Origin: a virus
Length of the DNA: 64,000 nt
Strand: one strand, 5' to 3'
IMG/VR virus record: IMGVR_UViG_3300032164_000006
Location: 1 to 64,000 of that record
A model generated the notes under the pieces. It ran no database searches. It had not been told where the DNA came from and was given only the letters and a program-made list of their open reading frames with translations. The translations under genes and the position numbers were made by a program. Positions within the stretch are counted from its first letter, which is position 1. Every line of letters begins with the position of its first letter. Shown piece after piece: positions 1-64,000 of the stretch.

Positions 1-2
1 AG

Positions 3-359
3 GGTATTGGCGTGTCACGGGCTGATGCAATGGCTGAAGGCTTGCACCAATGGCGTCAAACCATCGACGCTCTACTGAAGCTAGGCATAGAGCCATTGCC
101 AGAGGTACCAGTTGTCGAAGTGCAGTCACCAATCACTGGAAAATCTTTCTGCATCACTGGAACACTATCAAAGGATAGACCTGTATTTGAAGCTGATATA
201 CGAGCGTTGGGTGGAATTGCGAAGAGTGGTGTGAGCAAGAAGCTAGACTACCTTATCATCGGAGATCTTCCTGGGAATACTAAGCTGACGAAAGCAGAAA
301 CACTTGGGATATCGATAATTACTGAAAGTGAATTCAACAAACTATTAGAAGGAGTGTAA
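3..359 (+). CDS. ligA: NAD-dependent DNA ligase, C-terminal part (HhH + BRCT); 5' end lies outside the window
   Basis: Frame is open from the window edge (GIGVSRADAM, HhH-like GIG), followed by a typical LigA BRCT: GKSFCITGTL..GGIAKSGVSKKLDYLIIGDLPGNTKLTKAETLGISIITESEF. Confidence 0.8.
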   Translation, partial: GIGVSRADAMAEGLHQWRQTIDALLKLGIEPLPEVPVVEVQSPITGKSFCITGTLSKDRPVFEADIRALGGIAKSGVSKKLDYLIIGDLPGNTKLTKAETLGISIITESEFNKLLEGV

Positions 360-360
360 G

Positions 361-1143
361 ATGGAATTAACTAGAGCCAACAAGATTGATTTGTTTGACC
401 AGTATGGTCGCAAGCTAGAAGGTCATTGTGCAATTGTGGACGACAATGACCACACCAGAATTTTCAGCGTTGCGTCTGACAGATACACCCTCATACAGCA
501 CGAGGAGGCGTGTGACAGTGTAACCAATGCTTTGGACGAAATGGGCTGTAAATTCAAGCAAATTAGGACGACAGACAGGGGACCAACCCTGTTTGCCGAG
601 TACGACTTGCCAACTGTTCGACACGACGTCGGTGGTGTTGGCGACATTATAAATCTCAGGATTGGGGTGTCCAACAGCTACGACTGCAGCTCTGGCCTCC
701 GTACCGAGATCTATGGTCACAGGCTAGTGTGCTCCAACGGAATGTTTGTCTCACACATCCTAAATAAATTCTACAGTCGGCATATCCATGGAATTGACCT
801 AGACTCAATTCGGGAAAATATTGTGACGGGAATTGCTGCATTTCGAAACGAATTCGCTGGAGTTATAGAGACCTACACCAAAGAGTACATGGACCAGCGT
901 GGAGCCTTGGTGTTCCTAGACAAGTGTATTGAGGATAAGGTGATAGCAAAAAAGTACCTTGAAAGCGTCAAGGTACTCGTTGAGGGGGATAGTGGTATCG
1001 AGAGAACACCTGTTCAGAACAAGTGGGGATTATATAACAGAATTACAGAAGTGTTGACACATCAAACAGATGATATTTTTTCGCAACGCAGAAATATCTA
1101 TAAGATGGAAAAATTGCTGTCTAATTACAGTATGGCAGCCTGA
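361..1143 (+). CDS. DUF932/DUF945-family phage protein
   Basis: Motifs SDRYTLIQH and NSYDCSS..RLVCSNG typical of the family; RBS GGAG upstream. Confidence 0.7.
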   Translation: MELTRANKIDLFDQYGRKLEGHCAIVDDNDHTRIFSVASDRYTLIQHEEACDSVTNALDEMGCKFKQIRTTDRGPTLFAEYDLPTVRHDVGGVGDIINLRIGVSNSYDCSSGLRTEIYGHRLVCSNGMFVSHILNKFYSRHIHGIDLDSIRENIVTGIAAFRNEFAGVIETYTKEYMDQRGALVFLDKCIEDKVIAKKYLESVKVLVEGDSGIERTPVQNKWGLYNRITEVLTHQTDDIFSQRRNIYKMEKLLSNYSMAA

Positions 1144-1159
1144 GTTAAGGGAGAAGATC

Positions 1160-1390
1160 ATGACAAAAATGAAAACTTTAAACTGGAATCAGGTAGAAGC
1201 AAAAGCAAAAAAAATGTCAGTTGTAGAACTGGAATACTCGGTAAAAGATTGCTGCGAAGCGAGGGACGCATCGCGCGGCTGGAATCCAGAAAACGAGAAC
1301 TATTATCAGGATGAGGCTAGTGTTTATTCGCGGGAGCTACGAAAAAGATTGGACAAATATCTAACATCGAAAAAAAAGTATTTTGAATAA
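1160..1390 (+). CDS. small hypothetical protein (76 aa)
   Basis: RBS AAGGGAG before ATG 1160 (MTKMKTLNWNQ...); the longer ORF-track start overlaps the previous gene. Confidence 0.6.
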   Translation: MTKMKTLNWNQVEAKAKKMSVVELEYSVKDCCEARDASRGWNPENENYYQDEASVYSRELRKRLDKYLTSKKKYFE

Positions 1391-1411
1391 GAAAGGGCAA
1401 CAAAATGAAGA

Positions 1412-1850
1412 CATTTTTAGAAGACAGTTAGGGTCTTTCCTCTAACTGTCCGCAAACCTCAGTTTCTCCGAAAGTAGAGTGAAGGACAAACTGAAGACAC
1501 TTAAGGTCTTTCCAACCACTGTCCGCAAAAGGTCCTTCATTCTGTCTTTCTAGTCAGTTAAGGTCTTTCCTCTAACTGTCCGCAAACCTCAGTTTCCTCT
1601 AAAGTAGAGTGAAGAACAAACTGAAGACAGTTAGGGTCTTTCCCTCAACTGTCCGCGAAAGGTCCTTCATTCTGTAGTTCTAGTCAGTTAGGGTCTTTCC
1701 AACCACTGTCCGCAAACCTCAGTTTCCTCTAAAGTGGAGTGAAGAACAAACTGAAGACACTTAGGGTCTTTTTCTCAACTGTCCGCAAACCTCAGTTTCT
1801 CCGAAAGTAGAGTGAAGAACAAACTGAAGACACTTAGGGTCTTTCACTCA
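1412..1850. repeat. structured repeat array 1: palindromic core G(A/T)CA(G/C)TTA(G/A)GGTCTTT-variable-ACTGTCCGCAAA with two linker types; units of 73/57/73/57/73/73 bp plus a partial 7th core
   Basis: Cores start at 1423, 1496, 1553, 1626, 1683, 1756, 1829; linker A ~CCTCAGTTTCTCCGAAAGTAGAGTGAAGAACAAACTGAA, linker B ~AGGTCCTTCATTCTGTAGTTCTA. Confidence 0.95.
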
Positions 1851-2174
1851 AGGGTATTCTACTCGTTTAGAATACCCTTTTTTTATGATTAATTCTGCAA
1901 TTGAAACTCCATCCACAATCACGTCCGCTAGTATTCTAAAATACTTGCACCGACCAGCGTTCATTAGATCAATCCTCTTCGCACGAGAGAGGATACCATG
2001 GACGTAGATTTGAGCATCTAGTGCCGACTTGGTCTTGTCTCGCATTTCGTCTGTGTCTATCCCACGCACCCTTACTGGTATGCGGAGGCCTAGTAGTGGG
2101 TGGACTTCAGTTATGTTAACAGTTATGGTATCACCATCATAATTCTTGACATATTCTACATTCTCAAATTCCAT
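1848..2174 (-). CDS. thermonuclease (staphylococcal nuclease / SNase-like)
   Basis: YDGDTITV..VRVRGIDTDE..KYFRILADV..LIIKKGY matches the SNase DGDT/GID/YGR-like signatures; the only confidently assigned minus-strand gene. Confidence 0.85.
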   Translation of the reverse strand: MEFENVEYVKNYDGDTITVNITEVHPLLGLRIPVRVRGIDTDEMRDKTKSALDAQIYVHGILSRAKRIDLMNAGRCKYFRILADVIVDGVSIAELIIKKGYSKRVEYP

Positions 2175-2276
2175 TTGAACCCCATTCTGTTATTTCTAGA
2201 AATAGTATTTAATATAATTAGAGTTGTTCATTGGATGCTCATATTGTATTTATATATTTATAATTCTGGAGATGCA

Positions 2277-2468
2277 ATGGGTGGAAAACAGAAGACAATA
2301 GCAACGACTTTCAATATGTCTGTGAAATTAAAAGAAAAAGCACAGATTTATATTGCGTCAACAAACCGAGCTTTCAAGGAGAAGGGTCTTGGGGATAAGA
2401 CCAATCTAGGTATCCTCATAAATAAACTTCTTGAGCAATTCTTAGAGGAACAGGGTACGAATGAGTGA
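2277..2468 (+). CDS. small putative DNA-binding protein (ribbon-helix-helix-like) directly upstream of terminase
   Basis: RBS GGAG before ATG 2277; TTFNMSVKLKEKAQ..NLGILINKLLEQFL has a strand-helix-helix pattern; overlaps the terminase start. Confidence 0.5.
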   Translation: MGGKQKTIATTFNMSVKLKEKAQIYIASTNRAFKEKGLGDKTNLGILINKLLEQFLEEQGTNE

Positions 2469-3867
2469 TAGTGTTCCAGATATTGCAGAAGCCTTAGAGG
2501 TTAGAACAAGGCTAGAGGACCAATACCAGCAAGCTACTCTTGCGTCTTACGACGTAATCAGGGCATCTGTTCTGAAGTATGGCCGTTTGGACTACCTAAT
2601 GGAACACGTACTAGGCTATACTGTCACACCGTGTCACCTGTCAATGCTCATCCATCAGTCATCCAACAACAAGACCTTAACGCTGGCTCCTAGGGGTATC
2701 GGTAAGTCTGTGTGTCTTACCATCATCCGAGCTATCTACGAGATACTTATCAATCCAAACATTCGTATCCTCATTGTCTCGAACACTCAGCTTCAGGCAG
2801 AGATTTTTTTGAGAGAGATCAAAGATCACCTTAAGAGCAATGAGAAGCTGACTTCTATCTTTGGAGAACAGGCTGGGGAGAAGTGGGATAGCAGGGAAAT
2901 TAACGTCAAAAACAGAACAACCTTTGCCAAAGAATCAACCATCAGTTGTTGTGGTGTTGGTGGTGCAATCATCGGGAGACACTATGATCTTATCATCGGT
3001 GATGACTTAGTTGACGAAGAGAACTCTAGGACTGAGATCCAGCGTGAAAAATTTAAGATATGGTACTACAAAGTATTAGACCCAACTCTCGAGCCAGATG
3101 GTCGTTTTTTCATCCACGGAACTAGATACAACCCGTCTGACCACTACGCTCACTTGATGAATATAGATGACGACTACAAGGCTAGGATTTACCCTGCTAT
3201 CAGCAAAGACGGGATCTCCATATGGCCTAGCAAGATGCCTATAGAGTGGCTTGAAAAGAAGCGAAAGGCTATGGGTACAGCCATATTCAACACCCAATAC
3301 CAGAACGACACAACCATGATGGTTGGAAAAATATTCAAGCACGAGTGGATCAAATACTACGACTCCCTTCCAGAAAAATTGTTCATAGTGCAGGGGATAG
3401 ACCTAGCAATTGCACAGAAAAACACGTCTGACTATTTTTGTATTGCGACAGTTGGGAAGGATGAATTTGGTAGAGTTTACTTGATAGACCTATATAAAGA
3501 GCGTCTAACTTTCTTGCAGCAAGCGATGAAGATAATAGAAAAAAACAGCCAGTTTCGACCTAGACGTGTGTTCATCGAAGCCAACGCATATCAAAGTGCT
3601 CAGTCTCAGTTGTTGCAAGTCATTTCTAACGTTCCCGTAAAGCCTGTGATAACATTGAAAGATAAGGTAACACGAGCGTGGACACTGTCTAGTAAGTTCG
3701 AAAACGGAAACGTGTTTTTTCCAAAGTGGGGTGTGCAAGAATTGACAGACAACCTAATTCTATTTCCAGATTGCGAACACGATGATGATTTTGATGCGTT
3801 AGAAATTGCCGTATCCAACTTATTTCGCAAGATAAAAAAAGACAGAAGAGAGTTTGGAGTTATCTAG
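2461..3867 (+). CDS. terL: terminase large subunit
   Basis: Walker A APRGIGKS, Walker B IIGDDL, nuclease residues GIDLA..DY..HDDDFDA; first gene of the head module. Confidence 0.93.
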   Translation: MSDSVPDIAEALEVRTRLEDQYQQATLASYDVIRASVLKYGRLDYLMEHVLGYTVTPCHLSMLIHQSSNNKTLTLAPRGIGKSVCLTIIRAIYEILINPNIRILIVSNTQLQAEIFLREIKDHLKSNEKLTSIFGEQAGEKWDSREINVKNRTTFAKESTISCCGVGGAIIGRHYDLIIGDDLVDEENSRTEIQREKFKIWYYKVLDPTLEPDGRFFIHGTRYNPSDHYAHLMNIDDDYKARIYPAISKDGISIWPSKMPIEWLEKKRKAMGTAIFNTQYQNDTTMMVGKIFKHEWIKYYDSLPEKLFIVQGIDLAIAQKNTSDYFCIATVGKDEFGRVYLIDLYKERLTFLQQAMKIIEKNSQFRPRRVFIEANAYQSAQSQLLQVISNVPVKPVITLKDKVTRAWTLSSKFENGNVFFPKWGVQELTDNLILFPDCEHDDDFDALEIAVSNLFRKIKKDRREFGVI

Positions 3868-3882
3868 TTTTGGTGATAAAAT
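3854..3882 (+). promoter_or_regulatory. putative sigma70-type promoter for portal
   Basis: TTGGAG-17 bp-TAAAAT with an extended -10 TG. Confidence 0.4.
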
Positions 3883-3907
3883 CTGCCCGTCAGAAAGGTG
3901 AAAATAT

Positions 3908-5569
3908 ATGCAAAGACAAGCTCAAGCTATTGAAATTAACAAGAGTCAAGACAAGGATAAAACCAATAAACGGGTTCTCCGATCCATAGTTGTGAAAGCT
4001 GTGGGGGAAGAAGAATCTAATGCTATCATGGAAGACCCTTTCGAGGGTATTGACGGAATCATACAGCCTCCTTATCCGCTATTAGTTCTCTCCATGTTGA
4101 AAGAAAACTCGACCGAGCTTCGTCAATGTATAGACGCTATGTCTACAAATATTGATAGCTTTGGGTACAGACTTGTTGAGAAAAATGTTGAGGGAGATGA
4201 GCTTAAAAAAGCTGTTGTTGCAGAAAAAAACACACTCAAGCAATTTCTAGAGAACGTCAATTTCGAGGATGATATTACATCACTTCGCAGGGAGACGAGA
4301 AACGAATTGGAAGAGTGCGGTAACGCCTATTGGGAACTCGTTCCTTATCTACATAAGGAAGGCATTAGTTCTATCGAAAGACTACATGCTCACACTATGA
4401 GATTAGTCGCACTAGACGAAGAATCTATTAAGGTGGAGTTGGTGTATTACAATGAATATACACAGGCGACAGAGAAGAAAGTAATACGAAAAAAATTCAG
4501 AAGATTTGTGCAGAGCGTAGGTACAAAGAAGGTGTATTTTAAAGAGTGGGGTGACCCACGAAACATATCATCATTTGATGGGAAGGTTATCCCTGACAGC
4601 GAGCTACTTTCAAAGAAAAATGAGCTAGCAAATCCAGTATATCATTTTAGAATAAAATCAAACCGAAGCGTGTATGGCGTTCCAAGATACGTAGGCAATC
4701 TGTTCTCAATATATGGTTCTAGGGCATCTGAAGAAATAAATTTCGTGACGTTCCAAAATAACAATATACCAAGCATGATTGTAATGGTTTCAAATGGCCA
4801 GCTAACGGATGGATCAATCAAACGGATAGAAGAGTTTGTTGAGACGAAGGTCAAGGGTGAAAATAACCGCTCTAGTTTTCTAATTATAGAGGCAGAGCCA
4901 GCAGACGAAACACAGATAAATCCAGGTACCATGAAGATGGAAATCAAGGATCTATCTAGCGTCCAAAAGGACGACCAGTTGTTTCAAAACTATGACAAGA
5001 ATAATTCAGATAAGATACGCAGAAGCTGGAGGCTTCCTCCAATCTTCGTAGGTAAATCTGATGACTATAATAGGTCTACGGCACAAGAGTCTAGAAAGTT
5101 AGCAGACGAGCAGGTATTCGCACCGGAAAGAAAAGAGTTCGACAGAATAATGAACCGCATTCTCATCAAGGAATTTGGAGTAAAATATCACACCTTCGTG
5201 TCAAATTCAGCTAACGTCACAAACGACGAAGACTTGGTCAAAGTATTATCTGGTTCAGAGAAAACTGGTGGAGTTACACCGAACCTAGCTAGGCAAATCC
5301 TTTCTGACATCCTTAACAGGGAACTCCCATTATACGACAAAGATAAGATTGATTTTGATCCAGACATTCCAATGTCTATGACTCTGGTTGGCCTATCCAA
5401 GACTGTTGGTGGCAATGCTGCGACAGGTGTTATCGCTCCAAACCAGAATCAATTTCCGCTTGAAAAAGAAGACGAAGATGTAGCGGAAGAGATTACGAAA
5501 CGTGCATTGACTGACATTAGAAAGGCTCTATACAAAGAGATCTATAGTGAAATAATGTACGAGGTTTGA
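3908..5569 (+). CDS. portal protein (PBSX/XkdE-like)
   Basis: GNAYWE, YGVPRY and RLPPIFVG..DYNRSTA motifs; position after terminase. Confidence 0.9.
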   Translation: MQRQAQAIEINKSQDKDKTNKRVLRSIVVKAVGEEESNAIMEDPFEGIDGIIQPPYPLLVLSMLKENSTELRQCIDAMSTNIDSFGYRLVEKNVEGDELKKAVVAEKNTLKQFLENVNFEDDITSLRRETRNELEECGNAYWELVPYLHKEGISSIERLHAHTMRLVALDEESIKVELVYYNEYTQATEKKVIRKKFRRFVQSVGTKKVYFKEWGDPRNISSFDGKVIPDSELLSKKNELANPVYHFRIKSNRSVYGVPRYVGNLFSIYGSRASEEINFVTFQNNNIPSMIVMVSNGQLTDGSIKRIEEFVETKVKGENNRSSFLIIEAEPADETQINPGTMKMEIKDLSSVQKDDQLFQNYDKNNSDKIRRSWRLPPIFVGKSDDYNRSTAQESRKLADEQVFAPERKEFDRIMNRILIKEFGVKYHTFVSNSANVTNDEDLVKVLSGSEKTGGVTPNLARQILSDILNRELPLYDKDKIDFDPDIPMSMTLVGLSKTVGGNAATGVIAPNQNQFPLEKEDEDVAEEITKRALTDIRKALYKEIYSEIMYEV

Positions 5570-5570
5570 G

Positions 5571-5756
5571 ATGGACAAGGAAGTAGAAGAGGAGCGTAGG
5601 AAAAGAAAGAATGCAGACGTCATTAGCAGAATGCGAAGTGGTGATCCGCTCGTCCTAATCCCTATTTCCGATACATGGTTTCCACCTAGACCTTTGGTTA
5701 CGAAAGATAGAGAGAGCATAAAAAAACTCTATGGTACAAAAGATGATGATGAATAA
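5571..5756 (+). CDS. small hypothetical protein
   Basis: Fills the gap between portal and head morphogenesis genes; GAGG upstream. Confidence 0.45.
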   Translation: MDKEVEEERRKRKNADVISRMRSGDPLVLIPISDTWFPPRPLVTKDRESIKKLYGTKDDDE

Positions 5757-6735
5757 GAAATTTGCAGTATTTAAAGCAACGTCGATAGCACTAGACAAGG
5801 CTCTAAAGAGTCCGACTAGCATCAACACTGTTGCCTCGTTTGGTCTATACCTGTTCACCGAGTGGGCGAAGCTGGCAAAGCCTCTTATAAAAGAAGCCGG
5901 ATCCAAGTCCACAACTAGCGATAAGTGGGTAGAGTCGTTCATAAAAGAAATAGACTCGAAAATGGGGGAGTACCAAGACAATATTGCCAAGAACCAAGAA
6001 GAGTACATCGACTATCTTTACAAGTATTACAAGAACGAGTTTATAAAGACCAACAAGATAAAGATTGTCCAGAAGGCAAAGCTTCCCGATGTCAGTCCGG
6101 TACTCTGGCTGGATAAGGACGACGAGGCTCTGGCAGGTATCAAGAAGATGATGTCTAGGTCTACTGGTCAGTTCTATAAGGGGAACGTACAGAGGACTGT
6201 TGCGGAGAGCGTCCGTAAGAACATCTTAGAGAGTAATGAACCCCTAGACGTTGCAATACCAAAGATGCAAGCGGACCTAGCAAAAGCCTTGAAAATAGAG
6301 GCTGGTTCACTGGCATCTGAGGTCGTACCAGTAGGGTACAGAGGGACAGCCGAGAGCTACTTCTCCGGTCTAGCCGACCATACGGCTTCCATGGCTAGGA
6401 CCTCTGGAGCCTTAACAACCCTCACCGAAATTGACGCAAAGCAATTTGTCATCCGTTCAATCAAGTCTAGCAGAACCTGCCTAGGGTGTCTGGCTATGGA
6501 CGGGCAGACCTATAGCGTCGAGGTTGGTACTAAGCACATGAGCGAGATACTAGCTGCAAATAATGTCGAAGATCTCAAGGACATACAACCTTTCTTCCAC
6601 TTCAAAGCACCTAGTGATTACACCAAAGAGGGGTTGAAGGAAGCCAAGGTCAGTGCCGACGAGCTTGCCAAACAGAGTGGAGTCCAGATCCCTCCGTTTC
6701 ATTTTCGTTGCGAATGTTTTGTAGACATGGCTTAA
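5731..6735 (+). CDS. head morphogenesis protein (SPP1 gp7/Mu gpF-like)
   Basis: RTCLGCLAMDG and C-terminal PPFHFRCEC motif; position after portal; true start may be a few codons downstream. Confidence 0.8.
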   Translation: MVQKMMMNKKFAVFKATSIALDKALKSPTSINTVASFGLYLFTEWAKLAKPLIKEAGSKSTTSDKWVESFIKEIDSKMGEYQDNIAKNQEEYIDYLYKYYKNEFIKTNKIKIVQKAKLPDVSPVLWLDKDDEALAGIKKMMSRSTGQFYKGNVQRTVAESVRKNILESNEPLDVAIPKMQADLAKALKIEAGSLASEVVPVGYRGTAESYFSGLADHTASMARTSGALTTLTEIDAKQFVIRSIKSSRTCLGCLAMDGQTYSVEVGTKHMSEILAANNVEDLKDIQPFFHFKAPSDYTKEGLKEAKVSADELAKQSGVQIPPFHFRCECFVDMA

Positions 6736-6750
6736 TAATATATTCTAGAC

Positions 6751-6779
6751 TTGAACTTATATTCATCTAAACTTATAAT
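6751..6779 (+). promoter_or_regulatory. sigma70-type promoter upstream of the protease/scaffold/capsid operon
   Basis: TTGAAC-17 bp-TATAAT in an AT-rich intergenic gap. Confidence 0.65.
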
Positions 6780-6816
6780 TATAACCATCCATGATATTTG
6801 AAAAAGGAGTCACGCA

Positions 6817-7122
6817 ATGTCAAGTGGATCTCATAAAAAAGTTGGTTCGTTTATTGGAACAGGAGCAGCATTAACTATCGCTCTTGATTTTACCCCACGT
6901 TATGTCCGTTTATTGAACTTGACTGATCTTGCTTCAGCCGAGAAATTTGCAGACTCAGATCTTACTGGGAAAGAGGGTGGAGTGAAGCGTATTCTTGCTG
7001 GCGACATGTCGGCTCTCACAGCCGTTCAGGGTATCACCCTAGGCAAGCGTAGTTTCACCGTAGGAACAGACGCTGTTTGTAACGGTACAGGCGACCACGT
7101 TTCTTACGTTTGCGAAGAGTAA
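6817..7122 (+). CDS. hypothetical virion protein (possible head decoration/cement)
   Basis: Strong RBS AAGGAG; Gly/Thr-rich beta-type composition; located in the head operon. Confidence 0.55.
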   Translation: MSSGSHKKVGSFIGTGAALTIALDFTPRYVRLLNLTDLASAEKFADSDLTGKEGGVKRILAGDMSALTAVQGITLGKRSFTVGTDAVCNGTGDHVSYVCEE

Positions 7123-7125
7123 TTC

Positions 7126-8013
7126 ATGCAGATCAAGATTCAGACAATTAGGTTTTCTAAAGATTACTTTTCTAGCTACGAGAAATGTGCAGCGTGGTTG
7201 GAAAAGTTTTCTGTGCAGAATCTTGGTTATGAAGAACTGGAAAAGTTCTTCGTCTTCGAGCAAGTATCGAAAGAGAAATTCAACGATGCCTCTTTGCAGG
7301 AGATTACTCTTGGAAGCGGTGTTTCAGGTGTGGTTGGTGTTGCAATCTGCTGTGAGAATACCCTAGAAAACATAGTAGATGCGGACACAATAGTACCAAC
7401 CGAAATTGGTGTACCATCTAGTGGTACATTAGAGACAGAAGAGGATATGAAAGCGAAAGTGCTTTCTACATTCACTTCTGCATTGGACGCTCTGAAAGAA
7501 TACTTTGCAGCTGAGAGCGAAGAAGAAGACGAAGATGAGGGTGAGGGTGGAGGCGGGGGTGAAGATACTATGGCAGAAAAAAACATAGTATCCACGTCTA
7601 TCATAAAGGATTCATCCGCAGAGCCTAGAATGAAATTTAGAGTTCCCATCATTAAAAAGACAGCTCAGCGTATTGTTTTTGGTGAGGTTCTTGTTCCAGA
7701 TACAGTAGACGCACAAGGTCATATCTACTCCGAACTGGAGGTAGAAAAAGCGGCTCACTACTGGATGAAGGAATTCCAACAACTCGGTGAGATGCACAGT
7801 AAGATGCTTGTCGACAAGCAGTCGACAGTTTTAGAAAGTTATGTAGCTCCAGTTGATTTCGAAGTCGATGGTGGAACTCTGGTAAAGAAGGGTACATGGC
7901 TCTTAAAACTCTATGTCGATAACGATGACCTGTGGGACAAAGTATCGAGTGGCGAATACACTGGCTTCTCAATTCAAGGTCTAGCGGACGCAGAAAATCT
8001 AACGGGAGAATAA
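7126..8013 (+). CDS. prohead protease, XkdF-like (S78-related) domain at C-terminus
   Basis: RIVFGEVLVPDTVDAQGH..EVEKAAH..GEMH..ESYVAP..KKGTWL..GEYTGFSIQG matches the XkdF-type domain. Confidence 0.8.
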   Translation: MQIKIQTIRFSKDYFSSYEKCAAWLEKFSVQNLGYEELEKFFVFEQVSKEKFNDASLQEITLGSGVSGVVGVAICCENTLENIVDADTIVPTEIGVPSSGTLETEEDMKAKVLSTFTSALDALKEYFAAESEEEDEDEGEGGGGGEDTMAEKNIVSTSIIKDSSAEPRMKFRVPIIKKTAQRIVFGEVLVPDTVDAQGHIYSELEVEKAAHYWMKEFQQLGEMHSKMLVDKQSTVLESYVAPVDFEVDGGTLVKKGTWLLKLYVDNDDLWDKVSSGEYTGFSIQGLADAENLTGE

Positions 8014-8017
8014 CACA

Positions 8018-8866
8018 ATGGCCGACGCATCGAAGAGATTGAGTAACATTAGACCTAGAGAAGTTTCGTTTGTAGATTTAGCCGCAAACGAGAAGGATTT
8101 TCTCGTGGTCAAAAATAAATTAGGTGCAAAAGATATTGGTGTCCTCAAGAAACTTGAGGTTGCAATTCATTCTATCAATTTCTGGAAATATGATTACCCA
8201 GATGTCCAATCTGTCAAAGATTTTTTAATCAAACAGGGAATTGATCCAGAGTCTGGAACAATTGTGGATAAGGACTACGAAATAAGGTTCGTCGTAAACG
8301 ACGCATCTTTGTTCGAAGGTACCTCACTAGCTGCATCAATGTATGTGCCAATGAACAAGGGTGTAGACTCTCTCATCGGAGTTGTGAAAAGCCTCAGTGG
8401 GATGGTTGACGTTGAGAAGAAGGGTGCAAAGCTTTCTTCCAAGTCGCTAGAGAAAATCAAGGGTGCATTCAATTCTTTAAAATCTTTACTAGAAGAAGTG
8501 GAGGACAAGGTAGTGGAAAAAACAGAAGTGAAAAAGTCTGAAGGGGAAGCTGTTGTTGAAACGACAGAAGCCGTAGTTGAGACTGTAGAAGAAAAAGTTG
8601 AACCAGTTGTTGAGCCAGTTGTTGAACCAGTTAAGACAGAAGCTACCGAAGCGGCTGTTGAGAAGGATAGCGAAGTCAGCAAAAGACTAGAAATCCTTGA
8701 GAAAAAATTCGACGACAAACTCAAAGAAAAAGACGAAGAGATTGCTGTTCTTAAAAGCAAACTAACTGAACTAGAGAACACACCATCTGAGAAGAAGGGT
8801 GCGTCTGTAGACGGAACAGTTGAAGTTAAGAAGAGTGTTGGAAACGTGTGGGGTGGTATCCTTTAA
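8018..8866 (+). CDS. capsid scaffold protein with an N-terminal protease-like EVSFVD..AN motif
   Basis: N-terminal RLSNIRPREVSFVDLAANEKDFLVVK, Glu/Val-rich linker, coiled coil, C-terminal KKS..WGGIL; immediately before capsid. Confidence 0.7.
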   Translation: MADASKRLSNIRPREVSFVDLAANEKDFLVVKNKLGAKDIGVLKKLEVAIHSINFWKYDYPDVQSVKDFLIKQGIDPESGTIVDKDYEIRFVVNDASLFEGTSLAASMYVPMNKGVDSLIGVVKSLSGMVDVEKKGAKLSSKSLEKIKGAFNSLKSLLEEVEDKVVEKTEVKKSEGEAVVETTEAVVETVEEKVEPVVEPVVEPVKTEATEAAVEKDSEVSKRLEILEKKFDDKLKEKDEEIAVLKSKLTELENTPSEKKGASVDGTVEVKKSVGNVWGGIL

Positions 8867-8880
8867 AACATTGGTATCTT

Positions 8881-8904
8881 CGAAGGGTATTTGTATCCCC
8901 TTCG
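8881..8904 (+). promoter_or_regulatory. intergenic hairpin upstream of the capsid RBS
   Basis: CGAAGGG...CCCTTCG inverted repeat; role (mRNA stability or processing) is inferred. Confidence 0.35.
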
Positions 8905-8942
8905 GGTAATTTAATTTATAGCATTTGGGAGGAGAATTTCAG

Positions 8943-10148
8943 ATGGGTATGTCAAACAAAGAGATCATCAGCAAGGCACAGATCACTACAGATGCTATCG
9001 CCTCCGCTGGTAAACTCAATCCACAGCAAGCAGATAAGTTCATCGACTATGTTTACGACTTAACAGGTCTCAAAAACAAAGTTAGGACAGTTCGGTTCAG
9101 ACCAGACCAACTGGATATCGACAAGATCAATATTGGTCAACGTGCGGCTGTTGCGAAATCAGAAGCAACAGATCCACAGGTTCGTCGTGGCGTTACAACT
9201 TCTAAGGTGACTTTGTCTCCTTTCGAAATCATGGTTCCTTTTGAAATCTCTGATGATTTCATGGAATACAACATCGAAGGCGATGGCATTGAAGATCATG
9301 TTATCCGCATGATGGCAACTCAGCTCGGCAACGACATGGAAGAGCTCTACATCGATGGTGAGAAGCTTGGTCCAGCTAGATTCCAAGGCGACTTGTTTGC
9401 CAACGGATCTTTAGCTCACGCTGTAAAAGATACCTACATGGGTCTTGGCGACGGCTGGCTGAAAAAGGCACGAGGCGGGAACGTTGTTGACGTAGCAGGT
9501 GCAAACATCACTTCTACTGTATTCAGCAACATGATTAACGCGATGCCAGAAAAATACAAAAGAAACAAAGCGAACCTTCGTTTCTTCTGTTCAACAAACA
9601 TCGAACAGAACTACCGTCAAGCAATTGCTTCTCGTATAACTTCTGCTGGTGACAACGCTCTTTCTAGCGAAAGCCGCTTGACTCCATTCGGTATCCCGTT
9701 AGATCCATTCTCCCTCTGGGCATCTACCCCACGAGTTACTGAGCATGTGACCTTAACCGGAACAACTCCAACTTCATTGCTCTTCAAGAACATTGTTGTG
9801 GACAGCGAAGTGGTTGTGCTTTCTAGTCTTGGCGGAACACCGACTGCACCATTTGTTGAAGGTGCACCTGCCGACTATGTTATGGACTACGTCAATGGTA
9901 CAATATCTAGATCAGCAACATCTGGGATTTCTAGTGGTGCTGTCGTTAAGATTACTTATCAGTCTGAAGCACAAATCATGCTTACTGAGTACCGAAACCT
10001 TATCGCAGGTATCGGCCGTGAGATCCGCATCGAAAAAGATAGAGATATCTTCCGTGGTGTGAATCAGTATGCTATTACAGCCAAGGTCTGCATGGAAATT
10101 GAGAACCTAGAAGCTGTAGTTTGGGCAAAGAACATTGGCCTGAAATAA
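8943..10148 (+). CDS. major capsid protein (HK97 fold, XkdG/P2-like)
   Basis: GKLNPQQADKFID, D.MEYNIEG..IEDH..MMATQLGNDME..IDG, REIRIEKDRDI; RBS GGAGGAG 8 nt before ATG 8943. Confidence 0.9.
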   Translation: MGMSNKEIISKAQITTDAIASAGKLNPQQADKFIDYVYDLTGLKNKVRTVRFRPDQLDIDKINIGQRAAVAKSEATDPQVRRGVTTSKVTLSPFEIMVPFEISDDFMEYNIEGDGIEDHVIRMMATQLGNDMEELYIDGEKLGPARFQGDLFANGSLAHAVKDTYMGLGDGWLKKARGGNVVDVAGANITSTVFSNMINAMPEKYKRNKANLRFFCSTNIEQNYRQAIASRITSAGDNALSSESRLTPFGIPLDPFSLWASTPRVTEHVTLTGTTPTSLLFKNIVVDSEVVVLSSLGGTPTAPFVEGAPADYVMDYVNGTISRSATSGISSGAVVKITYQSEAQIMLTEYRNLIAGIGREIRIEKDRDIFRGVNQYAITAKVCMEIENLEAVVWAKNIGLK

Positions 10149-10182
10149 ATTTGGCCTGAAATAAATTTGGACTGAAATGAGA
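10135..10182 (+). repeat. three tandem 16-bp repeats TTGGCCTGAAATAAAT spanning the capsid stop codon
   Basis: Units at 10135 and 10151 are identical; the unit at 10167 is degenerate (TTGGACTGAAATGAGA). Confidence 0.8.
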
Positions 10183-10205
10183 TTGTTCACAATTGGGGAT
10201 AAATA

Positions 10206-10490
10206 ATGAAGCGTTACAATGTAACATTAGATCCTAGCAAGTGTGTTAGCTACACTCTTCCTGATGGTCGGAAGTTTTTACCGAATAGGACTCGGAGTAT
10301 GGACGAGAAGGACATAGAGCCTTTCGTTAAGTCTGGGGTTTTCCACGTCGAATTAGTAGAAGACGACGAAAGAAAAACTCAGGCAAAAAATGCTGGTTTT
10401 CGTAGAAAGAAACCAGCCAACACTGAGGTCAACCACGAGGAAAAACAGACTACCAGTGAGGAGTCGAGAGAAGAAGTAACGGAAGACTAA
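10206..10490 (+). CDS. hypothetical protein
   Basis: ORF with GGGGA RBS after capsid; acidic tail. Confidence 0.6.
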   Translation: MKRYNVTLDPSKCVSYTLPDGRKFLPNRTRSMDEKDIEPFVKSGVFHVELVEDDERKTQAKNAGFRRKKPANTEVNHEEKQTTSEESREEVTED

Positions 10491-10515
10491 CATTTTTCTC
10501 GATAAGGAGACACAA

Positions 10516-10704
10516 ATGAGGGTTCAATACTTGGGTTCGTCTCCCGAAGATGTTGACGGGTTCCCTTCGAATATCGAAAGGACCTTCACAGGTGCTTTAT
10601 ACCTGAAGCCTGGACGAGTATATCTCCTCTCGGCAGCAGAGTATGCGTACATCAAGAAAGTGCGTCCAGAACTTAGATTCGTAGAATTTAAATCTGGTCG
10701 TTAA
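10516..10704 (+). CDS. hypothetical protein
   Basis: RBS AAGGAG. Confidence 0.6.
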   Translation: MRVQYLGSSPEDVDGFPSNIERTFTGALYLKPGRVYLLSAAEYAYIKKVRPELRFVEFKSGR

Positions 10705-10748
10705 TTTTGGTCATCGAGTAGCACACATCTGGGGTCTAGGTTCCTTAT

Positions 10749-11177
10749 TTGGTCATACAAAAGGAGCTAAATACCTTGATAAAGGTAAACAGAAAAGATG
10801 GAAAGACACTATCATTTGATTTATGTAGGGATGAGGAATACTCCGACATCCAAGCAAAATTGGATGACGTATCTTTCTCAAAAGATGTCACTGGGATAAA
10901 CTGTCTATTCAATGCCTTCTGGCATGCGATAACAGTTCCGGTGAATTTTCGTAACATCAAATATGATGTTGAGAAAGTAAAGTTCTCGAAGGGTGGCGTC
11001 GAGAAGATAGTTGGAGAGAAGATAATTTGCCATGCGGACGACGTCCGCTTAACTGTTCTCGTCTACTACAATACGTGTCCAAAGATTGCGAGAATAGAGC
11101 TTAAGAAGATTGGTAAACAAAGATACGTTCCAGTGAGGGGTAAGACCAATGGCACTAACAGAGAAGAAGACATCTAA
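10749..11177 (+). CDS. hypothetical protein
   Basis: ORF in an operon-like run; start codon uncertain. Confidence 0.55.
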   Translation: MVIQKELNTLIKVNRKDGKTLSFDLCRDEEYSDIQAKLDDVSFSKDVTGINCLFNAFWHAITVPVNFRNIKYDVEKVKFSKGGVEKIVGEKIICHADDVRLTVLVYYNTCPKIARIELKKIGKQRYVPVRGKTNGTNREEDI

Positions 11178-11451
11178 CTTTGCGAGCTATAGGGGAGCAC
11201 CCTCTAGTGACACAAACTGGGATAGGGTTTCTTGGGATTTTGATGCACGACACGTTAAGGTTGTGGTGCTTCCGACGTCAACGGTAAACCCCGAGATGTC
11301 TATAGACGGAGCGGACGTTCACGCTAGTTTACAGCGTCCTTCTGCGAGTCAGAACCCGATGGTTTATGAATTCAACGACATAGGCGTTAGTCGGCTTTCC
11401 TTTAGAAAGGTTGGAGCCGTCATTGAAGTCTACGCTTATGGAACGCACTAA
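11149..11451 (+). CDS. small beta-rich virion protein, paralog group 1
   Basis: Shares the S-[IFW]-[DN]-G pattern and terminal beta strand with 11469-11750 and 13223-13552. Confidence 0.6.
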   Translation: MALTEKKTSNFASYRGAPSSDTNWDRVSWDFDARHVKVVVLPTSTVNPEMSIDGADVHASLQRPSASQNPMVYEFNDIGVSRLSFRKVGAVIEVYAYGTH

Positions 11452-11468
11452 GATAAGCGAGAACAAGA

Positions 11469-11750
11469 ATGGCAGTTGGCTCAAATAGTTTTTATTCTAT
11501 TACTGTATCCAACTTGACGTTCGAGCAGATCCCCACAATTGACTTCCCATTTATTTGTCGCACAATCCTCATAGTTCCTGATACCCTAACAGATGGTATA
11601 GAGTATTCGTTTAATGGACGGGAAGTTTGTGGCGTCATCCACTGGGATGACGAAAAATTGGTTATATCTGATACAGAGACAGGACGGATATGGTTCAAAA
11701 CAAACAATCCTAATGGTACAAAGGTAAGGGTTTTCGTGGAGGCTTATTGA
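11469..11750 (+). CDS. small beta-rich virion protein, paralog group 1
   Basis: IEYSFNG..IWFK..VRVFVEAY resembles 11149-11451. Confidence 0.6.
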   Translation: MAVGSNSFYSITVSNLTFEQIPTIDFPFICRTILIVPDTLTDGIEYSFNGREVCGVIHWDDEKLVISDTETGRIWFKTNNPNGTKVRVFVEAY

Positions 11751-12214
11751 TGAATCTTGACCTGACCAAGAAAACCAAAATTATTCAGGGAACCAGCGGA
11801 CACACCCTAGCTGTCAACGCCGACCAATCAATCAACGTCAACGCTGTAAATTCTGCTGGAGTCAACACTCCCATCGACGTGCGTCCACCGACTAGTGTTG
11901 CACTGGTTGAGACAGGCTACACCGAGATTGTGAAATATCCACACATAGATCCAGCCAAGATATTTCAACTTCTACAAATAATGGTTTCTTTTGTTGGGTT
12001 TTCATCCCACTTTGTTGTCGAGCACTATGATGGTGTAACGACAAGAGTGCTTAGAGAATATTGGTTGAATGTCCAAATCCCTTTCTCAGAAAATCTTGGC
12101 GTTCCCATCCCAATTGCAGGGTCTACCGGAGGCTATATTAGGGTGATTGCCAAGATGAATGGTGTCAACCAAACTGGGAAAGGTTATGCTATTATTAACG
12201 GATATCACAACTGA
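11747..12214 (+). CDS. beta-sandwich virion protein, paralog group 2
   Basis: LAVNADQSINVN shaft-like motif plus a C-terminal domain ending INGYHN, similar to the C-terminus of 12501-13208. Confidence 0.6.
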   Translation: MMNLDLTKKTKIIQGTSGHTLAVNADQSINVNAVNSAGVNTPIDVRPPTSVALVETGYTEIVKYPHIDPAKIFQLLQIMVSFVGFSSHFVVEHYDGVTTRVLREYWLNVQIPFSENLGVPIPIAGSTGGYIRVIAKMNGVNQTGKGYAIINGYHN

Positions 12215-12224
12215 GGATGAAGGT

Positions 12225-12482
12225 ATGGCACTACTAGTCTGGGATGAAAAAACATATAAGCTTTACGTCAGATGTAGAACAGATGAGACCTACATTCCGT
12301 CAGAAGACGTTACCGAGTTAGTGGCAGAGGCAAATTCCATATCTGACGAGTATGGTGTTCTTGCTTCCAAACTGACGAAGCTGTTTGATGAGTGCAATAG
12401 GTGGAATGCGGAAAACGACAAAATTTTCGCAAAGAACCTAAGGACACAGAACACTAAAAGTAGATTTGTGAAAAAATCATAA
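12225..12482 (+). CDS. hypothetical protein
   Basis: ATG 12225 after GAGG..AAGG; fills the gap. Confidence 0.5.
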   Translation: MALLVWDEKTYKLYVRCRTDETYIPSEDVTELVAEANSISDEYGVLASKLTKLFDECNRWNAENDKIFAKNLRTQNTKSRFVKKS

Positions 12483-12500
12483 CATTTTTGGAGGTGTTCT

Positions 12501-13208
12501 ATGCAAAGTTTTTCCACCATAGTCGGCCAATATAACTTAACGCTTCTCGGTCTAGCCGACAAGCAACACAGCATCCTAGCGTTGGACATAAAGTCGCGGC
12601 TCATAATAGACCACACAACCTCCTCGACAAAAATTGGTGACGGGACAGATATTGTGCGAGTGCTCACGCACGATGCGGCTGCGAGCGTACCAATAGGTGA
12701 GACTGGATTTGGTATTCTTGCCGTTAGAAATGACGATGAGGGAACCCTTGTGTCGCACGACAAGGATTTCACATTTCTCCAAGTGGACAACCTAGGGAGA
12801 TTGCGTGTGTCGTCGACGGCTCCTGGAGCACAAGGGGACACGTGTGCTGCCGCGACTGGTATCGGTGAAATCCCAGCTGTGGGATTGACTACTTGGGTAG
12901 ACGTTGTCACTATTCCTGTTCCAGTTGGACAACTATACCAGATGGAGGCTTTTGATGCCTCTGCGGATAAGTTATGCCAGTTCCGTGTTATTGAATGGGA
13001 TAGTTCTCAGCTTCCGGGAGCTGAGGTTGTCAAGTATATCCGGAAAATACTCTTGACAGAAAACTTGGGAACTATCCAAATTGTGTTCCCTAGAACTGTT
13101 CAGATCACAGGCGGTGCAACAATCTCGTTGAAGGTACAGGCTTTGAGGTTACGAGGTGGGAGTGTGGATGCGAACGTGTCCGGTGCAGTGAACGGATATT
13201 GGACCTAA
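12501..13208 (+). CDS. beta-sandwich virion protein, paralog group 2
   Basis: RBS GGAGG; LQVDNLGRLRVS shaft-like motif; C-terminus VNGYWT. Confidence 0.65.
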   Translation: MQSFSTIVGQYNLTLLGLADKQHSILALDIKSRLIIDHTTSSTKIGDGTDIVRVLTHDAAASVPIGETGFGILAVRNDDEGTLVSHDKDFTFLQVDNLGRLRVSSTAPGAQGDTCAAATGIGEIPAVGLTTWVDVVTIPVPVGQLYQMEAFDASADKLCQFRVIEWDSSQLPGAEVVKYIRKILLTENLGTIQIVFPRTVQITGGATISLKVQALRLRGGSVDANVSGAVNGYWT

Positions 13209-13222
13209 TATTGAGGGTGTAG

Positions 13223-13552
13223 ATGAAAGAGATTCAAACCGAGATTCAGAACAATCAGGAACGTACAACCGACCAGTGGGAGTCAGCCATTCCCTCGCTT
13301 ACACCTATCGAAGTTGCGACAAGCACTGGTCGGGCAATCCAACTCCTCTACATCTACAGTCCAACAATTGGCGTGAATAGGAACGCTAGCAGCGTGATCA
13401 TCTACATTTCTTGGGATGGGGTGAACTACACGACCATCCAAAGGGGGACATCTTTTTTCTGGACAGGAAAAGGCTATGGACCAAACGGAGATAGGATCAA
13501 GTTGAAGGCGAGTGAGGCTGGAGCAAAATTTGAACTAATGATGGTGAGCTAA
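13223..13552 (+). CDS. small beta-rich virion protein, paralog group 1
   Basis: IIYISWDG..IKLKA..FELMMVS; RBS GAGGG. Confidence 0.6.
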   Translation: MKEIQTEIQNNQERTTDQWESAIPSLTPIEVATSTGRAIQLLYIYSPTIGVNRNASSVIIYISWDGVNYTTIQRGTSFFWTGKGYGPNGDRIKLKASEAGAKFELMMVS

Positions 13553-13554
13553 GT

Positions 13555-14631
13555 ATGTTAAGTGGACACAGAAGCGATAACGAATTAGTGAAGTTCAGTC
13601 CGAGATATGACGACATGAGTTTGTCTCATGGCGGTGTGCTTCGGAACACGCTTATTGGTGAAACTGCCTTTGTGGCTGTGTATGAATATCTCGGTTCGGG
13701 CTATGTCCATGGGTGGAATTTAAACCTAGAAACAAAGGATGGGTGGATAATACAGTTCATTATTGACGGTGAGAATTTGTTCTTGGGATATGATAGGAAC
13801 TACCTACAACCCCAATCAATAAACGTCACACCAACGTCTTTTCTAGTGGCAACGTTCATGACAGTTCAGTTCAATCCAACCAAAGCCAACAACACGCTCT
13901 ATACAATCACAGTCAACGGAACTCCATACAACTACACTTCGGATGCGAACGCTACAGATGCCGAGATTGGGAATGGCTTGGCGAACGCAATCAACGCAAA
14001 TCCAAACGTGGCTGTGATTGCGACAGTTGTTGGTGGACCTGCGAATGATGTTCTATTGACGTCAAAATTCCTAGGTGTTGCGTTCACCTATTCCAACTCG
14101 ACAACCATTGTTGCAACTCCGGGAACAGCCAACGTCCCGATAGAGGTCTATACAGTCACCATCGCAGGTGTTCCATATACTTTCACCTCGGACGGTACAC
14201 CGACAGCGGCTGAGGTTGTTACAGGTCTCACGAACCTTATCAACGCAGATCCACTCTGTCCGGCAATTGCTAGTGGAACCACGGTGCTGAACCTATTTGG
14301 GAAAGTGGGTGGAACGTGGACACATTCTGTGTCAGCAAACATGACGACAGCGGATTTAACCCCGAACCCTTTCCAATATGACTATGATGGTTTATCCATG
14401 ACGGAAATGGGTAATGATGCTTTATATGACTTAGATGGTTATGTGACAGGACTACCCGAGGATTACAGTTGTATTGGATTACACCTTGGAGCCAACGGAA
14501 AAATACTTTGGGGGTTCGGTGGTACTCCACTCCGGTTCCTTCGTTCTGTCAAGATAACGTGTAAAAGACACGTTGCAATGGGAGCGAAAAAGTTCAACGC
14601 TGGATTGATTGCAATCACAAAGGAAACATAG
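13555..14631 (+). CDS. virion protein with two internal sheath-like repeat domains
   Basis: YTITVNGTPYNYTSDANATDAEIGNGLANAINA and YTVTIAGVPYTFTSDGTPTAAEVVTGLTNLINA. Confidence 0.65.
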   Translation: MLSGHRSDNELVKFSPRYDDMSLSHGGVLRNTLIGETAFVAVYEYLGSGYVHGWNLNLETKDGWIIQFIIDGENLFLGYDRNYLQPQSINVTPTSFLVATFMTVQFNPTKANNTLYTITVNGTPYNYTSDANATDAEIGNGLANAINANPNVAVIATVVGGPANDVLLTSKFLGVAFTYSNSTTIVATPGTANVPIEVYTVTIAGVPYTFTSDGTPTAAEVVTGLTNLINADPLCPAIASGTTVLNLFGKVGGTWTHSVSANMTTADLTPNPFQYDYDGLSMTEMGNDALYDLDGYVTGLPEDYSCIGLHLGANGKILWGFGGTPLRFLRSVKITCKRHVAMGAKKFNAGLIAITKET

Positions 14632-15417
14632 ATGAGACTAGATTGGGTCAAATTTAAAGAGCAAGTCATAGCAAGGAACGGCATTATCCAGTGCGTTGAA
14701 ACGCTAGACAGCTACAGGTTATCGACATTCGATGGTGGATTGAGTCACTCTTGTTTGCTTGTAAAAAACCCGACAGATTCAACTGACCTCGATGACTTTG
14801 TAAATAATTTCAAAGCAGGGATAAATCAACCAATCAACCCTAGACCTCTGTTCAATGACGAAAAGAAACAAATTGTATCCATCTCGATGTCCAGCGAGGA
14901 TGCACATTATGAACCTCGCTCCCTAGATTTTTACACAGCCAAGGTTGGCAGTCTGTACAACAGAAAACCCGATGGGATTGGCATAGATGACGGAACAGAC
15001 TACGGAGATGGTTGGCTTGAATTTTTTGATGCTAGTGGGAACGTAATAGACCAAACAAACCAGCAAGCAATTACTGAAAATTGCACAATCACGAAAATGC
15101 AGTTTGAACCAAAGTTTGTCTTCGATATTTTCAGCGGTATTCTGTTCCTAGAAAAGACACCCATAGGGCGAGCATACCTTTGGGTGACGGTGGCTCCCGA
15201 CATACCAGAATCATATGGTGGAAGCGTTCCGTTTATGGCTGGAGGGCTGAACCTGAAAATGCTCTCCGACTATTCTACAGTCAGGTTCGATGCAAAAACA
15301 TCTAAGCAGATTAGTTACAACGAAGATTACCACACTGGTAAGATTGAGATGAAAGTGAAACATGCAGTAGGAGAACAGATTGGTATTCAGATGCTCTATG
15401 AATTCTATAGGCACTGA
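14632..15417 (+). CDS. hypothetical (probable virion) protein
   Basis: 261-aa ORF abutting its neighbours. Confidence 0.6.
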   Translation: MRLDWVKFKEQVIARNGIIQCVETLDSYRLSTFDGGLSHSCLLVKNPTDSTDLDDFVNNFKAGINQPINPRPLFNDEKKQIVSISMSSEDAHYEPRSLDFYTAKVGSLYNRKPDGIGIDDGTDYGDGWLEFFDASGNVIDQTNQQAITENCTITKMQFEPKFVFDIFSGILFLEKTPIGRAYLWVTVAPDIPESYGGSVPFMAGGLNLKMLSDYSTVRFDAKTSKQISYNEDYHTGKIEMKVKHAVGEQIGIQMLYEFYRH

Positions 15418-15419
15418 GT

Positions 15420-15935
15420 ATGAAGATATATTTTTCGACGAACGAGAAGTGGTACTCGAAGCTGATGAGATTTGCAGAAGGATCAGACGTTACACACGTT
15501 GGTCTAGGGTTCTTTGACGACCTCCAGCTTGTCATCGACTGCACAATTCCAAAGGGGTCTTTGTACCACTACAGATATTGGAAGGACAAGTATGAGGTTG
15601 TCCACACGCTAGACATTCCGATGAGTCGGGAGGACGAGGAGTTAGCATATAAGTTAACTCTGGAGATGTGCCTTCTAGTGGAGTACGACAGAAGTGCGTA
15701 TATTTTTGGCCTATACTGGTTGGTGCGGAACAAGATAACTGGCGAAAGGTTTCCAACTAAGAACGTTGGGAACAGAGGCGACAAGTTGATGTGTAGCGAG
15801 GTTTTCATACCAGTGGTTGAAGTTCTTAAGAAGTATGGAATTGACTTGGAGTGTATAGATTTTTCGGTGAAATCTCCGAGAATGCTATATGACCGAATTG
15901 TTGAAGAAATGAGAGATAGCGAACTGTGGAGATAA
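15420..15935 (+). CDS. permuted papain-like NlpC/P60 (YiiX/YebB-like) enzyme
   Basis: His before Cys: THVGL ... EYD ... KLMCSEV, the circularly permuted NlpC/P60 signature. Confidence 0.7.
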   Translation: MKIYFSTNEKWYSKLMRFAEGSDVTHVGLGFFDDLQLVIDCTIPKGSLYHYRYWKDKYEVVHTLDIPMSREDEELAYKLTLEMCLLVEYDRSAYIFGLYWLVRNKITGERFPTKNVGNRGDKLMCSEVFIPVVEVLKKYGIDLECIDFSVKSPRMLYDRIVEEMRDSELWR

Positions 15936-15938
15936 CGT

Positions 15939-16457
15939 ATGAAAGTGGTTAGGATTTTGAATAAAGAGTACGCAAAGAAATTTGCCAATGGCTTTCATTC
16001 CAAATCTGGCTATCTGCTTCCATACATGACCTTCCTAGAAAATGCTACCTTCGCAGTCAAAAAGTTTGACAACACCCTCCACGGTGGGATGTGCTTTATT
16101 GAGGACAAGAGCAAGTTTAGAGTACTCAGGCAGATTCCACCCGACTCAAAGATAACATGGATAAACGAAAATATTATCTGTGAGTTAACTGCATTCTGGG
16201 TAGACAACAAAGCTGCATATATCCCAATCCTATCCAAGATTACTTGGTATGTGCTGTGGAGCAAGAAGAAATATTTTGTCTATTCTTACGCAACAGACTG
16301 TCGTAAATTACAGGATTACTACTCTAGAGGCAAACCAGTCCTTCTCTATTCTGGACAGATGACGACGGGATCTGAGGAGAACGTCGAGTGCTTGAGCAAG
16401 CTAGGGATTGTTAGAATATTTGTGAGTAACATTTTAAAATCAATGAGGTTCTGGTAA
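15939..16457 (+). CDS. hypothetical protein, possible GNAT/acyltransferase-like fold
   Basis: LHGGMCFI..ICELTAFWVD..LQDYY pattern is reminiscent of N-acyltransferases; weak. Confidence 0.4.
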   Translation: MKVVRILNKEYAKKFANGFHSKSGYLLPYMTFLENATFAVKKFDNTLHGGMCFIEDKSKFRVLRQIPPDSKITWINENIICELTAFWVDNKAAYIPILSKITWYVLWSKKKYFVYSYATDCRKLQDYYSRGKPVLLYSGQMTTGSEENVECLSKLGIVRIFVSNILKSMRFW

Positions 16458-16855
16458 TGTGGGAAAGCGTACTGAAAATTGAGAAAGCAACATGGTCTAC
16501 CGCTTATGTAAACTCTCTTCCAGATACTGCCTTTGCGTATATTGAGGCTGATGGAGAGAAGGACGAAGAGGGGAAAACCAAGCCAAGGTCGCTCAGGCAT
16601 CTACCACACCACAACGCAAGTGTAAAGTTTGGATCTGAGAAGGAATCTGTTGACCTTCCCCATCTACGGAACGCAATGGCTAGGCTGGAGCAAACTAACA
16701 TTTCAGATGAAGCGAAGAGAGAAGCAAAAAATCATTTGGAAATGCACGAAAAACAGTGGGACGTTGGTGAGGCTGGAAATGCTGATGATGTGGAGATGGG
16801 TTGCGGTGGAAAAGACAAGAAGACCAAAAAATCACTATGGGGAGATTTGATATAA
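16457..16855 (+). CDS. head-associated protein (DUF6582-like domain)
   Basis: WSTAYVNSLPDTAFAYIE..RHLPHH..HLRNAMARL domain of the kind seen in phage head proteins; C-terminal KKSLWGDLI. Confidence 0.6.
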   Translation: MWESVLKIEKATWSTAYVNSLPDTAFAYIEADGEKDEEGKTKPRSLRHLPHHNASVKFGSEKESVDLPHLRNAMARLEQTNISDEAKREAKNHLEMHEKQWDVGEAGNADDVEMGCGGKDKKTKKSLWGDLI

Positions 16856-17781
16856 TGGATAACATTGGAAATTATGTTACACCACAGGAGCTATTCGACA
16901 GACTGTATCCGTCTCCGTATGTCTCTTATCGAAGTAAAGTTGTGCTCGCGGATAAGAACATCGACGAGTTTACCTACGCTGGAAGCACGTTCGTTCTGGC
17001 TGTCGGAGACATAATTTGCCAAGGTGAGTACTCGGCTGAAGTTACAAAAATACTGGCTGGAGTGATAACTCTGTCTGACGCAGAAGATATTTTAGATGGT
17101 TCAGCCGTTGCCTATAGAACAACACAGAGCCTAGCAACGTGGGATGCAATGATTTTGCGGAACATGCAGATCATTGATTTCCACACTGGCCAGTGGTTCA
17201 ACAAGAGAGAATTCACTGGAGATGGCAAGCTACAAGTAGAGGGTAATGGTTCGTATCTACTCCATTTTTCTGTTCCAATAATTTCTATCTCCACAATCAA
17301 GCACTCCAATGAGTACGACGTGGTTGATCCGAAGGAATACATGGTATTTCGTTCTAGGGTTATCCCAGACGACAGACGCAATCCAAAGGTCAAGCTTCTG
17401 CGTGGTTCGTTTTATAAGCACAGTTTCACCGAGATAGAGGGTGCCTTTGGCTGGCTAGAGCAGGATGGGACCACACCACAGCTCATAAAAGATGCAGTCT
17501 CTAGGTTGATAATGCTTGGATTGACGAAAGACCCAATGCAGACGGCATCCAACCCAATCAAGTCTGAGAAGACTGACCTCCATGAAATCCAGTACGCTGT
17601 TTCCGCGACATCACTCGCTAGCGACCAAAATTCAGGTAGGACTGGAGATCCAGAGGTAGACAGAATAATCCAACTGTATAAGTCCCCATTCTCTATAGGT
17701 GGAACAGAAGCAAGTGTTAAGTTGAACAATTCAACATACTATGATTACGAGGATTCCCTATGGTCAAGCCGAACTTATTGA
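16855..17781 (+). CDS. head-tail adaptor/connector protein
   Basis: N-terminal YVTPQEL, IIDFHTGQWF, FGW..TPQLIKDA..IKSEKT..VDRIIQLYK pattern of gp6/gp15-like adaptors; ATG 16855. Confidence 0.65.
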   Translation: MDNIGNYVTPQELFDRLYPSPYVSYRSKVVLADKNIDEFTYAGSTFVLAVGDIICQGEYSAEVTKILAGVITLSDAEDILDGSAVAYRTTQSLATWDAMILRNMQIIDFHTGQWFNKREFTGDGKLQVEGNGSYLLHFSVPIISISTIKHSNEYDVVDPKEYMVFRSRVIPDDRRNPKVKLLRGSFYKHSFTEIEGAFGWLEQDGTTPQLIKDAVSRLIMLGLTKDPMQTASNPIKSEKTDLHEIQYAVSATSLASDQNSGRTGDPEVDRIIQLYKSPFSIGGTEASVKLNNSTYYDYEDSLWSSRTY

Positions 17782-18185
17782 ACGCAATTCTGGTTGAGTT
17801 CAAGCAGATAAACAGAAAAGACACAGTATGGGATGACAAAAAGAAACAACCCTCTGGTGTCATCGTGTGGGAAAAACCATTCAAGACCAATGCTCAAATA
17901 TATTTTGGAAAAGATAAATACTGGAGTGCCGCGACAGCAACACCAGACCCTAGGTCCATGGGTGGAATTGTCCAAGAGTCAGATGGGTATGTCATGGTCC
18001 GCAAGTTTGATTTACAGAGCATTGGAAAAGAGCTGAAAGCTGGGGATGTTATCACCGGATATGGCAGGACAGGCGAAAATGTGAAGTGCGAGCTCCTACT
18101 CATCGGGATGAAAAATGCAGCACACTACGCAGACATGGGACAGTGTACGTTAGAGAGATGGTACTTTAGGGAGAGGAATGGCTGA
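17760..18185 (+). CDS. head closure/neck protein
   Basis: Size, position and DGYV..DL..LKAGDVI pattern. Confidence 0.55.
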   Translation: MVKPNLLNAILVEFKQINRKDTVWDDKKKQPSGVIVWEKPFKTNAQIYFGKDKYWSAATATPDPRSMGGIVQESDGYVMVRKFDLQSIGKELKAGDVITGYGRTGENVKCELLLIGMKNAAHYADMGQCTLERWYFRERNG

Positions 18186-18735
18186 TAACACCTTCAACTC
18201 TGGAACTGGGATAACCATTGGGGGAGCCGACCTAGCCAAGTGGGAATACTTCATTGGATCCAAATGGGTTGATGAGTTCGAGCGAGAGATGGACAAGGCT
18301 ACTGGGAGGTCTGCAAAATATATTCTCTCCCAAATCCGAGCCAGAATTCTTTCCAAATCATATGTTCCCAACTCTCTGTGGACAGCCAAGCGAAAGGGAT
18401 TCAACAGTGTTGCGGAGGCAATCCCCCTTGTTGAAACAGGTGGACTTATTCGAGAGGCAATTGCTGCAAAAAGAAAGTCAATTGGCGTGTGGGAAGTTGG
18501 TGTGATAGAGGATAAGACAAGCAGACGAACAGGTGCAAAGGCTTCTAAGTACGTTAGAGCTCTCCACGAGGGTGTGACCATCACGTCAACCATCAAAGGT
18601 GTGCGTCGCACGTTTAGAATTCCACCTAGGCCATTCCTGCGAAGCGTGTGGGAAGATATGGCTGTTCGGGGTAGAGTACATAAAGATTGGTCAGATACTA
18701 TTGAAATGACTTTAAGAAAGCATGGGAAGTTATGA
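18178..18735 (+). CDS. neck/tail completion protein (virion morphogenesis, HK97 gp10-like)
   Basis: PLVETGGL..HEG..IPPRPFL motifs. Confidence 0.7.
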   Translation: MADNTFNSGTGITIGGADLAKWEYFIGSKWVDEFEREMDKATGRSAKYILSQIRARILSKSYVPNSLWTAKRKGFNSVAEAIPLVETGGLIREAIAAKRKSIGVWEVGVIEDKTSRRTGAKASKYVRALHEGVTITSTIKGVRRTFRIPPRPFLRSVWEDMAVRGRVHKDWSDTIEMTLRKHGKL

Positions 18736-19229
18736 AAAATATAGAAGTGTTAATGATGCGGGAAAGCCTTTCTAAAATAAATAATAGAAAGAATACAAAG
18801 TTCAGTTATCTTATATTGCGAAATAAGAAAGCTATTAAAGATACTGTGGATGCACTGAGGGAAGTCCAGCTACAAAAAATTGAAGGTCAGGATGCCTTTG
18901 ATAAGGATAGAATGGAACTATGTCGAAAATTCTCTAAGAAAGATGAGAAGGGAAATCCAAGATTCATTCAGATCCCTAGCATCAGTGCTAAGTCTTTTGA
19001 TATTGAGAACATAGAGCAATTCAACTTGGAAATGGCTGAATTATTGGCAGCAGAACGACACGCTGGTTACAGGGAAAATCTTGAGAGAAAGACAAAGGAA
19101 TTCGATGGATTGCTGGCATGTGATGCCGTAGGCATTGGATGCTTTGCAAAAATAGCTCTAACTGACCTGCCGAATGATTTGACTGTCGAGGAACTAGAAG
19201 TGATTGAACAATTCATAGAGGAAACGTAA
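18732..19229 (+). CDS. hypothetical helical protein (DUF1617-like)
   Basis: KFSYLILRN..LCRKFSKKDEKG..LTVEELEVIEQFIEE. Confidence 0.5.
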   Translation: MKNIEVLMMRESLSKINNRKNTKFSYLILRNKKAIKDTVDALREVQLQKIEGQDAFDKDRMELCRKFSKKDEKGNPRFIQIPSISAKSFDIENIEQFNLEMAELLAAERHAGYRENLERKTKEFDGLLACDAVGIGCFAKIALTDLPNDLTVEELEVIEQFIEET

Positions 19230-19260
19230 ACTGGAAGCTCGCCTTAAAAAGAAGAGAAGT

Positions 19261-20739
19261 ATGATAACTAGAATTATTAAAACATGGGAATTCACAAACT
19301 CGGAGAGAGAACTCACCGAGTTGTTTGGCGTTAGACTGAACGCAGAAGACCTAGCACATTCTAGATTACAACTGATTGCAGATCCACAGTACAGTACAGA
19401 GACAACAAACTACGCCAAGACCAGAAAAGACACACCCCATAGCGTGTTGAGCTGGTCAATGTTTGAAGTGATATGGGGAACAACGGAGCCTGATTTTACT
19501 GAGTATTCTTTGCTTCTTACTGGAAAATCCGGAAACAATTTTGAGTTCTACGCAAGGTCCGCAATCCCAAGGGTTGGCGACCACGTTTATCAAGGCGACA
19601 GTAGAACAAAAATTGCTGGCATCAGTGGATCTACTCTTACTCTTGAGGACGCTGCAGGAATCACGGATGGCATATCGTACGCAAATAGAACAAGATGCGA
19701 CGTGCTTATCAAGGTGCTAGACAAGAACGACACAGCCTATTTCTACAATGTTGTAACGTCAGCTTGGGAAGAGGCCGGACCAGACGACTGGAGCACAATG
19801 TACGTCGTCAACAGCCATATTGGGGAAATCAAACTAAAGGAATTCGGAAAGACAATTGGTTTCAGTGTCAACCTTAGAACCTCCGATCCCATCTACACCC
19901 CTCAAGTCTTTTCTATCTTTCTACTTGGAACATTTGATATAGAGTTTACAGAAGACATTCTTTTCGACTCTTTGATCCCCATTCTCGAAGCAAACTTATC
20001 CGTCACAACGCAAATAAATATCAAGCTGGTTGAAGACACAGATGTGGTGGACTTTGCGAACCAATATGTTCTTGATTGTGTTGGATATAATATCACAGAC
20101 GTTGAGATTGCATACAACGTGACGCAAGATCCAACAAAGACTGAAAATATAGCCACAACCTACACGCTAGGTGAACCAAAGGAAAGAAACGGGAACCTTC
20201 CTGGATCTCTCAAATTGAATTCTATTCAGAGTGCTGGCGACATTCTTGAAATCAAGCTAAAATATTATCCAGAGATAGCTATCAATACTGCGAAAGAATA
20301 CTACGAGATCACAAAGCATCCTCTGATTGTGTTAGAGCACATCACAAAAAAGGGTTCTGTGACTTCGCCGAATTCAGACATAGGTAGAAGCTATATTAGG
20401 AATAAGTTGACTTTAACAGGGGTAAAGGAAAACAGCCCTGAGCAATATGATTTAATAGTTGAGTATGTTGTCTTTACGGGTAATCAAACAGACCAATATA
20501 GATTGGGAGAAGCTCTTCACCGCTTCTTTAATTCGACTAGCGAGATTAGGTCATGGGGGTTGGACGAGCCTTATCCACTGATTGTTGGCACTATCTTTAG
20601 GAGTGAAAATACTCCTGGAATTGCAGACATCAGCACTCATGTCGGGCAATTTAGGATTGCAAATCTTGTTGAAGTAATTAGAGATCCATTGGATGTAGCT
20701 CTGGTTGAATACCTTAACGGAAGCATGACTACAAATTAA
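19261..20739 (+). CDS. tail terminator/neck-associated structural protein
   Basis: 492 aa directly upstream of sheath; C-terminal region resembles tail terminators. Confidence 0.5.
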   Translation: MITRIIKTWEFTNSERELTELFGVRLNAEDLAHSRLQLIADPQYSTETTNYAKTRKDTPHSVLSWSMFEVIWGTTEPDFTEYSLLLTGKSGNNFEFYARSAIPRVGDHVYQGDSRTKIAGISGSTLTLEDAAGITDGISYANRTRCDVLIKVLDKNDTAYFYNVVTSAWEEAGPDDWSTMYVVNSHIGEIKLKEFGKTIGFSVNLRTSDPIYTPQVFSIFLLGTFDIEFTEDILFDSLIPILEANLSVTTQINIKLVEDTDVVDFANQYVLDCVGYNITDVEIAYNVTQDPTKTENIATTYTLGEPKERNGNLPGSLKLNSIQSAGDILEIKLKYYPEIAINTAKEYYEITKHPLIVLEHITKKGSVTSPNSDIGRSYIRNKLTLTGVKENSPEQYDLIVEYVVFTGNQTDQYRLGEALHRFFNSTSEIRSWGLDEPYPLIVGTIFRSENTPGIADISTHVGQFRIANLVEVIRDPLDVALVEYLNGSMTTN

Positions 20740-20779
20740 AAAAACAGTGTTCATCAATTAATCTCTAAGGAGGATTCAG

Positions 20780-23700
20780 ATGGCAGAACGAAGGTATGGT
20801 CCGACAAACGGAGCGGGAACAGTAATCATAGAAAAAGATGCGGAAAAGCAAATTGAGAAGGGAGCATTAGGAACTACAGTTTATCTTGGAATTTTAGAAA
20901 AAGGTCCAGTTGGACAGTTGTTCAAGTGTTCTACGAAAGCAGACTTTCTAGCGAAGGCTGGAAACTTCATCAAGGAATCCACACTTCCAGATGCAGCGTT
21001 TGATTTCTTTAATCTTGGCAGGGCATCCGGTGACCTCTACTGCGTTCGTCTTACAGACGGGACAGAAGTGCAATCAGAAGTGACGTTATATGGCAGAAAA
21101 AATGTTGGATTTGAGAAAACAATTTCAGCAGATTGTTCTAGTCACTATGCGTTCGTATCCCAAGCAGACTATCTAGCTCTTGGTTCCCCAAAGGTTTCTA
21201 GCCAACTCGTGTTGTCTAGCGATACCCTTGGCGACAGTCCAGTACTCCAAGTCACAGCTGTAGACTTCGCTAGTCCATCTGTCGGCACTGTTCGGTTAAC
21301 CCTCAGTGGCTCTGTGTTGTATCTCTCCGGAGACAAGATCACAGCCTACAGTTCAGCAATCCGTCCCGCTGTTATGAAATTTAAAGCGGCAAACGGTGGA
21401 CGTTGGGGTGGAAAGAAAGACATAATTTTTGGAACAGAATTTGGTCCTGGAGGTCTTACAGAATTTTCTTTCGATACTGGCAAACCAGCACTCGTAGATT
21501 ATTTTGCTGACGCTCTTGTTCGCTTTGCTGCGATGCCCGGAAAATCATATCGAGTTGTTTCTAACGACGAGAATGGTTTGCTCTACGTTTCGGCAGATTC
21601 GAAGATGGCTTCTGACTACGCATCTAGCGGAAGTGCAGACACAACATGGTCTGTTCAGCTAGAAAACAACGGCAAAGCACTCGCTGTTAAGATTGTAGAT
21701 GGTGTGTCTTATCCATCCACAAGATTTGGCGTTGAAGTGTATTGCGACGGAATCAGATGCTTGGTTTATGACGACCTCACGTTAGATCCAAAAGACAAGA
21801 CATACTACAGGGATCTCATCAATGATGACGATGCCAACGTGTACGTCGAAGTGGAAGATCTATGGTTTGGTGACTACATCCCAGAAATCAGACCAGCCAA
21901 CGTGTTTGGTCAAAACTTTGGTGTGACCAACACTGTTCTCACTGGTAGAGCTGTCGCAGCTTCTTTCCAAGGTGTGGGCAATGGCATCATCGACGCTTTC
22001 ACCTACGGTGGAACTGTCCAAGAAGACACACTAGAAGTTGAATGTACCGATGCAGGTGCGTTGGCTTCTGGTCTCGTCCAGATTGCCAGCAATGCGTTCG
22101 ACCTAACATCCCCAGAGGTTGTTGGTTCTGACGTTTCTGTTGCTTATCTTCTAGGCGACTACTCTGCGTGTGTTCACAACAAACTTCTTGTAGCGTTGTA
22201 TGGCCAAACTCCAGCAGAGGTTGTCCTCAACTTGGCATCGTGCATTGACGGAGCTGCAACAGCAACTGAACTCACCGCTAAAATCAACTCTGCGTTGGCT
22301 TCTGCTGGCAAGGTTGGAACTGTTCTAGCTGTTTACGACACAGATCACTTCGTGGTCACTGGTGATGCGGAAGGTAAAGATCTTGATCTTGTCCTCACCG
22401 ACACTGGCTTAACTGGTGGATCTCTAGCTTCTGAACTGAAAGTGTCACCATCTACTTTCGCTAACCATACTTTAGGAACAGGCGACTATCTGCGCTTCTC
22501 CTTTGGTGCTACTGTAGCGGATTTCGTGTTCGTCAGTGGTGTAACTCCAGCCTCAGTTGGCAAGGTTCTTGTCGGTGGAAGCGTAGCTCTCACAGCTGAA
22601 GCGTTGCTCCAAGCACTCTTAAGCTACTCGGCAATTGCTGGTCTTGTGACCGCTGCTCGCACAAACGACATTGTGTCTCTTCTTGCTACTAAGCCTCATG
22701 CTGCTGTGGGTTGGTCAATTGTAGAATTTGACGGCACGACAGACAACCTAACTGTAGTGAGTTTCAGTGGTGGAGCTGAACAACTTTGGAGCTATCAAAG
22801 CTCTGAACTCGGCCTCCTAGCTGGATCCGTTCCAGTGACAGACGTAGCTTTCGCAACTCCAAATGACTTTGGCGTTGGCTTCAAAATCTCAAGCGGTTCA
22901 TCTCTGTTTGCTCTAGGCGACAGATTCACATTGGTTGTTCGTCCATGGGCGACAAACTCAATGGTTCGTGGTTGGTTGTATCCAGACGTGTTGAACGCAC
23001 CTCGTAGCAAGTACGAGATCATTTCAAACACCGCAAACACAATCACAGTTAAGCCGACATCCGCAATGAAAGACGTTGCTCGTTTAGGAAGCACCTATCG
23101 AGTTGAATTTCTAGAAGAGATGTCTGCTGGCTACGACGGGTTGGTTGGTGTAACTGATTCCGACTATCTCAATCTTTTGGACTCGTCCACATCACCAATC
23201 AACTCATTGTTTGGTGAGATGAAAGGTCTTGTTAAGGTTGGTATTCCCGGAGTTACAGCGACAGCGGTTCAAAAGGCTGGACTAGCCTACGCAGAAGCAA
23301 GGAACTATCAGTTCAGGGTACAAATCCCATCGAACATAGTTTCTGAAGATTCGGCTGAATCCTACATCAACGACACCATTGGTAGAAATGACTTCGGTGT
23401 TGTTTCGTTCCCATCTTGGATGTACGTTCCACATCCCACAGCAAGTGGTTTGAAGCTAGTTCCTAACATCGGTGCTATCCAAGGTAGAGAAGCACTATGG
23501 GCAAAGAACTATAGTGGATATCACAAGGCAGCGGCTGGAGTGGATTGTACAATTCCAAATTGCGTTCGACTTCCTACTGGTGACAGGGTTCTCGACGAAG
23601 AGCTTCTAAACAAGCATGGTATCGGTGTAGTCAAGTCCAAATCCGGTAACTTCATAATTTGGGGTGATAGAACAATTTCTATCGATCCATCATGGAAATG

Positions 23701-24019
23701 GAAACATCAAAGAGAGATGATGTCGTTCTATGAAAATGATCTGAGAGAAGCATTTGATTGGATCATCTTTGCAATCAACGACAAGATAGAGCAAAAGAAA
23801 GCTCTGTCTGCTCTGTATTCTTACTTCATTCCAGAATTTCAGAAACGAGCATTGCGTGGTGACACGTTCGAAGATGCAGTTTCTATAAAACTGGATGACG
23901 AGAATAACACCAATTTGTCAATGGCAAATGGCGACATGAATGCGGAAATCTCCCTGAGATTGGCAGACACTGTTGAGCGTTTCATCATCACCATGAGCAA
24001 GCGTGGAATCTTTGATTAA
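20780..24019 (+). CDS. contractile tail sheath protein (large, 1079 aa)
   Basis: N-terminal GTVIIEKD..YLGILEKGPVG; C-terminal GYHKAAAG..IWGDRTIS..WIIFAIND..ALRG..VERFIIT; RBS AAGGAGG. Confidence 0.92.
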   Translation: MAERRYGPTNGAGTVIIEKDAEKQIEKGALGTTVYLGILEKGPVGQLFKCSTKADFLAKAGNFIKESTLPDAAFDFFNLGRASGDLYCVRLTDGTEVQSEVTLYGRKNVGFEKTISADCSSHYAFVSQADYLALGSPKVSSQLVLSSDTLGDSPVLQVTAVDFASPSVGTVRLTLSGSVLYLSGDKITAYSSAIRPAVMKFKAANGGRWGGKKDIIFGTEFGPGGLTEFSFDTGKPALVDYFADALVRFAAMPGKSYRVVSNDENGLLYVSADSKMASDYASSGSADTTWSVQLENNGKALAVKIVDGVSYPSTRFGVEVYCDGIRCLVYDDLTLDPKDKTYYRDLINDDDANVYVEVEDLWFGDYIPEIRPANVFGQNFGVTNTVLTGRAVAASFQGVGNGIIDAFTYGGTVQEDTLEVECTDAGALASGLVQIASNAFDLTSPEVVGSDVSVAYLLGDYSACVHNKLLVALYGQTPAEVVLNLASCIDGAATATELTAKINSALASAGKVGTVLAVYDTDHFVVTGDAEGKDLDLVLTDTGLTGGSLASELKVSPSTFANHTLGTGDYLRFSFGATVADFVFVSGVTPASVGKVLVGGSVALTAEALLQALLSYSAIAGLVTAARTNDIVSLLATKPHAAVGWSIVEFDGTTDNLTVVSFSGGAEQLWSYQSSELGLLAGSVPVTDVAFATPNDFGVGFKISSGSSLFALGDRFTLVVRPWATNSMVRGWLYPDVLNAPRSKYEIISNTANTITVKPTSAMKDVARLGSTYRVEFLEEMSAGYDGLVGVTDSDYLNLLDSSTSPINSLFGEMKGLVKVGIPGVTATAVQKAGLAYAEARNYQFRVQIPSNIVSEDSAESYINDTIGRNDFGVVSFPSWMYVPHPTASGLKLVPNIGAIQGREALWAKNYSGYHKAAAGVDCTIPNCVRLPTGDRVLDEELLNKHGIGVVKSKSGNFIIWGDRTISIDPSWKWKHQREMMSFYENDLREAFDWIIFAINDKIEQKKALSALYSYFIPEFQKRALRGDTFEDAVSIKLDDENNTNLSMANGDMNAEISLRLADTVERFIITMSKRGIFD

Positions 24020-24027
24020 CCAACTGT

Positions 24028-24050
24028 AGGACCACCCTAGGGGTGGTCTT
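24028..24050 (+). terminator. GC-rich hairpin between sheath and tube genes
   Basis: AGGACCACCC-TAG-GGGTGGTCTT; short U tail, so it may act as an attenuator or stability element. Confidence 0.5.
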
Positions 24051-24076
24051 ATATCAACAAAATTAGGGGAATAATT

Positions 24077-24523
24077 ATGACGCTAAAGGGAACAATTGCA
24101 TCGAACCATATACCAATCAACAAGTACACTTTGTCTGTTGCTACTCAGCCAACATTCATTTTTACGACTGTTAGTGGTGTGGAGCAAGAAACAGCCGGAA
24201 CAGTATTGCCAGACAATACGAAAGCATCCGGTGGGGAACAACAACCATTCGAACTGACCTGCGAGATTCCGTTGCACCATGCAGCTGAAGTCGTGGCTCT
24301 AGAAGCATGGTTCACAGAAGGAAAAGATCCAGTCACAGTAACCTACAAAAAAACTGGAACCATGATCTACAAAAACATTGCTGGAGTAGTCAGCAAGTCC
24401 CTTCAGCTCACAGGCATGTGGATAACCAAACTCAAGTATCCAGATACCGACATGAGCAATGAAGAAGGCGAAATGGCCGTTCTAGAAGTCACATTCTCCA
24501 TAGACAACTACAAAGTTATCTAA
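24077..24523 (+). CDS. tail tube protein (T4 gp19-like)
   Basis: FTTVSGVEQE..WF..KKTGTMIY..GMWITKLKYPD..LEVTFSID; follows sheath. Confidence 0.85.
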   Translation: MTLKGTIASNHIPINKYTLSVATQPTFIFTTVSGVEQETAGTVLPDNTKASGGEQQPFELTCEIPLHHAAEVVALEAWFTEGKDPVTVTYKKTGTMIYKNIAGVVSKSLQLTGMWITKLKYPDTDMSNEEGEMAVLEVTFSIDNYKVI

Positions 24524-24654
24524 GGGATTTTGACTGGACCTTGGGATATGTCTAAAAACTATCCCACCAAATCTTGATGGTTTAGGTGAATTAGTTTACT
24601 TATTCATCAATACATTTTTAAGAATTCTAACAATGCTCTAATTGGAGAATTACA

Positions 24655-25476
24655 ATGGGCGAAGCTACATCAAAACTACAATCTATCCCTCTAAAAGAAC
24701 TCAAAAACAGATTACCAATTGAAGTAGATGGCAAGGTGAACCAGTTCTTTACGTTCAGAGATTGGACGTTCAAAGAGGAAGAGTACATTGCAAAGGCAAA
24801 AACAAAAACAGCCACAATGGGAAGGTTCATTGGCGACATCCTAGCCATGATGCTTACTTCTGTTGGCGGTGAAGATTTCACAAAGAAAGAACACGGAGAA
24901 AAAATCCTGTTCATGAATAGACAGCCTGTCGGCAATGTTCTGTACATGTACATCTATCTGCGTTACGACCAGCTAGGTGAAGAGCTTCGCCTCACATTCA
25001 AATGTCCATTCTGCAACGCTGAAATAAATAATTTCATAGCAAACATTGGCGACCTAGATGTGGATTGCAAGTTTGGTGAATTCAGCGACGTTATTGACTA
25101 CCATCTTAAGAAGCCTGTTTCCCTAGATGCTGGCGACCAACTCATCGAGACCTTGCGTATTGGTATGGCTAGATGGGACGTGATGGAAAAAGCACAGAAC
25201 ACGTCAGATGCAAACGAAGCCACAATGAAAAAATATTCCTACAGGAATAGCATTGTGGGTGCGAGCAACGTGACGGGTTATCTTGATCCAGAAGAAGTTA
25301 TTCAAAAACTACGCAAGCAAGATATAGAACGACTTGGTACTGTTATCGCAGCACACAACGGAGGTCCGTCTATCCAAGCAGAAGTTATCTGTAGCAAGTG
25401 CAACAATATGTTCTGGAAGCAGATAGACTGGAGTTACGACCATTTTTTCGGGAATGGCTCTTTACCTCAGACCTAG
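24655..25476 (+). CDS. tail assembly chaperone (T4 gp26-like, with Zn-ribbons)
   Basis: Between tube and tape measure; CPFC and CSKC motifs; ends near a slippery site. Confidence 0.7.
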   Translation: MGEATSKLQSIPLKELKNRLPIEVDGKVNQFFTFRDWTFKEEEYIAKAKTKTATMGRFIGDILAMMLTSVGGEDFTKKEHGEKILFMNRQPVGNVLYMYIYLRYDQLGEELRLTFKCPFCNAEINNFIANIGDLDVDCKFGEFSDVIDYHLKKPVSLDAGDQLIETLRIGMARWDVMEKAQNTSDANEATMKKYSYRNSIVGASNVTGYLDPEEVIQKLRKQDIERLGTVIAAHNGGPSIQAEVICSKCNNMFWKQIDWSYDHFFGNGSLPQT

Positions 25477-25646
25477 AAGGTCTATGGGAAGAGTCGTTCA
25501 CATTAGTCTATAGAATCAAGGGTATGACTCCTGAGAAGATTGAGAGGATGACGCACAAGGAACGCAAGTGGTGGCTCAACAGACTTATGAAGCAGTTGAA
25601 AGCCGAACGAGAAATGATGGAGAGTGCGTCTAAGAGAAGAAAATAA
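25443..25646 (+). CDS. -1 frameshift extension of the tail assembly chaperone (G-T type)
   Basis: Heptamer T TTT TTC at 25443-25449 is in the correct register; the -1 frame is open to 25646 (FREWLFTSDLEGLWEESF..MTHKERKWWL). Confidence 0.7.
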   Translation, partial: FFREWLFTSDLEGLWEESFTLVYRIKGMTPEKIERMTHKERKWWLNRLMKQLKAEREMMESASKRRK

Positions 25647-25658
25647 CAGGGAGTTTCT

Positions 25659-28600
25659 ATGTCTTTTAATCTATCTGCGATACTTAATTTCAAGGCTCCG
25701 GGAGTCAAAGATGAACTGGACAAGGTAAACCAGTCGTTCAGTAATTTGAAGACAAGCGGACAGCGTGTAACGCAAGGAACGAATCAAGTAGCAGGAGGAA
25801 TGAAGGCTGTTGGACTAGCTGGAGCTGGACTAGCGGCTGGAGTTTCGTACTCTGTGAACGAGCACATTGCCTTTGAAAAGCAGATGAGTTCTGTTATCGC
25901 AAAGATGGATGATGGGAAAGAGAACTTCAGTAATCTAGAGTTGGTTGCAAAGCAATTGGGAGCATCGACAGTCTACTCGGCAACTGAAGCCGCTGCTGGA
26001 CTCGACTTCCTAGCGACCGCTGGATACAGTGCAAAAGAAGCCATTGGTGTCCTTCCAACTGTTTTAAAGACAGCCGCTGCATCCAACATGGGTCTAGCTC
26101 AGACTACGAGCATTGTTGCAGATAGCTTGGCGAACCTTTCGCCTGTCATGGGTATCTATGGAGACAAGACACAACAGGCTGTCGTTCTATCAGATATGCT
26201 TGCAATGGCTGGAGCAAAAACAAACTCTGAGGTCTCGGATCTCGGAGAAGCAATCACATACGGAGGTGGTGCTCTAGCCAACCTAGGCATTCCGCTCGAA
26301 GAAATCATCGGAAGTTTGGGTCTTCTCGCCAACGCTGGTATCAAGGGTTCGTCTGCTGGTACTGCTATGGTCAATATGTTCGCCAAACTGCAAGATCCAA
26401 CTGAGGATGCTCATAAGTGGTTGGCGGCAATGGGTATAGCCTACAAGGACTTTATAGATCAAGACACTGGCAAGCTCCTACGGATGGACAAGATAATAGG
26501 AATGGTTGGCGAAAAAGCATCTGGCCTTGGCGACAGCTTTGACGTCGGTGCTGCTCTAGCTGAGATCTTTGGTCTCAGAGGGCAGAAGGCTTTCTTTGCG
26601 ATGAACAACACGCTCAAACAAGCTCCGGATCTGTTTGATTCTCTCAGAAATTCCCTTGGCGAATCAGACAAGATGTACAAGATAATGACGGACAACCTTT
26701 GGGGTATGACGCAGAACTTCCAGAGTGCTGCCGAGGGTGTGCGTTTAGAGTTGGGTAAGATGGTAGCCGAACAGGGTGGACTCCTACAGATGGGGAACTC
26801 TGTTATAGATCCAATCCAGAACCTAGCCAACGCTTTCATGGCTTTGAACATTCCGGTAGAGCAGTATGCGACACTGGAACAGCAGATGGGCAAAGAAAAA
26901 TTCGGAGAGTTATTCAAAGTACTCACAACGGACGTTGGACAGTTTGCCGTTGGTGTTCGAGATGGATTCCTATCCGCCAAAAAAGGAATAGGGGAGTTTG
27001 CTACTAGTCTTTGGACGACTATGGGATTAACCAGCGGAACAGCCGAAAGCTACAAACAGCTAGGTGAGAAGATAGGAAAATTTGCGACATGGCTTGCCGT
27101 CATTGGTCCAGTTATTCTTGGCGTTGGAGCTGCATTCATGTTCATCGCTCCAATCATAACCAGCGTTGTTGGTATTGTTAATCTGTTTGTTGGAGCCTGT
27201 ACACTTGTGACCAGCGTTGTGACAGGGGTTGTGAGTGGCCTCGCCGTCCTGCGTACAGCGTTCATGGGTTCCGCTCTACAGATACAGCTCACAACGTGGT
27301 GGACAAATGCTTTCGGTGTATCTACCACTAGGTCAACAGCGGCTACAATACTTTCTTCAGCCGCAACACGAGTCGCAGCAATAGCTCAAGGAACATACAA
27401 CGTCGTAATGCTGGTCGGCCTCAACATTATGAATCTCCTCAAGTGGGCTTTCCTAGGAACGGCATCTGCAATCAGTTCAACAACTCTTGCGACAAAATTA
27501 ATCACAGTCGCAACACGGACAGCGGCAATTGCGACCGCTGCATGGACTGCAGTCGTAGCCTTTGGTACGGCAATTATGACTGCAATTCGAGCAAGAATCA
27601 TGGGAACAATTGTTGCAACATGGTTGTCCGTCGCAGCATCTAGAGCCGCGACTATCGCACAAGCAATCTGGAGTGCGGCGACAGTAGTCGGAACGGGAAT
27701 ATTAACAGCGTTTAGAAGCGGAACTCTGCTCGTTAGAGCTGCTCAATTGGCTGGAGTTGCCGTTATGTATGTAATGACAGCCGCTCAGTGGGCGTTCAAC
27801 GTCGCACTGAATGCGAATCCAATTGGACTTGTGGTCCTAGGGATTGCTGCTCTAATTGGAGTTGGTTATCTGCTCTACAAAAACTGGGATACAATTACTT
27901 CTGGCCTACAGAGAGCGTGGACGTGGTTCAAAAACCTTCTCGCACCAATTGGCGAGCTGTGGAATAAAATGAATGTTGGCGAGAACCTGATGTACGCTTT
28001 ATCCAACCCAATGGAGGTTCTAAAGGCAGGTGTGACCGCTCTAGGAAATGGCTGGGATTACGTTATAACCAAGATCACGGCAGCGTGGGATTGGATAAAG
28101 CGTATCATGTCTTCTGGCATGGAAAAAGTCGCTGGTTGGTTTGGGTTCGGTGACACCGAAATGACAATGACACAGAACATGGAACCAGCCTATATGTCTG
28201 GTCCACAAGTGATGGCTCCACCACAAGAGAAGCCAAAAGAAAAAGGTGTCTGGGATAAGATGAAGAGTTGGGTTGGTCTTGGTGACACACAACCAACACC
28301 ACAACAACTAGCACAACAACAGCCACAACAGGGCAAACAGCCAACACAGACTCCACAAACCATTGCGGCCGAGGCTGGCAAACCAGTAGGACAACAACCG
28401 ACTGTTCAGACCAACAAGCCATTTAAAGGGTCTATGCCGAATTTACCCAACGTGTGGAAACCTAAAGGAGAAAAGAAGAAGGGAACTGGTAAAGGCGGAG
28501 GTGGAAACAAGGATTTAGAAGAAGAAAACAGAATGCTAGATCAGATGTTGAATAGGCTGATGATGCCTACAGTCAGCGAAGATCAGCCAATTGTTTCCAA

Positions 28601-28976
28601 CATAGTGAACCAGACAAATCCACAGGCTATGCCTTCTAAAGATGGCACAATCACAGTTCCGTCTATAACTCCACCTCCATCTCTAACCAAGCCAGAGGGT
28701 GGGAAAAAGCCGACAGCAGAAGCACAAGCCGCTAGAAACTATGGATCAGAAGTGGCAATGAAGACTGGCGGTGGACCGCAGATTCTTGTCAACATTCCTG
28801 CTCCACAGGTTCAGCTAGGCGATATCATTGTTGATCTAAAAGTAGCACAGAGTGCAGACGGAACGTACTCGCTAGTTAAGAAGGCAATCAGACACGAAGC
28901 AAACAAAGCAGGAACCCAACTAGATTTAACAGCACAAGAGGGTATCTCTCAATCTGGTCACAAAGCTGCAAACTAG
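25659..28976 (+). CDS. tail tape measure protein (TP901-like core)
   Basis: FEKQMSSV..LGASTVYSATEAAAGLDFLATAG..GIKGSSAGT; Ala/Thr-rich repeats; ANPIGLVVLGIAAL..LYKNWD. Confidence 0.93.
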   Translation: MSFNLSAILNFKAPGVKDELDKVNQSFSNLKTSGQRVTQGTNQVAGGMKAVGLAGAGLAAGVSYSVNEHIAFEKQMSSVIAKMDDGKENFSNLELVAKQLGASTVYSATEAAAGLDFLATAGYSAKEAIGVLPTVLKTAAASNMGLAQTTSIVADSLANLSPVMGIYGDKTQQAVVLSDMLAMAGAKTNSEVSDLGEAITYGGGALANLGIPLEEIIGSLGLLANAGIKGSSAGTAMVNMFAKLQDPTEDAHKWLAAMGIAYKDFIDQDTGKLLRMDKIIGMVGEKASGLGDSFDVGAALAEIFGLRGQKAFFAMNNTLKQAPDLFDSLRNSLGESDKMYKIMTDNLWGMTQNFQSAAEGVRLELGKMVAEQGGLLQMGNSVIDPIQNLANAFMALNIPVEQYATLEQQMGKEKFGELFKVLTTDVGQFAVGVRDGFLSAKKGIGEFATSLWTTMGLTSGTAESYKQLGEKIGKFATWLAVIGPVILGVGAAFMFIAPIITSVVGIVNLFVGACTLVTSVVTGVVSGLAVLRTAFMGSALQIQLTTWWTNAFGVSTTRSTAATILSSAATRVAAIAQGTYNVVMLVGLNIMNLLKWAFLGTASAISSTTLATKLITVATRTAAIATAAWTAVVAFGTAIMTAIRARIMGTIVATWLSVAASRAATIAQAIWSAATVVGTGILTAFRSGTLLVRAAQLAGVAVMYVMTAAQWAFNVALNANPIGLVVLGIAALIGVGYLLYKNWDTITSGLQRAWTWFKNLLAPIGELWNKMNVGENLMYALSNPMEVLKAGVTALGNGWDYVITKITAAWDWIKRIMSSGMEKVAGWFGFGDTEMTMTQNMEPAYMSGPQVMAPPQEKPKEKGVWDKMKSWVGLGDTQPTPQQLAQQQPQQGKQPTQTPQTIAAEAGKPVGQQPTVQTNKPFKGSMPNLPNVWKPKGEKKKGTGKGGGGNKDLEEENRMLDQMLNRLMMPTVSEDQPIVSNIVNQTNPQAMPSKDGTITVPSITPPPSLTKPEGGKKPTAEAQAARNYGSEVAMKTGGGPQILVNIPAPQVQLGDIIVDLKVAQSADGTYSLVKKAIRHEANKAGTQLDLTAQEGISQSGHKAAN

Positions 28977-28985
28977 GAGGCACGA

Positions 28986-30014
28986 ATGGGATATGATCTT
29001 AAGAAAATAAATAGAACAAGCAAGACTACGAAGTCTTTGATTAAGAAGACTTCAATAAATGCTGCGAAAAAGACGATATCTGAGTTCAGTGCGAAATACG
29101 ATGCACAGATACGAGCAAAGGCAGCACGTTCGGGCATGAGTGACTTCCTAGGCTTGACTCCGGCGAATACGTGGCGTCTAAAGATGATTGATCCACCCTA
29201 CTCGTCTTTTGTTGGTCAGCATCGAGCAGAAAATTTACTGGAAGCCATAGGTGCCAGAATTGGAGACAAGGGAGCTTTAAATAAGCAAGATACAGATAAG
29301 ACTTGGCTTGGAGGAGAACCAGGAACTGTCCAGTTTTCTACAAGAGTTTGGGCAACAGATTCGACCAAGAGTGTTAGGGCTTCTGTTGAAACGCTGAGAG
29401 AATTTACCAAGCGAGATCCAACGCTCAAACGTGCTCCTCTTTTCGTCTTTACATCTGGTATCGACCTACGTTTCAACGTCTTTGTCAAATCCATAGGTGG
29501 AGTCGAGTACGACAACCCACGCCAAGATGGAACAATCCGAGGAGCGACATTCAAGGTCACGCTTGTTATTGTGGACGAAGTGCCTACAGAACAAACAACA
29601 ATGTCGCTGTCTAGCCTTTGTAAGACGGGACTAGGCATCATTAGTTCGGCGGCTGTTTCTGCATGGGGATCAGTTTCTAAATGGATGAACGTTCCGGGAG
29701 GATCCCTCCACGTCAAAGGCAAGCAAATCATTATCAAGGATGGGCAGACCTTTGAGCATATAGCACAGCAAGAGTATGGAGACGCAAGAGCTGGAGATAT
29801 ACTCAGAAGGGTACATTACGACAACCCTAGAAATATCATCAAGAATTCACTAGAGGTTGGAGACTACATTGACCTTGTGGCAAACGAAGACATATCAAAA
29901 ATAAGTGTGACACCACAGTCGATAGCTTTGAAAGAAACCACTGCGAACCTGCAAAATATACGAGATCATTTTCAGATGAGAAGCGAAGAAAGGAAGTTAT
30001 ATTCAGGTGGCTAA
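28986..30014 (+). CDS. tail tube initiator / LysM-like tail protein
   Basis: Tube-like N-terminal domain plus KDGQTFEHIAQQEYGD LysM-like motif; follows tape measure. Confidence 0.7.
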   Translation: MGYDLKKINRTSKTTKSLIKKTSINAAKKTISEFSAKYDAQIRAKAARSGMSDFLGLTPANTWRLKMIDPPYSSFVGQHRAENLLEAIGARIGDKGALNKQDTDKTWLGGEPGTVQFSTRVWATDSTKSVRASVETLREFTKRDPTLKRAPLFVFTSGIDLRFNVFVKSIGGVEYDNPRQDGTIRGATFKVTLVIVDEVPTEQTTMSLSSLCKTGLGIISSAAVSAWGSVSKWMNVPGGSLHVKGKQIIIKDGQTFEHIAQQEYGDARAGDILRRVHYDNPRNIIKNSLEVGDYIDLVANEDISKISVTPQSIALKETTANLQNIRDHFQMRSEERKLYSGG

Positions 30015-31248
30015 CTATATAAACGACCCATTCGCACCCAATTGCGTTCTACTTATCAACGACATAGAGTTGGAAGATAGGTTGATGAACTGCATTTCGG
30101 ATATCACATTTGAGGACGAGAGCGACAGTGCTTCTTCTCTGACATTCAATGTAGCATACCAGATGAACATCATAGGCGGGATATCGACAGACATACTCAG
30201 GTCAAAGCTATTTGCTCCGGGAAATAAGATTGTTCTCAGAGGTGGGTATGGTATCGACGTTATAGAAATAGGTGCGGGATACATCTCGGAGATAGAGCCA
30301 AACTTTGCAGAAGATTCTCCACCATCTTTTCGAGTTATTTGCTACGACAAACTCCACACGCTATCGCTAATGAAATCAGAGACTGGGAGGTCATGGATAT
30401 CATCATGGCGAGACAGCCAGATAGCAACATTCATAGGATCAGAAGCTGGTTTCTCAATCTCGCAAACTGATTCCGCTTCCCTAGAGGGTATCCGTAAGAC
30501 TCGAAGTAGATATGGAGAACAGCCTAGGGTGCAGAAAAGAGGAGAAAGTCATTACAACTTTCTGCGTAGCCTTGCAGACCAAAACGGATTTGAGTTGGCT
30601 TGTAGATGGGATGGAAAAGAAGACAAATTTAGACTGTATGTTGAACCAGCCAAGGATCAAACCAAGCCTCTTTTTATATTTGAATATGGCCAGAATTCCA
30701 CGTATCCGATATCTGATGTGGACGGAGAACTTATCGGTAGTCTTCTGTCATTCTCGCCACGCTTTTCTGTAACTTCGCAGTTCACAAAGTACAGAGCGTA
30801 TTCTGTAAACTCGCAGGGAGAAGAAATAGCACACACGATGACGCTAGATGAGTTTGTAGAAAAGAAAGATATGAAGTTTGGTGGTCTGTTTGCCGAGGAA
30901 CTAGCCTCGTTTACAAAGGGTTCAACTGGAGGTGGAGCCGACACAATGGCCAATGCCTTTGGGGAGCTTGTAGAAATTGTCTCTACGAAAATTTTCGATA
31001 ACAGACAGCAAGCAAATGAATATTTGAAGATGCACATGAGGAAGCTGGCTAGGGATTTCCTCTCTGGTCCAGCAACAATCAAAGGCAACCAATACGTTCA
31101 GTCTAGACAGGTACATGAATTTAGGGGTCTCGGTCCACTGTTCGATGGGAAATACTACGTCAAAACTGCAAAGCATACTTTCACGGATAGTGGATACACG
31201 ACAGTGATGGAAGTTAGAAAAACAACACCAGAAGAGAAGACACAATGA
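30007..31248 (+). CDS. baseplate hub / late control protein D-like
   Basis: QKRGESHYNFLRSLA..GFE and FDGKYYVKTAKHTFTDSGYTT motifs. Confidence 0.8.
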   Translation: MANYINDPFAPNCVLLINDIELEDRLMNCISDITFEDESDSASSLTFNVAYQMNIIGGISTDILRSKLFAPGNKIVLRGGYGIDVIEIGAGYISEIEPNFAEDSPPSFRVICYDKLHTLSLMKSETGRSWISSWRDSQIATFIGSEAGFSISQTDSASLEGIRKTRSRYGEQPRVQKRGESHYNFLRSLADQNGFELACRWDGKEDKFRLYVEPAKDQTKPLFIFEYGQNSTYPISDVDGELIGSLLSFSPRFSVTSQFTKYRAYSVNSQGEEIAHTMTLDEFVEKKDMKFGGLFAEELASFTKGSTGGGADTMANAFGELVEIVSTKIFDNRQQANEYLKMHMRKLARDFLSGPATIKGNQYVQSRQVHEFRGLGPLFDGKYYVKTAKHTFTDSGYTTVMEVRKTTPEEKTQ

Positions 31249-32708
31249 GTAAAGAATTCTACATGGCAGTTGTTACCAGAAATGTTGAGAAGGCTTCTGG
31301 GAAAACTGATGCAGCACAGACAGCAGACGTCAGTTCCAAAACCCTAATGGGTGCTGTCTACTTTCAGTGCAGCAATATCAGCAACGGAGAATACCCAATA
31401 CCAGCTAGACCAACCTTCGGGTTCGCGGGTTCAAACGGTGGAGGCCTGTTTTGGGTTCCAAAAGTTGGTGACCATATTTTGGTTATGCTCGACACTCAGC
31501 TAGACCAGCCACAACCATTCTACATCTGCTCGGTGTACACCATCCCAAACAACCCAATCCACGAGGAGTGGGAAACGAACTATCCAAACAGGATGGGGTG
31601 GATAAGCAACATTGGACACCAATTTATTTTTGACGATACAGATTACGACGAGCTCATAAGAATCCAACACGCCTTTGGTGGAATGATTGAGATGGATTCT
31701 GGTGGGAACTACTATGAGAAGGTTCTCTCGAACAGGTTCTCGGAGGTTGCTGCTCACTCGGAACACGAGGTGAGGAAGGACCTGATATATACGGTGATTG
31801 GTAATCACCTAATGGATATCCGCAAAGACTACAATCTAAAAGTCAAGGGTAACAACACCACGACAATTCAAGGAGATTATACCCTAGAGGTTCTTGGAAA
31901 TTTTGTTTTCAAACAGAAAGAAATGATCCAAGAGTTTGGCTCCGTAACAGAGGTTACAAAAGGAGCCAAAAATGTGTCTGTAGATGGCGGTATGAACGAA
32001 ACAGTTGGCGGCTGTCTTGGTCATGCTATTGTGTCCAACTACTCTAGAACTATTGGTGGAAACGAAGCCATTCTTGTTTCTGGAAGCACCTCACGAACAT
32101 TCGGCCTAGGGTACACAGAAACAGTCGCACTTGGAAACAAAGACGTCGTAATGTTGCTAGGCAATTACACGCTGATGATAACAGCCGGAAACATTGACCT
32201 AACGACAGTAGCTGGAACGACAAATATTGGGAACCTGCTAGGTGCTCTGGCTGTGGATATTGCAGGTGCAATTGAAGCCGGAAACTTTCTAGGTAGTCTG
32301 TCTATCGACGCTGTGGGAGCAATCACTCTGTCTGGTCCAATTGGTAGTATCTCGATAGATGTTACCGGAGCCATTGACGTGAGCAACGCTGTCGGTGGAG
32401 TTAGTATAGACGCAACGGGAGCAATTGATGCGAGCAACGCTGTCGGTGGTTTGAGTATAGATGCAACAGGATCAATCATGCTCAGTAATCCAATGGGTGA
32501 GTTCAGTATGGACCCGACTGGTACTGGAAAATTCGGGGGAGCTACAGGCTATGTCCAGATTGATCCAGCTGGGAACATAACAATCTTTGGAACGACGACG
32601 ACAGTTGGAGCTGGTGGAGGCTCTGTTCTTACAAACTTGACAGATCCAGTTGTGGACACCATCACAGGTGCTCCACATATTGGTCTACCTACATTTACAG
32701 CGGGATAA
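31245..32708 (+). CDS. baseplate central spike (gpV/gp5/VgrG-like OB fold plus beta-helix)
   Basis: GGLFWVPKVGDHILV, GHQFIFDDT..IRIQH..G, and C-terminal 17-aa repeats (GGVSIDATGAIDASNAV). Confidence 0.85.
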   Translation: MSKEFYMAVVTRNVEKASGKTDAAQTADVSSKTLMGAVYFQCSNISNGEYPIPARPTFGFAGSNGGGLFWVPKVGDHILVMLDTQLDQPQPFYICSVYTIPNNPIHEEWETNYPNRMGWISNIGHQFIFDDTDYDELIRIQHAFGGMIEMDSGGNYYEKVLSNRFSEVAAHSEHEVRKDLIYTVIGNHLMDIRKDYNLKVKGNNTTTIQGDYTLEVLGNFVFKQKEMIQEFGSVTEVTKGAKNVSVDGGMNETVGGCLGHAIVSNYSRTIGGNEAILVSGSTSRTFGLGYTETVALGNKDVVMLLGNYTLMITAGNIDLTTVAGTTNIGNLLGALAVDIAGAIEAGNFLGSLSIDAVGAITLSGPIGSISIDVTGAIDVSNAVGGVSIDATGAIDASNAVGGLSIDATGSIMLSNPMGEFSMDPTGTGKFGGATGYVQIDPAGNITIFGTTTTVGAGGGSVLTNLTDPVVDTITGAPHIGLPTFTAG

Positions 32709-32712
32709 TGCT

Positions 32713-32994
32713 ATGGCTTGGAAACAGCTAACGGAGCGTGGAAAACCAGACGTAGAAAGGCTTATCAGCATAGCCAAAAAACTGGAAGCCATACGGGACT
32801 TAGAGATAGAAGACGCAAAAGACAAGCTGAAAAAGATTGCAGACGTTATGAAAATTCACGTTGAAGTGAGCAAAAATTTGGAGACGAGAAATGCCTTGGC
32901 AAAACAAACCACTACTCCCACCATTACATCCAAAACTCCTGACTCTCGCAAACGACATCAGTGGAGTCGCCTCCGCCGTGGGTGCAGTTCTTGA
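32713..32994 (+). CDS. small hypothetical coiled-coil protein
   Basis: ATG 32713 just after the spike stop; its last ~34 codons overlap the next gene. Confidence 0.45.
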   Translation: MAWKQLTERGKPDVERLISIAKKLEAIRDLEIEDAKDKLKKIADVMKIHVEVSKNLETRNALAKQTTTPTITSKTPDSRKRHQWSRLRRGCSS

Positions 32995-33847
32995 AGTGGT
33001 TGGTGAGCTGCTAGAGGTTGCAAAGATATTCTATCTCCTAGTGACAGACCCATATAAGGCTCTTGTTGCTGCTCTAATAACTGAGTTGGAAGACTTAGTT
33101 AACGACATGTTTTCGACTGGAGTTTACCAGCTAGTAATAGATCCATTCCAAGTGTTTTCTGCTGGAACAAAAAAAGACAGGTGGGGTATTCCGCTTCTAA
33201 CTCCAGCCGACGCAATCAACGCTGCAATCAAATCTTTCGATGATTTGGCAGATGAGAATAGGCCAATATTTTCACCAGACTCGAAAATTGCTGCTCTAGG
33301 CATCATGGTAACGTCACCTAGCTACGGAGAATTGGTTAGTCTACTTCAGTCGCTGTGGAACGTGTTGGGTGTGGATGATATCAAATGGCTACTGGACAAA
33401 CTTGAGAGGGAGAAATACGGGAGACCAAAGTTTTCTCGACCTCCAGATTGGCAGTCTTTGCGTCTTAACGAAATCAAGGTCATGGGTGACGTCCAACAAT
33501 ATCTTTTGGATACCCTTGCCACAACCAAAGGGTACTTGACGACGACAGATGAAATCATTCAGAAAATGATTGATTCTCTAGCTCGCAAGGTTCAAGTGTG
33601 GCAAGATGCAGCAGATATGATTAACATGATTGTCTTAAATATTCAGAACATAGCCAATATGAATCAAGCGTATATTATGGATTTACCAGAAACCTATGGC
33701 GGAGTTGAGCGTATCAAGCAGGAGTTGATGCATCCAGAATTGATGTACAACAAAGTGAATAAATACACTTTCATGTATCTGTGTGTTGGAGGGGGACCAA
33801 GCCTAAAGACGTGCGAGCTACTGAGGCAATTGATGACGGGACATTAA
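32891..33847 (+). CDS. hypothetical helical baseplate-associated protein
   Basis: GGAG upstream; 318 aa; located in the baseplate cluster. Confidence 0.6.
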   Translation: MPWQNKPLLPPLHPKLLTLANDISGVASAVGAVLEVVGELLEVAKIFYLLVTDPYKALVAALITELEDLVNDMFSTGVYQLVIDPFQVFSAGTKKDRWGIPLLTPADAINAAIKSFDDLADENRPIFSPDSKIAALGIMVTSPSYGELVSLLQSLWNVLGVDDIKWLLDKLEREKYGRPKFSRPPDWQSLRLNEIKVMGDVQQYLLDTLATTKGYLTTTDEIIQKMIDSLARKVQVWQDAADMINMIVLNIQNIANMNQAYIMDLPETYGGVERIKQELMHPELMYNKVNKYTFMYLCVGGGPSLKTCELLRQLMTGH

Positions 33848-33848
33848 G

Positions 33849-34064
33849 ATGAATAATAGTGAATTGATAGAGTTTACTCAGGCTTCATATTTGGATTGCG
33901 AGAAGTATGATGCTCTATACCGAGAGATGCAACAACTTACGATGAAATATAATTGCGACCTAGGTGGTCTTTCGCTTGTGAAACTTGAGGGTGCAAAAAT
34001 ATATTTCCAAAGTGCTGTTTACCATTGGGCAGAAAAATCTAAAGCGGAGGATAGACGTGATTAA
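33849..34064 (+). CDS. hypothetical protein
   Basis: Short ORF abutting its neighbours. Confidence 0.45.
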   Translation: MNNSELIEFTQASYLDCEKYDALYREMQQLTMKYNCDLGGLSLVKLEGAKIYFQSAVYHWAEKSKAEDRRD

Positions 34065-34431
34065 GTTTAATTGTGATATTTGTGGAAAAGAAACATTTAT
34101 AAATCCACCAACAGAGCAGGTCTTTGTGGAGCAGGAATTCGAGTACGACGTACCAGATCCAGAGAACCCTGCAAAGCTAAAGAAAGAAAAGAAGCTGGTG
34201 AAGGTACCAGAAATGACTGTCATGCGTGTGCAGCATCCAAACGACCCGAACCAAGTGCTGGAGCAGAAGATCCCAAAGCTGAAGGATCTCAAACCTAGAA
34301 TGTGGCGTGTGCAGTTGAGGGTTGGACAGGAAAGCGTGGATAGAGATTTTTGTAAAGAATGTTTGGATAAAGAACTCAAAAGTGATTTAGCTTGTCTGCG
34401 AGATAAACTAGAATCTATAGAGAGGAAATAA
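34057..34431 (+). CDS. hypothetical Zn-binding protein (CDIC...CKEC)
   Basis: RBS GGAGG before GTG 34057; two CxxC pairs at the termini. Confidence 0.6.
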   Translation: MIKFNCDICGKETFINPPTEQVFVEQEFEYDVPDPENPAKLKKEKKLVKVPEMTVMRVQHPNDPNQVLEQKIPKLKDLKPRMWRVQLRVGQESVDRDFCKECLDKELKSDLACLRDKLESIERK

Positions 34432-35045
34432 TGCCGATAGTTGGTGCAACAATGGTTTCTGAGATGCAGTCGTTCTGGGCTGGAAAAGGCTGGATGGGTG
34501 CAGACTTGGTAAATTTGGCAACGGCGATAGGAAATGGAGCCGCTGCTGGAATGATTGGTGCAACATTTACGACAATGGATACGGGATCTGGACCAACTCC
34601 AGGAACTGGAACAGGTGTTGGAATCACAATAGTTCCAGCCGCTCTTTCGTCTGCAATTCTAGCTGGTCTGATGTCTCAGTTCCCTCCCGGAGGGAAAGAC
34701 CTACCAGATCTGTGCGACGGGATTGCAAACGCAATAGCGAATGGACTGATGATGGCAACTCTAACTTCTATGCACCCTCTATGCTTTCTGGGTGCTGGAA
34801 TGATATCCACAGCTAGTGGAGGCGTAGCGTTTATCGGTGCTGGAATAACCAGCAATATTCAAAGCATGGCTCCAACTTTCCTTGGGGAAAATTGGCCTGC
34901 GATATGTGATGTGGTTGGCAAGGAAATAGAGAACGCTGGAAAGATGGCGACAGGGCAAACTGTAATTACAGGTGCTCCGCCTCCACCTCCAGCAACTCCA
35001 ATACCTTGTCCTCCGGGAACGAGTGGAACAGGAACAGTAGCCTAG
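34431..35045 (+). CDS. putative spike-tip protein with three internal repeats
   Basis: Three ~65-aa repeats (G.DL..L..AI.N..MAT); Gly/Pro-rich end; lies just upstream of the gp25-like gene. Confidence 0.5.
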   Translation: MPIVGATMVSEMQSFWAGKGWMGADLVNLATAIGNGAAAGMIGATFTTMDTGSGPTPGTGTGVGITIVPAALSSAILAGLMSQFPPGGKDLPDLCDGIANAIANGLMMATLTSMHPLCFLGAGMISTASGGVAFIGAGITSNIQSMAPTFLGENWPAICDVVGKEIENAGKMATGQTVITGAPPPPPATPIPCPPGTSGTGTVA

Positions 35046-35055
35046 GAGGGTGAAC

Positions 35056-35448
35056 ATGGCGACGGGACTAAAGGTGCCTCTTGTAGCAAGTAAGTCTGGT
35101 GGAGCCGCAATCCAAGACGAGGAAACCCAGCTAGATAAGCTGGTCGTATTGTCGCTGTTAGAGGGTGGGGACGACAATCCATTTCAAGACATAGGGTTAT
35201 CGCCAACTGTTCTGTATAGAGACAATTCTGATTCGGCTAAAGCAGATATGCGGACAGAAATTGAACAAAAACTGAAGTCGTTCAGAGGCAGATTGCAGTT
35301 GACCGACGAAGGAATTGTAATAGAAGAAAAGCAGAATCCAGAAGCAATGAACGAGTATTCGTCGTTCGTTAGGTTCGACTATGTTAATCTTGACGTAAAC
35401 GATGCCCGTGAATTTGCTTCCGCATTTTCTACACTCGGGGATAATTGA
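35056..35448 (+). CDS. baseplate wedge protein (gp25/gpW-like)
   Basis: GLKVPL N-terminus, size and position before baseplate J; RBS AGGAGG. Confidence 0.65.
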   Translation: MATGLKVPLVASKSGGAAIQDEETQLDKLVVLSLLEGGDDNPFQDIGLSPTVLYRDNSDSAKADMRTEIEQKLKSFRGRLQLTDEGIVIEEKQNPEAMNEYSSFVRFDYVNLDVNDAREFASAFSTLGDN

Positions 35449-35463
35449 TAGGGGGATAGGCCG

Positions 35464-37929
35464 ATGGCTGGAACAGTTATTACAGTACCAACAATTGATT
35501 TTTCTAAGATGTACTATGCTGATATTGTTAAGCTGCTGACACAATACAGAAGGAAGAATGTTCCGGCTATTACAGACGAAAGCGAGTATGAACCATACAT
35601 TCAGCTGGAACGTGCCTTCGCCCTAGTCGGACATTTGAACAACGTGCTTTTAGACGTTGTGGCAAACGAGAGTTTGTTGCCGACAGCCAAACTTCTTGAG
35701 AGTGTGCGGAACCACTTGAAATTGATTGGCTACGAAATGTCGCAAGCGTCGCCAGCCACAACTGAAGTCATATACGAATTGTCGAAGGTGTTAACCACAA
35801 CTGTTCAGTTCATTCCACAGTACACACAGGTTGGAACAGCCGAGACAGAATCAAGAGCAGCCATTATTTTCGAGGCGTTGCAGAGTCAGATTGTAGAAAG
35901 AACGGACAGGGTAAGCTACGTCTACACTTGGAACAGTGCGACCATTGATATCATAGACAATGACTTTGAAGTTGGAGACTATGTTTCTATCAATAGCGTT
36001 ACATTTGTTGCCGACACAAACTTCATTGTTGGTTCCACTAGGGAAGAGACTGCCGAGTATCTGCTCAAGGCGATAAACACTTCTGGAGCGGATAACATCA
36101 AGAACAAGATTATGGGTAGACGTGTTGGAACCAAACTCTATCTTTTCAACATGGATGAATTCACACAGATACGGATAGTTAAGTGGGATAACGGAACGTC
36201 TAACTTTGCGATATCTGATGGCTTTTATTCCGCTGAATTCTCTCCTGACGCAAACACAGATGGAACCTACTTTACACCGCTTCCACTTCCGAAGCCAAAC
36301 GACGCAATCTATTTTGGACACAAGAACATTCAGTTCGACAAACTGCAATTCAAAATAGACACCTTCGCCGTTGGCATCACAGGGGTGTGGGAATACTTTG
36401 ACGGAGAGTTGGAGGATGCCAACCCTACGTCTGTTCAGAACCTTGGCTCCAGTCTTAAGATTGATATCTCTAGCATTTTTCAAGCTGGGATAGATTACAG
36501 TGGTGCTCTTGTTAGGGTGAAGCTAGAGGAGACTGCAGTCATCGAGGATGCTGTGTCTTTCTACGAGGGTGGTATCAACTACATCCAAACGTCTGTTCTA
36601 GGCCAAACTAGTCCGGCTATTGCTGCCAACGCCTATGTGATTGGTGCGTATTGGCAAGCACTCCCAGACATTATAGACGACACTCTTAACTTCATTGAGA
36701 ATGGGGATGTTTCGTACACCCTACCAGAAAACGTGACAAGGACATGGAAGAAGCGTGTTCTTATGGCTCTGTACGAAGGCTATTATGTTCGCTATAGGGT
36801 TATCAACACGCTTCCAACATACACAACCCCAATCATGGAGCGTGTCCGTATAGACCAAGGTGGACAGTACGTCAAGGTCAGCGTATCTCAAGGCGAAACA
36901 AGGTCGGAGGATCCACTTGGAAGCTCCAACGGAACACCAAAGCAAGCCTTCACGCTAGTCTACGCACCTCTGATTGTCGGATCTCTAGTGGTAGAGGTGA
37001 ACGAGGGAACTGGCTTCCAGTCGTGGAACAACATATCCAACTTCCTTTCGTCAGATGCAAACTCCAAAGATTACTTTGTAGAGATCAGGGCCGACGACAC
37101 CATCATTGTTTCGTTTGGCGATGGCATCCAAGGGAAGATTCCAGCTCCTGGAGTGGACAACATAAGATGCCGATATAGGATTGGTGCAAGCGAAGATGGG
37201 AACGTTGGTTCTAGTGTAATTACGGATAACGTGAGTGGCATTTCGTTTGTGAATAGGCTGTGGAACCCACGTCAAGCGTTTGGATGGGTACAGAAAGAAG
37301 GTTCGACAAAAGAAAGTTTAGAAAAAGCAAAAATAGAAGGTCCAGCCTCTATCAGGGTTCTTAGTAGAGGTATCACTTCATCCGACATTGAGTATCTAGC
37401 CAAAAAATACAAAGATCCAAACGGCTCGTCAATTGTGACGAGAGCACAGACCTTTGAAGAAACATTTGGCATCAAGACAGTAGAGCTCATTGTTGTGGGT
37501 GTTGGCGGGAACCTTCTTTCTGTCGGCCAGCGTACAGAACTACAAGACTACTACAACGGAAGCAAGGCACGAGGCATAGAAGGCTGTTTGGTTGTGAACC
37601 ATGAAGTGACAGCGGTAAACTACACGAAGAGAATAGTTAACGTAGATGTGACAGTGTATGGTGGAGATCCAATTAAAATTGAGAATGCGTTGCGAGAGTT
37701 CTTGCACCCTGAAGCACTATTTACAGATGGGATAACCTACAGATGGCCATTCAGTACGCTGGAAGTGAAAACATTCCTGCGGCTATCCCTACTCTACTCT
37801 GTCATATACGAAACTGACCCTGCGAATATTAAGAACGTAGTCATAACGAATCCAGTTGAAGACATTGGGTTTGAGTTAAGGGAGCTTCCGTTTTCTGGTG
37901 AAATTAACGTGACTGTCGTAGACATTTGA
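35464..37929 (+). CDS. baseplate J / gp6-like wedge protein
   Basis: IDFSKMYY..D.SEYEP..ANESLLPTA..LIGY; FGDGIQGKIP..YRIG..GNV; RGITSSDIEYLA. Confidence 0.85.
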   Translation: MAGTVITVPTIDFSKMYYADIVKLLTQYRRKNVPAITDESEYEPYIQLERAFALVGHLNNVLLDVVANESLLPTAKLLESVRNHLKLIGYEMSQASPATTEVIYELSKVLTTTVQFIPQYTQVGTAETESRAAIIFEALQSQIVERTDRVSYVYTWNSATIDIIDNDFEVGDYVSINSVTFVADTNFIVGSTREETAEYLLKAINTSGADNIKNKIMGRRVGTKLYLFNMDEFTQIRIVKWDNGTSNFAISDGFYSAEFSPDANTDGTYFTPLPLPKPNDAIYFGHKNIQFDKLQFKIDTFAVGITGVWEYFDGELEDANPTSVQNLGSSLKIDISSIFQAGIDYSGALVRVKLEETAVIEDAVSFYEGGINYIQTSVLGQTSPAIAANAYVIGAYWQALPDIIDDTLNFIENGDVSYTLPENVTRTWKKRVLMALYEGYYVRYRVINTLPTYTTPIMERVRIDQGGQYVKVSVSQGETRSEDPLGSSNGTPKQAFTLVYAPLIVGSLVVEVNEGTGFQSWNNISNFLSSDANSKDYFVEIRADDTIIVSFGDGIQGKIPAPGVDNIRCRYRIGASEDGNVGSSVITDNVSGISFVNRLWNPRQAFGWVQKEGSTKESLEKAKIEGPASIRVLSRGITSSDIEYLAKKYKDPNGSSIVTRAQTFEETFGIKTVELIVVGVGGNLLSVGQRTELQDYYNGSKARGIEGCLVVNHEVTAVNYTKRIVNVDVTVYGGDPIKIENALREFLHPEALFTDGITYRWPFSTLEVKTFLRLSLLYSVIYETDPANIKNVVITNPVEDIGFELRELPFSGEINVTVVDI

Positions 37930-37940
37930 TGGAGTGGTAG

Positions 37941-39821
37941 ATGGCAAAGGTAAATCCAAAATTTGAATTCGATATGTTCCGTTTCGTCCATAGACCACTT
38001 CGGATGGAGGACGTAAAGAACGACAATTTCCTAGAAAAATATATGCTTGGAATGCAGAATGTTTGGGAGCAAGTAAACGGAAAAATATTTAACCTAGCTC
38101 TCATTAACGAGCCTAGTACATGCAGTCCAGATGCACTCCAATATCTCAAAGATATTGTTGGATTTACAAAAGAGTTAGACTATATTACTAGGAACCTTTC
38201 TGAGACAGACTTGAGAAAGGTTATCCTTCTGGGTGTCCCTCTTTGGAAAACAAAGGGTTTAGAACTCGGATTCAGAACAATTATAAAATTATTCACTGGC
38301 TTCGACGCTAGAGTTTTCATCTGGTTTGACTACCGAATGATAGTTGGCGAAAAAGCTATTGGAGAAGAGCAGCTAGGCGAAGACGCTTGGATTATTTCTC
38401 TTCCCGGAGTTGGCTACAAAGAGACTCTTGGGGATGTTTTTCTGTTGCTACAGTTTGATAAGAAAACTTTGAAAGATGGATCTCGATACCAAAATAACAT
38501 TCAGACATATGGAACCTTCTTCTACGAGGACGGTGGACCTATTGGTCAGAGCAGTTTCTATCCTATTGGCAGTGATTGGTGTATCAAGTCCACTGCTAGA
38601 CCTCATTTTACGTTTTCCAAAGGAATGACATTTGAGTGCTTCTTTAAGACAGACACCCAACAAATCTTCCCTCTGATTTCTCACTTAGATGAAAATGGGA
38701 AAGGTATCGAGCTGATCCTAGACACAGCCGGAAAAAAATTCATTTTCACAATTAGCGATGGAATCATATCCGAGACACGAGAGTGGTCTGTTGTAGAAGA
38801 TCTTGCCGATAACAACTGGCATCACGTTGCGTGGGTGTTTGATTGGCTTAGATTTGTAGATCCACTTAATGACGACATTACTGCGATGTGGGTGGATGGA
38901 ATAAGGATTGGAAGGGAAGTCCTAAGCGAACTGTTTACACCAAGCGAAGTGCGTTCCCTAGATGACATCAAAATAGGCTCCAAAACAGAGTTTGGTGCTA
39001 GGTACAGAGGAGCCTTCGATATCATAAGGTTGGCAGGAGATCCGAGGTATAGTGTAGACCTAGCGACAATCACACTTCCAGCAACAAGATATGTAGAGTA
39101 CCAAAAAGAAGAGCTTGATGAGTTCCAGATTGACGTTAGGGTTGTGGATGACGGAACGCTGGACAGGCTCCAGCTAAAACGCATCATAAATCTTATGCGT
39201 CCAGTTGGAGAGAGGGTGAATATTAACTACATTGATTTCTATGATGCTTTCGAGAGTGGGAAAGGCAAGCTAGAAACAATTAGTGGGGATTCATACGTAG
39301 AAGTTACAGACTACATTGCATATCTAAAATTACAGCCAAACTCGCTAGAGCATATAAATGTCACGGGATGCAAAGACTGGACGAACTACATTGCACAGTT
39401 TCGAGCGGACATCTATAGCGGCAAGGAATTCGAAATAAGATGGCTAGTGCAGGATGAAAATAACTACTATGCTTTCAGGGTAAACGCAGATACTAAGTTA
39501 GCAACATTAGACGCTTGCGTTGCTGGAGTAAGGTCGCCAATTGCTGCTCCCGTTATTATAGACATTGAAATTGCCAAGCCAACTTTATATTATTCATTTT
39601 ATATTTTCACTGTTAGTTGTTACCGAGACCAAGAAAACGGCAACACGACTATTAGAGCCTTCTTAGATTCTAATAGAATATTTGAAGTTGATGACCACAA
39701 TTTTAATAAAGGAACTTTTGGTCTATACTGTCCTGCTGAAAGTGTGTGTTGGTGTAGTGAGATAGAAATGTTTCAACACCCATTAGATAGAGAACGTATC
39801 AATCCAAATGATAAATTTTAA
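37941..39821 (+). CDS. baseplate/tail protein (P2 gpI-like N-terminus) with LamG-like domain
   Basis: LQYL..VGF..LRKVI..LWKTKG N-terminus; TFECFFK..NNWHHVAWVFD..MWVDG..IG LamG/concanavalin pattern. Confidence 0.7.
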   Translation: MAKVNPKFEFDMFRFVHRPLRMEDVKNDNFLEKYMLGMQNVWEQVNGKIFNLALINEPSTCSPDALQYLKDIVGFTKELDYITRNLSETDLRKVILLGVPLWKTKGLELGFRTIIKLFTGFDARVFIWFDYRMIVGEKAIGEEQLGEDAWIISLPGVGYKETLGDVFLLLQFDKKTLKDGSRYQNNIQTYGTFFYEDGGPIGQSSFYPIGSDWCIKSTARPHFTFSKGMTFECFFKTDTQQIFPLISHLDENGKGIELILDTAGKKFIFTISDGIISETREWSVVEDLADNNWHHVAWVFDWLRFVDPLNDDITAMWVDGIRIGREVLSELFTPSEVRSLDDIKIGSKTEFGARYRGAFDIIRLAGDPRYSVDLATITLPATRYVEYQKEELDEFQIDVRVVDDGTLDRLQLKRIINLMRPVGERVNINYIDFYDAFESGKGKLETISGDSYVEVTDYIAYLKLQPNSLEHINVTGCKDWTNYIAQFRADIYSGKEFEIRWLVQDENNYYAFRVNADTKLATLDACVAGVRSPIAAPVIIDIEIAKPTLYYSFYIFTVSCYRDQENGNTTIRAFLDSNRIFEVDDHNFNKGTFGLYCPAESVCWCSEIEMFQHPLDRERINPNDKF

Positions 39822-39832
39822 GGAGTAATATA

Positions 39833-42800
39833 ATGTCTACTGGTCAGGAAAAAGTAAATATATTCTTAAAGAAGTTTCTAACACAACAACACATCACAAC
39901 AAACTTTTTGGATTATCTACATAACCTGATCCTTGAAGACCACGTTGCTCTAGTTGGAGTGAATGGAGTTTACAGCTATCCAATCACGGGATTGTCTACG
40001 CTTCCAGACTCAATCACAGTTCTAACTCCGGGCGAAACAACTCCCGGAGATCTCAATGGACCTCTGGCAAAGATGGATGACGGACTAGGTCACACCATGG
40101 GTCTAACAACCCTACAGCGGACAAACATTGCTGTTCCAAACGAACTGGGAGTCAAATACAACGTAGGAACAAAATTCTGTTGGCTTCCTTCGTCAACAGA
40201 AATCAACGTTCGTACAGGCTTGATTATGTGGTCGCTCAATGCGGAGGCAGTCGGCGAGCTGAACAAGCCGAACGCTGTTTCTTACCACAACAATATTTTC
40301 ACGCTACAGGTAGACAACATCTGCTCAGACATGCATCAGTATGGTCGCAAGGCGAAAGTGTATCTCGAAACCCCTGTATCTCAGTCATCTGGAGACTTGT
40401 CTGAAGAAGTAATTGTTGTTCCACATTCTATGGCAGTAGAGAAGAATGGTGAGCTAGGATACATAGACATACCGACAGGTCAGATTCAGTTTTTCGTTCT
40501 TGGCAAGCAATACACCATCGATACCGCAACACCAAATCCAACTGTCTTTACAGTAACAGCCATTGGTGAAGTAAACTCTGGCGGGACAGGCTATACAAGA
40601 GTGAGCGTGGATCAGGACTTACGAGCATATCTGGTTGTTGACGAACCATTTATAACGACAGGATATAACGTAGTCCATCTGTCTGGTACTCTAGGCCAGT
40701 CCTTAACACCTTCGCTCGATCCATTAGATTACAACATCTACATGGGTGGAGTTACCGTTACGTCGAACAATCTACAGAACGACAAGAACTACGTTTATCT
40801 GTTCTCGTACATTGGAACTGGAGTTGGAAATATGCCAGCTCAGTTCAACTGGGTTTTCCAACAACAACTGCCAGAAAACGTGATGCAGATGCTCTTGAAT
40901 CTAAAGAGATGGCAAGAGTATGTGAAGCAACGTGATGGATTTATTTTGCGTGGTGGAGGTCAGTTTACCTTTGCAGGCGGAACGTTGGATTGGAACGACG
41001 ACTTCTATATTGTCAACCCATATCGCGGTGCTTATAAGATACCAGCTTCCACAATTACATCTATCATTAACGACGATGTTCTCTACGTGAAGCTACCAAA
41101 CGAGCAAGATGTAATTGTAGATGGAACAGTGGTTGGTGAGATTTGGGTAAAAGACAACTCCAGATTTAATTTGGAAGACACAGTCTTGGTTGGCGACGTC
41201 AACAGTCCTAGAATTCCGGGAGTTGTGAAAGAAGTTGGAGCTGCTGGAAAACTCTATTTAGAAGATGGATTGGGGAACCCACTGGACCTCTCCATGTTTC
41301 TAGCAACAACTGGCTCATGGGTACAGCCTACTCTTCTCGAACTGCTGAAAGAACAGGTAAACACAGGCGACCTCCGTCCTTCTGGGCAAAGGGTTATCGA
41401 TGAGGAAGTCATTGTAATTGCAATGGCACACAGCAACTCCCTTATCTTTAAGAATGGCGTTCTTGTTCTTGAGGATGGAGATACAGGTGAGATTGGAAAT
41501 CTACCTAGTGGTGTGAATTGGGTGAGCAACATTACAGAACTACGCAACTCTGTAATCAACACATCCGACGACAACGTAGCTCTTATTTCTCCAAAGGTGT
41601 ACTCGATAGCAACTGACCTAGCTGTGAACAAGAACCTGACGTGGGCTGGACTTAGCGACAGGGTGATTGTGGAGATTGCCGAAGCAATACAGCTATCAGT
41701 CAAGTGGGACGCAACAACATCTAGCATCCATCAGAATACTGAATTTAAAAATATTAGATTTGTTGGTCTTGGAAGCGGTGCTTCAATACTGATAGATAAC
41801 ACAGGAGCAACAAAGCCAATCCTCGTCAACTTCACAGATTGCGTGTTCACTAACCTACAGATTAGTGTGACAAAGGGAGCGACGACACAACCTGTTATCC
41901 TCAAATTTTCTGGATGCAGGGACATAGAGTCAAATTGCAATATGGTTTTTCCAGCCACACACGCCGATGACTTGCTGGATCTAAAGGAATTCAAGTTTGA
42001 TCCACAATCTGGATGCTACATTCATTTTGGAGCTCCATCGACAAATCCAGGAGCAAAGGCCAGTCTAGAAGAGGTATCGGGTATTGAATACTTTGAGGCA
42101 CTGTCTTCTGGACGCTCGAATACAGTAGAATTGAGAAACTGCAAAGGGACATTGTTGGGTCTTAGCAGAATTGAAATACTGAACCCAGAGCAAGCAATAT
42201 TTTTGGAGACATCGACAGATGTTGACCTGTCTGATGAGAAGCAATATTTAAAGCACTCGGCTATGACACGTCTACATGGTGGAGGCCTCCTAGATTACAG
42301 GGGTGGAGCCTTCAGTTGGAGCGAGGACTTCAGCATAATAGATCCAATCTACGGTGTGTCAAAACTGACTGCCGGAAGCTTGTCTGGCATGGTGGCTGGA
42401 TCTATCCTCTACGCAAAATTCTATCGGCCACAACGCCTCTGGTCTAGTGGAACAGTCGATGGTAAAGCCTATGTGAAGGAAACATCCCAGTTTAATCAAG
42501 ACGATAGCGTGTTGGTTGGCGACCACGACTCTCGAGTATCTGGGTTTATCCTGTCTGCTCCGGTGGAAGACAAGCTGGTTGTTGTGGATGACGGAAGCGG
42601 CAACGTGCTTGATCTAAGTCAATACCTACTGATGGGTGGGAGCTGGATCAAGCGGCTCAATACTGTTCTTGTGGTTGGAACAATTGGTGTGGGGGACCTA
42701 GCAAGAGATGCTGATGGTTTGTTTAGCGACGACATTTTCATTGTGGGTGTTGTGGACTCCAAAGGGATCCGACTGACCAATGGGGTTCTTGTTGAGAGGT

Positions 42801-43330
42801 GGTGGATTTACGAAGAATCTCTCCTGTCCACTGGACTTACTTATGGATCTGTGGTCACACTTCCGTTGGACTCAAAAAACGGTAACTCTGTGAAACAATA
42901 CCAGAATGGAGCAGGACACCTACAGGTAGAGGAAAATGGAGTCGTATTAAATTCGAGTCCAGTCGATGTATGTGGTGGGCTGTTTGATCCTTTGTCGTAT
43001 AATGGCTCCACTGGATTTGTTTCCCTAGCCGATGGCGTAGACATGAGTGCAGTATTGCACCAAGACACGTTTGTTGACGCCACTGGAACAGAGTTTGAGA
43101 TACTAGGTGGGCTCAGCGACGTTGACGGAAGCAAGGGATTTAAGATTGGACTTGCACTGACACCTGACTTGGGTTCCGGTGCTAGTATTGTGAGGAAGCA
43201 ATATGAGGAAGACGGTGCAGAATATTCGTGGCAATCTTCAATAACACTTAAGAAAAGGGTTCCAGCTGGTTCGGTCCTTAGATTTAGGATCTTACCAAAG
43301 GGGAACGCTGGAAGAACAGTTGACGCTTAA
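39833..43330 (+). CDS. tail fibre / receptor-binding adaptor protein (1165 aa) with a duplicated domain
   Basis: Follows the baseplate genes; two ~185-aa homologous segments flank a beta-helix-like region. Confidence 0.75.
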   Translation: MSTGQEKVNIFLKKFLTQQHITTNFLDYLHNLILEDHVALVGVNGVYSYPITGLSTLPDSITVLTPGETTPGDLNGPLAKMDDGLGHTMGLTTLQRTNIAVPNELGVKYNVGTKFCWLPSSTEINVRTGLIMWSLNAEAVGELNKPNAVSYHNNIFTLQVDNICSDMHQYGRKAKVYLETPVSQSSGDLSEEVIVVPHSMAVEKNGELGYIDIPTGQIQFFVLGKQYTIDTATPNPTVFTVTAIGEVNSGGTGYTRVSVDQDLRAYLVVDEPFITTGYNVVHLSGTLGQSLTPSLDPLDYNIYMGGVTVTSNNLQNDKNYVYLFSYIGTGVGNMPAQFNWVFQQQLPENVMQMLLNLKRWQEYVKQRDGFILRGGGQFTFAGGTLDWNDDFYIVNPYRGAYKIPASTITSIINDDVLYVKLPNEQDVIVDGTVVGEIWVKDNSRFNLEDTVLVGDVNSPRIPGVVKEVGAAGKLYLEDGLGNPLDLSMFLATTGSWVQPTLLELLKEQVNTGDLRPSGQRVIDEEVIVIAMAHSNSLIFKNGVLVLEDGDTGEIGNLPSGVNWVSNITELRNSVINTSDDNVALISPKVYSIATDLAVNKNLTWAGLSDRVIVEIAEAIQLSVKWDATTSSIHQNTEFKNIRFVGLGSGASILIDNTGATKPILVNFTDCVFTNLQISVTKGATTQPVILKFSGCRDIESNCNMVFPATHADDLLDLKEFKFDPQSGCYIHFGAPSTNPGAKASLEEVSGIEYFEALSSGRSNTVELRNCKGTLLGLSRIEILNPEQAIFLETSTDVDLSDEKQYLKHSAMTRLHGGGLLDYRGGAFSWSEDFSIIDPIYGVSKLTAGSLSGMVAGSILYAKFYRPQRLWSSGTVDGKAYVKETSQFNQDDSVLVGDHDSRVSGFILSAPVEDKLVVVDDGSGNVLDLSQYLLMGGSWIKRLNTVLVVGTIGVGDLARDADGLFSDDIFIVGVVDSKGIRLTNGVLVERWWIYEESLLSTGLTYGSVVTLPLDSKNGNSVKQYQNGAGHLQVEENGVVLNSSPVDVCGGLFDPLSYNGSTGFVSLADGVDMSAVLHQDTFVDATGTEFEILGGLSDVDGSKGFKIGLALTPDLGSGASIVRKQYEEDGAEYSWQSSITLKKRVPAGSVLRFRILPKGNAGRTVDA

Positions 43331-43356
43331 AATGAACACTCTCGAAGGAGCAGGTA

Positions 43357-46300
43357 ATGACACATTCTAATCAAATATTGGACAGGAAAAACAGAGCACA
43401 CGTTCGGTCAACTGTTGGAGAAAATCTGGAGAATATTCTAGATTTGGTTGATGACAGATTGTCGTATCCAATGGAAGTTTCCATCGGCGGCTATACCATC
43501 ACAATTGGGAGTGGACTCCTGCAGTCCGCGGAATCAAACAGCCTAGATGGTAAATCCGACTCATATAGGGTTGGCGTTCCACCTCTAGCTGGACTTGAAA
43601 CGAAGCCAGTTGTGTCCAGTCTTGTGCTGAACACAGGAGCATACGACGGTGACTTTGAAGTACCAACCAATCCAACTCTAACTCCAAACCAATACATTAG
43701 AATGGGTATTGAGCTGCGACCAGATGGAAAATACTACGCTGTTTTTGGAACGCCGAGTGCGTTGCTGACAGGGTGTGGATATCCTCCATTTGCCATTGGT
43801 GCCTCAATCCAAATTATGGTCATCGACCTGCAAGATAGTGGTTCTGGTGGGAACTGGAGCTACAAGGTTCCAGCAAAAAAAGACGTCATAGTGTTCAACA
43901 ACCCTAGTGCTGGAGGCGGTGGAACACCCAACGCAAAGCTGATGGGTGGAGGCGTGTGGGCTGCATCAAATAATCTTGGTGACACACAATTAGAGTGGAA
44001 TGGTGTTGCGTATGTTTCTCTTCCGGGATTACAGAAAGAGCGAAACACAATACAGCCGGACATCATATCTTTGGCAGAAGACGAAGCTGCCTACGTTATC
44101 TTGAACAAGTTGGCTGGTCCAAACGAGGATCTCGTCGTTCAGAAAGACCTGTTCGTCAACATATTCCCATACAATCCAAATCTATTTTTAATAGCAAGGG
44201 GATTTGCTGGGGGAGTGCTGGTTGGTAACTCTTGCTTCAGCTTAATTCATGGAGAATCAAAAGAGCTGGACACTGGCATGTCTATCCAAAACAGGCAGCT
44301 ATTGGGGTCTGACGTAGATGAGACAACGTCTGTACCAGAATACTCTTTGCGTGGTGCTCCAGAAAGAACACTGGACGACACACAACCCGTCCTAGAAGCA
44401 TTGTCTAGCGTGGATGCAGAGATAGATAAGTTTTTTGGACAGCTGAGAATAATCCCACACGAAAGCGACACAAACAAAATAAGAATAACAGGGGTTGATT
44501 TCACCATGAAGGATGGCTCTATATTGAGCCAAGAGATTGCAAGTCTTCTTCTGAAATTCGACGGAGCAGTAGTAAACCTGACAACTGGTGGAGTGTTCGC
44601 CTCGAATGGGACAACCCCAATTGGAATAAACTTTACTCCAGCCACAATCCCTCTTTCGTCTTATAACTGGTATTCCATAGGTCTTGTCGCAAACACCATA
44701 ACAGCAAACGGAGCAATGACAGCTCAGTTGATTGTGCTGTCTGGTGGTCCAAACACATCGTCTTCGGCCACAACAATCCCTAGCTTTGCTGGCTCTAAAA
44801 AGGTTGGTCTGGTTCAGGTTCAAAACTCTGGCGGGAGCATTGTACGCACAGCCATACGACAGCTAGGTGCTGGAACTGGAAGCGGAGGCGGTATATCCAA
44901 CGCCAAGTTAATCAATGGTGGGAAATTCTACTGGACAGGAGAAATAGAATCTGTTTCCAGTAACTCTGTATCTCCAAACAGCGTCAACATCAACAATATG
45001 TTCTCGGATTGGAATGCTTGGCAGACCTTTGTTGCTGTCGGCTCTGGCTTGACAAAGTTCTCATCTACCGCTTTTTCTAGGTCTAACTCTGGGGTAACAG
45101 GTGTTCTTCGTGGCTATCTGTATGCTGTAAACCAAAGCACAGGTCTTCCAATTGCTACGCTCCTCGCTACGTCTATAAACACAGTACCAATTGAGACTCT
45201 GGAAACACAATCTTCCGTTAAGCAGTACACCCCCGTGACGTTCAATTTTTCTGGCGAAACTCTTGTTCCAGGAACCAGATATTGTGTTCTAGTCAAGGTT
45301 GTTTCTATCAGCGGTGGATGGATTGCACCCTACATAAACAACACGAACCCACTTCCAAACGAAAAGGCTGGCATACAATTTTCTGGGTTGAGTGAGACAG
45401 TTGGAATGGACATCAATATGTCTGTTGGTCAGCTAGGTGTTGGAACCCTCAGCTGGGATTCCGCTGCATACGTTTCAATGCCCGGACTAGACTTTGCAAG
45501 AAACACAATCCCAGTTGGATCTTCATCCCTAGGGTTGGACGAGGCTCTGTACGTCAAGGTATCCACACTCGACGGAGTCGCTGCAAACCTAACTGTAGAG
45601 CGAGGGAACATAACAGACATTTCGCCCTACGACTCAAGCATATTCATCTTTGCTGTTAAGACTGCCGAAGGTGTTGTTGTTGGCGACACGTTGCTTGCTG
45701 CTGGACAGTCGAGGAAGCTAGACGACAACAGAGTGTTTACGTTCAACAGTTCTTCTCCTGCAACTCTGACAACCCTAACGTCTACGAAATACGTTGGTGG
45801 ATATTATTTTCCACTTGGTGGGAGAATTAAGAGTGGGGTTGTAATCTACGGGAACGTGGTTTCTGATGGAAACCTAACTATCGAAACCAACGTCACAATC
45901 TTTGGAAGTGTCACTACAAACGGAAACAACTTAGAGTTTGATTCGACCTATGCTTCGGCAAACGAAACAATCAAAATCTACGGAGATTTACTTTCCGGAT
46001 GGACTTACTTCACGTCCGCAACAAACAGCCGACAACACACGCTAACAGTTTACGGAAGTGTCACAGCTGGATCATTCTATCTGGACACTCTAAACTCCAC
46101 ATCCGATATGCTCAGCATCGAAGTGAAAAGAAGTTTTATAACTTCGGAATTCAGTGCCTACACAAAAACAAACAACTCTGTAACTGTTGCGGCAATCACA
46201 GTCCGAGGCGACCTAATTTGCTCGCAAGGTTTGACAATCAAGCACCTAGAAACTTCAACAGCACAAGGATACAGAACAACCATCGGCGGGAACCTAATAG

Positions 46301-49300
46301 TTCAGGGTTCTCTGGTCTATGGCTTCTACGACTCGGCTACAGGAAACTCTAGCAGTTCGTCTCTAGGATACCTAGACGTTAGGGGTGTCACAAAAATAAG
46401 TGGAAACGCATCGTTCAACGCTAGGTCTGAACACGTCTTCTATGGTGAGACATACATCGGTGGAAACCTATTTGTCTATAGTGCTGTAAACAACGTCACC
46501 GAGACAAAAATAAAGTTCCGTGGAAATGTTTCTGTAAACGGAGAGGTCACCCTAGCTGCTCCAACTGGAACCTCAGTTGTTGGTCAATACACTATAGAGG
46601 CGTATTCTGAATTTAGAGCTAGAGCTTTGAAGAAGGTATATTCCAACACCTACGCTTCGGTACGAGGGTACGGAAAAACAGATTACAGGATACCCAAAAT
46701 CTACGCCGACGGAGTTCTGGCAGATAAGCAAGTTTACTTTCTAATGTCTGATTCTGCTGGCCAAATGTCGTTGGAAACATATAAGAACACCAACGTAGAT
46801 GTGAAGCTGGCGAACGTTGGATTTACAGTTCTCAAGACGCTGACAGACGGACTAGCGTTAATGAGAAAATACAACTGGAATAACGACCAAGCCTATGTTG
46901 TGCAGTATGGTAGAGACGACTCGATGTACGACATAGTCGTAGATGCTTCTGGGAAAGGAGACTACACCTCCCTTCGTCTTGCGTTGTTGGCGGCTGGAGA
47001 AAACGACACAATATTCATTCGCAATGGTGTCTATAACGAAACAACTGATTCCCTGTACCTGAAGTCAGGACAATCAATCATAGGTGAATCTAGAGACGGA
47101 GTTATCCTTACCACTAGCACGACAAGTTGGTTTTTCAGTGCATATAACAGAATTGGTGGACTCTACTCGACATATCCAGCAACAAGCAACCTAGGCTTCG
47201 ACTCTGCTACTGGCATCGGTACTGTATCCATAACTAACGGATCAAGACTTGTAACATACACTGGAACAACACACCCATCCGACGGAAAAATAGCCTACAT
47301 CCTAGGTGACTGGTACACAATCAGCAACACCGACACAGTGAACAAGACGTTCAACGTGGATAGGGATATTTTCAAGAGAACACAGACGGGTCTACCTTGG
47401 AGATTTGCGACAACACAAGGAGGGGTAGACTACTCGGTCACACCAAACCAATTCCTGAGAATAAAGAACCTAACCTACAAAGCAACAACAGCGGCTTCAT
47501 TCTTGTATGCGAATGCGTGTGCAAACATTGAAGTAGAAAACGTAGATGTTATTTCTACAGCATGGAACAGCTCGTCAAACGCAATAATCTACGGACAAAA
47601 CATGACGAACGTTAGTGCTAGAAATATCCGCTTCTACAACAAGAACACAACTGCCGGAGCCGACGAACCGAACGTGCTCTATGTCTATGCTGCGTGGGAT
47701 TGCTCGTTTACGGAATGGGAAGTCTACGGTGGAAAATACATGAGAATGGATGGTTCCGCTGGAGCCGCGATGAACTACCACTGTAAGGTCCACTTCAGTA
47801 GATTCGAAAGCGACGCTCTAATGTGGCTGTCTCTAGGCTTCTGTCAGGAATGTGATTTTTCGTTTGGCGTTATAAATTGCAATCAGTTCTGTCAGAGCGA
47901 ATTCAACTTCCACAAGTGTCGGCTAGATTTCTTCGAAACAAGAATGTTTGGGGGTAGCTCATATATCCGAGGACAAGACAACATAGTCAACTTTGGGAAT
48001 ATGTATCTCGACGGTGCTTCTTTCTACGTTAATAAGGCTCAAGCATCTGGGTATCTTTCCAAAAACATTCTTGTATCTGGAAACGTCATTGGAACTGGAA
48101 CACTCTATCTAGACGACAGCGTGTACCTAGGAGACAGCGTCTACGTCCAAACTTTGGGTGGAACAGCTCCAGCACGAACACCAACACCAAGAACAAGTGC
48201 TGTTGTTTTGGATGCTGCTGGAGGAGGCGACGCAACAACGCTCGCAGCTGCGATAACCAAGGCTGGAAACTACGGATCAATCTTTGTTAGAAACGGAACG
48301 TACACCATGTCTAGTGGTGTCAGCTTATCTATTGGCCAAACAATCTTAGGTGAGTCCAAGAACGGAGTTATCCTAGAGTTTACTGGTGGATATATCTCAA
48401 TGCCATATCCAGTTTCATACAACATAGGAACTAGCTTCACAAACGGAGATCCAAGAACACCGAGCACAACCTACGCTTGCGGATTTCTGACGCTAACCAC
48501 AAGTTCCAGAACCATTGCATACTCTGGAGACATCGCTCCAACTGTAGGCAATATTCTACGAGTACAGGGCGAATGGTTCGAGGTCATGACTGTAGATAGT
48601 GGTGCGAAAACATTCACAGTAGACAAAGACGTTCGTCACGCTCCGTTCTCCAATGTTTGGTGTAAATTCTACCAAAAACAATATGGAGTAAACATATCCC
48701 AAAATCCATCTATCAGGTCTTCTATTAAAAACCTGACAGTGAAAATGACGTCAGGAAACATGGCGATAAACGTGGGTTCTTGCTGCGACGTAGAGGACGT
48801 TGACATTATAGACGTTGCAGCTAGTGGATACGGTGGAATGTTGCAAGGTGGGCAAGGGATTTGCGACACGAACGTGCGTAGGGTAAAAATCATAAACGCA
48901 AACATCAACTCTGGTGCAACAACAACATATCTGCGAGCAATATATTTGAGTGGAGCACAAGATTGTACCTTCGAGAACATAGAGTGTCACCACACCAACA
49001 ATGACATGATAGGTGGAGCTAGTTTCAACAATCCAGTGATAAACTGTAAATTCCACTTTCTGCGTAAAGTTGGATCAGGTCCAGCGTTCCAACCACTCGG
49101 CTACATGACAGAGTGTGACCTGACAATAGACTTCATGGAACACACCAACCTCCAAGACGTCAGCGCCTCTTGCTGCCTATATAACTGTCGGGTTAAGTTT
49201 GGCCAATCCAGATTCACTGGAAACGTCTATATGTATTCCCTAGGCTCTACATTCGACCTAGGTCATATGTGGAACGTCGGCTACGCTTATGTCATTAGTG

Positions 49301-52005
49301 GTTCACCAACAAAGACCCCACTCAACAAAGTAAACTCTGGACGGCTATATGGCTCCACAGCTTTAGAAGGTCTACTCAGCGTCGATGCATCTGTTATCCT
49401 AACCGACAACATCCAAGTAAACCAACTTTCTGGAGCACCATACTCGTCCCCAACAAAAAAGATGTGGACTATTGTTGCTGCAGACGGAACTGGCGACTAC
49501 ACGAGCATCAGCTCTGCTTGTTCTAACATGCCAGAGGGAACTACATTTTTCATAAGAAACGGAGCCTACACCGAAGGTGTAATTTCTGCAAAAGCAGGAC
49601 AGAAATTCATAGGGGAATCAAAGGCTGGAGTCCGAATAACGGCTTCTAGTGGTGTGCTGTTCCAGCCAACTGGATACTATGCTGGTGGATGGCGTTCGTC
49701 TCTCAACTCGACAACATACGAAGAATTTTCATCGACAGAAAACCTCGGTCTAGCTTCGACAACCCACAACAGTACGACAGTCTCGTACAGCGGAACAGGT
49801 TCGAACCCATCTGCGAACCAGTATGTAAGGATGTGCGGAGAGTGGTACAAGTTAATCAGCGTAGACACGGGTCTAAAAACATTCGTAATAGACAGAGCGT
49901 TTACAAAAGGAACCTACACCCAAATTCCAGTGCTTATGATGTCATTAAATACCGGATTCTACGAACTCCACACTTATCAAAGTGGTGGAATGGAATTCAA
50001 AAACATGACCATACTTTCTGGAACGCAAACCAACTTCCAAGGCTTCAACATCACATCGCAGGTTGGTCTTGTTATAGAAAACATAGACGTCATCGGTGAG
50101 AACGCCTCGGCTGGTTTCACTCCATTCTACCTGTACTCTTGCGTAGGGATGAGAATGAGAGATTGCGGACAGTACGCTATGGGAACAACAACACTCAACT
50201 CAAAGTCTCAGATAACATCTGGATGGGAAAACGTAATAGAAAATCACGTTATCTTTGGTGGATACCAAACAGAGATCTACGGCTCTGCACAGTCTCCAGC
50301 ATATAGGTGCAAGTATCACTTCAGAAACATCACTTGCACCGATGCAATGTTCCAATTCTTTAGGGCAATGTATGAGTGCGAGATTGAAGTTGAGCGTGGA
50401 CAAGCCGAAAGAGTTACATCTCAGACAGGAGACGCTCCATCTAGGTGTGTATTCCGCTTTGGAAAGATACGCACAACCCAAGGAAGCATAATCAAGAGTA
50501 TAGGCTGTCAGTTCCATATTGGAGATTGGATTGATAGTGCTGGATCTACGTTATCGCTCGGAAAAGGTTCTAACGGAGTCAGCTTTACTCCATACAACAA
50601 GTTGATGTCTGGAAACTTTGGCGGAGCGTTGTCAGTTGACGGAAGTGTTGTAATAACAGATGGATTCCAATACACCGGAACTCTAACCGGAACTCCAGCC
50701 TACAAACCTATTCTTAGTGCTGCTCCAAAACAATATGACTATGTTGTAGATCCTGCTGGAGGGGGAAGCCACACAACAATCCAAGCTGCTGTCGCCGCTG
50801 CTATAGACGGGAAAACCATATACGTTAGGAACGGGAACTACGACATGCTAGGTGTTTCCGCATCGGCAGCTAATGGCTTGTCTATTATCGGTGAAACAAT
50901 GGACGGTGTGAGAATCTCATCTAGTTCGGATATGTTCGGTGTTTCTGGGGGAGGCCTCATGATGCGAGCTAGAACACAGCTGATAGCAAACCAGACAACC
51001 TTTGATACCACAACCAATATTGGAACTGTGACTGTAACGAACGGGAGTACAGCCGTTGTTTACACTGGAGATCTTACTGGAATTAGCGGCTCAATCACAA
51101 TAGGGGATGCTATTGCTCTAGGCTCGTCTGAGTTGTATTCTGTTGCTGGAATAAACACAGGAACAAAAACAATCACACTCAATACGGCATACATTGGAGC
51201 CTCTGGTGCTGGACTACCATGTTTCATAACATTCGGTACTCCTACAAACTTAACGAGATCATGTTTCACTCTGAAAAATGTAACTCTCATTTTGACTGCA
51301 GGAAACCAATGTATCCAAGCAAATAATGCCTACAAATTGCATCTCGAAAACATCACATGTTTCCATGCAAACACAGGCGGATCTGGTCTTGTTACGATGC
51401 AAAGTGGATTCAGAAACAAATTAATCAACGTCAGGACAATTTCAACATCTGCTGCTGGATATGCTGCTTTCAATTGCACCGGAGCGTGGGGACTAGAATT
51501 TGTGAACGTTGAATGTGAAAGATCAAAATACAACTATTGGGGTGGTGGAACAACAATTCCTAGTCTGTATTGTGACCTCCACTTCAAGAGGATTACAGAA
51601 TCACCTGCTCTATTTTTCCTAGGATGGGGTGGTCAAGCATTCTGTTCACTTGTGATAGACCATATTGAGGGGTGTCGTGGTGGGTTCATGCAAGATGGCG
51701 GTGGAACAGCTGAAGACCTATGGCATTTTTATGTGGAAATAAAACGTATGTCGAATTGTGCTGGACAGATATCTCTGTTCGGTAGGAATGTAACATTCGT
51801 TGGTGGGCATCTACATCATGCTGGTTATTTCAGGCTTAAATCTAGGCAGGGTTCGACAAACAACGTGATGATGAGTGGGATGTTTACATCAATCCCAGCC
51901 AGCAATTTGGAGGTGGATAGCTCCACAATTATTTGTTCGGCTGTTAACTATCCGACAGGTGCTCTGTCTGGTAGTCCAAAACGCAACGATGGTTTCGCGT
52001 TCTAA
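43357..52005 (+). CDS. giant tail fibre/tailspike (2882 aa) with four tandem pectin-lyase-like beta-helix modules
   Basis: Four VV[DA]xxGxG[DS]xT[ST][LI]xxA..I[FY][IV]RNGxY..[IF][IL]GE-like cap motifs at ~423-aa spacing; RBS AAGGAG. Confidence 0.85.
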   Translation: MTHSNQILDRKNRAHVRSTVGENLENILDLVDDRLSYPMEVSIGGYTITIGSGLLQSAESNSLDGKSDSYRVGVPPLAGLETKPVVSSLVLNTGAYDGDFEVPTNPTLTPNQYIRMGIELRPDGKYYAVFGTPSALLTGCGYPPFAIGASIQIMVIDLQDSGSGGNWSYKVPAKKDVIVFNNPSAGGGGTPNAKLMGGGVWAASNNLGDTQLEWNGVAYVSLPGLQKERNTIQPDIISLAEDEAAYVILNKLAGPNEDLVVQKDLFVNIFPYNPNLFLIARGFAGGVLVGNSCFSLIHGESKELDTGMSIQNRQLLGSDVDETTSVPEYSLRGAPERTLDDTQPVLEALSSVDAEIDKFFGQLRIIPHESDTNKIRITGVDFTMKDGSILSQEIASLLLKFDGAVVNLTTGGVFASNGTTPIGINFTPATIPLSSYNWYSIGLVANTITANGAMTAQLIVLSGGPNTSSSATTIPSFAGSKKVGLVQVQNSGGSIVRTAIRQLGAGTGSGGGISNAKLINGGKFYWTGEIESVSSNSVSPNSVNINNMFSDWNAWQTFVAVGSGLTKFSSTAFSRSNSGVTGVLRGYLYAVNQSTGLPIATLLATSINTVPIETLETQSSVKQYTPVTFNFSGETLVPGTRYCVLVKVVSISGGWIAPYINNTNPLPNEKAGIQFSGLSETVGMDINMSVGQLGVGTLSWDSAAYVSMPGLDFARNTIPVGSSSLGLDEALYVKVSTLDGVAANLTVERGNITDISPYDSSIFIFAVKTAEGVVVGDTLLAAGQSRKLDDNRVFTFNSSSPATLTTLTSTKYVGGYYFPLGGRIKSGVVIYGNVVSDGNLTIETNVTIFGSVTTNGNNLEFDSTYASANETIKIYGDLLSGWTYFTSATNSRQHTLTVYGSVTAGSFYLDTLNSTSDMLSIEVKRSFITSEFSAYTKTNNSVTVAAITVRGDLICSQGLTIKHLETSTAQGYRTTIGGNLIVQGSLVYGFYDSATGNSSSSSLGYLDVRGVTKISGNASFNARSEHVFYGETYIGGNLFVYSAVNNVTETKIKFRGNVSVNGEVTLAAPTGTSVVGQYTIEAYSEFRARALKKVYSNTYASVRGYGKTDYRIPKIYADGVLADKQVYFLMSDSAGQMSLETYKNTNVDVKLANVGFTVLKTLTDGLALMRKYNWNNDQAYVVQYGRDDSMYDIVVDASGKGDYTSLRLALLAAGENDTIFIRNGVYNETTDSLYLKSGQSIIGESRDGVILTTSTTSWFFSAYNRIGGLYSTYPATSNLGFDSATGIGTVSITNGSRLVTYTGTTHPSDGKIAYILGDWYTISNTDTVNKTFNVDRDIFKRTQTGLPWRFATTQGGVDYSVTPNQFLRIKNLTYKATTAASFLYANACANIEVENVDVISTAWNSSSNAIIYGQNMTNVSARNIRFYNKNTTAGADEPNVLYVYAAWDCSFTEWEVYGGKYMRMDGSAGAAMNYHCKVHFSRFESDALMWLSLGFCQECDFSFGVINCNQFCQSEFNFHKCRLDFFETRMFGGSSYIRGQDNIVNFGNMYLDGASFYVNKAQASGYLSKNILVSGNVIGTGTLYLDDSVYLGDSVYVQTLGGTAPARTPTPRTSAVVLDAAGGGDATTLAAAITKAGNYGSIFVRNGTYTMSSGVSLSIGQTILGESKNGVILEFTGGYISMPYPVSYNIGTSFTNGDPRTPSTTYACGFLTLTTSSRTIAYSGDIAPTVGNILRVQGEWFEVMTVDSGAKTFTVDKDVRHAPFSNVWCKFYQKQYGVNISQNPSIRSSIKNLTVKMTSGNMAINVGSCCDVEDVDIIDVAASGYGGMLQGGQGICDTNVRRVKIINANINSGATTTYLRAIYLSGAQDCTFENIECHHTNNDMIGGASFNNPVINCKFHFLRKVGSGPAFQPLGYMTECDLTIDFMEHTNLQDVSASCCLYNCRVKFGQSRFTGNVYMYSLGSTFDLGHMWNVGYAYVISGSPTKTPLNKVNSGRLYGSTALEGLLSVDASVILTDNIQVNQLSGAPYSSPTKKMWTIVAADGTGDYTSISSACSNMPEGTTFFIRNGAYTEGVISAKAGQKFIGESKAGVRITASSGVLFQPTGYYAGGWRSSLNSTTYEEFSSTENLGLASTTHNSTTVSYSGTGSNPSANQYVRMCGEWYKLISVDTGLKTFVIDRAFTKGTYTQIPVLMMSLNTGFYELHTYQSGGMEFKNMTILSGTQTNFQGFNITSQVGLVIENIDVIGENASAGFTPFYLYSCVGMRMRDCGQYAMGTTTLNSKSQITSGWENVIENHVIFGGYQTEIYGSAQSPAYRCKYHFRNITCTDAMFQFFRAMYECEIEVERGQAERVTSQTGDAPSRCVFRFGKIRTTQGSIIKSIGCQFHIGDWIDSAGSTLSLGKGSNGVSFTPYNKLMSGNFGGALSVDGSVVITDGFQYTGTLTGTPAYKPILSAAPKQYDYVVDPAGGGSHTTIQAAVAAAIDGKTIYVRNGNYDMLGVSASAANGLSIIGETMDGVRISSSSDMFGVSGGGLMMRARTQLIANQTTFDTTTNIGTVTVTNGSTAVVYTGDLTGISGSITIGDAIALGSSELYSVAGINTGTKTITLNTAYIGASGAGLPCFITFGTPTNLTRSCFTLKNVTLILTAGNQCIQANNAYKLHLENITCFHANTGGSGLVTMQSGFRNKLINVRTISTSAAGYAAFNCTGAWGLEFVNVECERSKYNYWGGGTTIPSLYCDLHFKRITESPALFFLGWGGQAFCSLVIDHIEGCRGGFMQDGGGTAEDLWHFYVEIKRMSNCAGQISLFGRNVTFVGGHLHHAGYFRLKSRQGSTNNVMMSGMFTSIPASNLEVDSSTIICSAVNYPTGALSGSPKRNDGFAF

Positions 52006-52427
52006 CTGTCTTCAGTTTGTTCTTCACTCTACTTTCGGAGAAACTGAGGTTTGCCGACAGTTAGAGGAAAGACCCTAACTGTCTTCAGTTTGTTCTTCAC
52101 TCTACTTTCGGAGAAACTGAGGTTTGCGGACAGTGGTTGGAAAGACCCTAACTGACTAGAACTACAGAATGAAGGACCTTTTGCGGACAGTTAAGAAAAA
52201 GACCCTAACTGTCTTCAGTTTGTTCTTCACTCCACTTTAGAGGAAACTGAGGTTTGCCGACAGTTGAGTGAAAGACCTTAACTGACTAGAACTACAGAAT
52301 GAAGGACCTTTTGCGGACAGTTAGAGGAAAGACCCTAAGTGTCTTCAGTTTGTTCTTCACTCTACTTTGAGTGAAATTGGCGTTTGCCGACAGTTGAGAA
52401 AAAGACCCTAACTGTCTTCTAAAAATG
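52002..52427. repeat. structured repeat array 2: inverted copy of array 1, same A-B-A-B-A-A order
   Basis: On the minus strand cores start at 52416, 52343, 52286, 52213, 52156, 52083, 52010 (spacings 73/57/73/57/73/73); same outer flank CATTTTTAGAA. Confidence 0.95.
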
Positions 52428-52568
52428 CTTTACCATTCTAACTTGGTAATGGCTTCCAAACTCACCAAAAAGCACATCCTATTCAACATCTACATTCTTC
52501 CTCTAGATTTTTTAAAACAATTTGGTTAAGATATACTCACACCCAATCAGAACTTTGCGAGGACGCAG

Positions 52569-53483
52569 ATGTTGGATCTTATCAAGGCTAGAATTAGCAG
52601 ACTTGAAGAGGTATGTCCGACTATAGAAGTTGGAAACGCCTCGTATCCAACAAAGGGTGGTGACGACGACTGCCTATGGCTTGGTCTACTTGCATCGGTT
52701 GGCTATCAACCAGCAATGGACGGTGTGTTTGAATGCCAGAAGAGAGTTGGGGAGCAAGAAGGTTTATTCCTTGGAAATCCAAAGCTGGCAGCAAACGAAA
52801 AACAAGATCAATCAATCTTCTCTAGCGACATGGCTCTAGGCGTGTTGTGTTGGCTTGTGTCGTCGGAATACTCTGGTCGGAGTGTTCTTGCGGCTGAATT
52901 GTGGCTGAAATGGATAAATAAGAACAGACGGTGTTTGATACCAAATCCAAAAATTTTTGGAGGCGGCTGTCTGCTCCACGGTGGGTACAGATACGCACCA
53001 AGCAAAGACAAACGCTCTAACATCACACCTACAATGTGGTCTTTGATGGGTAGAGTTTGGGATCACAGAGGGTTAGAGCCACACAAGATGATGGAATTTG
53101 CCGAAGGGACTTTCGCTATAGTAGAGGATGAAGTTTCTGTTCTAGAAGCAGAATTTTGTGCCCTAGGCTATCAGCTACACCTAAAGGCTGTTCAAGCATA
53201 TATTAAGCTCCAGATTCAACAGTCGACAGAGTGCAGAAAGAAAGTGACAAAAATGTGTCACGCACGTTTACCAGCAAACCTATTCTACAAAGTCCTTTAC
53301 CAAGAAGGTGCATCGAAAGAAGACATGGAAGTTTTCTTGACAATGTTGCCGAACCCAATGACCTTTCGCCCACAGAACTATTGGTTGTGGGAGAGAGAAG
53401 ATTATACGGAAGCGGTAAGACAAGGAAATATGTGTGGATGGGACATGGTGTTCCTAGGGAAGTTAATTCTCCAATTCACATAA
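52569..53483 (+). CDS. hypothetical helical protein (possible alpha/alpha-barrel enzyme)
   Basis: 304 aa, RBS GAGG; DDDCLWLGLL..FSSDMALGVL..WLWER motifs; function unknown. Confidence 0.6.
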   Translation: MLDLIKARISRLEEVCPTIEVGNASYPTKGGDDDCLWLGLLASVGYQPAMDGVFECQKRVGEQEGLFLGNPKLAANEKQDQSIFSSDMALGVLCWLVSSEYSGRSVLAAELWLKWINKNRRCLIPNPKIFGGGCLLHGGYRYAPSKDKRSNITPTMWSLMGRVWDHRGLEPHKMMEFAEGTFAIVEDEVSVLEAEFCALGYQLHLKAVQAYIKLQIQQSTECRKKVTKMCHARLPANLFYKVLYQEGASKEDMEVFLTMLPNPMTFRPQNYWLWEREDYTEAVRQGNMCGWDMVFLGKLILQFT

Positions 53484-53577
53484 TAGCCAAAATTTTAAAA
53501 AGATAAATATTGAATTCCCATCCCATGTAGATGGTAAAATTACTCATGACATTACTTTCACCAAGAAGGAGAAGAGT

Positions 53578-54456
53578 ATGTTCAAGTGGATAACAACCCT
53601 AGTGCTGGTTCTGGTCGGGTGTGGTTCGTCAATTGGATTGGCGAAAACCACGTTCATGGAAGAAAACGACCTCTACAGAGAGGACACAATGTTCTTGTCG
53701 AACATGCAAGAAAACGAGTTCTACGACATCTTAAATGAAGTCCAAGGACAGTTTGGGTGGATCTCACAGCAAACTGGAATGAGACTTGAAATTATAGGTG
53801 AATGGGATAACTCGGAAGTGAACGCCTACGCAAACATCGAAGGAAATGTTCGTAAGGTGGTTATCTATGGTGGTCTTGCTAGACGACCAGAAGTAACTCT
53901 CGACGGGCTGTCGCTTGTTGTGTGCCATGAACTCGGGCACCATATCGCAGGATTTCCATTCTACGCTGGACAAGGTCAGTGGGCTTCTAACGAGGGTAAC
54001 AGTGACTATTTTTCAACTCTAGGGTGTGGTCGGATTCTTTGGAACGGAAAAGCAGCTGAAAATGCTGAATTTGCAGCCATTGTTCCACAATATCCGAAAA
54101 GTCTTTGCGACAAGGTATGGTCAGGCGAGGGTGACAGAAATCTTTGCTACAGAGCAATGGTTGCTGGAAAATCTTTGGGGGACCTACTTGCAAGACTTGG
54201 CGGTAGAACTGTGAATTACGAGACACCAGACAGACGCATCGTAGCGAAAACGTCTGACTCACATCCACAGGCTCAGTGTCGCCTTGACACCTACATGCAA
54301 GGAGCACTTTGCACAGGGACATGGAGGCATGGAGCAATCCCTAGAACAGAGCAGCAAGCCTTCGCTAGTTCGTGTCCATCAAACAAATGGTTCGGCTATC
54401 GACCAAAGTGCTGGTTCAAACCATCTTTTGGAGTCAAGAAACCAAAGGCTGACTAA
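53578..54456 (+). CDS. exported/lipoprotein zinc metalloprotease (M48-like, HEXXH)
   Basis: Signal peptide with lipobox LVGC; VNAYA..GGLARR..CHELGHH..NEGNSDYF..HP..CRL; many Cys. Confidence 0.8.
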   Translation: MFKWITTLVLVLVGCGSSIGLAKTTFMEENDLYREDTMFLSNMQENEFYDILNEVQGQFGWISQQTGMRLEIIGEWDNSEVNAYANIEGNVRKVVIYGGLARRPEVTLDGLSLVVCHELGHHIAGFPFYAGQGQWASNEGNSDYFSTLGCGRILWNGKAAENAEFAAIVPQYPKSLCDKVWSGEGDRNLCYRAMVAGKSLGDLLARLGGRTVNYETPDRRIVAKTSDSHPQAQCRLDTYMQGALCTGTWRHGAIPRTEQQAFASSCPSNKWFGYRPKCWFKPSFGVKKPKAD

Positions 54457-54473
54457 CTTCTGGGGAAACAAAC

Positions 54474-54815
54474 ATGGATAGCCTACTGAATGGTCAGTCT
54501 CTGGTAACAGTCACAATTGTGATTGTGATTGTTACTCTATTAAAAATTATAGAATTTTTAATAGAAAAAATATCGAGTGAGAAATCAAAATTAACAAGGG
54601 TTGAGCAAGAACAATTAAAGGAAATACACTCGCTCGTTTCTGCAAGAGACAACGACGGTATGCCTTTGTTCTACATCCCTAGGTCGTGGGCTGATCTGCA
54701 GCGAATCATGTTAGACAAGATGGAGAAGATAACCCATAGTCAAGAACGCACAACGTATGTGATGGAGACAATTATTAAGTCTCTAGAGAACTTATCTAAA
54801 ACAGGGGGAAGATGA
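54474..54815 (+). CDS. holin-like single-pass membrane protein
   Basis: N-terminal hydrophobic helix LVTVTIVIVIVTLLKIIEFLI followed by a coiled coil. Confidence 0.45.
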   Translation: MDSLLNGQSLVTVTIVIVIVTLLKIIEFLIEKISSEKSKLTRVEQEQLKEIHSLVSARDNDGMPLFYIPRSWADLQRIMLDKMEKITHSQERTTYVMETIIKSLENLSKTGGR

Positions 54816-54816
54816 T

Positions 54817-55179
54817 ATGGAACATAGTGCAGTAGAAAAAATGAGCATCGACGAACTCAAGGTTCTAGTTGGCTTTATCGCCAAACTTGGAGGCACGACA
54901 TGGGAGATTATGGAAGATGGAAAGGTTGGAATACGCGACCTCCCGCAACTGTGGACCATCCTTCGAGCGGCTCAAGCAATTGTTCAAGTAAACTACGGGA
55001 AAGTGGCTCTTGAACTAGGTGATCTATCTGATGAGGAAAAGGATGAGTTAGGTCAAATTTTCCGTGATGGTTTCAGTGGACCAATAGAGGACATCGAGCG
55101 TACATTAGAATGTGTTGTTACTGTCGCCATTGAGCTATACGACCTCGTCACCCGACTAGTAAAGCTCTTTAAACGATAA
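54817..55179 (+). CDS. hypothetical protein
   Basis: RBS GGGGGA; helical, with EDGKV..DL..ELGDLS.EE motif. Confidence 0.6.
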   Translation: MEHSAVEKMSIDELKVLVGFIAKLGGTTWEIMEDGKVGIRDLPQLWTILRAAQAIVQVNYGKVALELGDLSDEEKDELGQIFRDGFSGPIEDIERTLECVVTVAIELYDLVTRLVKLFKR

Positions 55180-55208
55180 GCTGTATTCGGTCTTTGATCT
55201 CCGAGACT

Positions 55209-55258
55209 GCACACCTATATTTTGGCTGCCATGCCATTCTGTAGGTGTGCTTTTTTTT
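55209..55258 (+). terminator. rho-independent terminator
   Basis: GCACACCTATA...TGTAGGTGTGC stem followed by T8. Confidence 0.75.
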
Positions 55259-55356
55259 AAAAAAAGCCTTGCACTATTTTACCCATTGGTGTAAATAACC
55301 ATAACATACGTTAATACACTTTTCCGCACAGGCGAAAATACGTTTTAGGATTATGG

Positions 55357-56817
55357 ATGTTTATTGAAATCAGAGAACAGTTATTTCTACGTTCAACCAA
55401 TACAGAAATCACAAATGAGATTAAGTCGCTTCTGGACAAGCCAAATCCAGACTACCTAAAGCTCAAGCGTATGGGTTATCCAACAGAAAAAGTACCACCA
55501 AGAATAAGAATGTACGAGATTGACGAAGGTGTCGTTATTGTGCCTAGGGGTGCGTGGCGAACAGTCAACGAGGTATGCAAGAAACATGGTGTGCAGGTCA
55601 GTTACGAGGATAACAGAACAGTAGTTGACGAGATGGAGATTGAGATAAGCGAAGAGTTGACGCCTTTCTGGTATCAAGAAGAAGCCATAAATAAAATGAT
55701 TAAGTTCCAGCAAGGCATGGTCGTAGCACCGTGTGGAGCGGGAAAATCCGTTATAGGATGTGCGTTCATTGCAAGGCTACGCAAGCCAACTATCATAGTT
55801 GTCCACACGCTAGAACTATTCAAACAGTGGGAAGACATGGTGCGTGAGCACCTTAATTTTCCTGGAAAAATAGGAAAGATTGGTGGCGGCACGAAAACCC
55901 TAGGCAACATAACCATAGCAATGATCCAAACGCTAGTGAAGTCATCCCCAAAAGAATGGAGCGAAATACAATCCAAGTTTGAAATTTTCATAGGAGACGA
56001 ATCTCACCACTTCGGTGCCGAGTCTTATATCAAGTGTATGCGGAACATCAGGGCGAAATATGCCATAGGATTGACAGCCACACCAAAACGAAAAGACAAG
56101 AAAGATTTCGTAATCCACAATTATCTAGGCAATGTAATCTACGAGATAACGGACAGTGACCTTGAAATGATGGGACGTTCGCTGACGTGCAAGTGCAAGA
56201 TAGTTGAGACAAAAAGAAATTATAACTACACAAAAATGAATGAGATGCTTCCAGTATTAGGGACAGTGATAGCAAAAGACAAAACAAGAAATGAAATTAT
56301 AGTTGAAAAAATAAAAGAGGATATAGATGACGGTAGGACTGTACTTGTTCTTATCGAGCGTGTTGCCCACGGAAAAATACTATATTCTCTATTAAAACAA
56401 GAACAAATAAAAGTTGAATTGATTTCAGGTGCTGTTGACGCTAATACAAGAAGCAAGATTAAAAGCAAAATGAAAACTGGACAATTAGAGGTGTTAGTAG
56501 CGAACAAGGCAATTGCCGCAGAAGGCTTAGATATACCCATTATAGATTCAGTTCACATATGTTTTTGGACAAGCAACGTATCGCTAGTGAAGCAAATGAT
56601 AGGTAGAGGGAGAAGACCTTACGAGGGTAAGGAATTCTGTAGAGTTTGGTTCTATAAAGACAATGTTTGTAGAACAGAGTTAGATGGTAATTTTCGTGAG
56701 GTGCTTCGTGAAGTGCCAACGTTCAAGTATTCGTTTAGTAGATTAACTTCGTGGTTGGAATCTCAGTCATTTACAGTGGTAAATGACAGAGACCACAACA
56801 TGAAGGAGCTTTTTTAG
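55357..56817 (+). CDS. superfamily 2 DEAD/DEAH-type helicase (UvsW/XPB-like)
   Basis: YQEEA Q-motif, APCGAGKS, DESHH, GLTATP, EGLDIP, QMIGRGRR. Confidence 0.92.
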   Translation: MFIEIREQLFLRSTNTEITNEIKSLLDKPNPDYLKLKRMGYPTEKVPPRIRMYEIDEGVVIVPRGAWRTVNEVCKKHGVQVSYEDNRTVVDEMEIEISEELTPFWYQEEAINKMIKFQQGMVVAPCGAGKSVIGCAFIARLRKPTIIVVHTLELFKQWEDMVREHLNFPGKIGKIGGGTKTLGNITIAMIQTLVKSSPKEWSEIQSKFEIFIGDESHHFGAESYIKCMRNIRAKYAIGLTATPKRKDKKDFVIHNYLGNVIYEITDSDLEMMGRSLTCKCKIVETKRNYNYTKMNEMLPVLGTVIAKDKTRNEIIVEKIKEDIDDGRTVLVLIERVAHGKILYSLLKQEQIKVELISGAVDANTRSKIKSKMKTGQLEVLVANKAIAAEGLDIPIIDSVHICFWTSNVSLVKQMIGRGRRPYEGKEFCRVWFYKDNVCRTELDGNFREVLREVPTFKYSFSRLTSWLESQSFTVVNDRDHNMKELF

Positions 56818-56830
56818 CAGGTAAAACCAC

Positions 56831-57227
56831 AACATCTTTTTTTACGAAAAGATGTTTTAAAAAAATCATTCTCGGAAGGTAGTTTATGACTTTTTCTAGG
56901 TCCATCTACGGTGCATCCTTTTGTCTAAATAACAAGTTTGGAACAATCCTACAAGGACATTTACGCACCCTGTCTGATTATTCACGGTCCTACATATCTA
57001 CGTTCATACTACTGCGTAGCAGTAGTGTGAACTGTGTAGATATATATGATCCACAAAATATTCCAGCCAGTGTTCAAATCCCCTTGTCGAATAGACCGCT
57101 CGCGTGTGCGTTGATCCACCCAAGGCAACCTAGGGCAATGTACCTTTCGGCACACACTTTCCAAAAGCACAAAACACACCCTAGGCTGTCTGCAAACTGT
57201 TTGGGGTGCGTGGGTATTGGTTCCCTA
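56831..57227 (+). other. structured intergenic region (candidate ncRNA, leader or replication origin)
   Basis: Hairpins at 56831-56856, 56991-57045 (14-bp + 8-bp stems) and nested stems at 57130-57227; G-T pairs favour a + strand RNA. Confidence 0.45.
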
Positions 57228-57266
57228 GTGTGCGGATAACTACGTTCCTGTTTTGGAGGTTTTTCT

Positions 57267-57689
57267 ATGGCTACAAAAACAATTTCCAGCCAAGCAACGT
57301 GCAAGGCAATTTGCTTGAAACTGGTTGGTGACATTTCTATTAAAACGAAAATTGCTTCTGAAGATTTGTATGGTTTTTTAAAGATTTTAAAACTGAACTT
57401 AACTTCTCATAAGGCAAAAAGATTTCTAATAATTTTGTCGACAAGTGATCCAGAAACAGTTGTCGATGCCTATTACACCTACGTTGAAACTATGGCGAAA
57501 TATAACCACGACGATACGACTGCAAACGTGCGGAGATTTAGCTCTTATCTGCTTTCTTCTAAAAGCAAATCAATTGACCTAGGTGAGGAACTGAGAACAA
57601 CCTACGGAATGTACGACCACACTGAAAGTGAGGTGAGTGCTTCCGAGTTAGACTACTGCATTGGAGTAATGGAAGATGAGGACTGCTGA
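57267..57689 (+). CDS. hypothetical protein (possible replication initiator partner)
   Basis: RBS GGAGG; immediately precedes and overlaps the helicase loader. Confidence 0.6.
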   Translation: MATKTISSQATCKAICLKLVGDISIKTKIASEDLYGFLKILKLNLTSHKAKRFLIILSTSDPETVVDAYYTYVETMAKYNHDDTTANVRRFSSYLLSSKSKSIDLGEELRTTYGMYDHTESEVSASELDYCIGVMEDEDC

Positions 57690-58434
57690 AGAGATATATG
57701 AACTGCAAGATTGTCCACGCTGCAACAACACGAGGCGTGTGTCGTATGAAGATCCATGTCTAGGGATGCGTGAAAAACAGTGTCAGTGTGTTGACTACAA
57801 GAAACGAGTGGCAATACTGAAGAGAGCTAGAATACCAAAAACATATTTGTGCTACGAACTAGGCGACTACAAATCTGAGATTGGGGACGAGAGTTGTTGG
57901 GGACCAAACAAAGAAAATTTTCGACGGCTAGTTAAGGCAAGCGACAACCACAAGACAGTGTTGCACGAGGCAATTGACCTTCTGATCTATGGAGGGGTGT
58001 CGTGTGGGAAAACCATGCTTGCGACAATTCTTTTAAAGAACTTGATATTAAAGCATGGCTATACAGGTGTCTTTGTGACAGCCGACGAGCTGGTAACACT
58101 TGCCATGGATAAGACAAGATTTGGGGTTGAAAACGACTTCACGCTAGAAAGTTTATTAGATGTAGATTTTGTTGTTGTGGATAACTTTCATAGGGTTGTG
58201 GATTTAGACGAAGCTAGGGTGAGCGGAACAGTGAAGATTATTTTAAATGACTTCTTCCAGCAAAGAAAACACAATGGGAAATCTTTCATACTGACGTCGC
58301 ATAGTTCTCTGCGTTCTCTGCTACAGAAGCAAAGATTTGTCGATAACCTAGCCTACACAGTTGTCGGGTTCAAGTTTCAGGGAAATTGTGGTGCTGACGT
58401 TAGAAAAAGAAAAGAAGAATCTCTAGGTCTATAA
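57676..58434 (+). CDS. DnaC/IstB-like AAA+ helicase loader
   Basis: N-terminal CPRC..CQC Zn site, ARIPKTY, Walker A GGVSCGKT, Walker B FVVVDN. Confidence 0.8.
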   Translation: MRTAEEIYELQDCPRCNNTRRVSYEDPCLGMREKQCQCVDYKKRVAILKRARIPKTYLCYELGDYKSEIGDESCWGPNKENFRRLVKASDNHKTVLHEAIDLLIYGGVSCGKTMLATILLKNLILKHGYTGVFVTADELVTLAMDKTRFGVENDFTLESLLDVDFVVVDNFHRVVDLDEARVSGTVKIILNDFFQQRKHNGKSFILTSHSSLRSLLQKQRFVDNLAYTVVGFKFQGNCGADVRKRKEESLGL

Positions 58435-58443
58435 GGATGGTAT

Positions 58444-59892
58444 ATGGGATTTACAGTTAGGGAAAAGAGGCAAGAAAAACACGTTGAGAATAGTGTTGGA
58501 GACGACAAGGAAGTTAAGCGAATTATTCCTATCGACAGCAACAATGAGCAATTTATTTTAGGACACGCAATTAACGACGGCAAAGTGTTGGAGGTGCTTT
58601 TAAATGAGGTGGATGCCAGTACGTTTCTGTACACCAACCACCGAGCATTGTTCGAGTGTTGCCAGTATCTTTACAATAGCAAGGTGAAGGTGACACCAGA
58701 CTCGATAGACGTTGTAAAGAAAAGATTTAGAGGCGGAGAAACCCTACGACTCGACTATATAACAGAACTTGTGGCTGTTTTTGGCGACAATGTTGCTGAA
58801 GAAAACTACAGGTTCCATGTTTCCAAGTTGAAGGACGACAAGATAAAAGAAACCTTGTCGATGAACCTGTTACCCGAGCTGACTAGGTCGATGCTTAATA
58901 GCAGCACGACCACAGAAAATATTATAGAAAAAATAAATAAAATGATGTCGATGCTGGAGGATGGCAGAACCGACGGAGACTTCAAGTTTATTCCTATGGT
59001 GGACGTAGATGAGATCCACACGAAAGAGAACACAGCTAGGGAAACTGGCAGCTCGTTCGGAACGACAGGCTATGGCAAGCTAGATAGGTTTTTGACGGAT
59101 GGCCTAGGTGCAACAAAAATGACAATTGTAGCGGGACGTCCCGCTATGGGTAAATCTGCGTTGGTCGCAAATATGCTTTTGCGTCTTGGGTTGTTGGGTA
59201 TTCCTGTTGCGGTATTCAACTTTGAGATGGACTGCATAAGCATGTACGACAGGTTTGTTGCTATTAGAGCAAACTTGCCGATAACGAAACTGATACGCAA
59301 TAGAGACAAGATGACGCCAACCGAGCGGATGCAAGAGCAGAAAGCAAAGGATGAAATCAGCAAACTGCCAATCTACTTCTATACGGCGAGTACGCAAAGC
59401 ATGGAAGGAATAAAGCGGGACATTCGCATACTGAAGGAACGCTATGGTGTAAAGATTATAGCCTACGACTTGTTCGATAAAATACGCTTTAAATATAGTG
59501 GTAACAGGAGTACTGCTGACATTCTAAATGAAAGTTTGAAAATAATACAGGGGTTCGGCCGCGACTTCGATATCCACCAGATCCTAGTTGTGCAGATTGG
59601 TCGTAGTGCGGAAAAACGCAAAAATAAACGACCAAAGTTAAGTGAGTTGAAAGACGCTGGAGGATACGAGGAACGTGCCGACAACGTCTTTTTTCTATAC
59701 AGGCCGAGTTACTACGACAGTCCAGAAGAGGAGGGAGATGCAGAATGCGGTATTGAGAAGAGCGAGGATGTGGAGATTATAATTGCAAAGCAAAGGCAGG
59801 GAACGTCGAACGTAAAGGTGACGTTAGATTTCTGGCCAGCGACAACGACTATAGCTGAACCAATTCTTACGAGTTCTGATGGAGCAATGTGA
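58444..59892 (+). CDS. dnaB: replicative DNA helicase DnaB
   Basis: EQFILG N-domain, TGYGKLD, AGRPAMGKS, FNFEM, QIGR..RPKLSELKDAGGYEERAD, IIIAKQRQG. Confidence 0.92.
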   Translation: MGFTVREKRQEKHVENSVGDDKEVKRIIPIDSNNEQFILGHAINDGKVLEVLLNEVDASTFLYTNHRALFECCQYLYNSKVKVTPDSIDVVKKRFRGGETLRLDYITELVAVFGDNVAEENYRFHVSKLKDDKIKETLSMNLLPELTRSMLNSSTTTENIIEKINKMMSMLEDGRTDGDFKFIPMVDVDEIHTKENTARETGSSFGTTGYGKLDRFLTDGLGATKMTIVAGRPAMGKSALVANMLLRLGLLGIPVAVFNFEMDCISMYDRFVAIRANLPITKLIRNRDKMTPTERMQEQKAKDEISKLPIYFYTASTQSMEGIKRDIRILKERYGVKIIAYDLFDKIRFKYSGNRSTADILNESLKIIQGFGRDFDIHQILVVQIGRSAEKRKNKRPKLSELKDAGGYEERADNVFFLYRPSYYDSPEEEGDAECGIEKSEDVEIIIAKQRQGTSNVKVTLDFWPATTTIAEPILTSSDGAM

Positions 59893-60128
59893 TGGGATTT
59901 ATAATTAAAAAAGATGTGATTGACAAGAAAGAGATTGCAGAAAGTTTTATAACTGCATTTGAGTTAATAGGCTTTGCCGACGCAAAGCAAACAACTGTGA
60001 TAACTGACATGGAAAAGTTTTGGAGGCAGAGGAAAACGCTGTCTAGAGCACAGTGTGATTACCTGAATGGGATAGTGCAGAATTTAAGGAAAAAAGTATG
60101 GACTTTGAAACGGTCAGCGAGAATATAG
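59889..60128 (+). CDS. hypothetical protein
   Basis: Short ORF coupled between dnaB and primase. Confidence 0.45.
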   Translation: MMGFIIKKDVIDKKEIAESFITAFELIGFADAKQTTVITDMEKFWRQRKTLSRAQCDYLNGIVQNLRKKVWTLKRSARI

Positions 60129-61081
60129 ATATACAGAGGTTTCTGTTTACAGACCTTCGTGTAAGGTACATAGGTGTGTCGGGCGACAACTACATTATCG
60201 AGTGTCCAGATCCAACGCACGTCGACAGACACCCTAGCTGTTACTTCCACAAAAAAACACTCGTCTATCATTGTTTTGGGTGTGGTGCTAGAGGCAGTAT
60301 TATTGACCTCGTTTCATATAACAGGGATATAGATAGAGGTGAAGCAACAAAGCTGATACAGAAACACGCTGGCATGGCAATGAACTCCGTATCAAATTCA
60401 TTTAAAGGACGCTACAAACTTAAGGACATACCAGAAGTTAGATTGAGTAGCCAGTATAGAAGGGATTGGGAAAATGCGAGAAGTGAGATCCAGGAATTCG
60501 TTACACGGAGGCGTTTTAGTCTCCCTCTATTCGAGTCTTATTATATTGGTTATAACAATGCTATGGGTTCCATTACTATGCCTATCATTTACCATGCTGA
60601 TCTCATTAATGTCGGTGAAAGGTTTGTACTCGGTGATCAAATCACTAAGATTAAGTATAGGAAGGACGTCCCTCTTTCCATGAGCATCTGGGGAATTTTC
60701 GATGGCTACAATCCTGTAGATCCATACTTTACAGAAGGGATATTTGATGCAGTACGGATGCGTGAGGCTGGACTCAATGCCTACGCTTTGCTGAGTATTG
60801 TGTTACCCAATGCAAAGATACGTTTTATTCAAGACCACTTTGAGGGTGTGTTCACTATTGTTCCAGACCCAGATCAGGGTGGAAGAAAGATGATAGAAAA
60901 CTGGAAAAGGGTGATGCACACAAACGAAGTGAGAATTATGCAACCAACCAAAGGCGACATTGACGAGACACCAATAGATGAGATTAGGGAATTAGTGCAT
61001 CGCACGACACGGATGCAGGACCATATTTTCAAGGGATTTAGAATAAAAAATGAGATTTGTGGAGGTGTAGATGCAAGATAA
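60098..61081 (+). CDS. dnaG: DNA primase (CHC2 zinc finger + TOPRIM)
   Basis: CPDPTHVDRHPSC..YHCFGCGARG; TEGIFDA; PDPDQGG; GDID. Confidence 0.88.
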   Translation: MDFETVSENIDIQRFLFTDLRVRYIGVSGDNYIIECPDPTHVDRHPSCYFHKKTLVYHCFGCGARGSIIDLVSYNRDIDRGEATKLIQKHAGMAMNSVSNSFKGRYKLKDIPEVRLSSQYRRDWENARSEIQEFVTRRRFSLPLFESYYIGYNNAMGSITMPIIYHADLINVGERFVLGDQITKIKYRKDVPLSMSIWGIFDGYNPVDPYFTEGIFDAVRMREAGLNAYALLSIVLPNAKIRFIQDHFEGVFTIVPDPDQGGRKMIENWKRVMHTNEVRIMQPTKGDIDETPIDEIRELVHRTTRMQDHIFKGFRIKNEICGGVDAR

Positions 61082-61928
61082 AACAACGTACCTGATTGAC
61101 CTTTCCAACATGGCCTACAGGAACATGTATGGGGTTCGCTTAAAGACAAAAGAAGGGATGCCAAGTGGTCATGTTTTTGGCACCATAAGAAACCTATTGG
61201 CACTGAGAAAGAACACTCACGACTACGAGTTGGTGTTCGCCCTAGACAGCAAACCACGTCGGAAGCTGGAGCTAGACCCAACGTACAAGGCAAATAGGGC
61301 AAGAGCAGACGGGGAGTTCAACCCAACACCCGACATTCGTAAGATGGTGAGGTATCTAAAGTGTACTTGCATTTATAACGAGGATGAGGAAGCAGATGAC
61401 GTGATTGCCTCGTACATTGCCAGAAATCCAAACGAGTCTATCACAATTGTTTCATCGGATGCCGACCTATACCAACTGATAGACAGGGAGCGTGGTGTGC
61501 GACAGTACAATCCACTAGATAATGCTTTCATAACGTCGGACGACCTCCACAGAAAGTTCGGGCTATCGCAGTTTAGGAAAGTAGCACTATGGAAAGCACT
61601 GTTTGGCGACAGCGGCGACAACGTGAAACCACCAATACCAAGATTAAAGAAAGCGGATTTGATAGAGGCGATAGAGCTATGCGACTGCACTGTGGATATG
61701 TTCATGGATATATTGGAACGGTGTGATGGGAAGACAGTGGAAAAGATACAGAGTGATCCACAGTTTAGAGCCAAACTACAAAAGAATCTGGAATTGGTGG
61801 AACTGAAGCGGGACCTAGAATACGTGGTCGAGGAGCACAGCGGAAACGCAAACTTCTTGAATTGTTTTTTAAGAAAATTTGAGTGTGAGAGTCTGATTAA
61901 CGCAGATTTAGAAAGGATACTGGTTTGA
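61071..61928 (+). CDS. 5'-3' exonuclease / flap endonuclease (Pol I N-terminal, T4 RNase H-like)
   Basis: LIDLSNMAYR, YKANR, EADDVIAS, SSDADLYQL, ALFGDSGDNV. Confidence 0.9.
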   Translation: MQDKTTYLIDLSNMAYRNMYGVRLKTKEGMPSGHVFGTIRNLLALRKNTHDYELVFALDSKPRRKLELDPTYKANRARADGEFNPTPDIRKMVRYLKCTCIYNEDEEADDVIASYIARNPNESITIVSSDADLYQLIDRERGVRQYNPLDNAFITSDDLHRKFGLSQFRKVALWKALFGDSGDNVKPPIPRLKKADLIEAIELCDCTVDMFMDILERCDGKTVEKIQSDPQFRAKLQKNLELVELKRDLEYVVEEHSGNANFLNCFLRKFECESLINADLERILV

Positions 61929-62248
61929 GTAATTCATTTTATGACCAAGAAAATTTGTCGAAGTTTACGCTTAATTTAGACTTCTCGTCTATTGTTCGCC
62001 TTGAGGAGATTGCCCTATCTTTAAGACGCTTAGGATACACGAGAATGAGCCGTGGATTTCTTATCTCCGCTGCATCTAATCACATTGTGAATGTGTACGA
62101 GCGTGGTGGAATGGAAGCGGTGATGGAAATAATACAGGTACACCTTGATAAGTTTTCCGAGCTGAAGGGGTTGACGAAAAAGGAAGATAAGAAGGACGAG
62201 GAGAAGCCGCAAACAGTATTGAGGCGAAGGAAAGACGATGTTATATAG
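61925..62248 (+). CDS. hypothetical protein
   Basis: Coupled ORF (TTG start overlaps the previous stop). Confidence 0.5.
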   Translation: MSNSFYDQENLSKFTLNLDFSSIVRLEEIALSLRRLGYTRMSRGFLISAASNHIVNVYERGGMEAVMEIIQVHLDKFSELKGLTKKEDKKDEEKPQTVLRRRKDDVI

Positions 62249-62786
62249 TTGCCCTAGGTGCGACAAGGTTGTATCTCGTGTTGAGAAGAATGGGAATGTG
62301 TGTACTGGATGCGGGTTAGAGTTCTCTATCTCCGACCAGACAGACGTTACCAAGATACAAACTGACCTACTAATCAAGCGTTTTTCTGATGAAATAATGC
62401 GGGGCAAAAGAAATATAGATTACCTAGAAACGGCTATCAATATTATCAAGGCTTCTTTGGTAAATGTTGTTATGCTACGCAAAATTGAGAAGTGTATGTT
62501 TTATAGAGTGGAAGATATGGAGATAAGTTGTTATCTGTTTAGTCTCAAAAAGAGGAAATTATATGTGGAATTTCTTTTCGACACCAATCCAAGATACGAT
62601 GGGTGTGTTCCCATATCTGAGGAGAAAAGACTGAAATGCAAGCTAGGGACTGCGACTGCCTACTTGCGGACAACAAACTTTGAGAAAGTGGCAAACGTGG
62701 CGATGGCAGTTTATAAGATTAAAGCTGAGAGGTACATGGACAGGAAAAAGGTAGATAAAAACGCCAATCTATACATATTTAGGTAG
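62238..62786 (+). CDS. hypothetical protein with N-terminal Zn ribbon
   Basis: CPRC..CTGC. Confidence 0.6.
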   Translation: MLYSCPRCDKVVSRVEKNGNVCTGCGLEFSISDQTDVTKIQTDLLIKRFSDEIMRGKRNIDYLETAINIIKASLVNVVMLRKIEKCMFYRVEDMEISCYLFSLKKRKLYVEFLFDTNPRYDGCVPISEEKRLKCKLGTATAYLRTTNFEKVANVAMAVYKIKAERYMDRKKVDKNANLYIFR

Positions 62787-62791
62787 AACAA

Positions 62792-64000
62792 ATGAGTATT
62801 AAAAAAATTGTAGATGATGTGATTGCAAAGGATAAGACAAACAGAATTACAACGCACGAGTGGAAGGGTATGTTTTTCAACGTGGTGTTGTTAGAGCGAG
62901 AGGGTGGAACTGTAATTCCCCTCCGGTTTATCCGCAAAGGGTTCACGGAACCAACGCTATTTATTTTTAAAACACGGAAGCGTGGAACGGTATATGGCTG
63001 GTACGACATACTAGAGTTTGAGATTATAAGTAGAAAGACAATTTACGAAAGTGAAGAGCTTATTATAGACAAGTCTGCACTGATGGACATAGCCGACTTT
63101 AGTGAGCAACAGGCTAGGTCGATGATAGATGGAACATACAGGGAGATGCACGACAAGTATTTAGACATCTACTCTGTTGGCGAAATTGTAATTTCCATAT
63201 ACCGAGACAAGTTTACTGGTATGCGATGTAGAAGAACCATTAGGGGATTTAAGTGGTATTTCTATGTTAAGAAAATTGAATACAACAAAATGATTGAGGT
63301 TCTGTCGGAGTCCAACCTAGACAGGCTCATAACGGAGACGGAGGTATCTGGAGAGTTCTTGCGTGTCTACTGCAAGAATTTCAGCACAACACAGTGGTCG
63401 AAGGATAAGGACGGAGATCCTGCGTACATTATCAAGCAGAAGCTGCAAAACAGGGTGAAAACCTATGAGGCAGATATTTCGTTATCCGAACGCTACATGA
63501 TTGACAACCACATGAAGGTGGATACGGATGTAAAGATTCTGTACTACGACATTGAAACTGACGACAGTACGGTGCAAATAGATATGGAGAAAAATGCCAT
63601 ACTGTCGATAGGTGCTGTGGATAGCGACGGCAATGAGTTTTTCAAGGCATCTTCTGACGAGGAGGAACTCATAAAGTGGTGGATGTTACTGAGCAAGGGT
63701 TACGACATCTACATGGGATATAACTGCTACAACTTTGACGCTCCATACATAGAAACGCGAGCAAAGCTCTACAAGTGTTTCTGGTCGCCAACGTACAAGC
63801 CTTGGCGAGCTGGACATATAGACATGATGCGTAGAATCATCGGCTCCTATGGTAAATTCAGCGACATACGAAGCTTCTCACTGGAGAACGTATCGCAACA
63901 CTTCCTAGGCAGAGGCAAGGTGAAGCACGAGGAAAAGATTATCGAGTTGTTCAAGCACAACCGAGGCAAGCTGAAGCAATACAACTTGATGGACTGCAAA
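62792..64000 (+). CDS. polB: family B DNA polymerase, N-terminal and 3'-5' exonuclease part (runs off the window; absent from the ORF track)
   Basis: Manual translation from ATG 62792: YEADISLSERYMIDN, ExoI ILYYDIET, ExoII GYNCYNFDAPYI, HIDMM..SFSLENVSQHFLG.GK, ExoIII YNLMDC. Confidence 0.88.
   Translation, partial: MSIKKIVDDVIAKDKTNRITTHEWKGMFFNVVLLEREGGTVIPLRFIRKGFTEPTLFIFKTRKRGTVYGWYDILEFEIISRKTIYESEELIIDKSALMDIADFSEQQARSMIDGTYREMHDKYLDIYSVGEIVISIYRDKFTGMRCRRTIRGFKWYFYVKKIEYNKMIEVLSESNLDRLITETEVSGEFLRVYCKNFSTTQWSKDKDGDPAYIIKQKLQNRVKTYEADISLSERYMIDNHMKVDTDVKILYYDIETDDSTVQIDMEKNAILSIGAVDSDGNEFFKASSDEEELIKWWMLLSKGYDIYMGYNCYNFDAPYIETRAKLYKCFWSPTYKPWRAGHIDMMRRIIGSYGKFSDIRSFSLENVSQHFLGRGKVKHEEKIIELFKHNRGKLKQYNLMDCK

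Follow-up and report, generated by a model that had tools for sequence, protein, structure and literature searches.

The window analysed here (64,000 nucleotides, positions 1 to 64,000 of the IMG/VR virus record IMGVR_UViG_3300032164_000006) carries two structured repeat arrays which, taking all parts of the statement jointly, very probably represent a non-coding cassette of ~0.45 kb that this uncultured phage carries in at least five copies, that has been copied as a whole and that its close relatives lack. The two arrays in the window stand on either side of the virion genes, a position that looks incidental and not switch-like. For the broader statement that the cassette is an accessory, lineage-specific element, similar to baculovirus hr regions and bacterial BIMEs, spread by recombination and made of clustered protein-binding DNA, our confidence with the mechanism included falls a little short of even, and the predicted DNA-binding mechanism taken by itself is put forward tentatively. 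The two arrays are:

1412-1850, plus strand: array 1 (site S1), with the flank CATTTTTAGAA, six full 37-bp cores and a seventh core cut after 24 nt
52002-52427, minus strand: array 2 (site S2), the reverse-complement cassette in A-B-A-B-A-A order, with a seventh core cut after 12 nt

The cores of array 1 are joined by linkers in the order A (36 bp), B (20 bp), A, B, A, A. Its units start at 1420, 1493, 1550, 1623, 1680, 1753 and 1826, and the anchor motif GGTCTTT is spaced at 73/57/73/57/73/73 bp; in array 2 the anchor spacing is 73/57/73/57/73, followed by linker A and the truncated seventh core. The outer flank is found at 1412-1422 on the plus strand and at 52427-52417 on the minus strand. 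Tandem Repeats Finder reports a period of 130 (2.8 copies, 90% matches) together with a period of 73 over 1425-1851, and periods of 73 and 130 (87% matches for the latter) over 52002-52414. When the 439-bp array 1 is aligned over its full length to the minus strand of 52002-52427, BLAST gives 92% identity (E 7.8e-171); an ungapped comparison in register finds 384 of 426 positions identical (~90%), and exact runs of 69 (the longest), 48, 35, 28 and 27 bp are common to both copies. The direct reading of the sequence, the repeat search and the BLAST alignment thus bear out the initial annotation, which had described arrays 1 and 2 as inverted copies with a shared spacing, a truncated seventh core and a common outer flank. 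With up to two mismatches, the core pattern matches 14 times in the window (six times per array, plus two matches elsewhere that have two mismatches each) against a chance expectation of 2.36, and none of 100 shuffled sequences reaches 14. Each of the 73-bp and 57-bp units contains a 28-bp imperfect palindrome, the cores within any one array are all direct repeats with no alternation of orientation, and both linkers are repeated too (A counted 14 times, B 7 times).

Searching metagenome contigs with the core pattern retrieved three more stretches on two contigs, in both orientations:

Contig L012, 9510-9652, minus strand: S3, a ~140-bp fragment with one 130-bp period
Contig L013, 7665-8127, plus strand: S4, with the spacing 73/57/73/57/73/73 and a seventh core
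Contig L013 from 8823 to the contig end and contig L014, 1-175, plus strand: S5, with the assembly broken inside the array

All five arrays are intergenic, in either orientation: S3 begins ~5 nt past a stop codon, S4 begins 1 nt past the stop of a 48-codon ORF, and S5 sits between divergent genes. S4 was assembled independently and has an architecture identical to that of S1 and S2, the three sharing not only the A-B-A-B-A-A order but also common position-specific letters. Contig L012 begins with the 22 nt that close the window's own 72-kb record, both L012 and L013 are colinear with the relative G004, and loose ends at array 2 in sequencing runs X1-X3 carry the flanks of S1, S3, S4 and S5. 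On the basis of this overlap, colinearity and co-occurrence in runs, rather than of a spanning read, the contigs with S3-S5 probably continue the genome of the window.

Repeats of this kind invite the suspicion of an assembly artefact, in which one repeat is placed several times or mis-joined; one assembly does break within S5, and the arrays exceed typical short reads. That reading is nevertheless scarcely credible. Both flank junctions of array 2 are recovered without differences in the independent run X1 (record 1 ends at 52031, record 8 starts at 52398), the left junction is also exact in run X2, the flanks of the other four arrays occur as the loose ends noted above, and S4 shows the same architecture in an assembly of its own. 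The array copies also differ pairwise at 38-44 of 418 aligned columns, though near-identical repeats can be mixed by assemblers, and some array letters are possibly assigned to the wrong copy. The X1 contigs are too short to give the internal order of units, and contigs from public runs break inside the arrays. Short contigs of X1-X4 over 50500-54000 contain no joints and leave 52489-54000 uncovered in X2 and X3; neither counts as evidence, and the depth summed within the array does not amount to a copy number. The sequencing runs listed for this sequence include none of RNA.

The immediate surroundings of arrays 1 and 2 comprise the following features:

1160-1390, plus strand: 76-codon ORF just upstream of array 1, with no significant Pfam match
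1848-2174, minus strand: endonuclease-like ORF, convergent on array 1 (phrog_452, E 3.4e-10)
1850-1889, plus strand: intrinsic-terminator-like hairpin directly after array 1, a 12-pair stem at 1850-1879 followed by a T run
43357-52005, plus strand: 2882-codon ORF, the last gene of the virion block, with no PHROG match
52428-52568, no strand: 141-bp spacer from array 2 to the next plus-strand gene (52569-53483)

Both arrays meet the end of a gene: the stop codon of the endonuclease-like ORF (1848-1850) falls within the final letters of the truncated seventh core of array 1, and that of the 2882-codon ORF (52003-52005) inside the last letters of array 2. The terminator-like hairpin after array 1 is also found in the relatives L004 and L005, both of which are without the array. 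A longer ORF in the frame of the 76-codon ORF (1070-1390) gave no PHROG match, and a consensus scan of the spacer after array 2 shows neither a plus-strand promoter nor a terminator. Promoter-like hexamer pairs, as judged by the sigma-70-type consensus only, are absent from the interior of arrays 1 and 2, the five and two sites detected all lying outside them. Across the whole window Rfam at gathering thresholds gives no matches and ARAGORN no tRNAs. The GC skew rises steadily with the coding strand and gives no origin signal. Between the arrays lie genes for terminase, portal, protease, a virion protein, sheath, tape measure and baseplate wedge; to the left of array 1 are the BRCT end of a ligase and a DUF932 protein, and to the right of array 2 helicases, a DnaC-like loader, primase, exonuclease and polymerase. 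These profile matches agree with the earlier description of virion genes between the arrays and DNA-metabolism genes outside on both sides.

Comparison with relatives, whose nucleotide identity to this phage is roughly 70-94%, shows that the presence or absence of an array differs at all four comparable sites (S1, S3, S4 and S5). At S1, L004 (94% nucleotide identity) has a 192-bp stretch with a different small ORF and L005 (80-84%) has 74 bp, the 76-codon ORF and array 1 together occupying a variable slot. In G004 the place of S3 is taken by ~12 bp, that of S4 by 227 bp including a small ORF, and that of S5 by 145 bp. A search with the array in the records of the four relatives (~114 kb in total) found nothing better than E 0.06, and a profile of the 130-bp double unit detected no relic in them (best match E 0.68). 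All the relatives are contig fragments and none spans S2, so absence at that site falls outside the comparison; G004 ends at the window equivalent of 53238, and protein-based scans for relatives across the S2 junction found none that spans it. Two records found beside G004 as possible kin were rejected, being without the terminase. At junction 1, the relatives without array 1 keep the same gene order and orientation. That relatives exist without the arrays makes the cassette accessory cargo, outside the conserved plan of the phage, and, since it is both dispersed and accessory, it is incidental that S1 and S2 stand on either side of the virion module.

Further afield, array 1 found no BLASTN match among 50,697 phage records, and the core pattern has no match across 185,579 species genomes. 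The one stretch matched by the core pattern in IMG/VR is a chance match in a coding region without repeats, and a two-core pattern found none there. A looser two-core pattern matched five stretches in species genomes; of the two examined, one is a tandem repeat of 65 bp from a Paraflavitalea genome and the other a repeat in coding sequence on a Sphingobacteriales contig, and neither is related. Among cultured phages, the terminase that matches best is ~30% identical.

How might such a cassette have moved? Models for Y1 transposase (PF01797), resolvase (PF00239) and integrase (PF00589) match nothing in the phage's own 72 kb, although control genomes respond, in accordance with the initial annotation, which had seen no recombinase; nor did 30 ORFs scanned on contigs L012, L013, L014 and L015 yield a mobility enzyme or recombinase. 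Genes for general recombination are present (UvsX-like, SbcC-like and SbcD-like genes and a RuvC-like resolvase). At the arrays themselves we saw no terminal inverted repeats and no target duplications. The arrays have ragged ends, which lie at different points within the unit, and where a site is filled, DNA has been replaced instead of being cleanly interrupted by an insertion. A non-autonomous transposon of the MITE type calls for terminal inverted repeats and for target-site duplication at clean insertions, and the arrays do not fit that description. Given the lack of a transposase or site-specific recombinase, the lack of terminal repeats and target duplications, and the ragged ends, spread is most likely to have proceeded by homologous or microhomology recombination during infection, presumably through the phage's UvsX-like, SbcCD-like and RuvC-like enzymes. 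Variable cargo in the slots of T4-type genomes moves in the way proposed here for the arrays.

The internal variation of the cassette is concentrated. In the 25 full cores, the heptamer that follows GGTCTTT reads CCTCTAA (10 cores), TTCTCAA (6), CCAACCA (5), CACTCAA (2), CCCTCAA (1) or TTCTTAA (1), and the blocks on both sides of this hypervariable heptamer are invariant or nearly so. Between S1 and S2, 27 of the 42 differing columns fall inside 62 of 418 columns (binomial 4e-13), and identity outside those 62 columns is 95.8%. This clustering could come from a mutational process in quasi-palindromes, and the ~95% conservation of the linkers could reflect recent copying, not constraint. Conservation is asymmetric across the palindrome. 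The cores fold with energies between -3.9 and -16.7 kcal/mol; on the array's own strand, the folds of 8 of the 25 lie within half a standard deviation of shuffled sequence. No compensating change ever accompanies the G/C change at core position 8. Consensus folding of 14 units yields -5.4 and -7.4 kcal/mol, a double change being seen in 2 of 16 and 1 of 16 pairs. The hairpins are not maintained by compensatory change.

Our preferred explanation is built on this pattern. In each core a 7-bp spacer that varies freely separates the two parts of a motif that is invariant and asymmetric, and GAAGAC-like half-sites recur in both orientations. Each array would then be a cluster of about 7 to 20 putative sites for a sequence-specific DNA-binding protein. 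By analogy with baculovirus hr regions or bacterial BIMEs, the local effect of an array may be that of a boundary, a roadblock or an initiation element. As a side effect, array copies might serve as substrates of general recombination, which could invert the DNA between S1 and S2 and could delete, or release as a circle, the DNA between the direct copies S4 and S5; inversion of the 50-kb segment between S1 and S2 by homologous recombination would be a physically possible event.

That possibility is to be distinguished from a programmed switch. The initial annotation had put the bracketing of the virion module by S1 and S2 in first place and had named, among several possible roles of the arrays, flip or exchange sites, at which crossover would invert or swap the 50-kb virion cassette; neither gains support here. 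The inverted copies of 426-439 bp, with their long exact runs, and the UvsX-like and RuvC-like genes are what such a switch could draw on, and homology of that length suffices for general homologous recombination. We consider it extremely unlikely, however, in view of three more arrays at unrelated intergenic positions of what is probably the same genome, the lack of an invertase, integrase or other site-specific recombinase in the 72-kb record, the conserved order and orientation at junction 1 in relatives without array 1, and the consequence that inversion would set every virion gene against an otherwise uniform direction with no evident gain. In Mu, P1 and shufflons, the analogy behind the flip idea, short crossover sites with an adjacent serine or tyrosine recombinase act on segments of a few kb and swap fibre ends. 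The present arrays resemble them as inverted repeats beside the end of a tail-fibre gene, but are ~430 bp long and 50 kb apart, have further copies elsewhere, and come with no recombinase in the 72 kb or the 30 scanned ORFs. Of the comparisons that had been named as informative, the count of copies beyond the window turned up more at unrelated positions, which by the initial annotation's own standard makes the bracketing coincidental, and the comparison of synteny covered junction 1. A packaging role, also suggested then, is unlikely because there are at least five copies in both orientations; the suggestion of dispersed hr-like elements or a non-autonomous repeat fits a family that is dispersed, variable in length and absent from close relatives. 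True hr analogues, in the sense of required replication origins or late-transcription enhancers bound by a phage-encoded factor, are very unlikely all the same. They would account for ~73-bp units with a 28-bp imperfect palindrome, two to seven per array, in at least five arrays of both orientations, for the location of S1 and S2 at boundaries of the replication and virion modules, and for a DnaB-like helicase and DnaC-like loader with no recognised initiator. The relatives at 70-94% nucleotide identity, however, have the same replication and virion genes and neither arrays nor relics, so the arrays cannot be required, and an origin signal is missing from the GC skew.

The remaining readings place the function of the arrays in RNA or deny them one. 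A cassette acting at the RNA level would work like REP325 of E. coli: transcription of either strand would turn the palindromic cores into arrays of hairpins in 3' untranslated regions, attenuating read-through and protecting upstream mRNA from exonucleases. On either strand, array 1 folds better than shuffled sequence (z -4.2 and -4.4), four of the five arrays (S1, S2, S3 and S4) touch or nearly touch a stop codon, and no other plus-strand terminator-like site follows the virion block; REP325 itself is reported to be a partial terminator and mRNA stabiliser (PMC4550694; bioRxiv 10.64898/2026.03.23.713779). Yet hairpin strength is not preserved among the cores, the consensus folds are weak with few double changes, the conserved non-palindromic linkers are left without explanation, S5 lies between divergent genes, and in a compact genome nearly any intergenic element adjoins a stop codon; we regard this reading as unlikely. 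Much the same likelihood attaches to a selfish or neutral satellite without phage function, duplicated by recombination in variable intergenic slots. The variable presence among close relatives at four of four comparable sites speaks for it, as do the small ORFs of unknown function that occupy array slots in relatives and the ragged ends, S3 being only a 140-bp fragment. It sits poorly with the lack of a mobilising enzyme, terminal inverted repeats or target duplications, with variation that is strongly clustered and not uniform, and with three copies of identical six-and-a-bit-unit architecture, though such tandem repeats usually shift copy number fast; moreover, ~2 kb of inert DNA is unusual in a phage genome. 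A dedicated non-coding RNA array with its own promoter, be it a CRISPR-like mini-array, a repeat decoy or a protein sponge, is highly improbable. The 37-nt core and 73-nt period are within the range of CRISPR arrays, a terminator follows S1, a weak minus-strand promoter-like site (52649-52620, 9/12 matches) points toward S2, and the reverse strand, on direct reading, contains many GGA motifs; but a CRISPR array has unique spacers between conserved repeats, and here the linkers recur and the variable part is inside the core, which is the opposite arrangement. Furthermore, there is no Rfam family, the core occurs in none of the species genomes searched, the region of array 2 has 2 promoter-like sites against a mean of 5.0 in shuffles, and orientation relative to neighbouring genes is mixed.

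Clustered protein-binding DNA, the reading we prefer, can be set beside known dispersed repeats. Baculovirus is reported to have seven hrs of three to eight 64-bp units, each unit with a 24-bp imperfect palindrome, which function as origin and enhancer (PMC4535591). Hrs and the present arrays alike consist of tandem units of ~60-75 bp around an imperfect palindrome, two to eight per array, and several arrays are dispersed in the non-coding DNA of a ~130-kb genome, in the present case if L012-L014 continue the genome. Unlike hrs, they belong to a different host and virus realm with no sequence relation, have two alternating linkers in a fixed A-B-A-B-A-A order, and are absent from close relatives; any binding factor comparable to the IE-1 of hrs, and any origin or enhancer activity of the hr type, would be putative. 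With BIMEs and REP325 the arrays share extragenic imperfect palindromic units of ~35-40 bp in regular mosaics with specific linkers near gene ends (PMC2817692, PMC4550694 and bioRxiv 10.64898/2026.03.23.713779); REP325 reportedly consists of six clustered repeats, each holding two palindromic units, and REP positions vary between strains (PMC4550694 and bioRxiv 10.64898/2026.03.23.713779). BIME units, however, alternate in orientation, and the elements, which are associated with Y1 (RAYT) transposases, are present in bacterial chromosomes by the hundred, whereas the cores of any one array here all point one way, the phage copies number at least five, and the 72 kb contain no Y1 gene. The PeSLs of T4-type phages are likewise conserved intergenic repeats dispersed in variable slots, mark insertion, deletion or replacement between close relatives (here at four of four comparable sites), and have direct copies flanking small gene cassettes, as S4 and S5 do (PMC2839356 and PMC4122927). 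A PeSL, on the other hand, is a single sigma-70-like early promoter with a stem-loop terminator, as against arrays of two to seven units with no internal promoter-like hexamer pair, and the phage lineages are unrelated, as the ~30% terminase identity indicates.

In the literature outside subscription journals we found no phage described with a structured mosaic in which two alternating linkers join palindromic units and which is copied whole to at least five sites, PeSLs being the only phage counterpart to emerge. Dispersed intergenic repeats of phages are already known as promoters, operators and PeSLs. Should the arrays bind protein, viruses of prokaryotes would have their own counterpart of the baculovirus hr regions. 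A bolder reading that we put forward as distinctly unlikely is a tailed phage with hr-like cis-elements, in which dispersed arrays of bipartite motifs, bound by a candidate phage or host protein, would act as accessory starts of replication or recombination, mark the limits of transcription or divert a host defence based on DNA binding, the set having been gained by one lineage and also providing recombination points that invert or excise gene modules. Since there are close relatives with and without the arrays, these form a natural comparison for the function of the element, with respect to expression boundaries, replication starts and module exchange. For annotation, the lesson is that symmetry around virion genes should not be taken as a switch.

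Several narrower candidates were also considered and rejected. The phage has two ParB-like genes in an apparent DNA-modification cluster, but their products are poor candidates for array binders, the genes being present also in the array-less G004 at 92% nucleotide identity. A restriction-site decoy fails because GAAGAC and CTGAAG are not avoided outside the arrays, reverse-strand mini-ORFs because one heptamer allele brings in a stop codon, a DGR or shufflon because neither a reverse transcriptase nor a recombinase is present and the array is not in coding sequence, and mimicry of a tRNA anticodon arm because the variable heptamer would be in the 3' arm and not in the loop.

The arrays S1 and S2 are reverse complements of one another (92% identity, E 7.8e-171 by BLAST), and in register 384 of 426 letters are identical. 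Both start with CATTTTTAGAA, and each carries six full copies of a 37-bp imperfectly palindromic core, spaced 73/57/73/57/73/73 and followed by a truncated seventh, the repeat unit combining a core with linker A (36 bp) or linker B (20 bp). The initial annotation had reported the mirror orientation, the spacing, the truncated core and the common flank, and its description is accurate in every detail. The core pattern matches the window 14 times against an expected 2.36, a number reached in none of 100 shuffles. As 73, 57 and 130 are all not divisible by three, the arrays are not protein-coding, and a hexamer-pair scan found no promoter-like hexamer pair within S1 or S2. When a metagenome collection was scanned with the core pattern, three further stretches were recovered, on two contigs.

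Array sites, and two ORFs of the virion block (window coordinates unless a metagenome contig, L012 to L014, is named)
S1, 1412-1850, plus strand: flanked by a 76-codon ORF and a convergent endonuclease-like ORF with its stop codon in the array's last letters
S2, 52002-52427, minus strand: the last virion gene (2882 codons) has its stop codon inside the array
S3, L012 9510-9652, minus strand: one 130-bp period, both ends within linker A; between convergent genes
S4, L013 7665-8127, plus strand: spacing 73/57/73/57/73/73 plus seventh core; between co-directional genes, 1 nt past a stop codon and 9 nt ahead of the next start
S5, L013 8823 to contig end, then L014 1-175, plus strand: assembly break within the array; between divergent genes
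39833-43330: ORF of 1165 codons, end of virion block, no PHROG match
43357-52005: ORF of 2882 codons, last virion gene, no PHROG match

Outside the arrays, the contigs with extra copies have no nucleotide similarity to the window. The 22 nt ending the phage's own record (72,056 bp, judged 54% complete, with the window as its first 64 kb) are the first 22 nt of L012. G004, an array-less relative, is colinear with the tail of the record, L012, L013 and L014, and its other end overlaps window 53238-63998. In public sequencing runs, window-bearing contigs also contain the flanks of the extra copies; loose ends at S2 bear those of S4 and S5 (run X1), S3 and S4 (X2) and S1 (X3), these contigs being broken within the arrays. 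Given this overlap, the colinearity and the joint occurrence of the flanks, L012, L013 and L014 most likely continue the genome of the window. Position-specific letters are common to S1, S2 and S4 (as with the C in position 8 of the unit 2 core, present in every copy), bearing in mind that assemblers may assign letters within near-identical repeats to the wrong copy. That S4 has both these letters and the spacing of S1 and S2 indicates that the cassette was copied whole, not grown separately at each site. The arrays constitute a dispersed, lineage-specific, non-coding cassette family with at least five members, copied whole, of which S1 and S2 are two. It had been proposed that the bracketing of the virion module is meaningful, on the understanding that many copies at unrelated positions would make it coincidental; the extra copies lie elsewhere in what is most probably the same genome, and by that standard the bracketing looks coincidental. 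The gene content is as originally claimed, with virion genes between S1 and S2 and DNA-metabolism genes outside.

All five arrays fill their intergenic space edge to edge. Arrays and adjacent genes point the same way at S1 and S4, and in part at S5, and opposite ways at S2 and S3; orientation to transcription is thus not fixed.

The window's terminase has counterparts of 98, 94 and 80% identity in three records. One relative, L004 (94% nucleotide identity), aligns with window 1-1173 and 1842-7970, and in it the intervening 668 bp at S1 are replaced by 192 bp with a different small ORF; in another, L005, the corresponding interval is 74 bp, and the terminator hairpin 3' of S1 is kept in both. 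In G004, which is 86-92% identical to L012-L014, the place of S3 is taken by about 12 bp, that of S4 by 227 bp including a small ORF, and that of S5 by 145 bp. Searching the records of four relatives (about 114 kb in total) for the array gave nothing better than E 0.06, and a profile of the 130-bp double unit found no relic in them. All relatives compared are contig fragments, none found spans the S2 junction, and the comparison covers S1, S3, S4 and S5. At the filled sites the array replaces other sequence, with ragged ends, rather than being cleanly inserted, and neither terminal inverted repeats nor target duplications are seen; S1, S2 and S5 have a common left end, and right ends fall at differing points of the unit. 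In the G004 counterpart of the S5 site (L016, about 3130-3190), a 16-bp element, GTGCCTATGTAAGCAC, occurs twice, 23 bp apart, in a divergent intergenic region, and may form an operator pair; the S5 right end joins within the second copy. L004 also carries an 18-bp unit repeated 8.3 times (584-733, 98% identity) upstream of the part aligning with the window.

Comparison of 25 full cores reveals two blocks, invariant or nearly so, on either side of a variable heptamer that follows GGTCTTT (CCTCTAA in 10 cores, TTCTCAA in 6, CCAACCA in 5, CACTCAA in 2, CCCTCAA and TTCTTAA in 1 each). A pentamer in linker A varies likewise, some of its alleles being common to the heptamer. Between S1 and S2, 27 of the 42 differing columns fall within 62 of 418 columns (binomial probability 4e-13), and identity outside these 62 is 95.8%; when every variable segment is scored as a single event, differences occur in 7 of 10 segments and in 15 of the 356 remaining columns. 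Conservation of the palindrome is asymmetric, the inner half of the 3' arm varying while its partner letters are fixed, and a G/C change at core position 8 is compensated in no case. Core hairpins have energies between -3.9 and -16.7 kcal/mol, and for 8 of the 25 cores the fold of the array's own strand is within half a standard deviation of what shuffled sequence gives. The consensus fold computed from 14 units is weak for either strand. The hairpin as such is therefore not the preserved feature; what has been kept is a bipartite, asymmetric sequence whose 7-bp spacer is free to vary.

The core is absent from bacterial and archaeal genomes (185,579 species, one genome each), and both matches inspected for a looser pattern are unrelated repeats, so that a borrowed host REP or CRISPR repeat is rejected as far as the collections searched reach. 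A Paraflavitalea genome (L023 6056-6616) has an unrelated 65-bp tandem array (8.9 copies) with GACTTTCC-like microrepeats downstream of a gene, a chance fit to the loose pattern only. There were no Rfam family or tRNA matches. The closest anatomy is that of baculovirus hrs (PMC4535591), with BIME and REP325 mosaics also near (PMC2817692, PMC4550694, bioRxiv 10.64898/2026.03.23.713779), and the closest evolutionary behaviour that of PeSLs, the promoter-early-stem-loop-type repeats of T4-type phages (PMC2839356, PMC4122927), the only phage counterpart found in the literature outside subscription journals. The likeness to hrs is anatomical and membership cannot be claimed; BIMEs are excluded, since all cores of an array point one way and no Y1 transposase is seen in the phage's own 72 kb, and the arrays lack the promoter-terminator composite of PeSLs. 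The cassette is therefore best classed as a variant among dispersed intergenic repeats of viral genomes, set apart from all three families.

What might the arrays do? Since relatives manage without them, they cannot be required origins or enhancers. We tentatively favour, at somewhat short of even odds, a cluster of putative sites for a sequence-specific DNA-binding protein, acting locally in the manner of hrs or BIMEs. The main rival, which we consider doubtful, is action as RNA, as in REP325, where hairpin arrays in 3' untranslated regions would be read from either strand; the uneven folds count against it. A satellite without function is an equally doubtful prospect. We give a programmed flip of the virion module very little chance. 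Searches for a Y1 transposase, resolvase or integrase found none in the phage's own 72 kb, while control genomes did respond, and none is among 30 scanned ORFs of the genome continuation. With exact shared runs of up to 69 bp, it is physically plausible that homologous recombination could passively invert the segment between S1 and S2. The phage encodes general recombination proteins (UvsX-like, SbcC-like, SbcD-like and a RuvC-like resolvase), and the cassette probably reached its variable intergenic slots through general or microhomology recombination, like other accessory cargo.

The phage is of myovirus type without close cultured kin, its terminase reaching at most about 30% identity among 50,697 deposited phage genomes, and the plus strand carries nearly all genes of the window. 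Searches of IMG/VR found no relative of the 1165-codon ORF, nor of the C-terminal 500 residues encoded by the 2882-codon ORF. A 51-bp tandem repeat (32367-32476, 2.2 copies, 84% matches) lies within ORF 31245-32708. Adjoining S3 is a paralogous pair of ORFs (L012 9714-10136 and 10213-10629, minus strand) of about 140 codons each and without family match, also present in G004. Genes at L012 1338-6576, with weak or sub-threshold matches (two ParB-like, TET-associated glycosyltransferase-like, APH-like kinase, HAD phosphatase-like and radical-SAM-like), look like a DNA base-hypermodification cluster, and L014 400-933 has a very weak match to 5-hmdU DNA kinase (E 0.058). In G004, about 817 bases absent from the window (L007 2484-3300; window equivalent 55732/55733) lie within an SNF2/ResIII-type helicase gene, and may represent an intron, an intein or the insertion of a homing endonuclease. 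Finally, homologues (39% identity) of the 292-codon ORF at 53578-54456 occur in two unrelated records, of viruses or proviruses, from which the terminase is missing; the ORF's L007 counterpart reads at its start like a lipoprotein signal.
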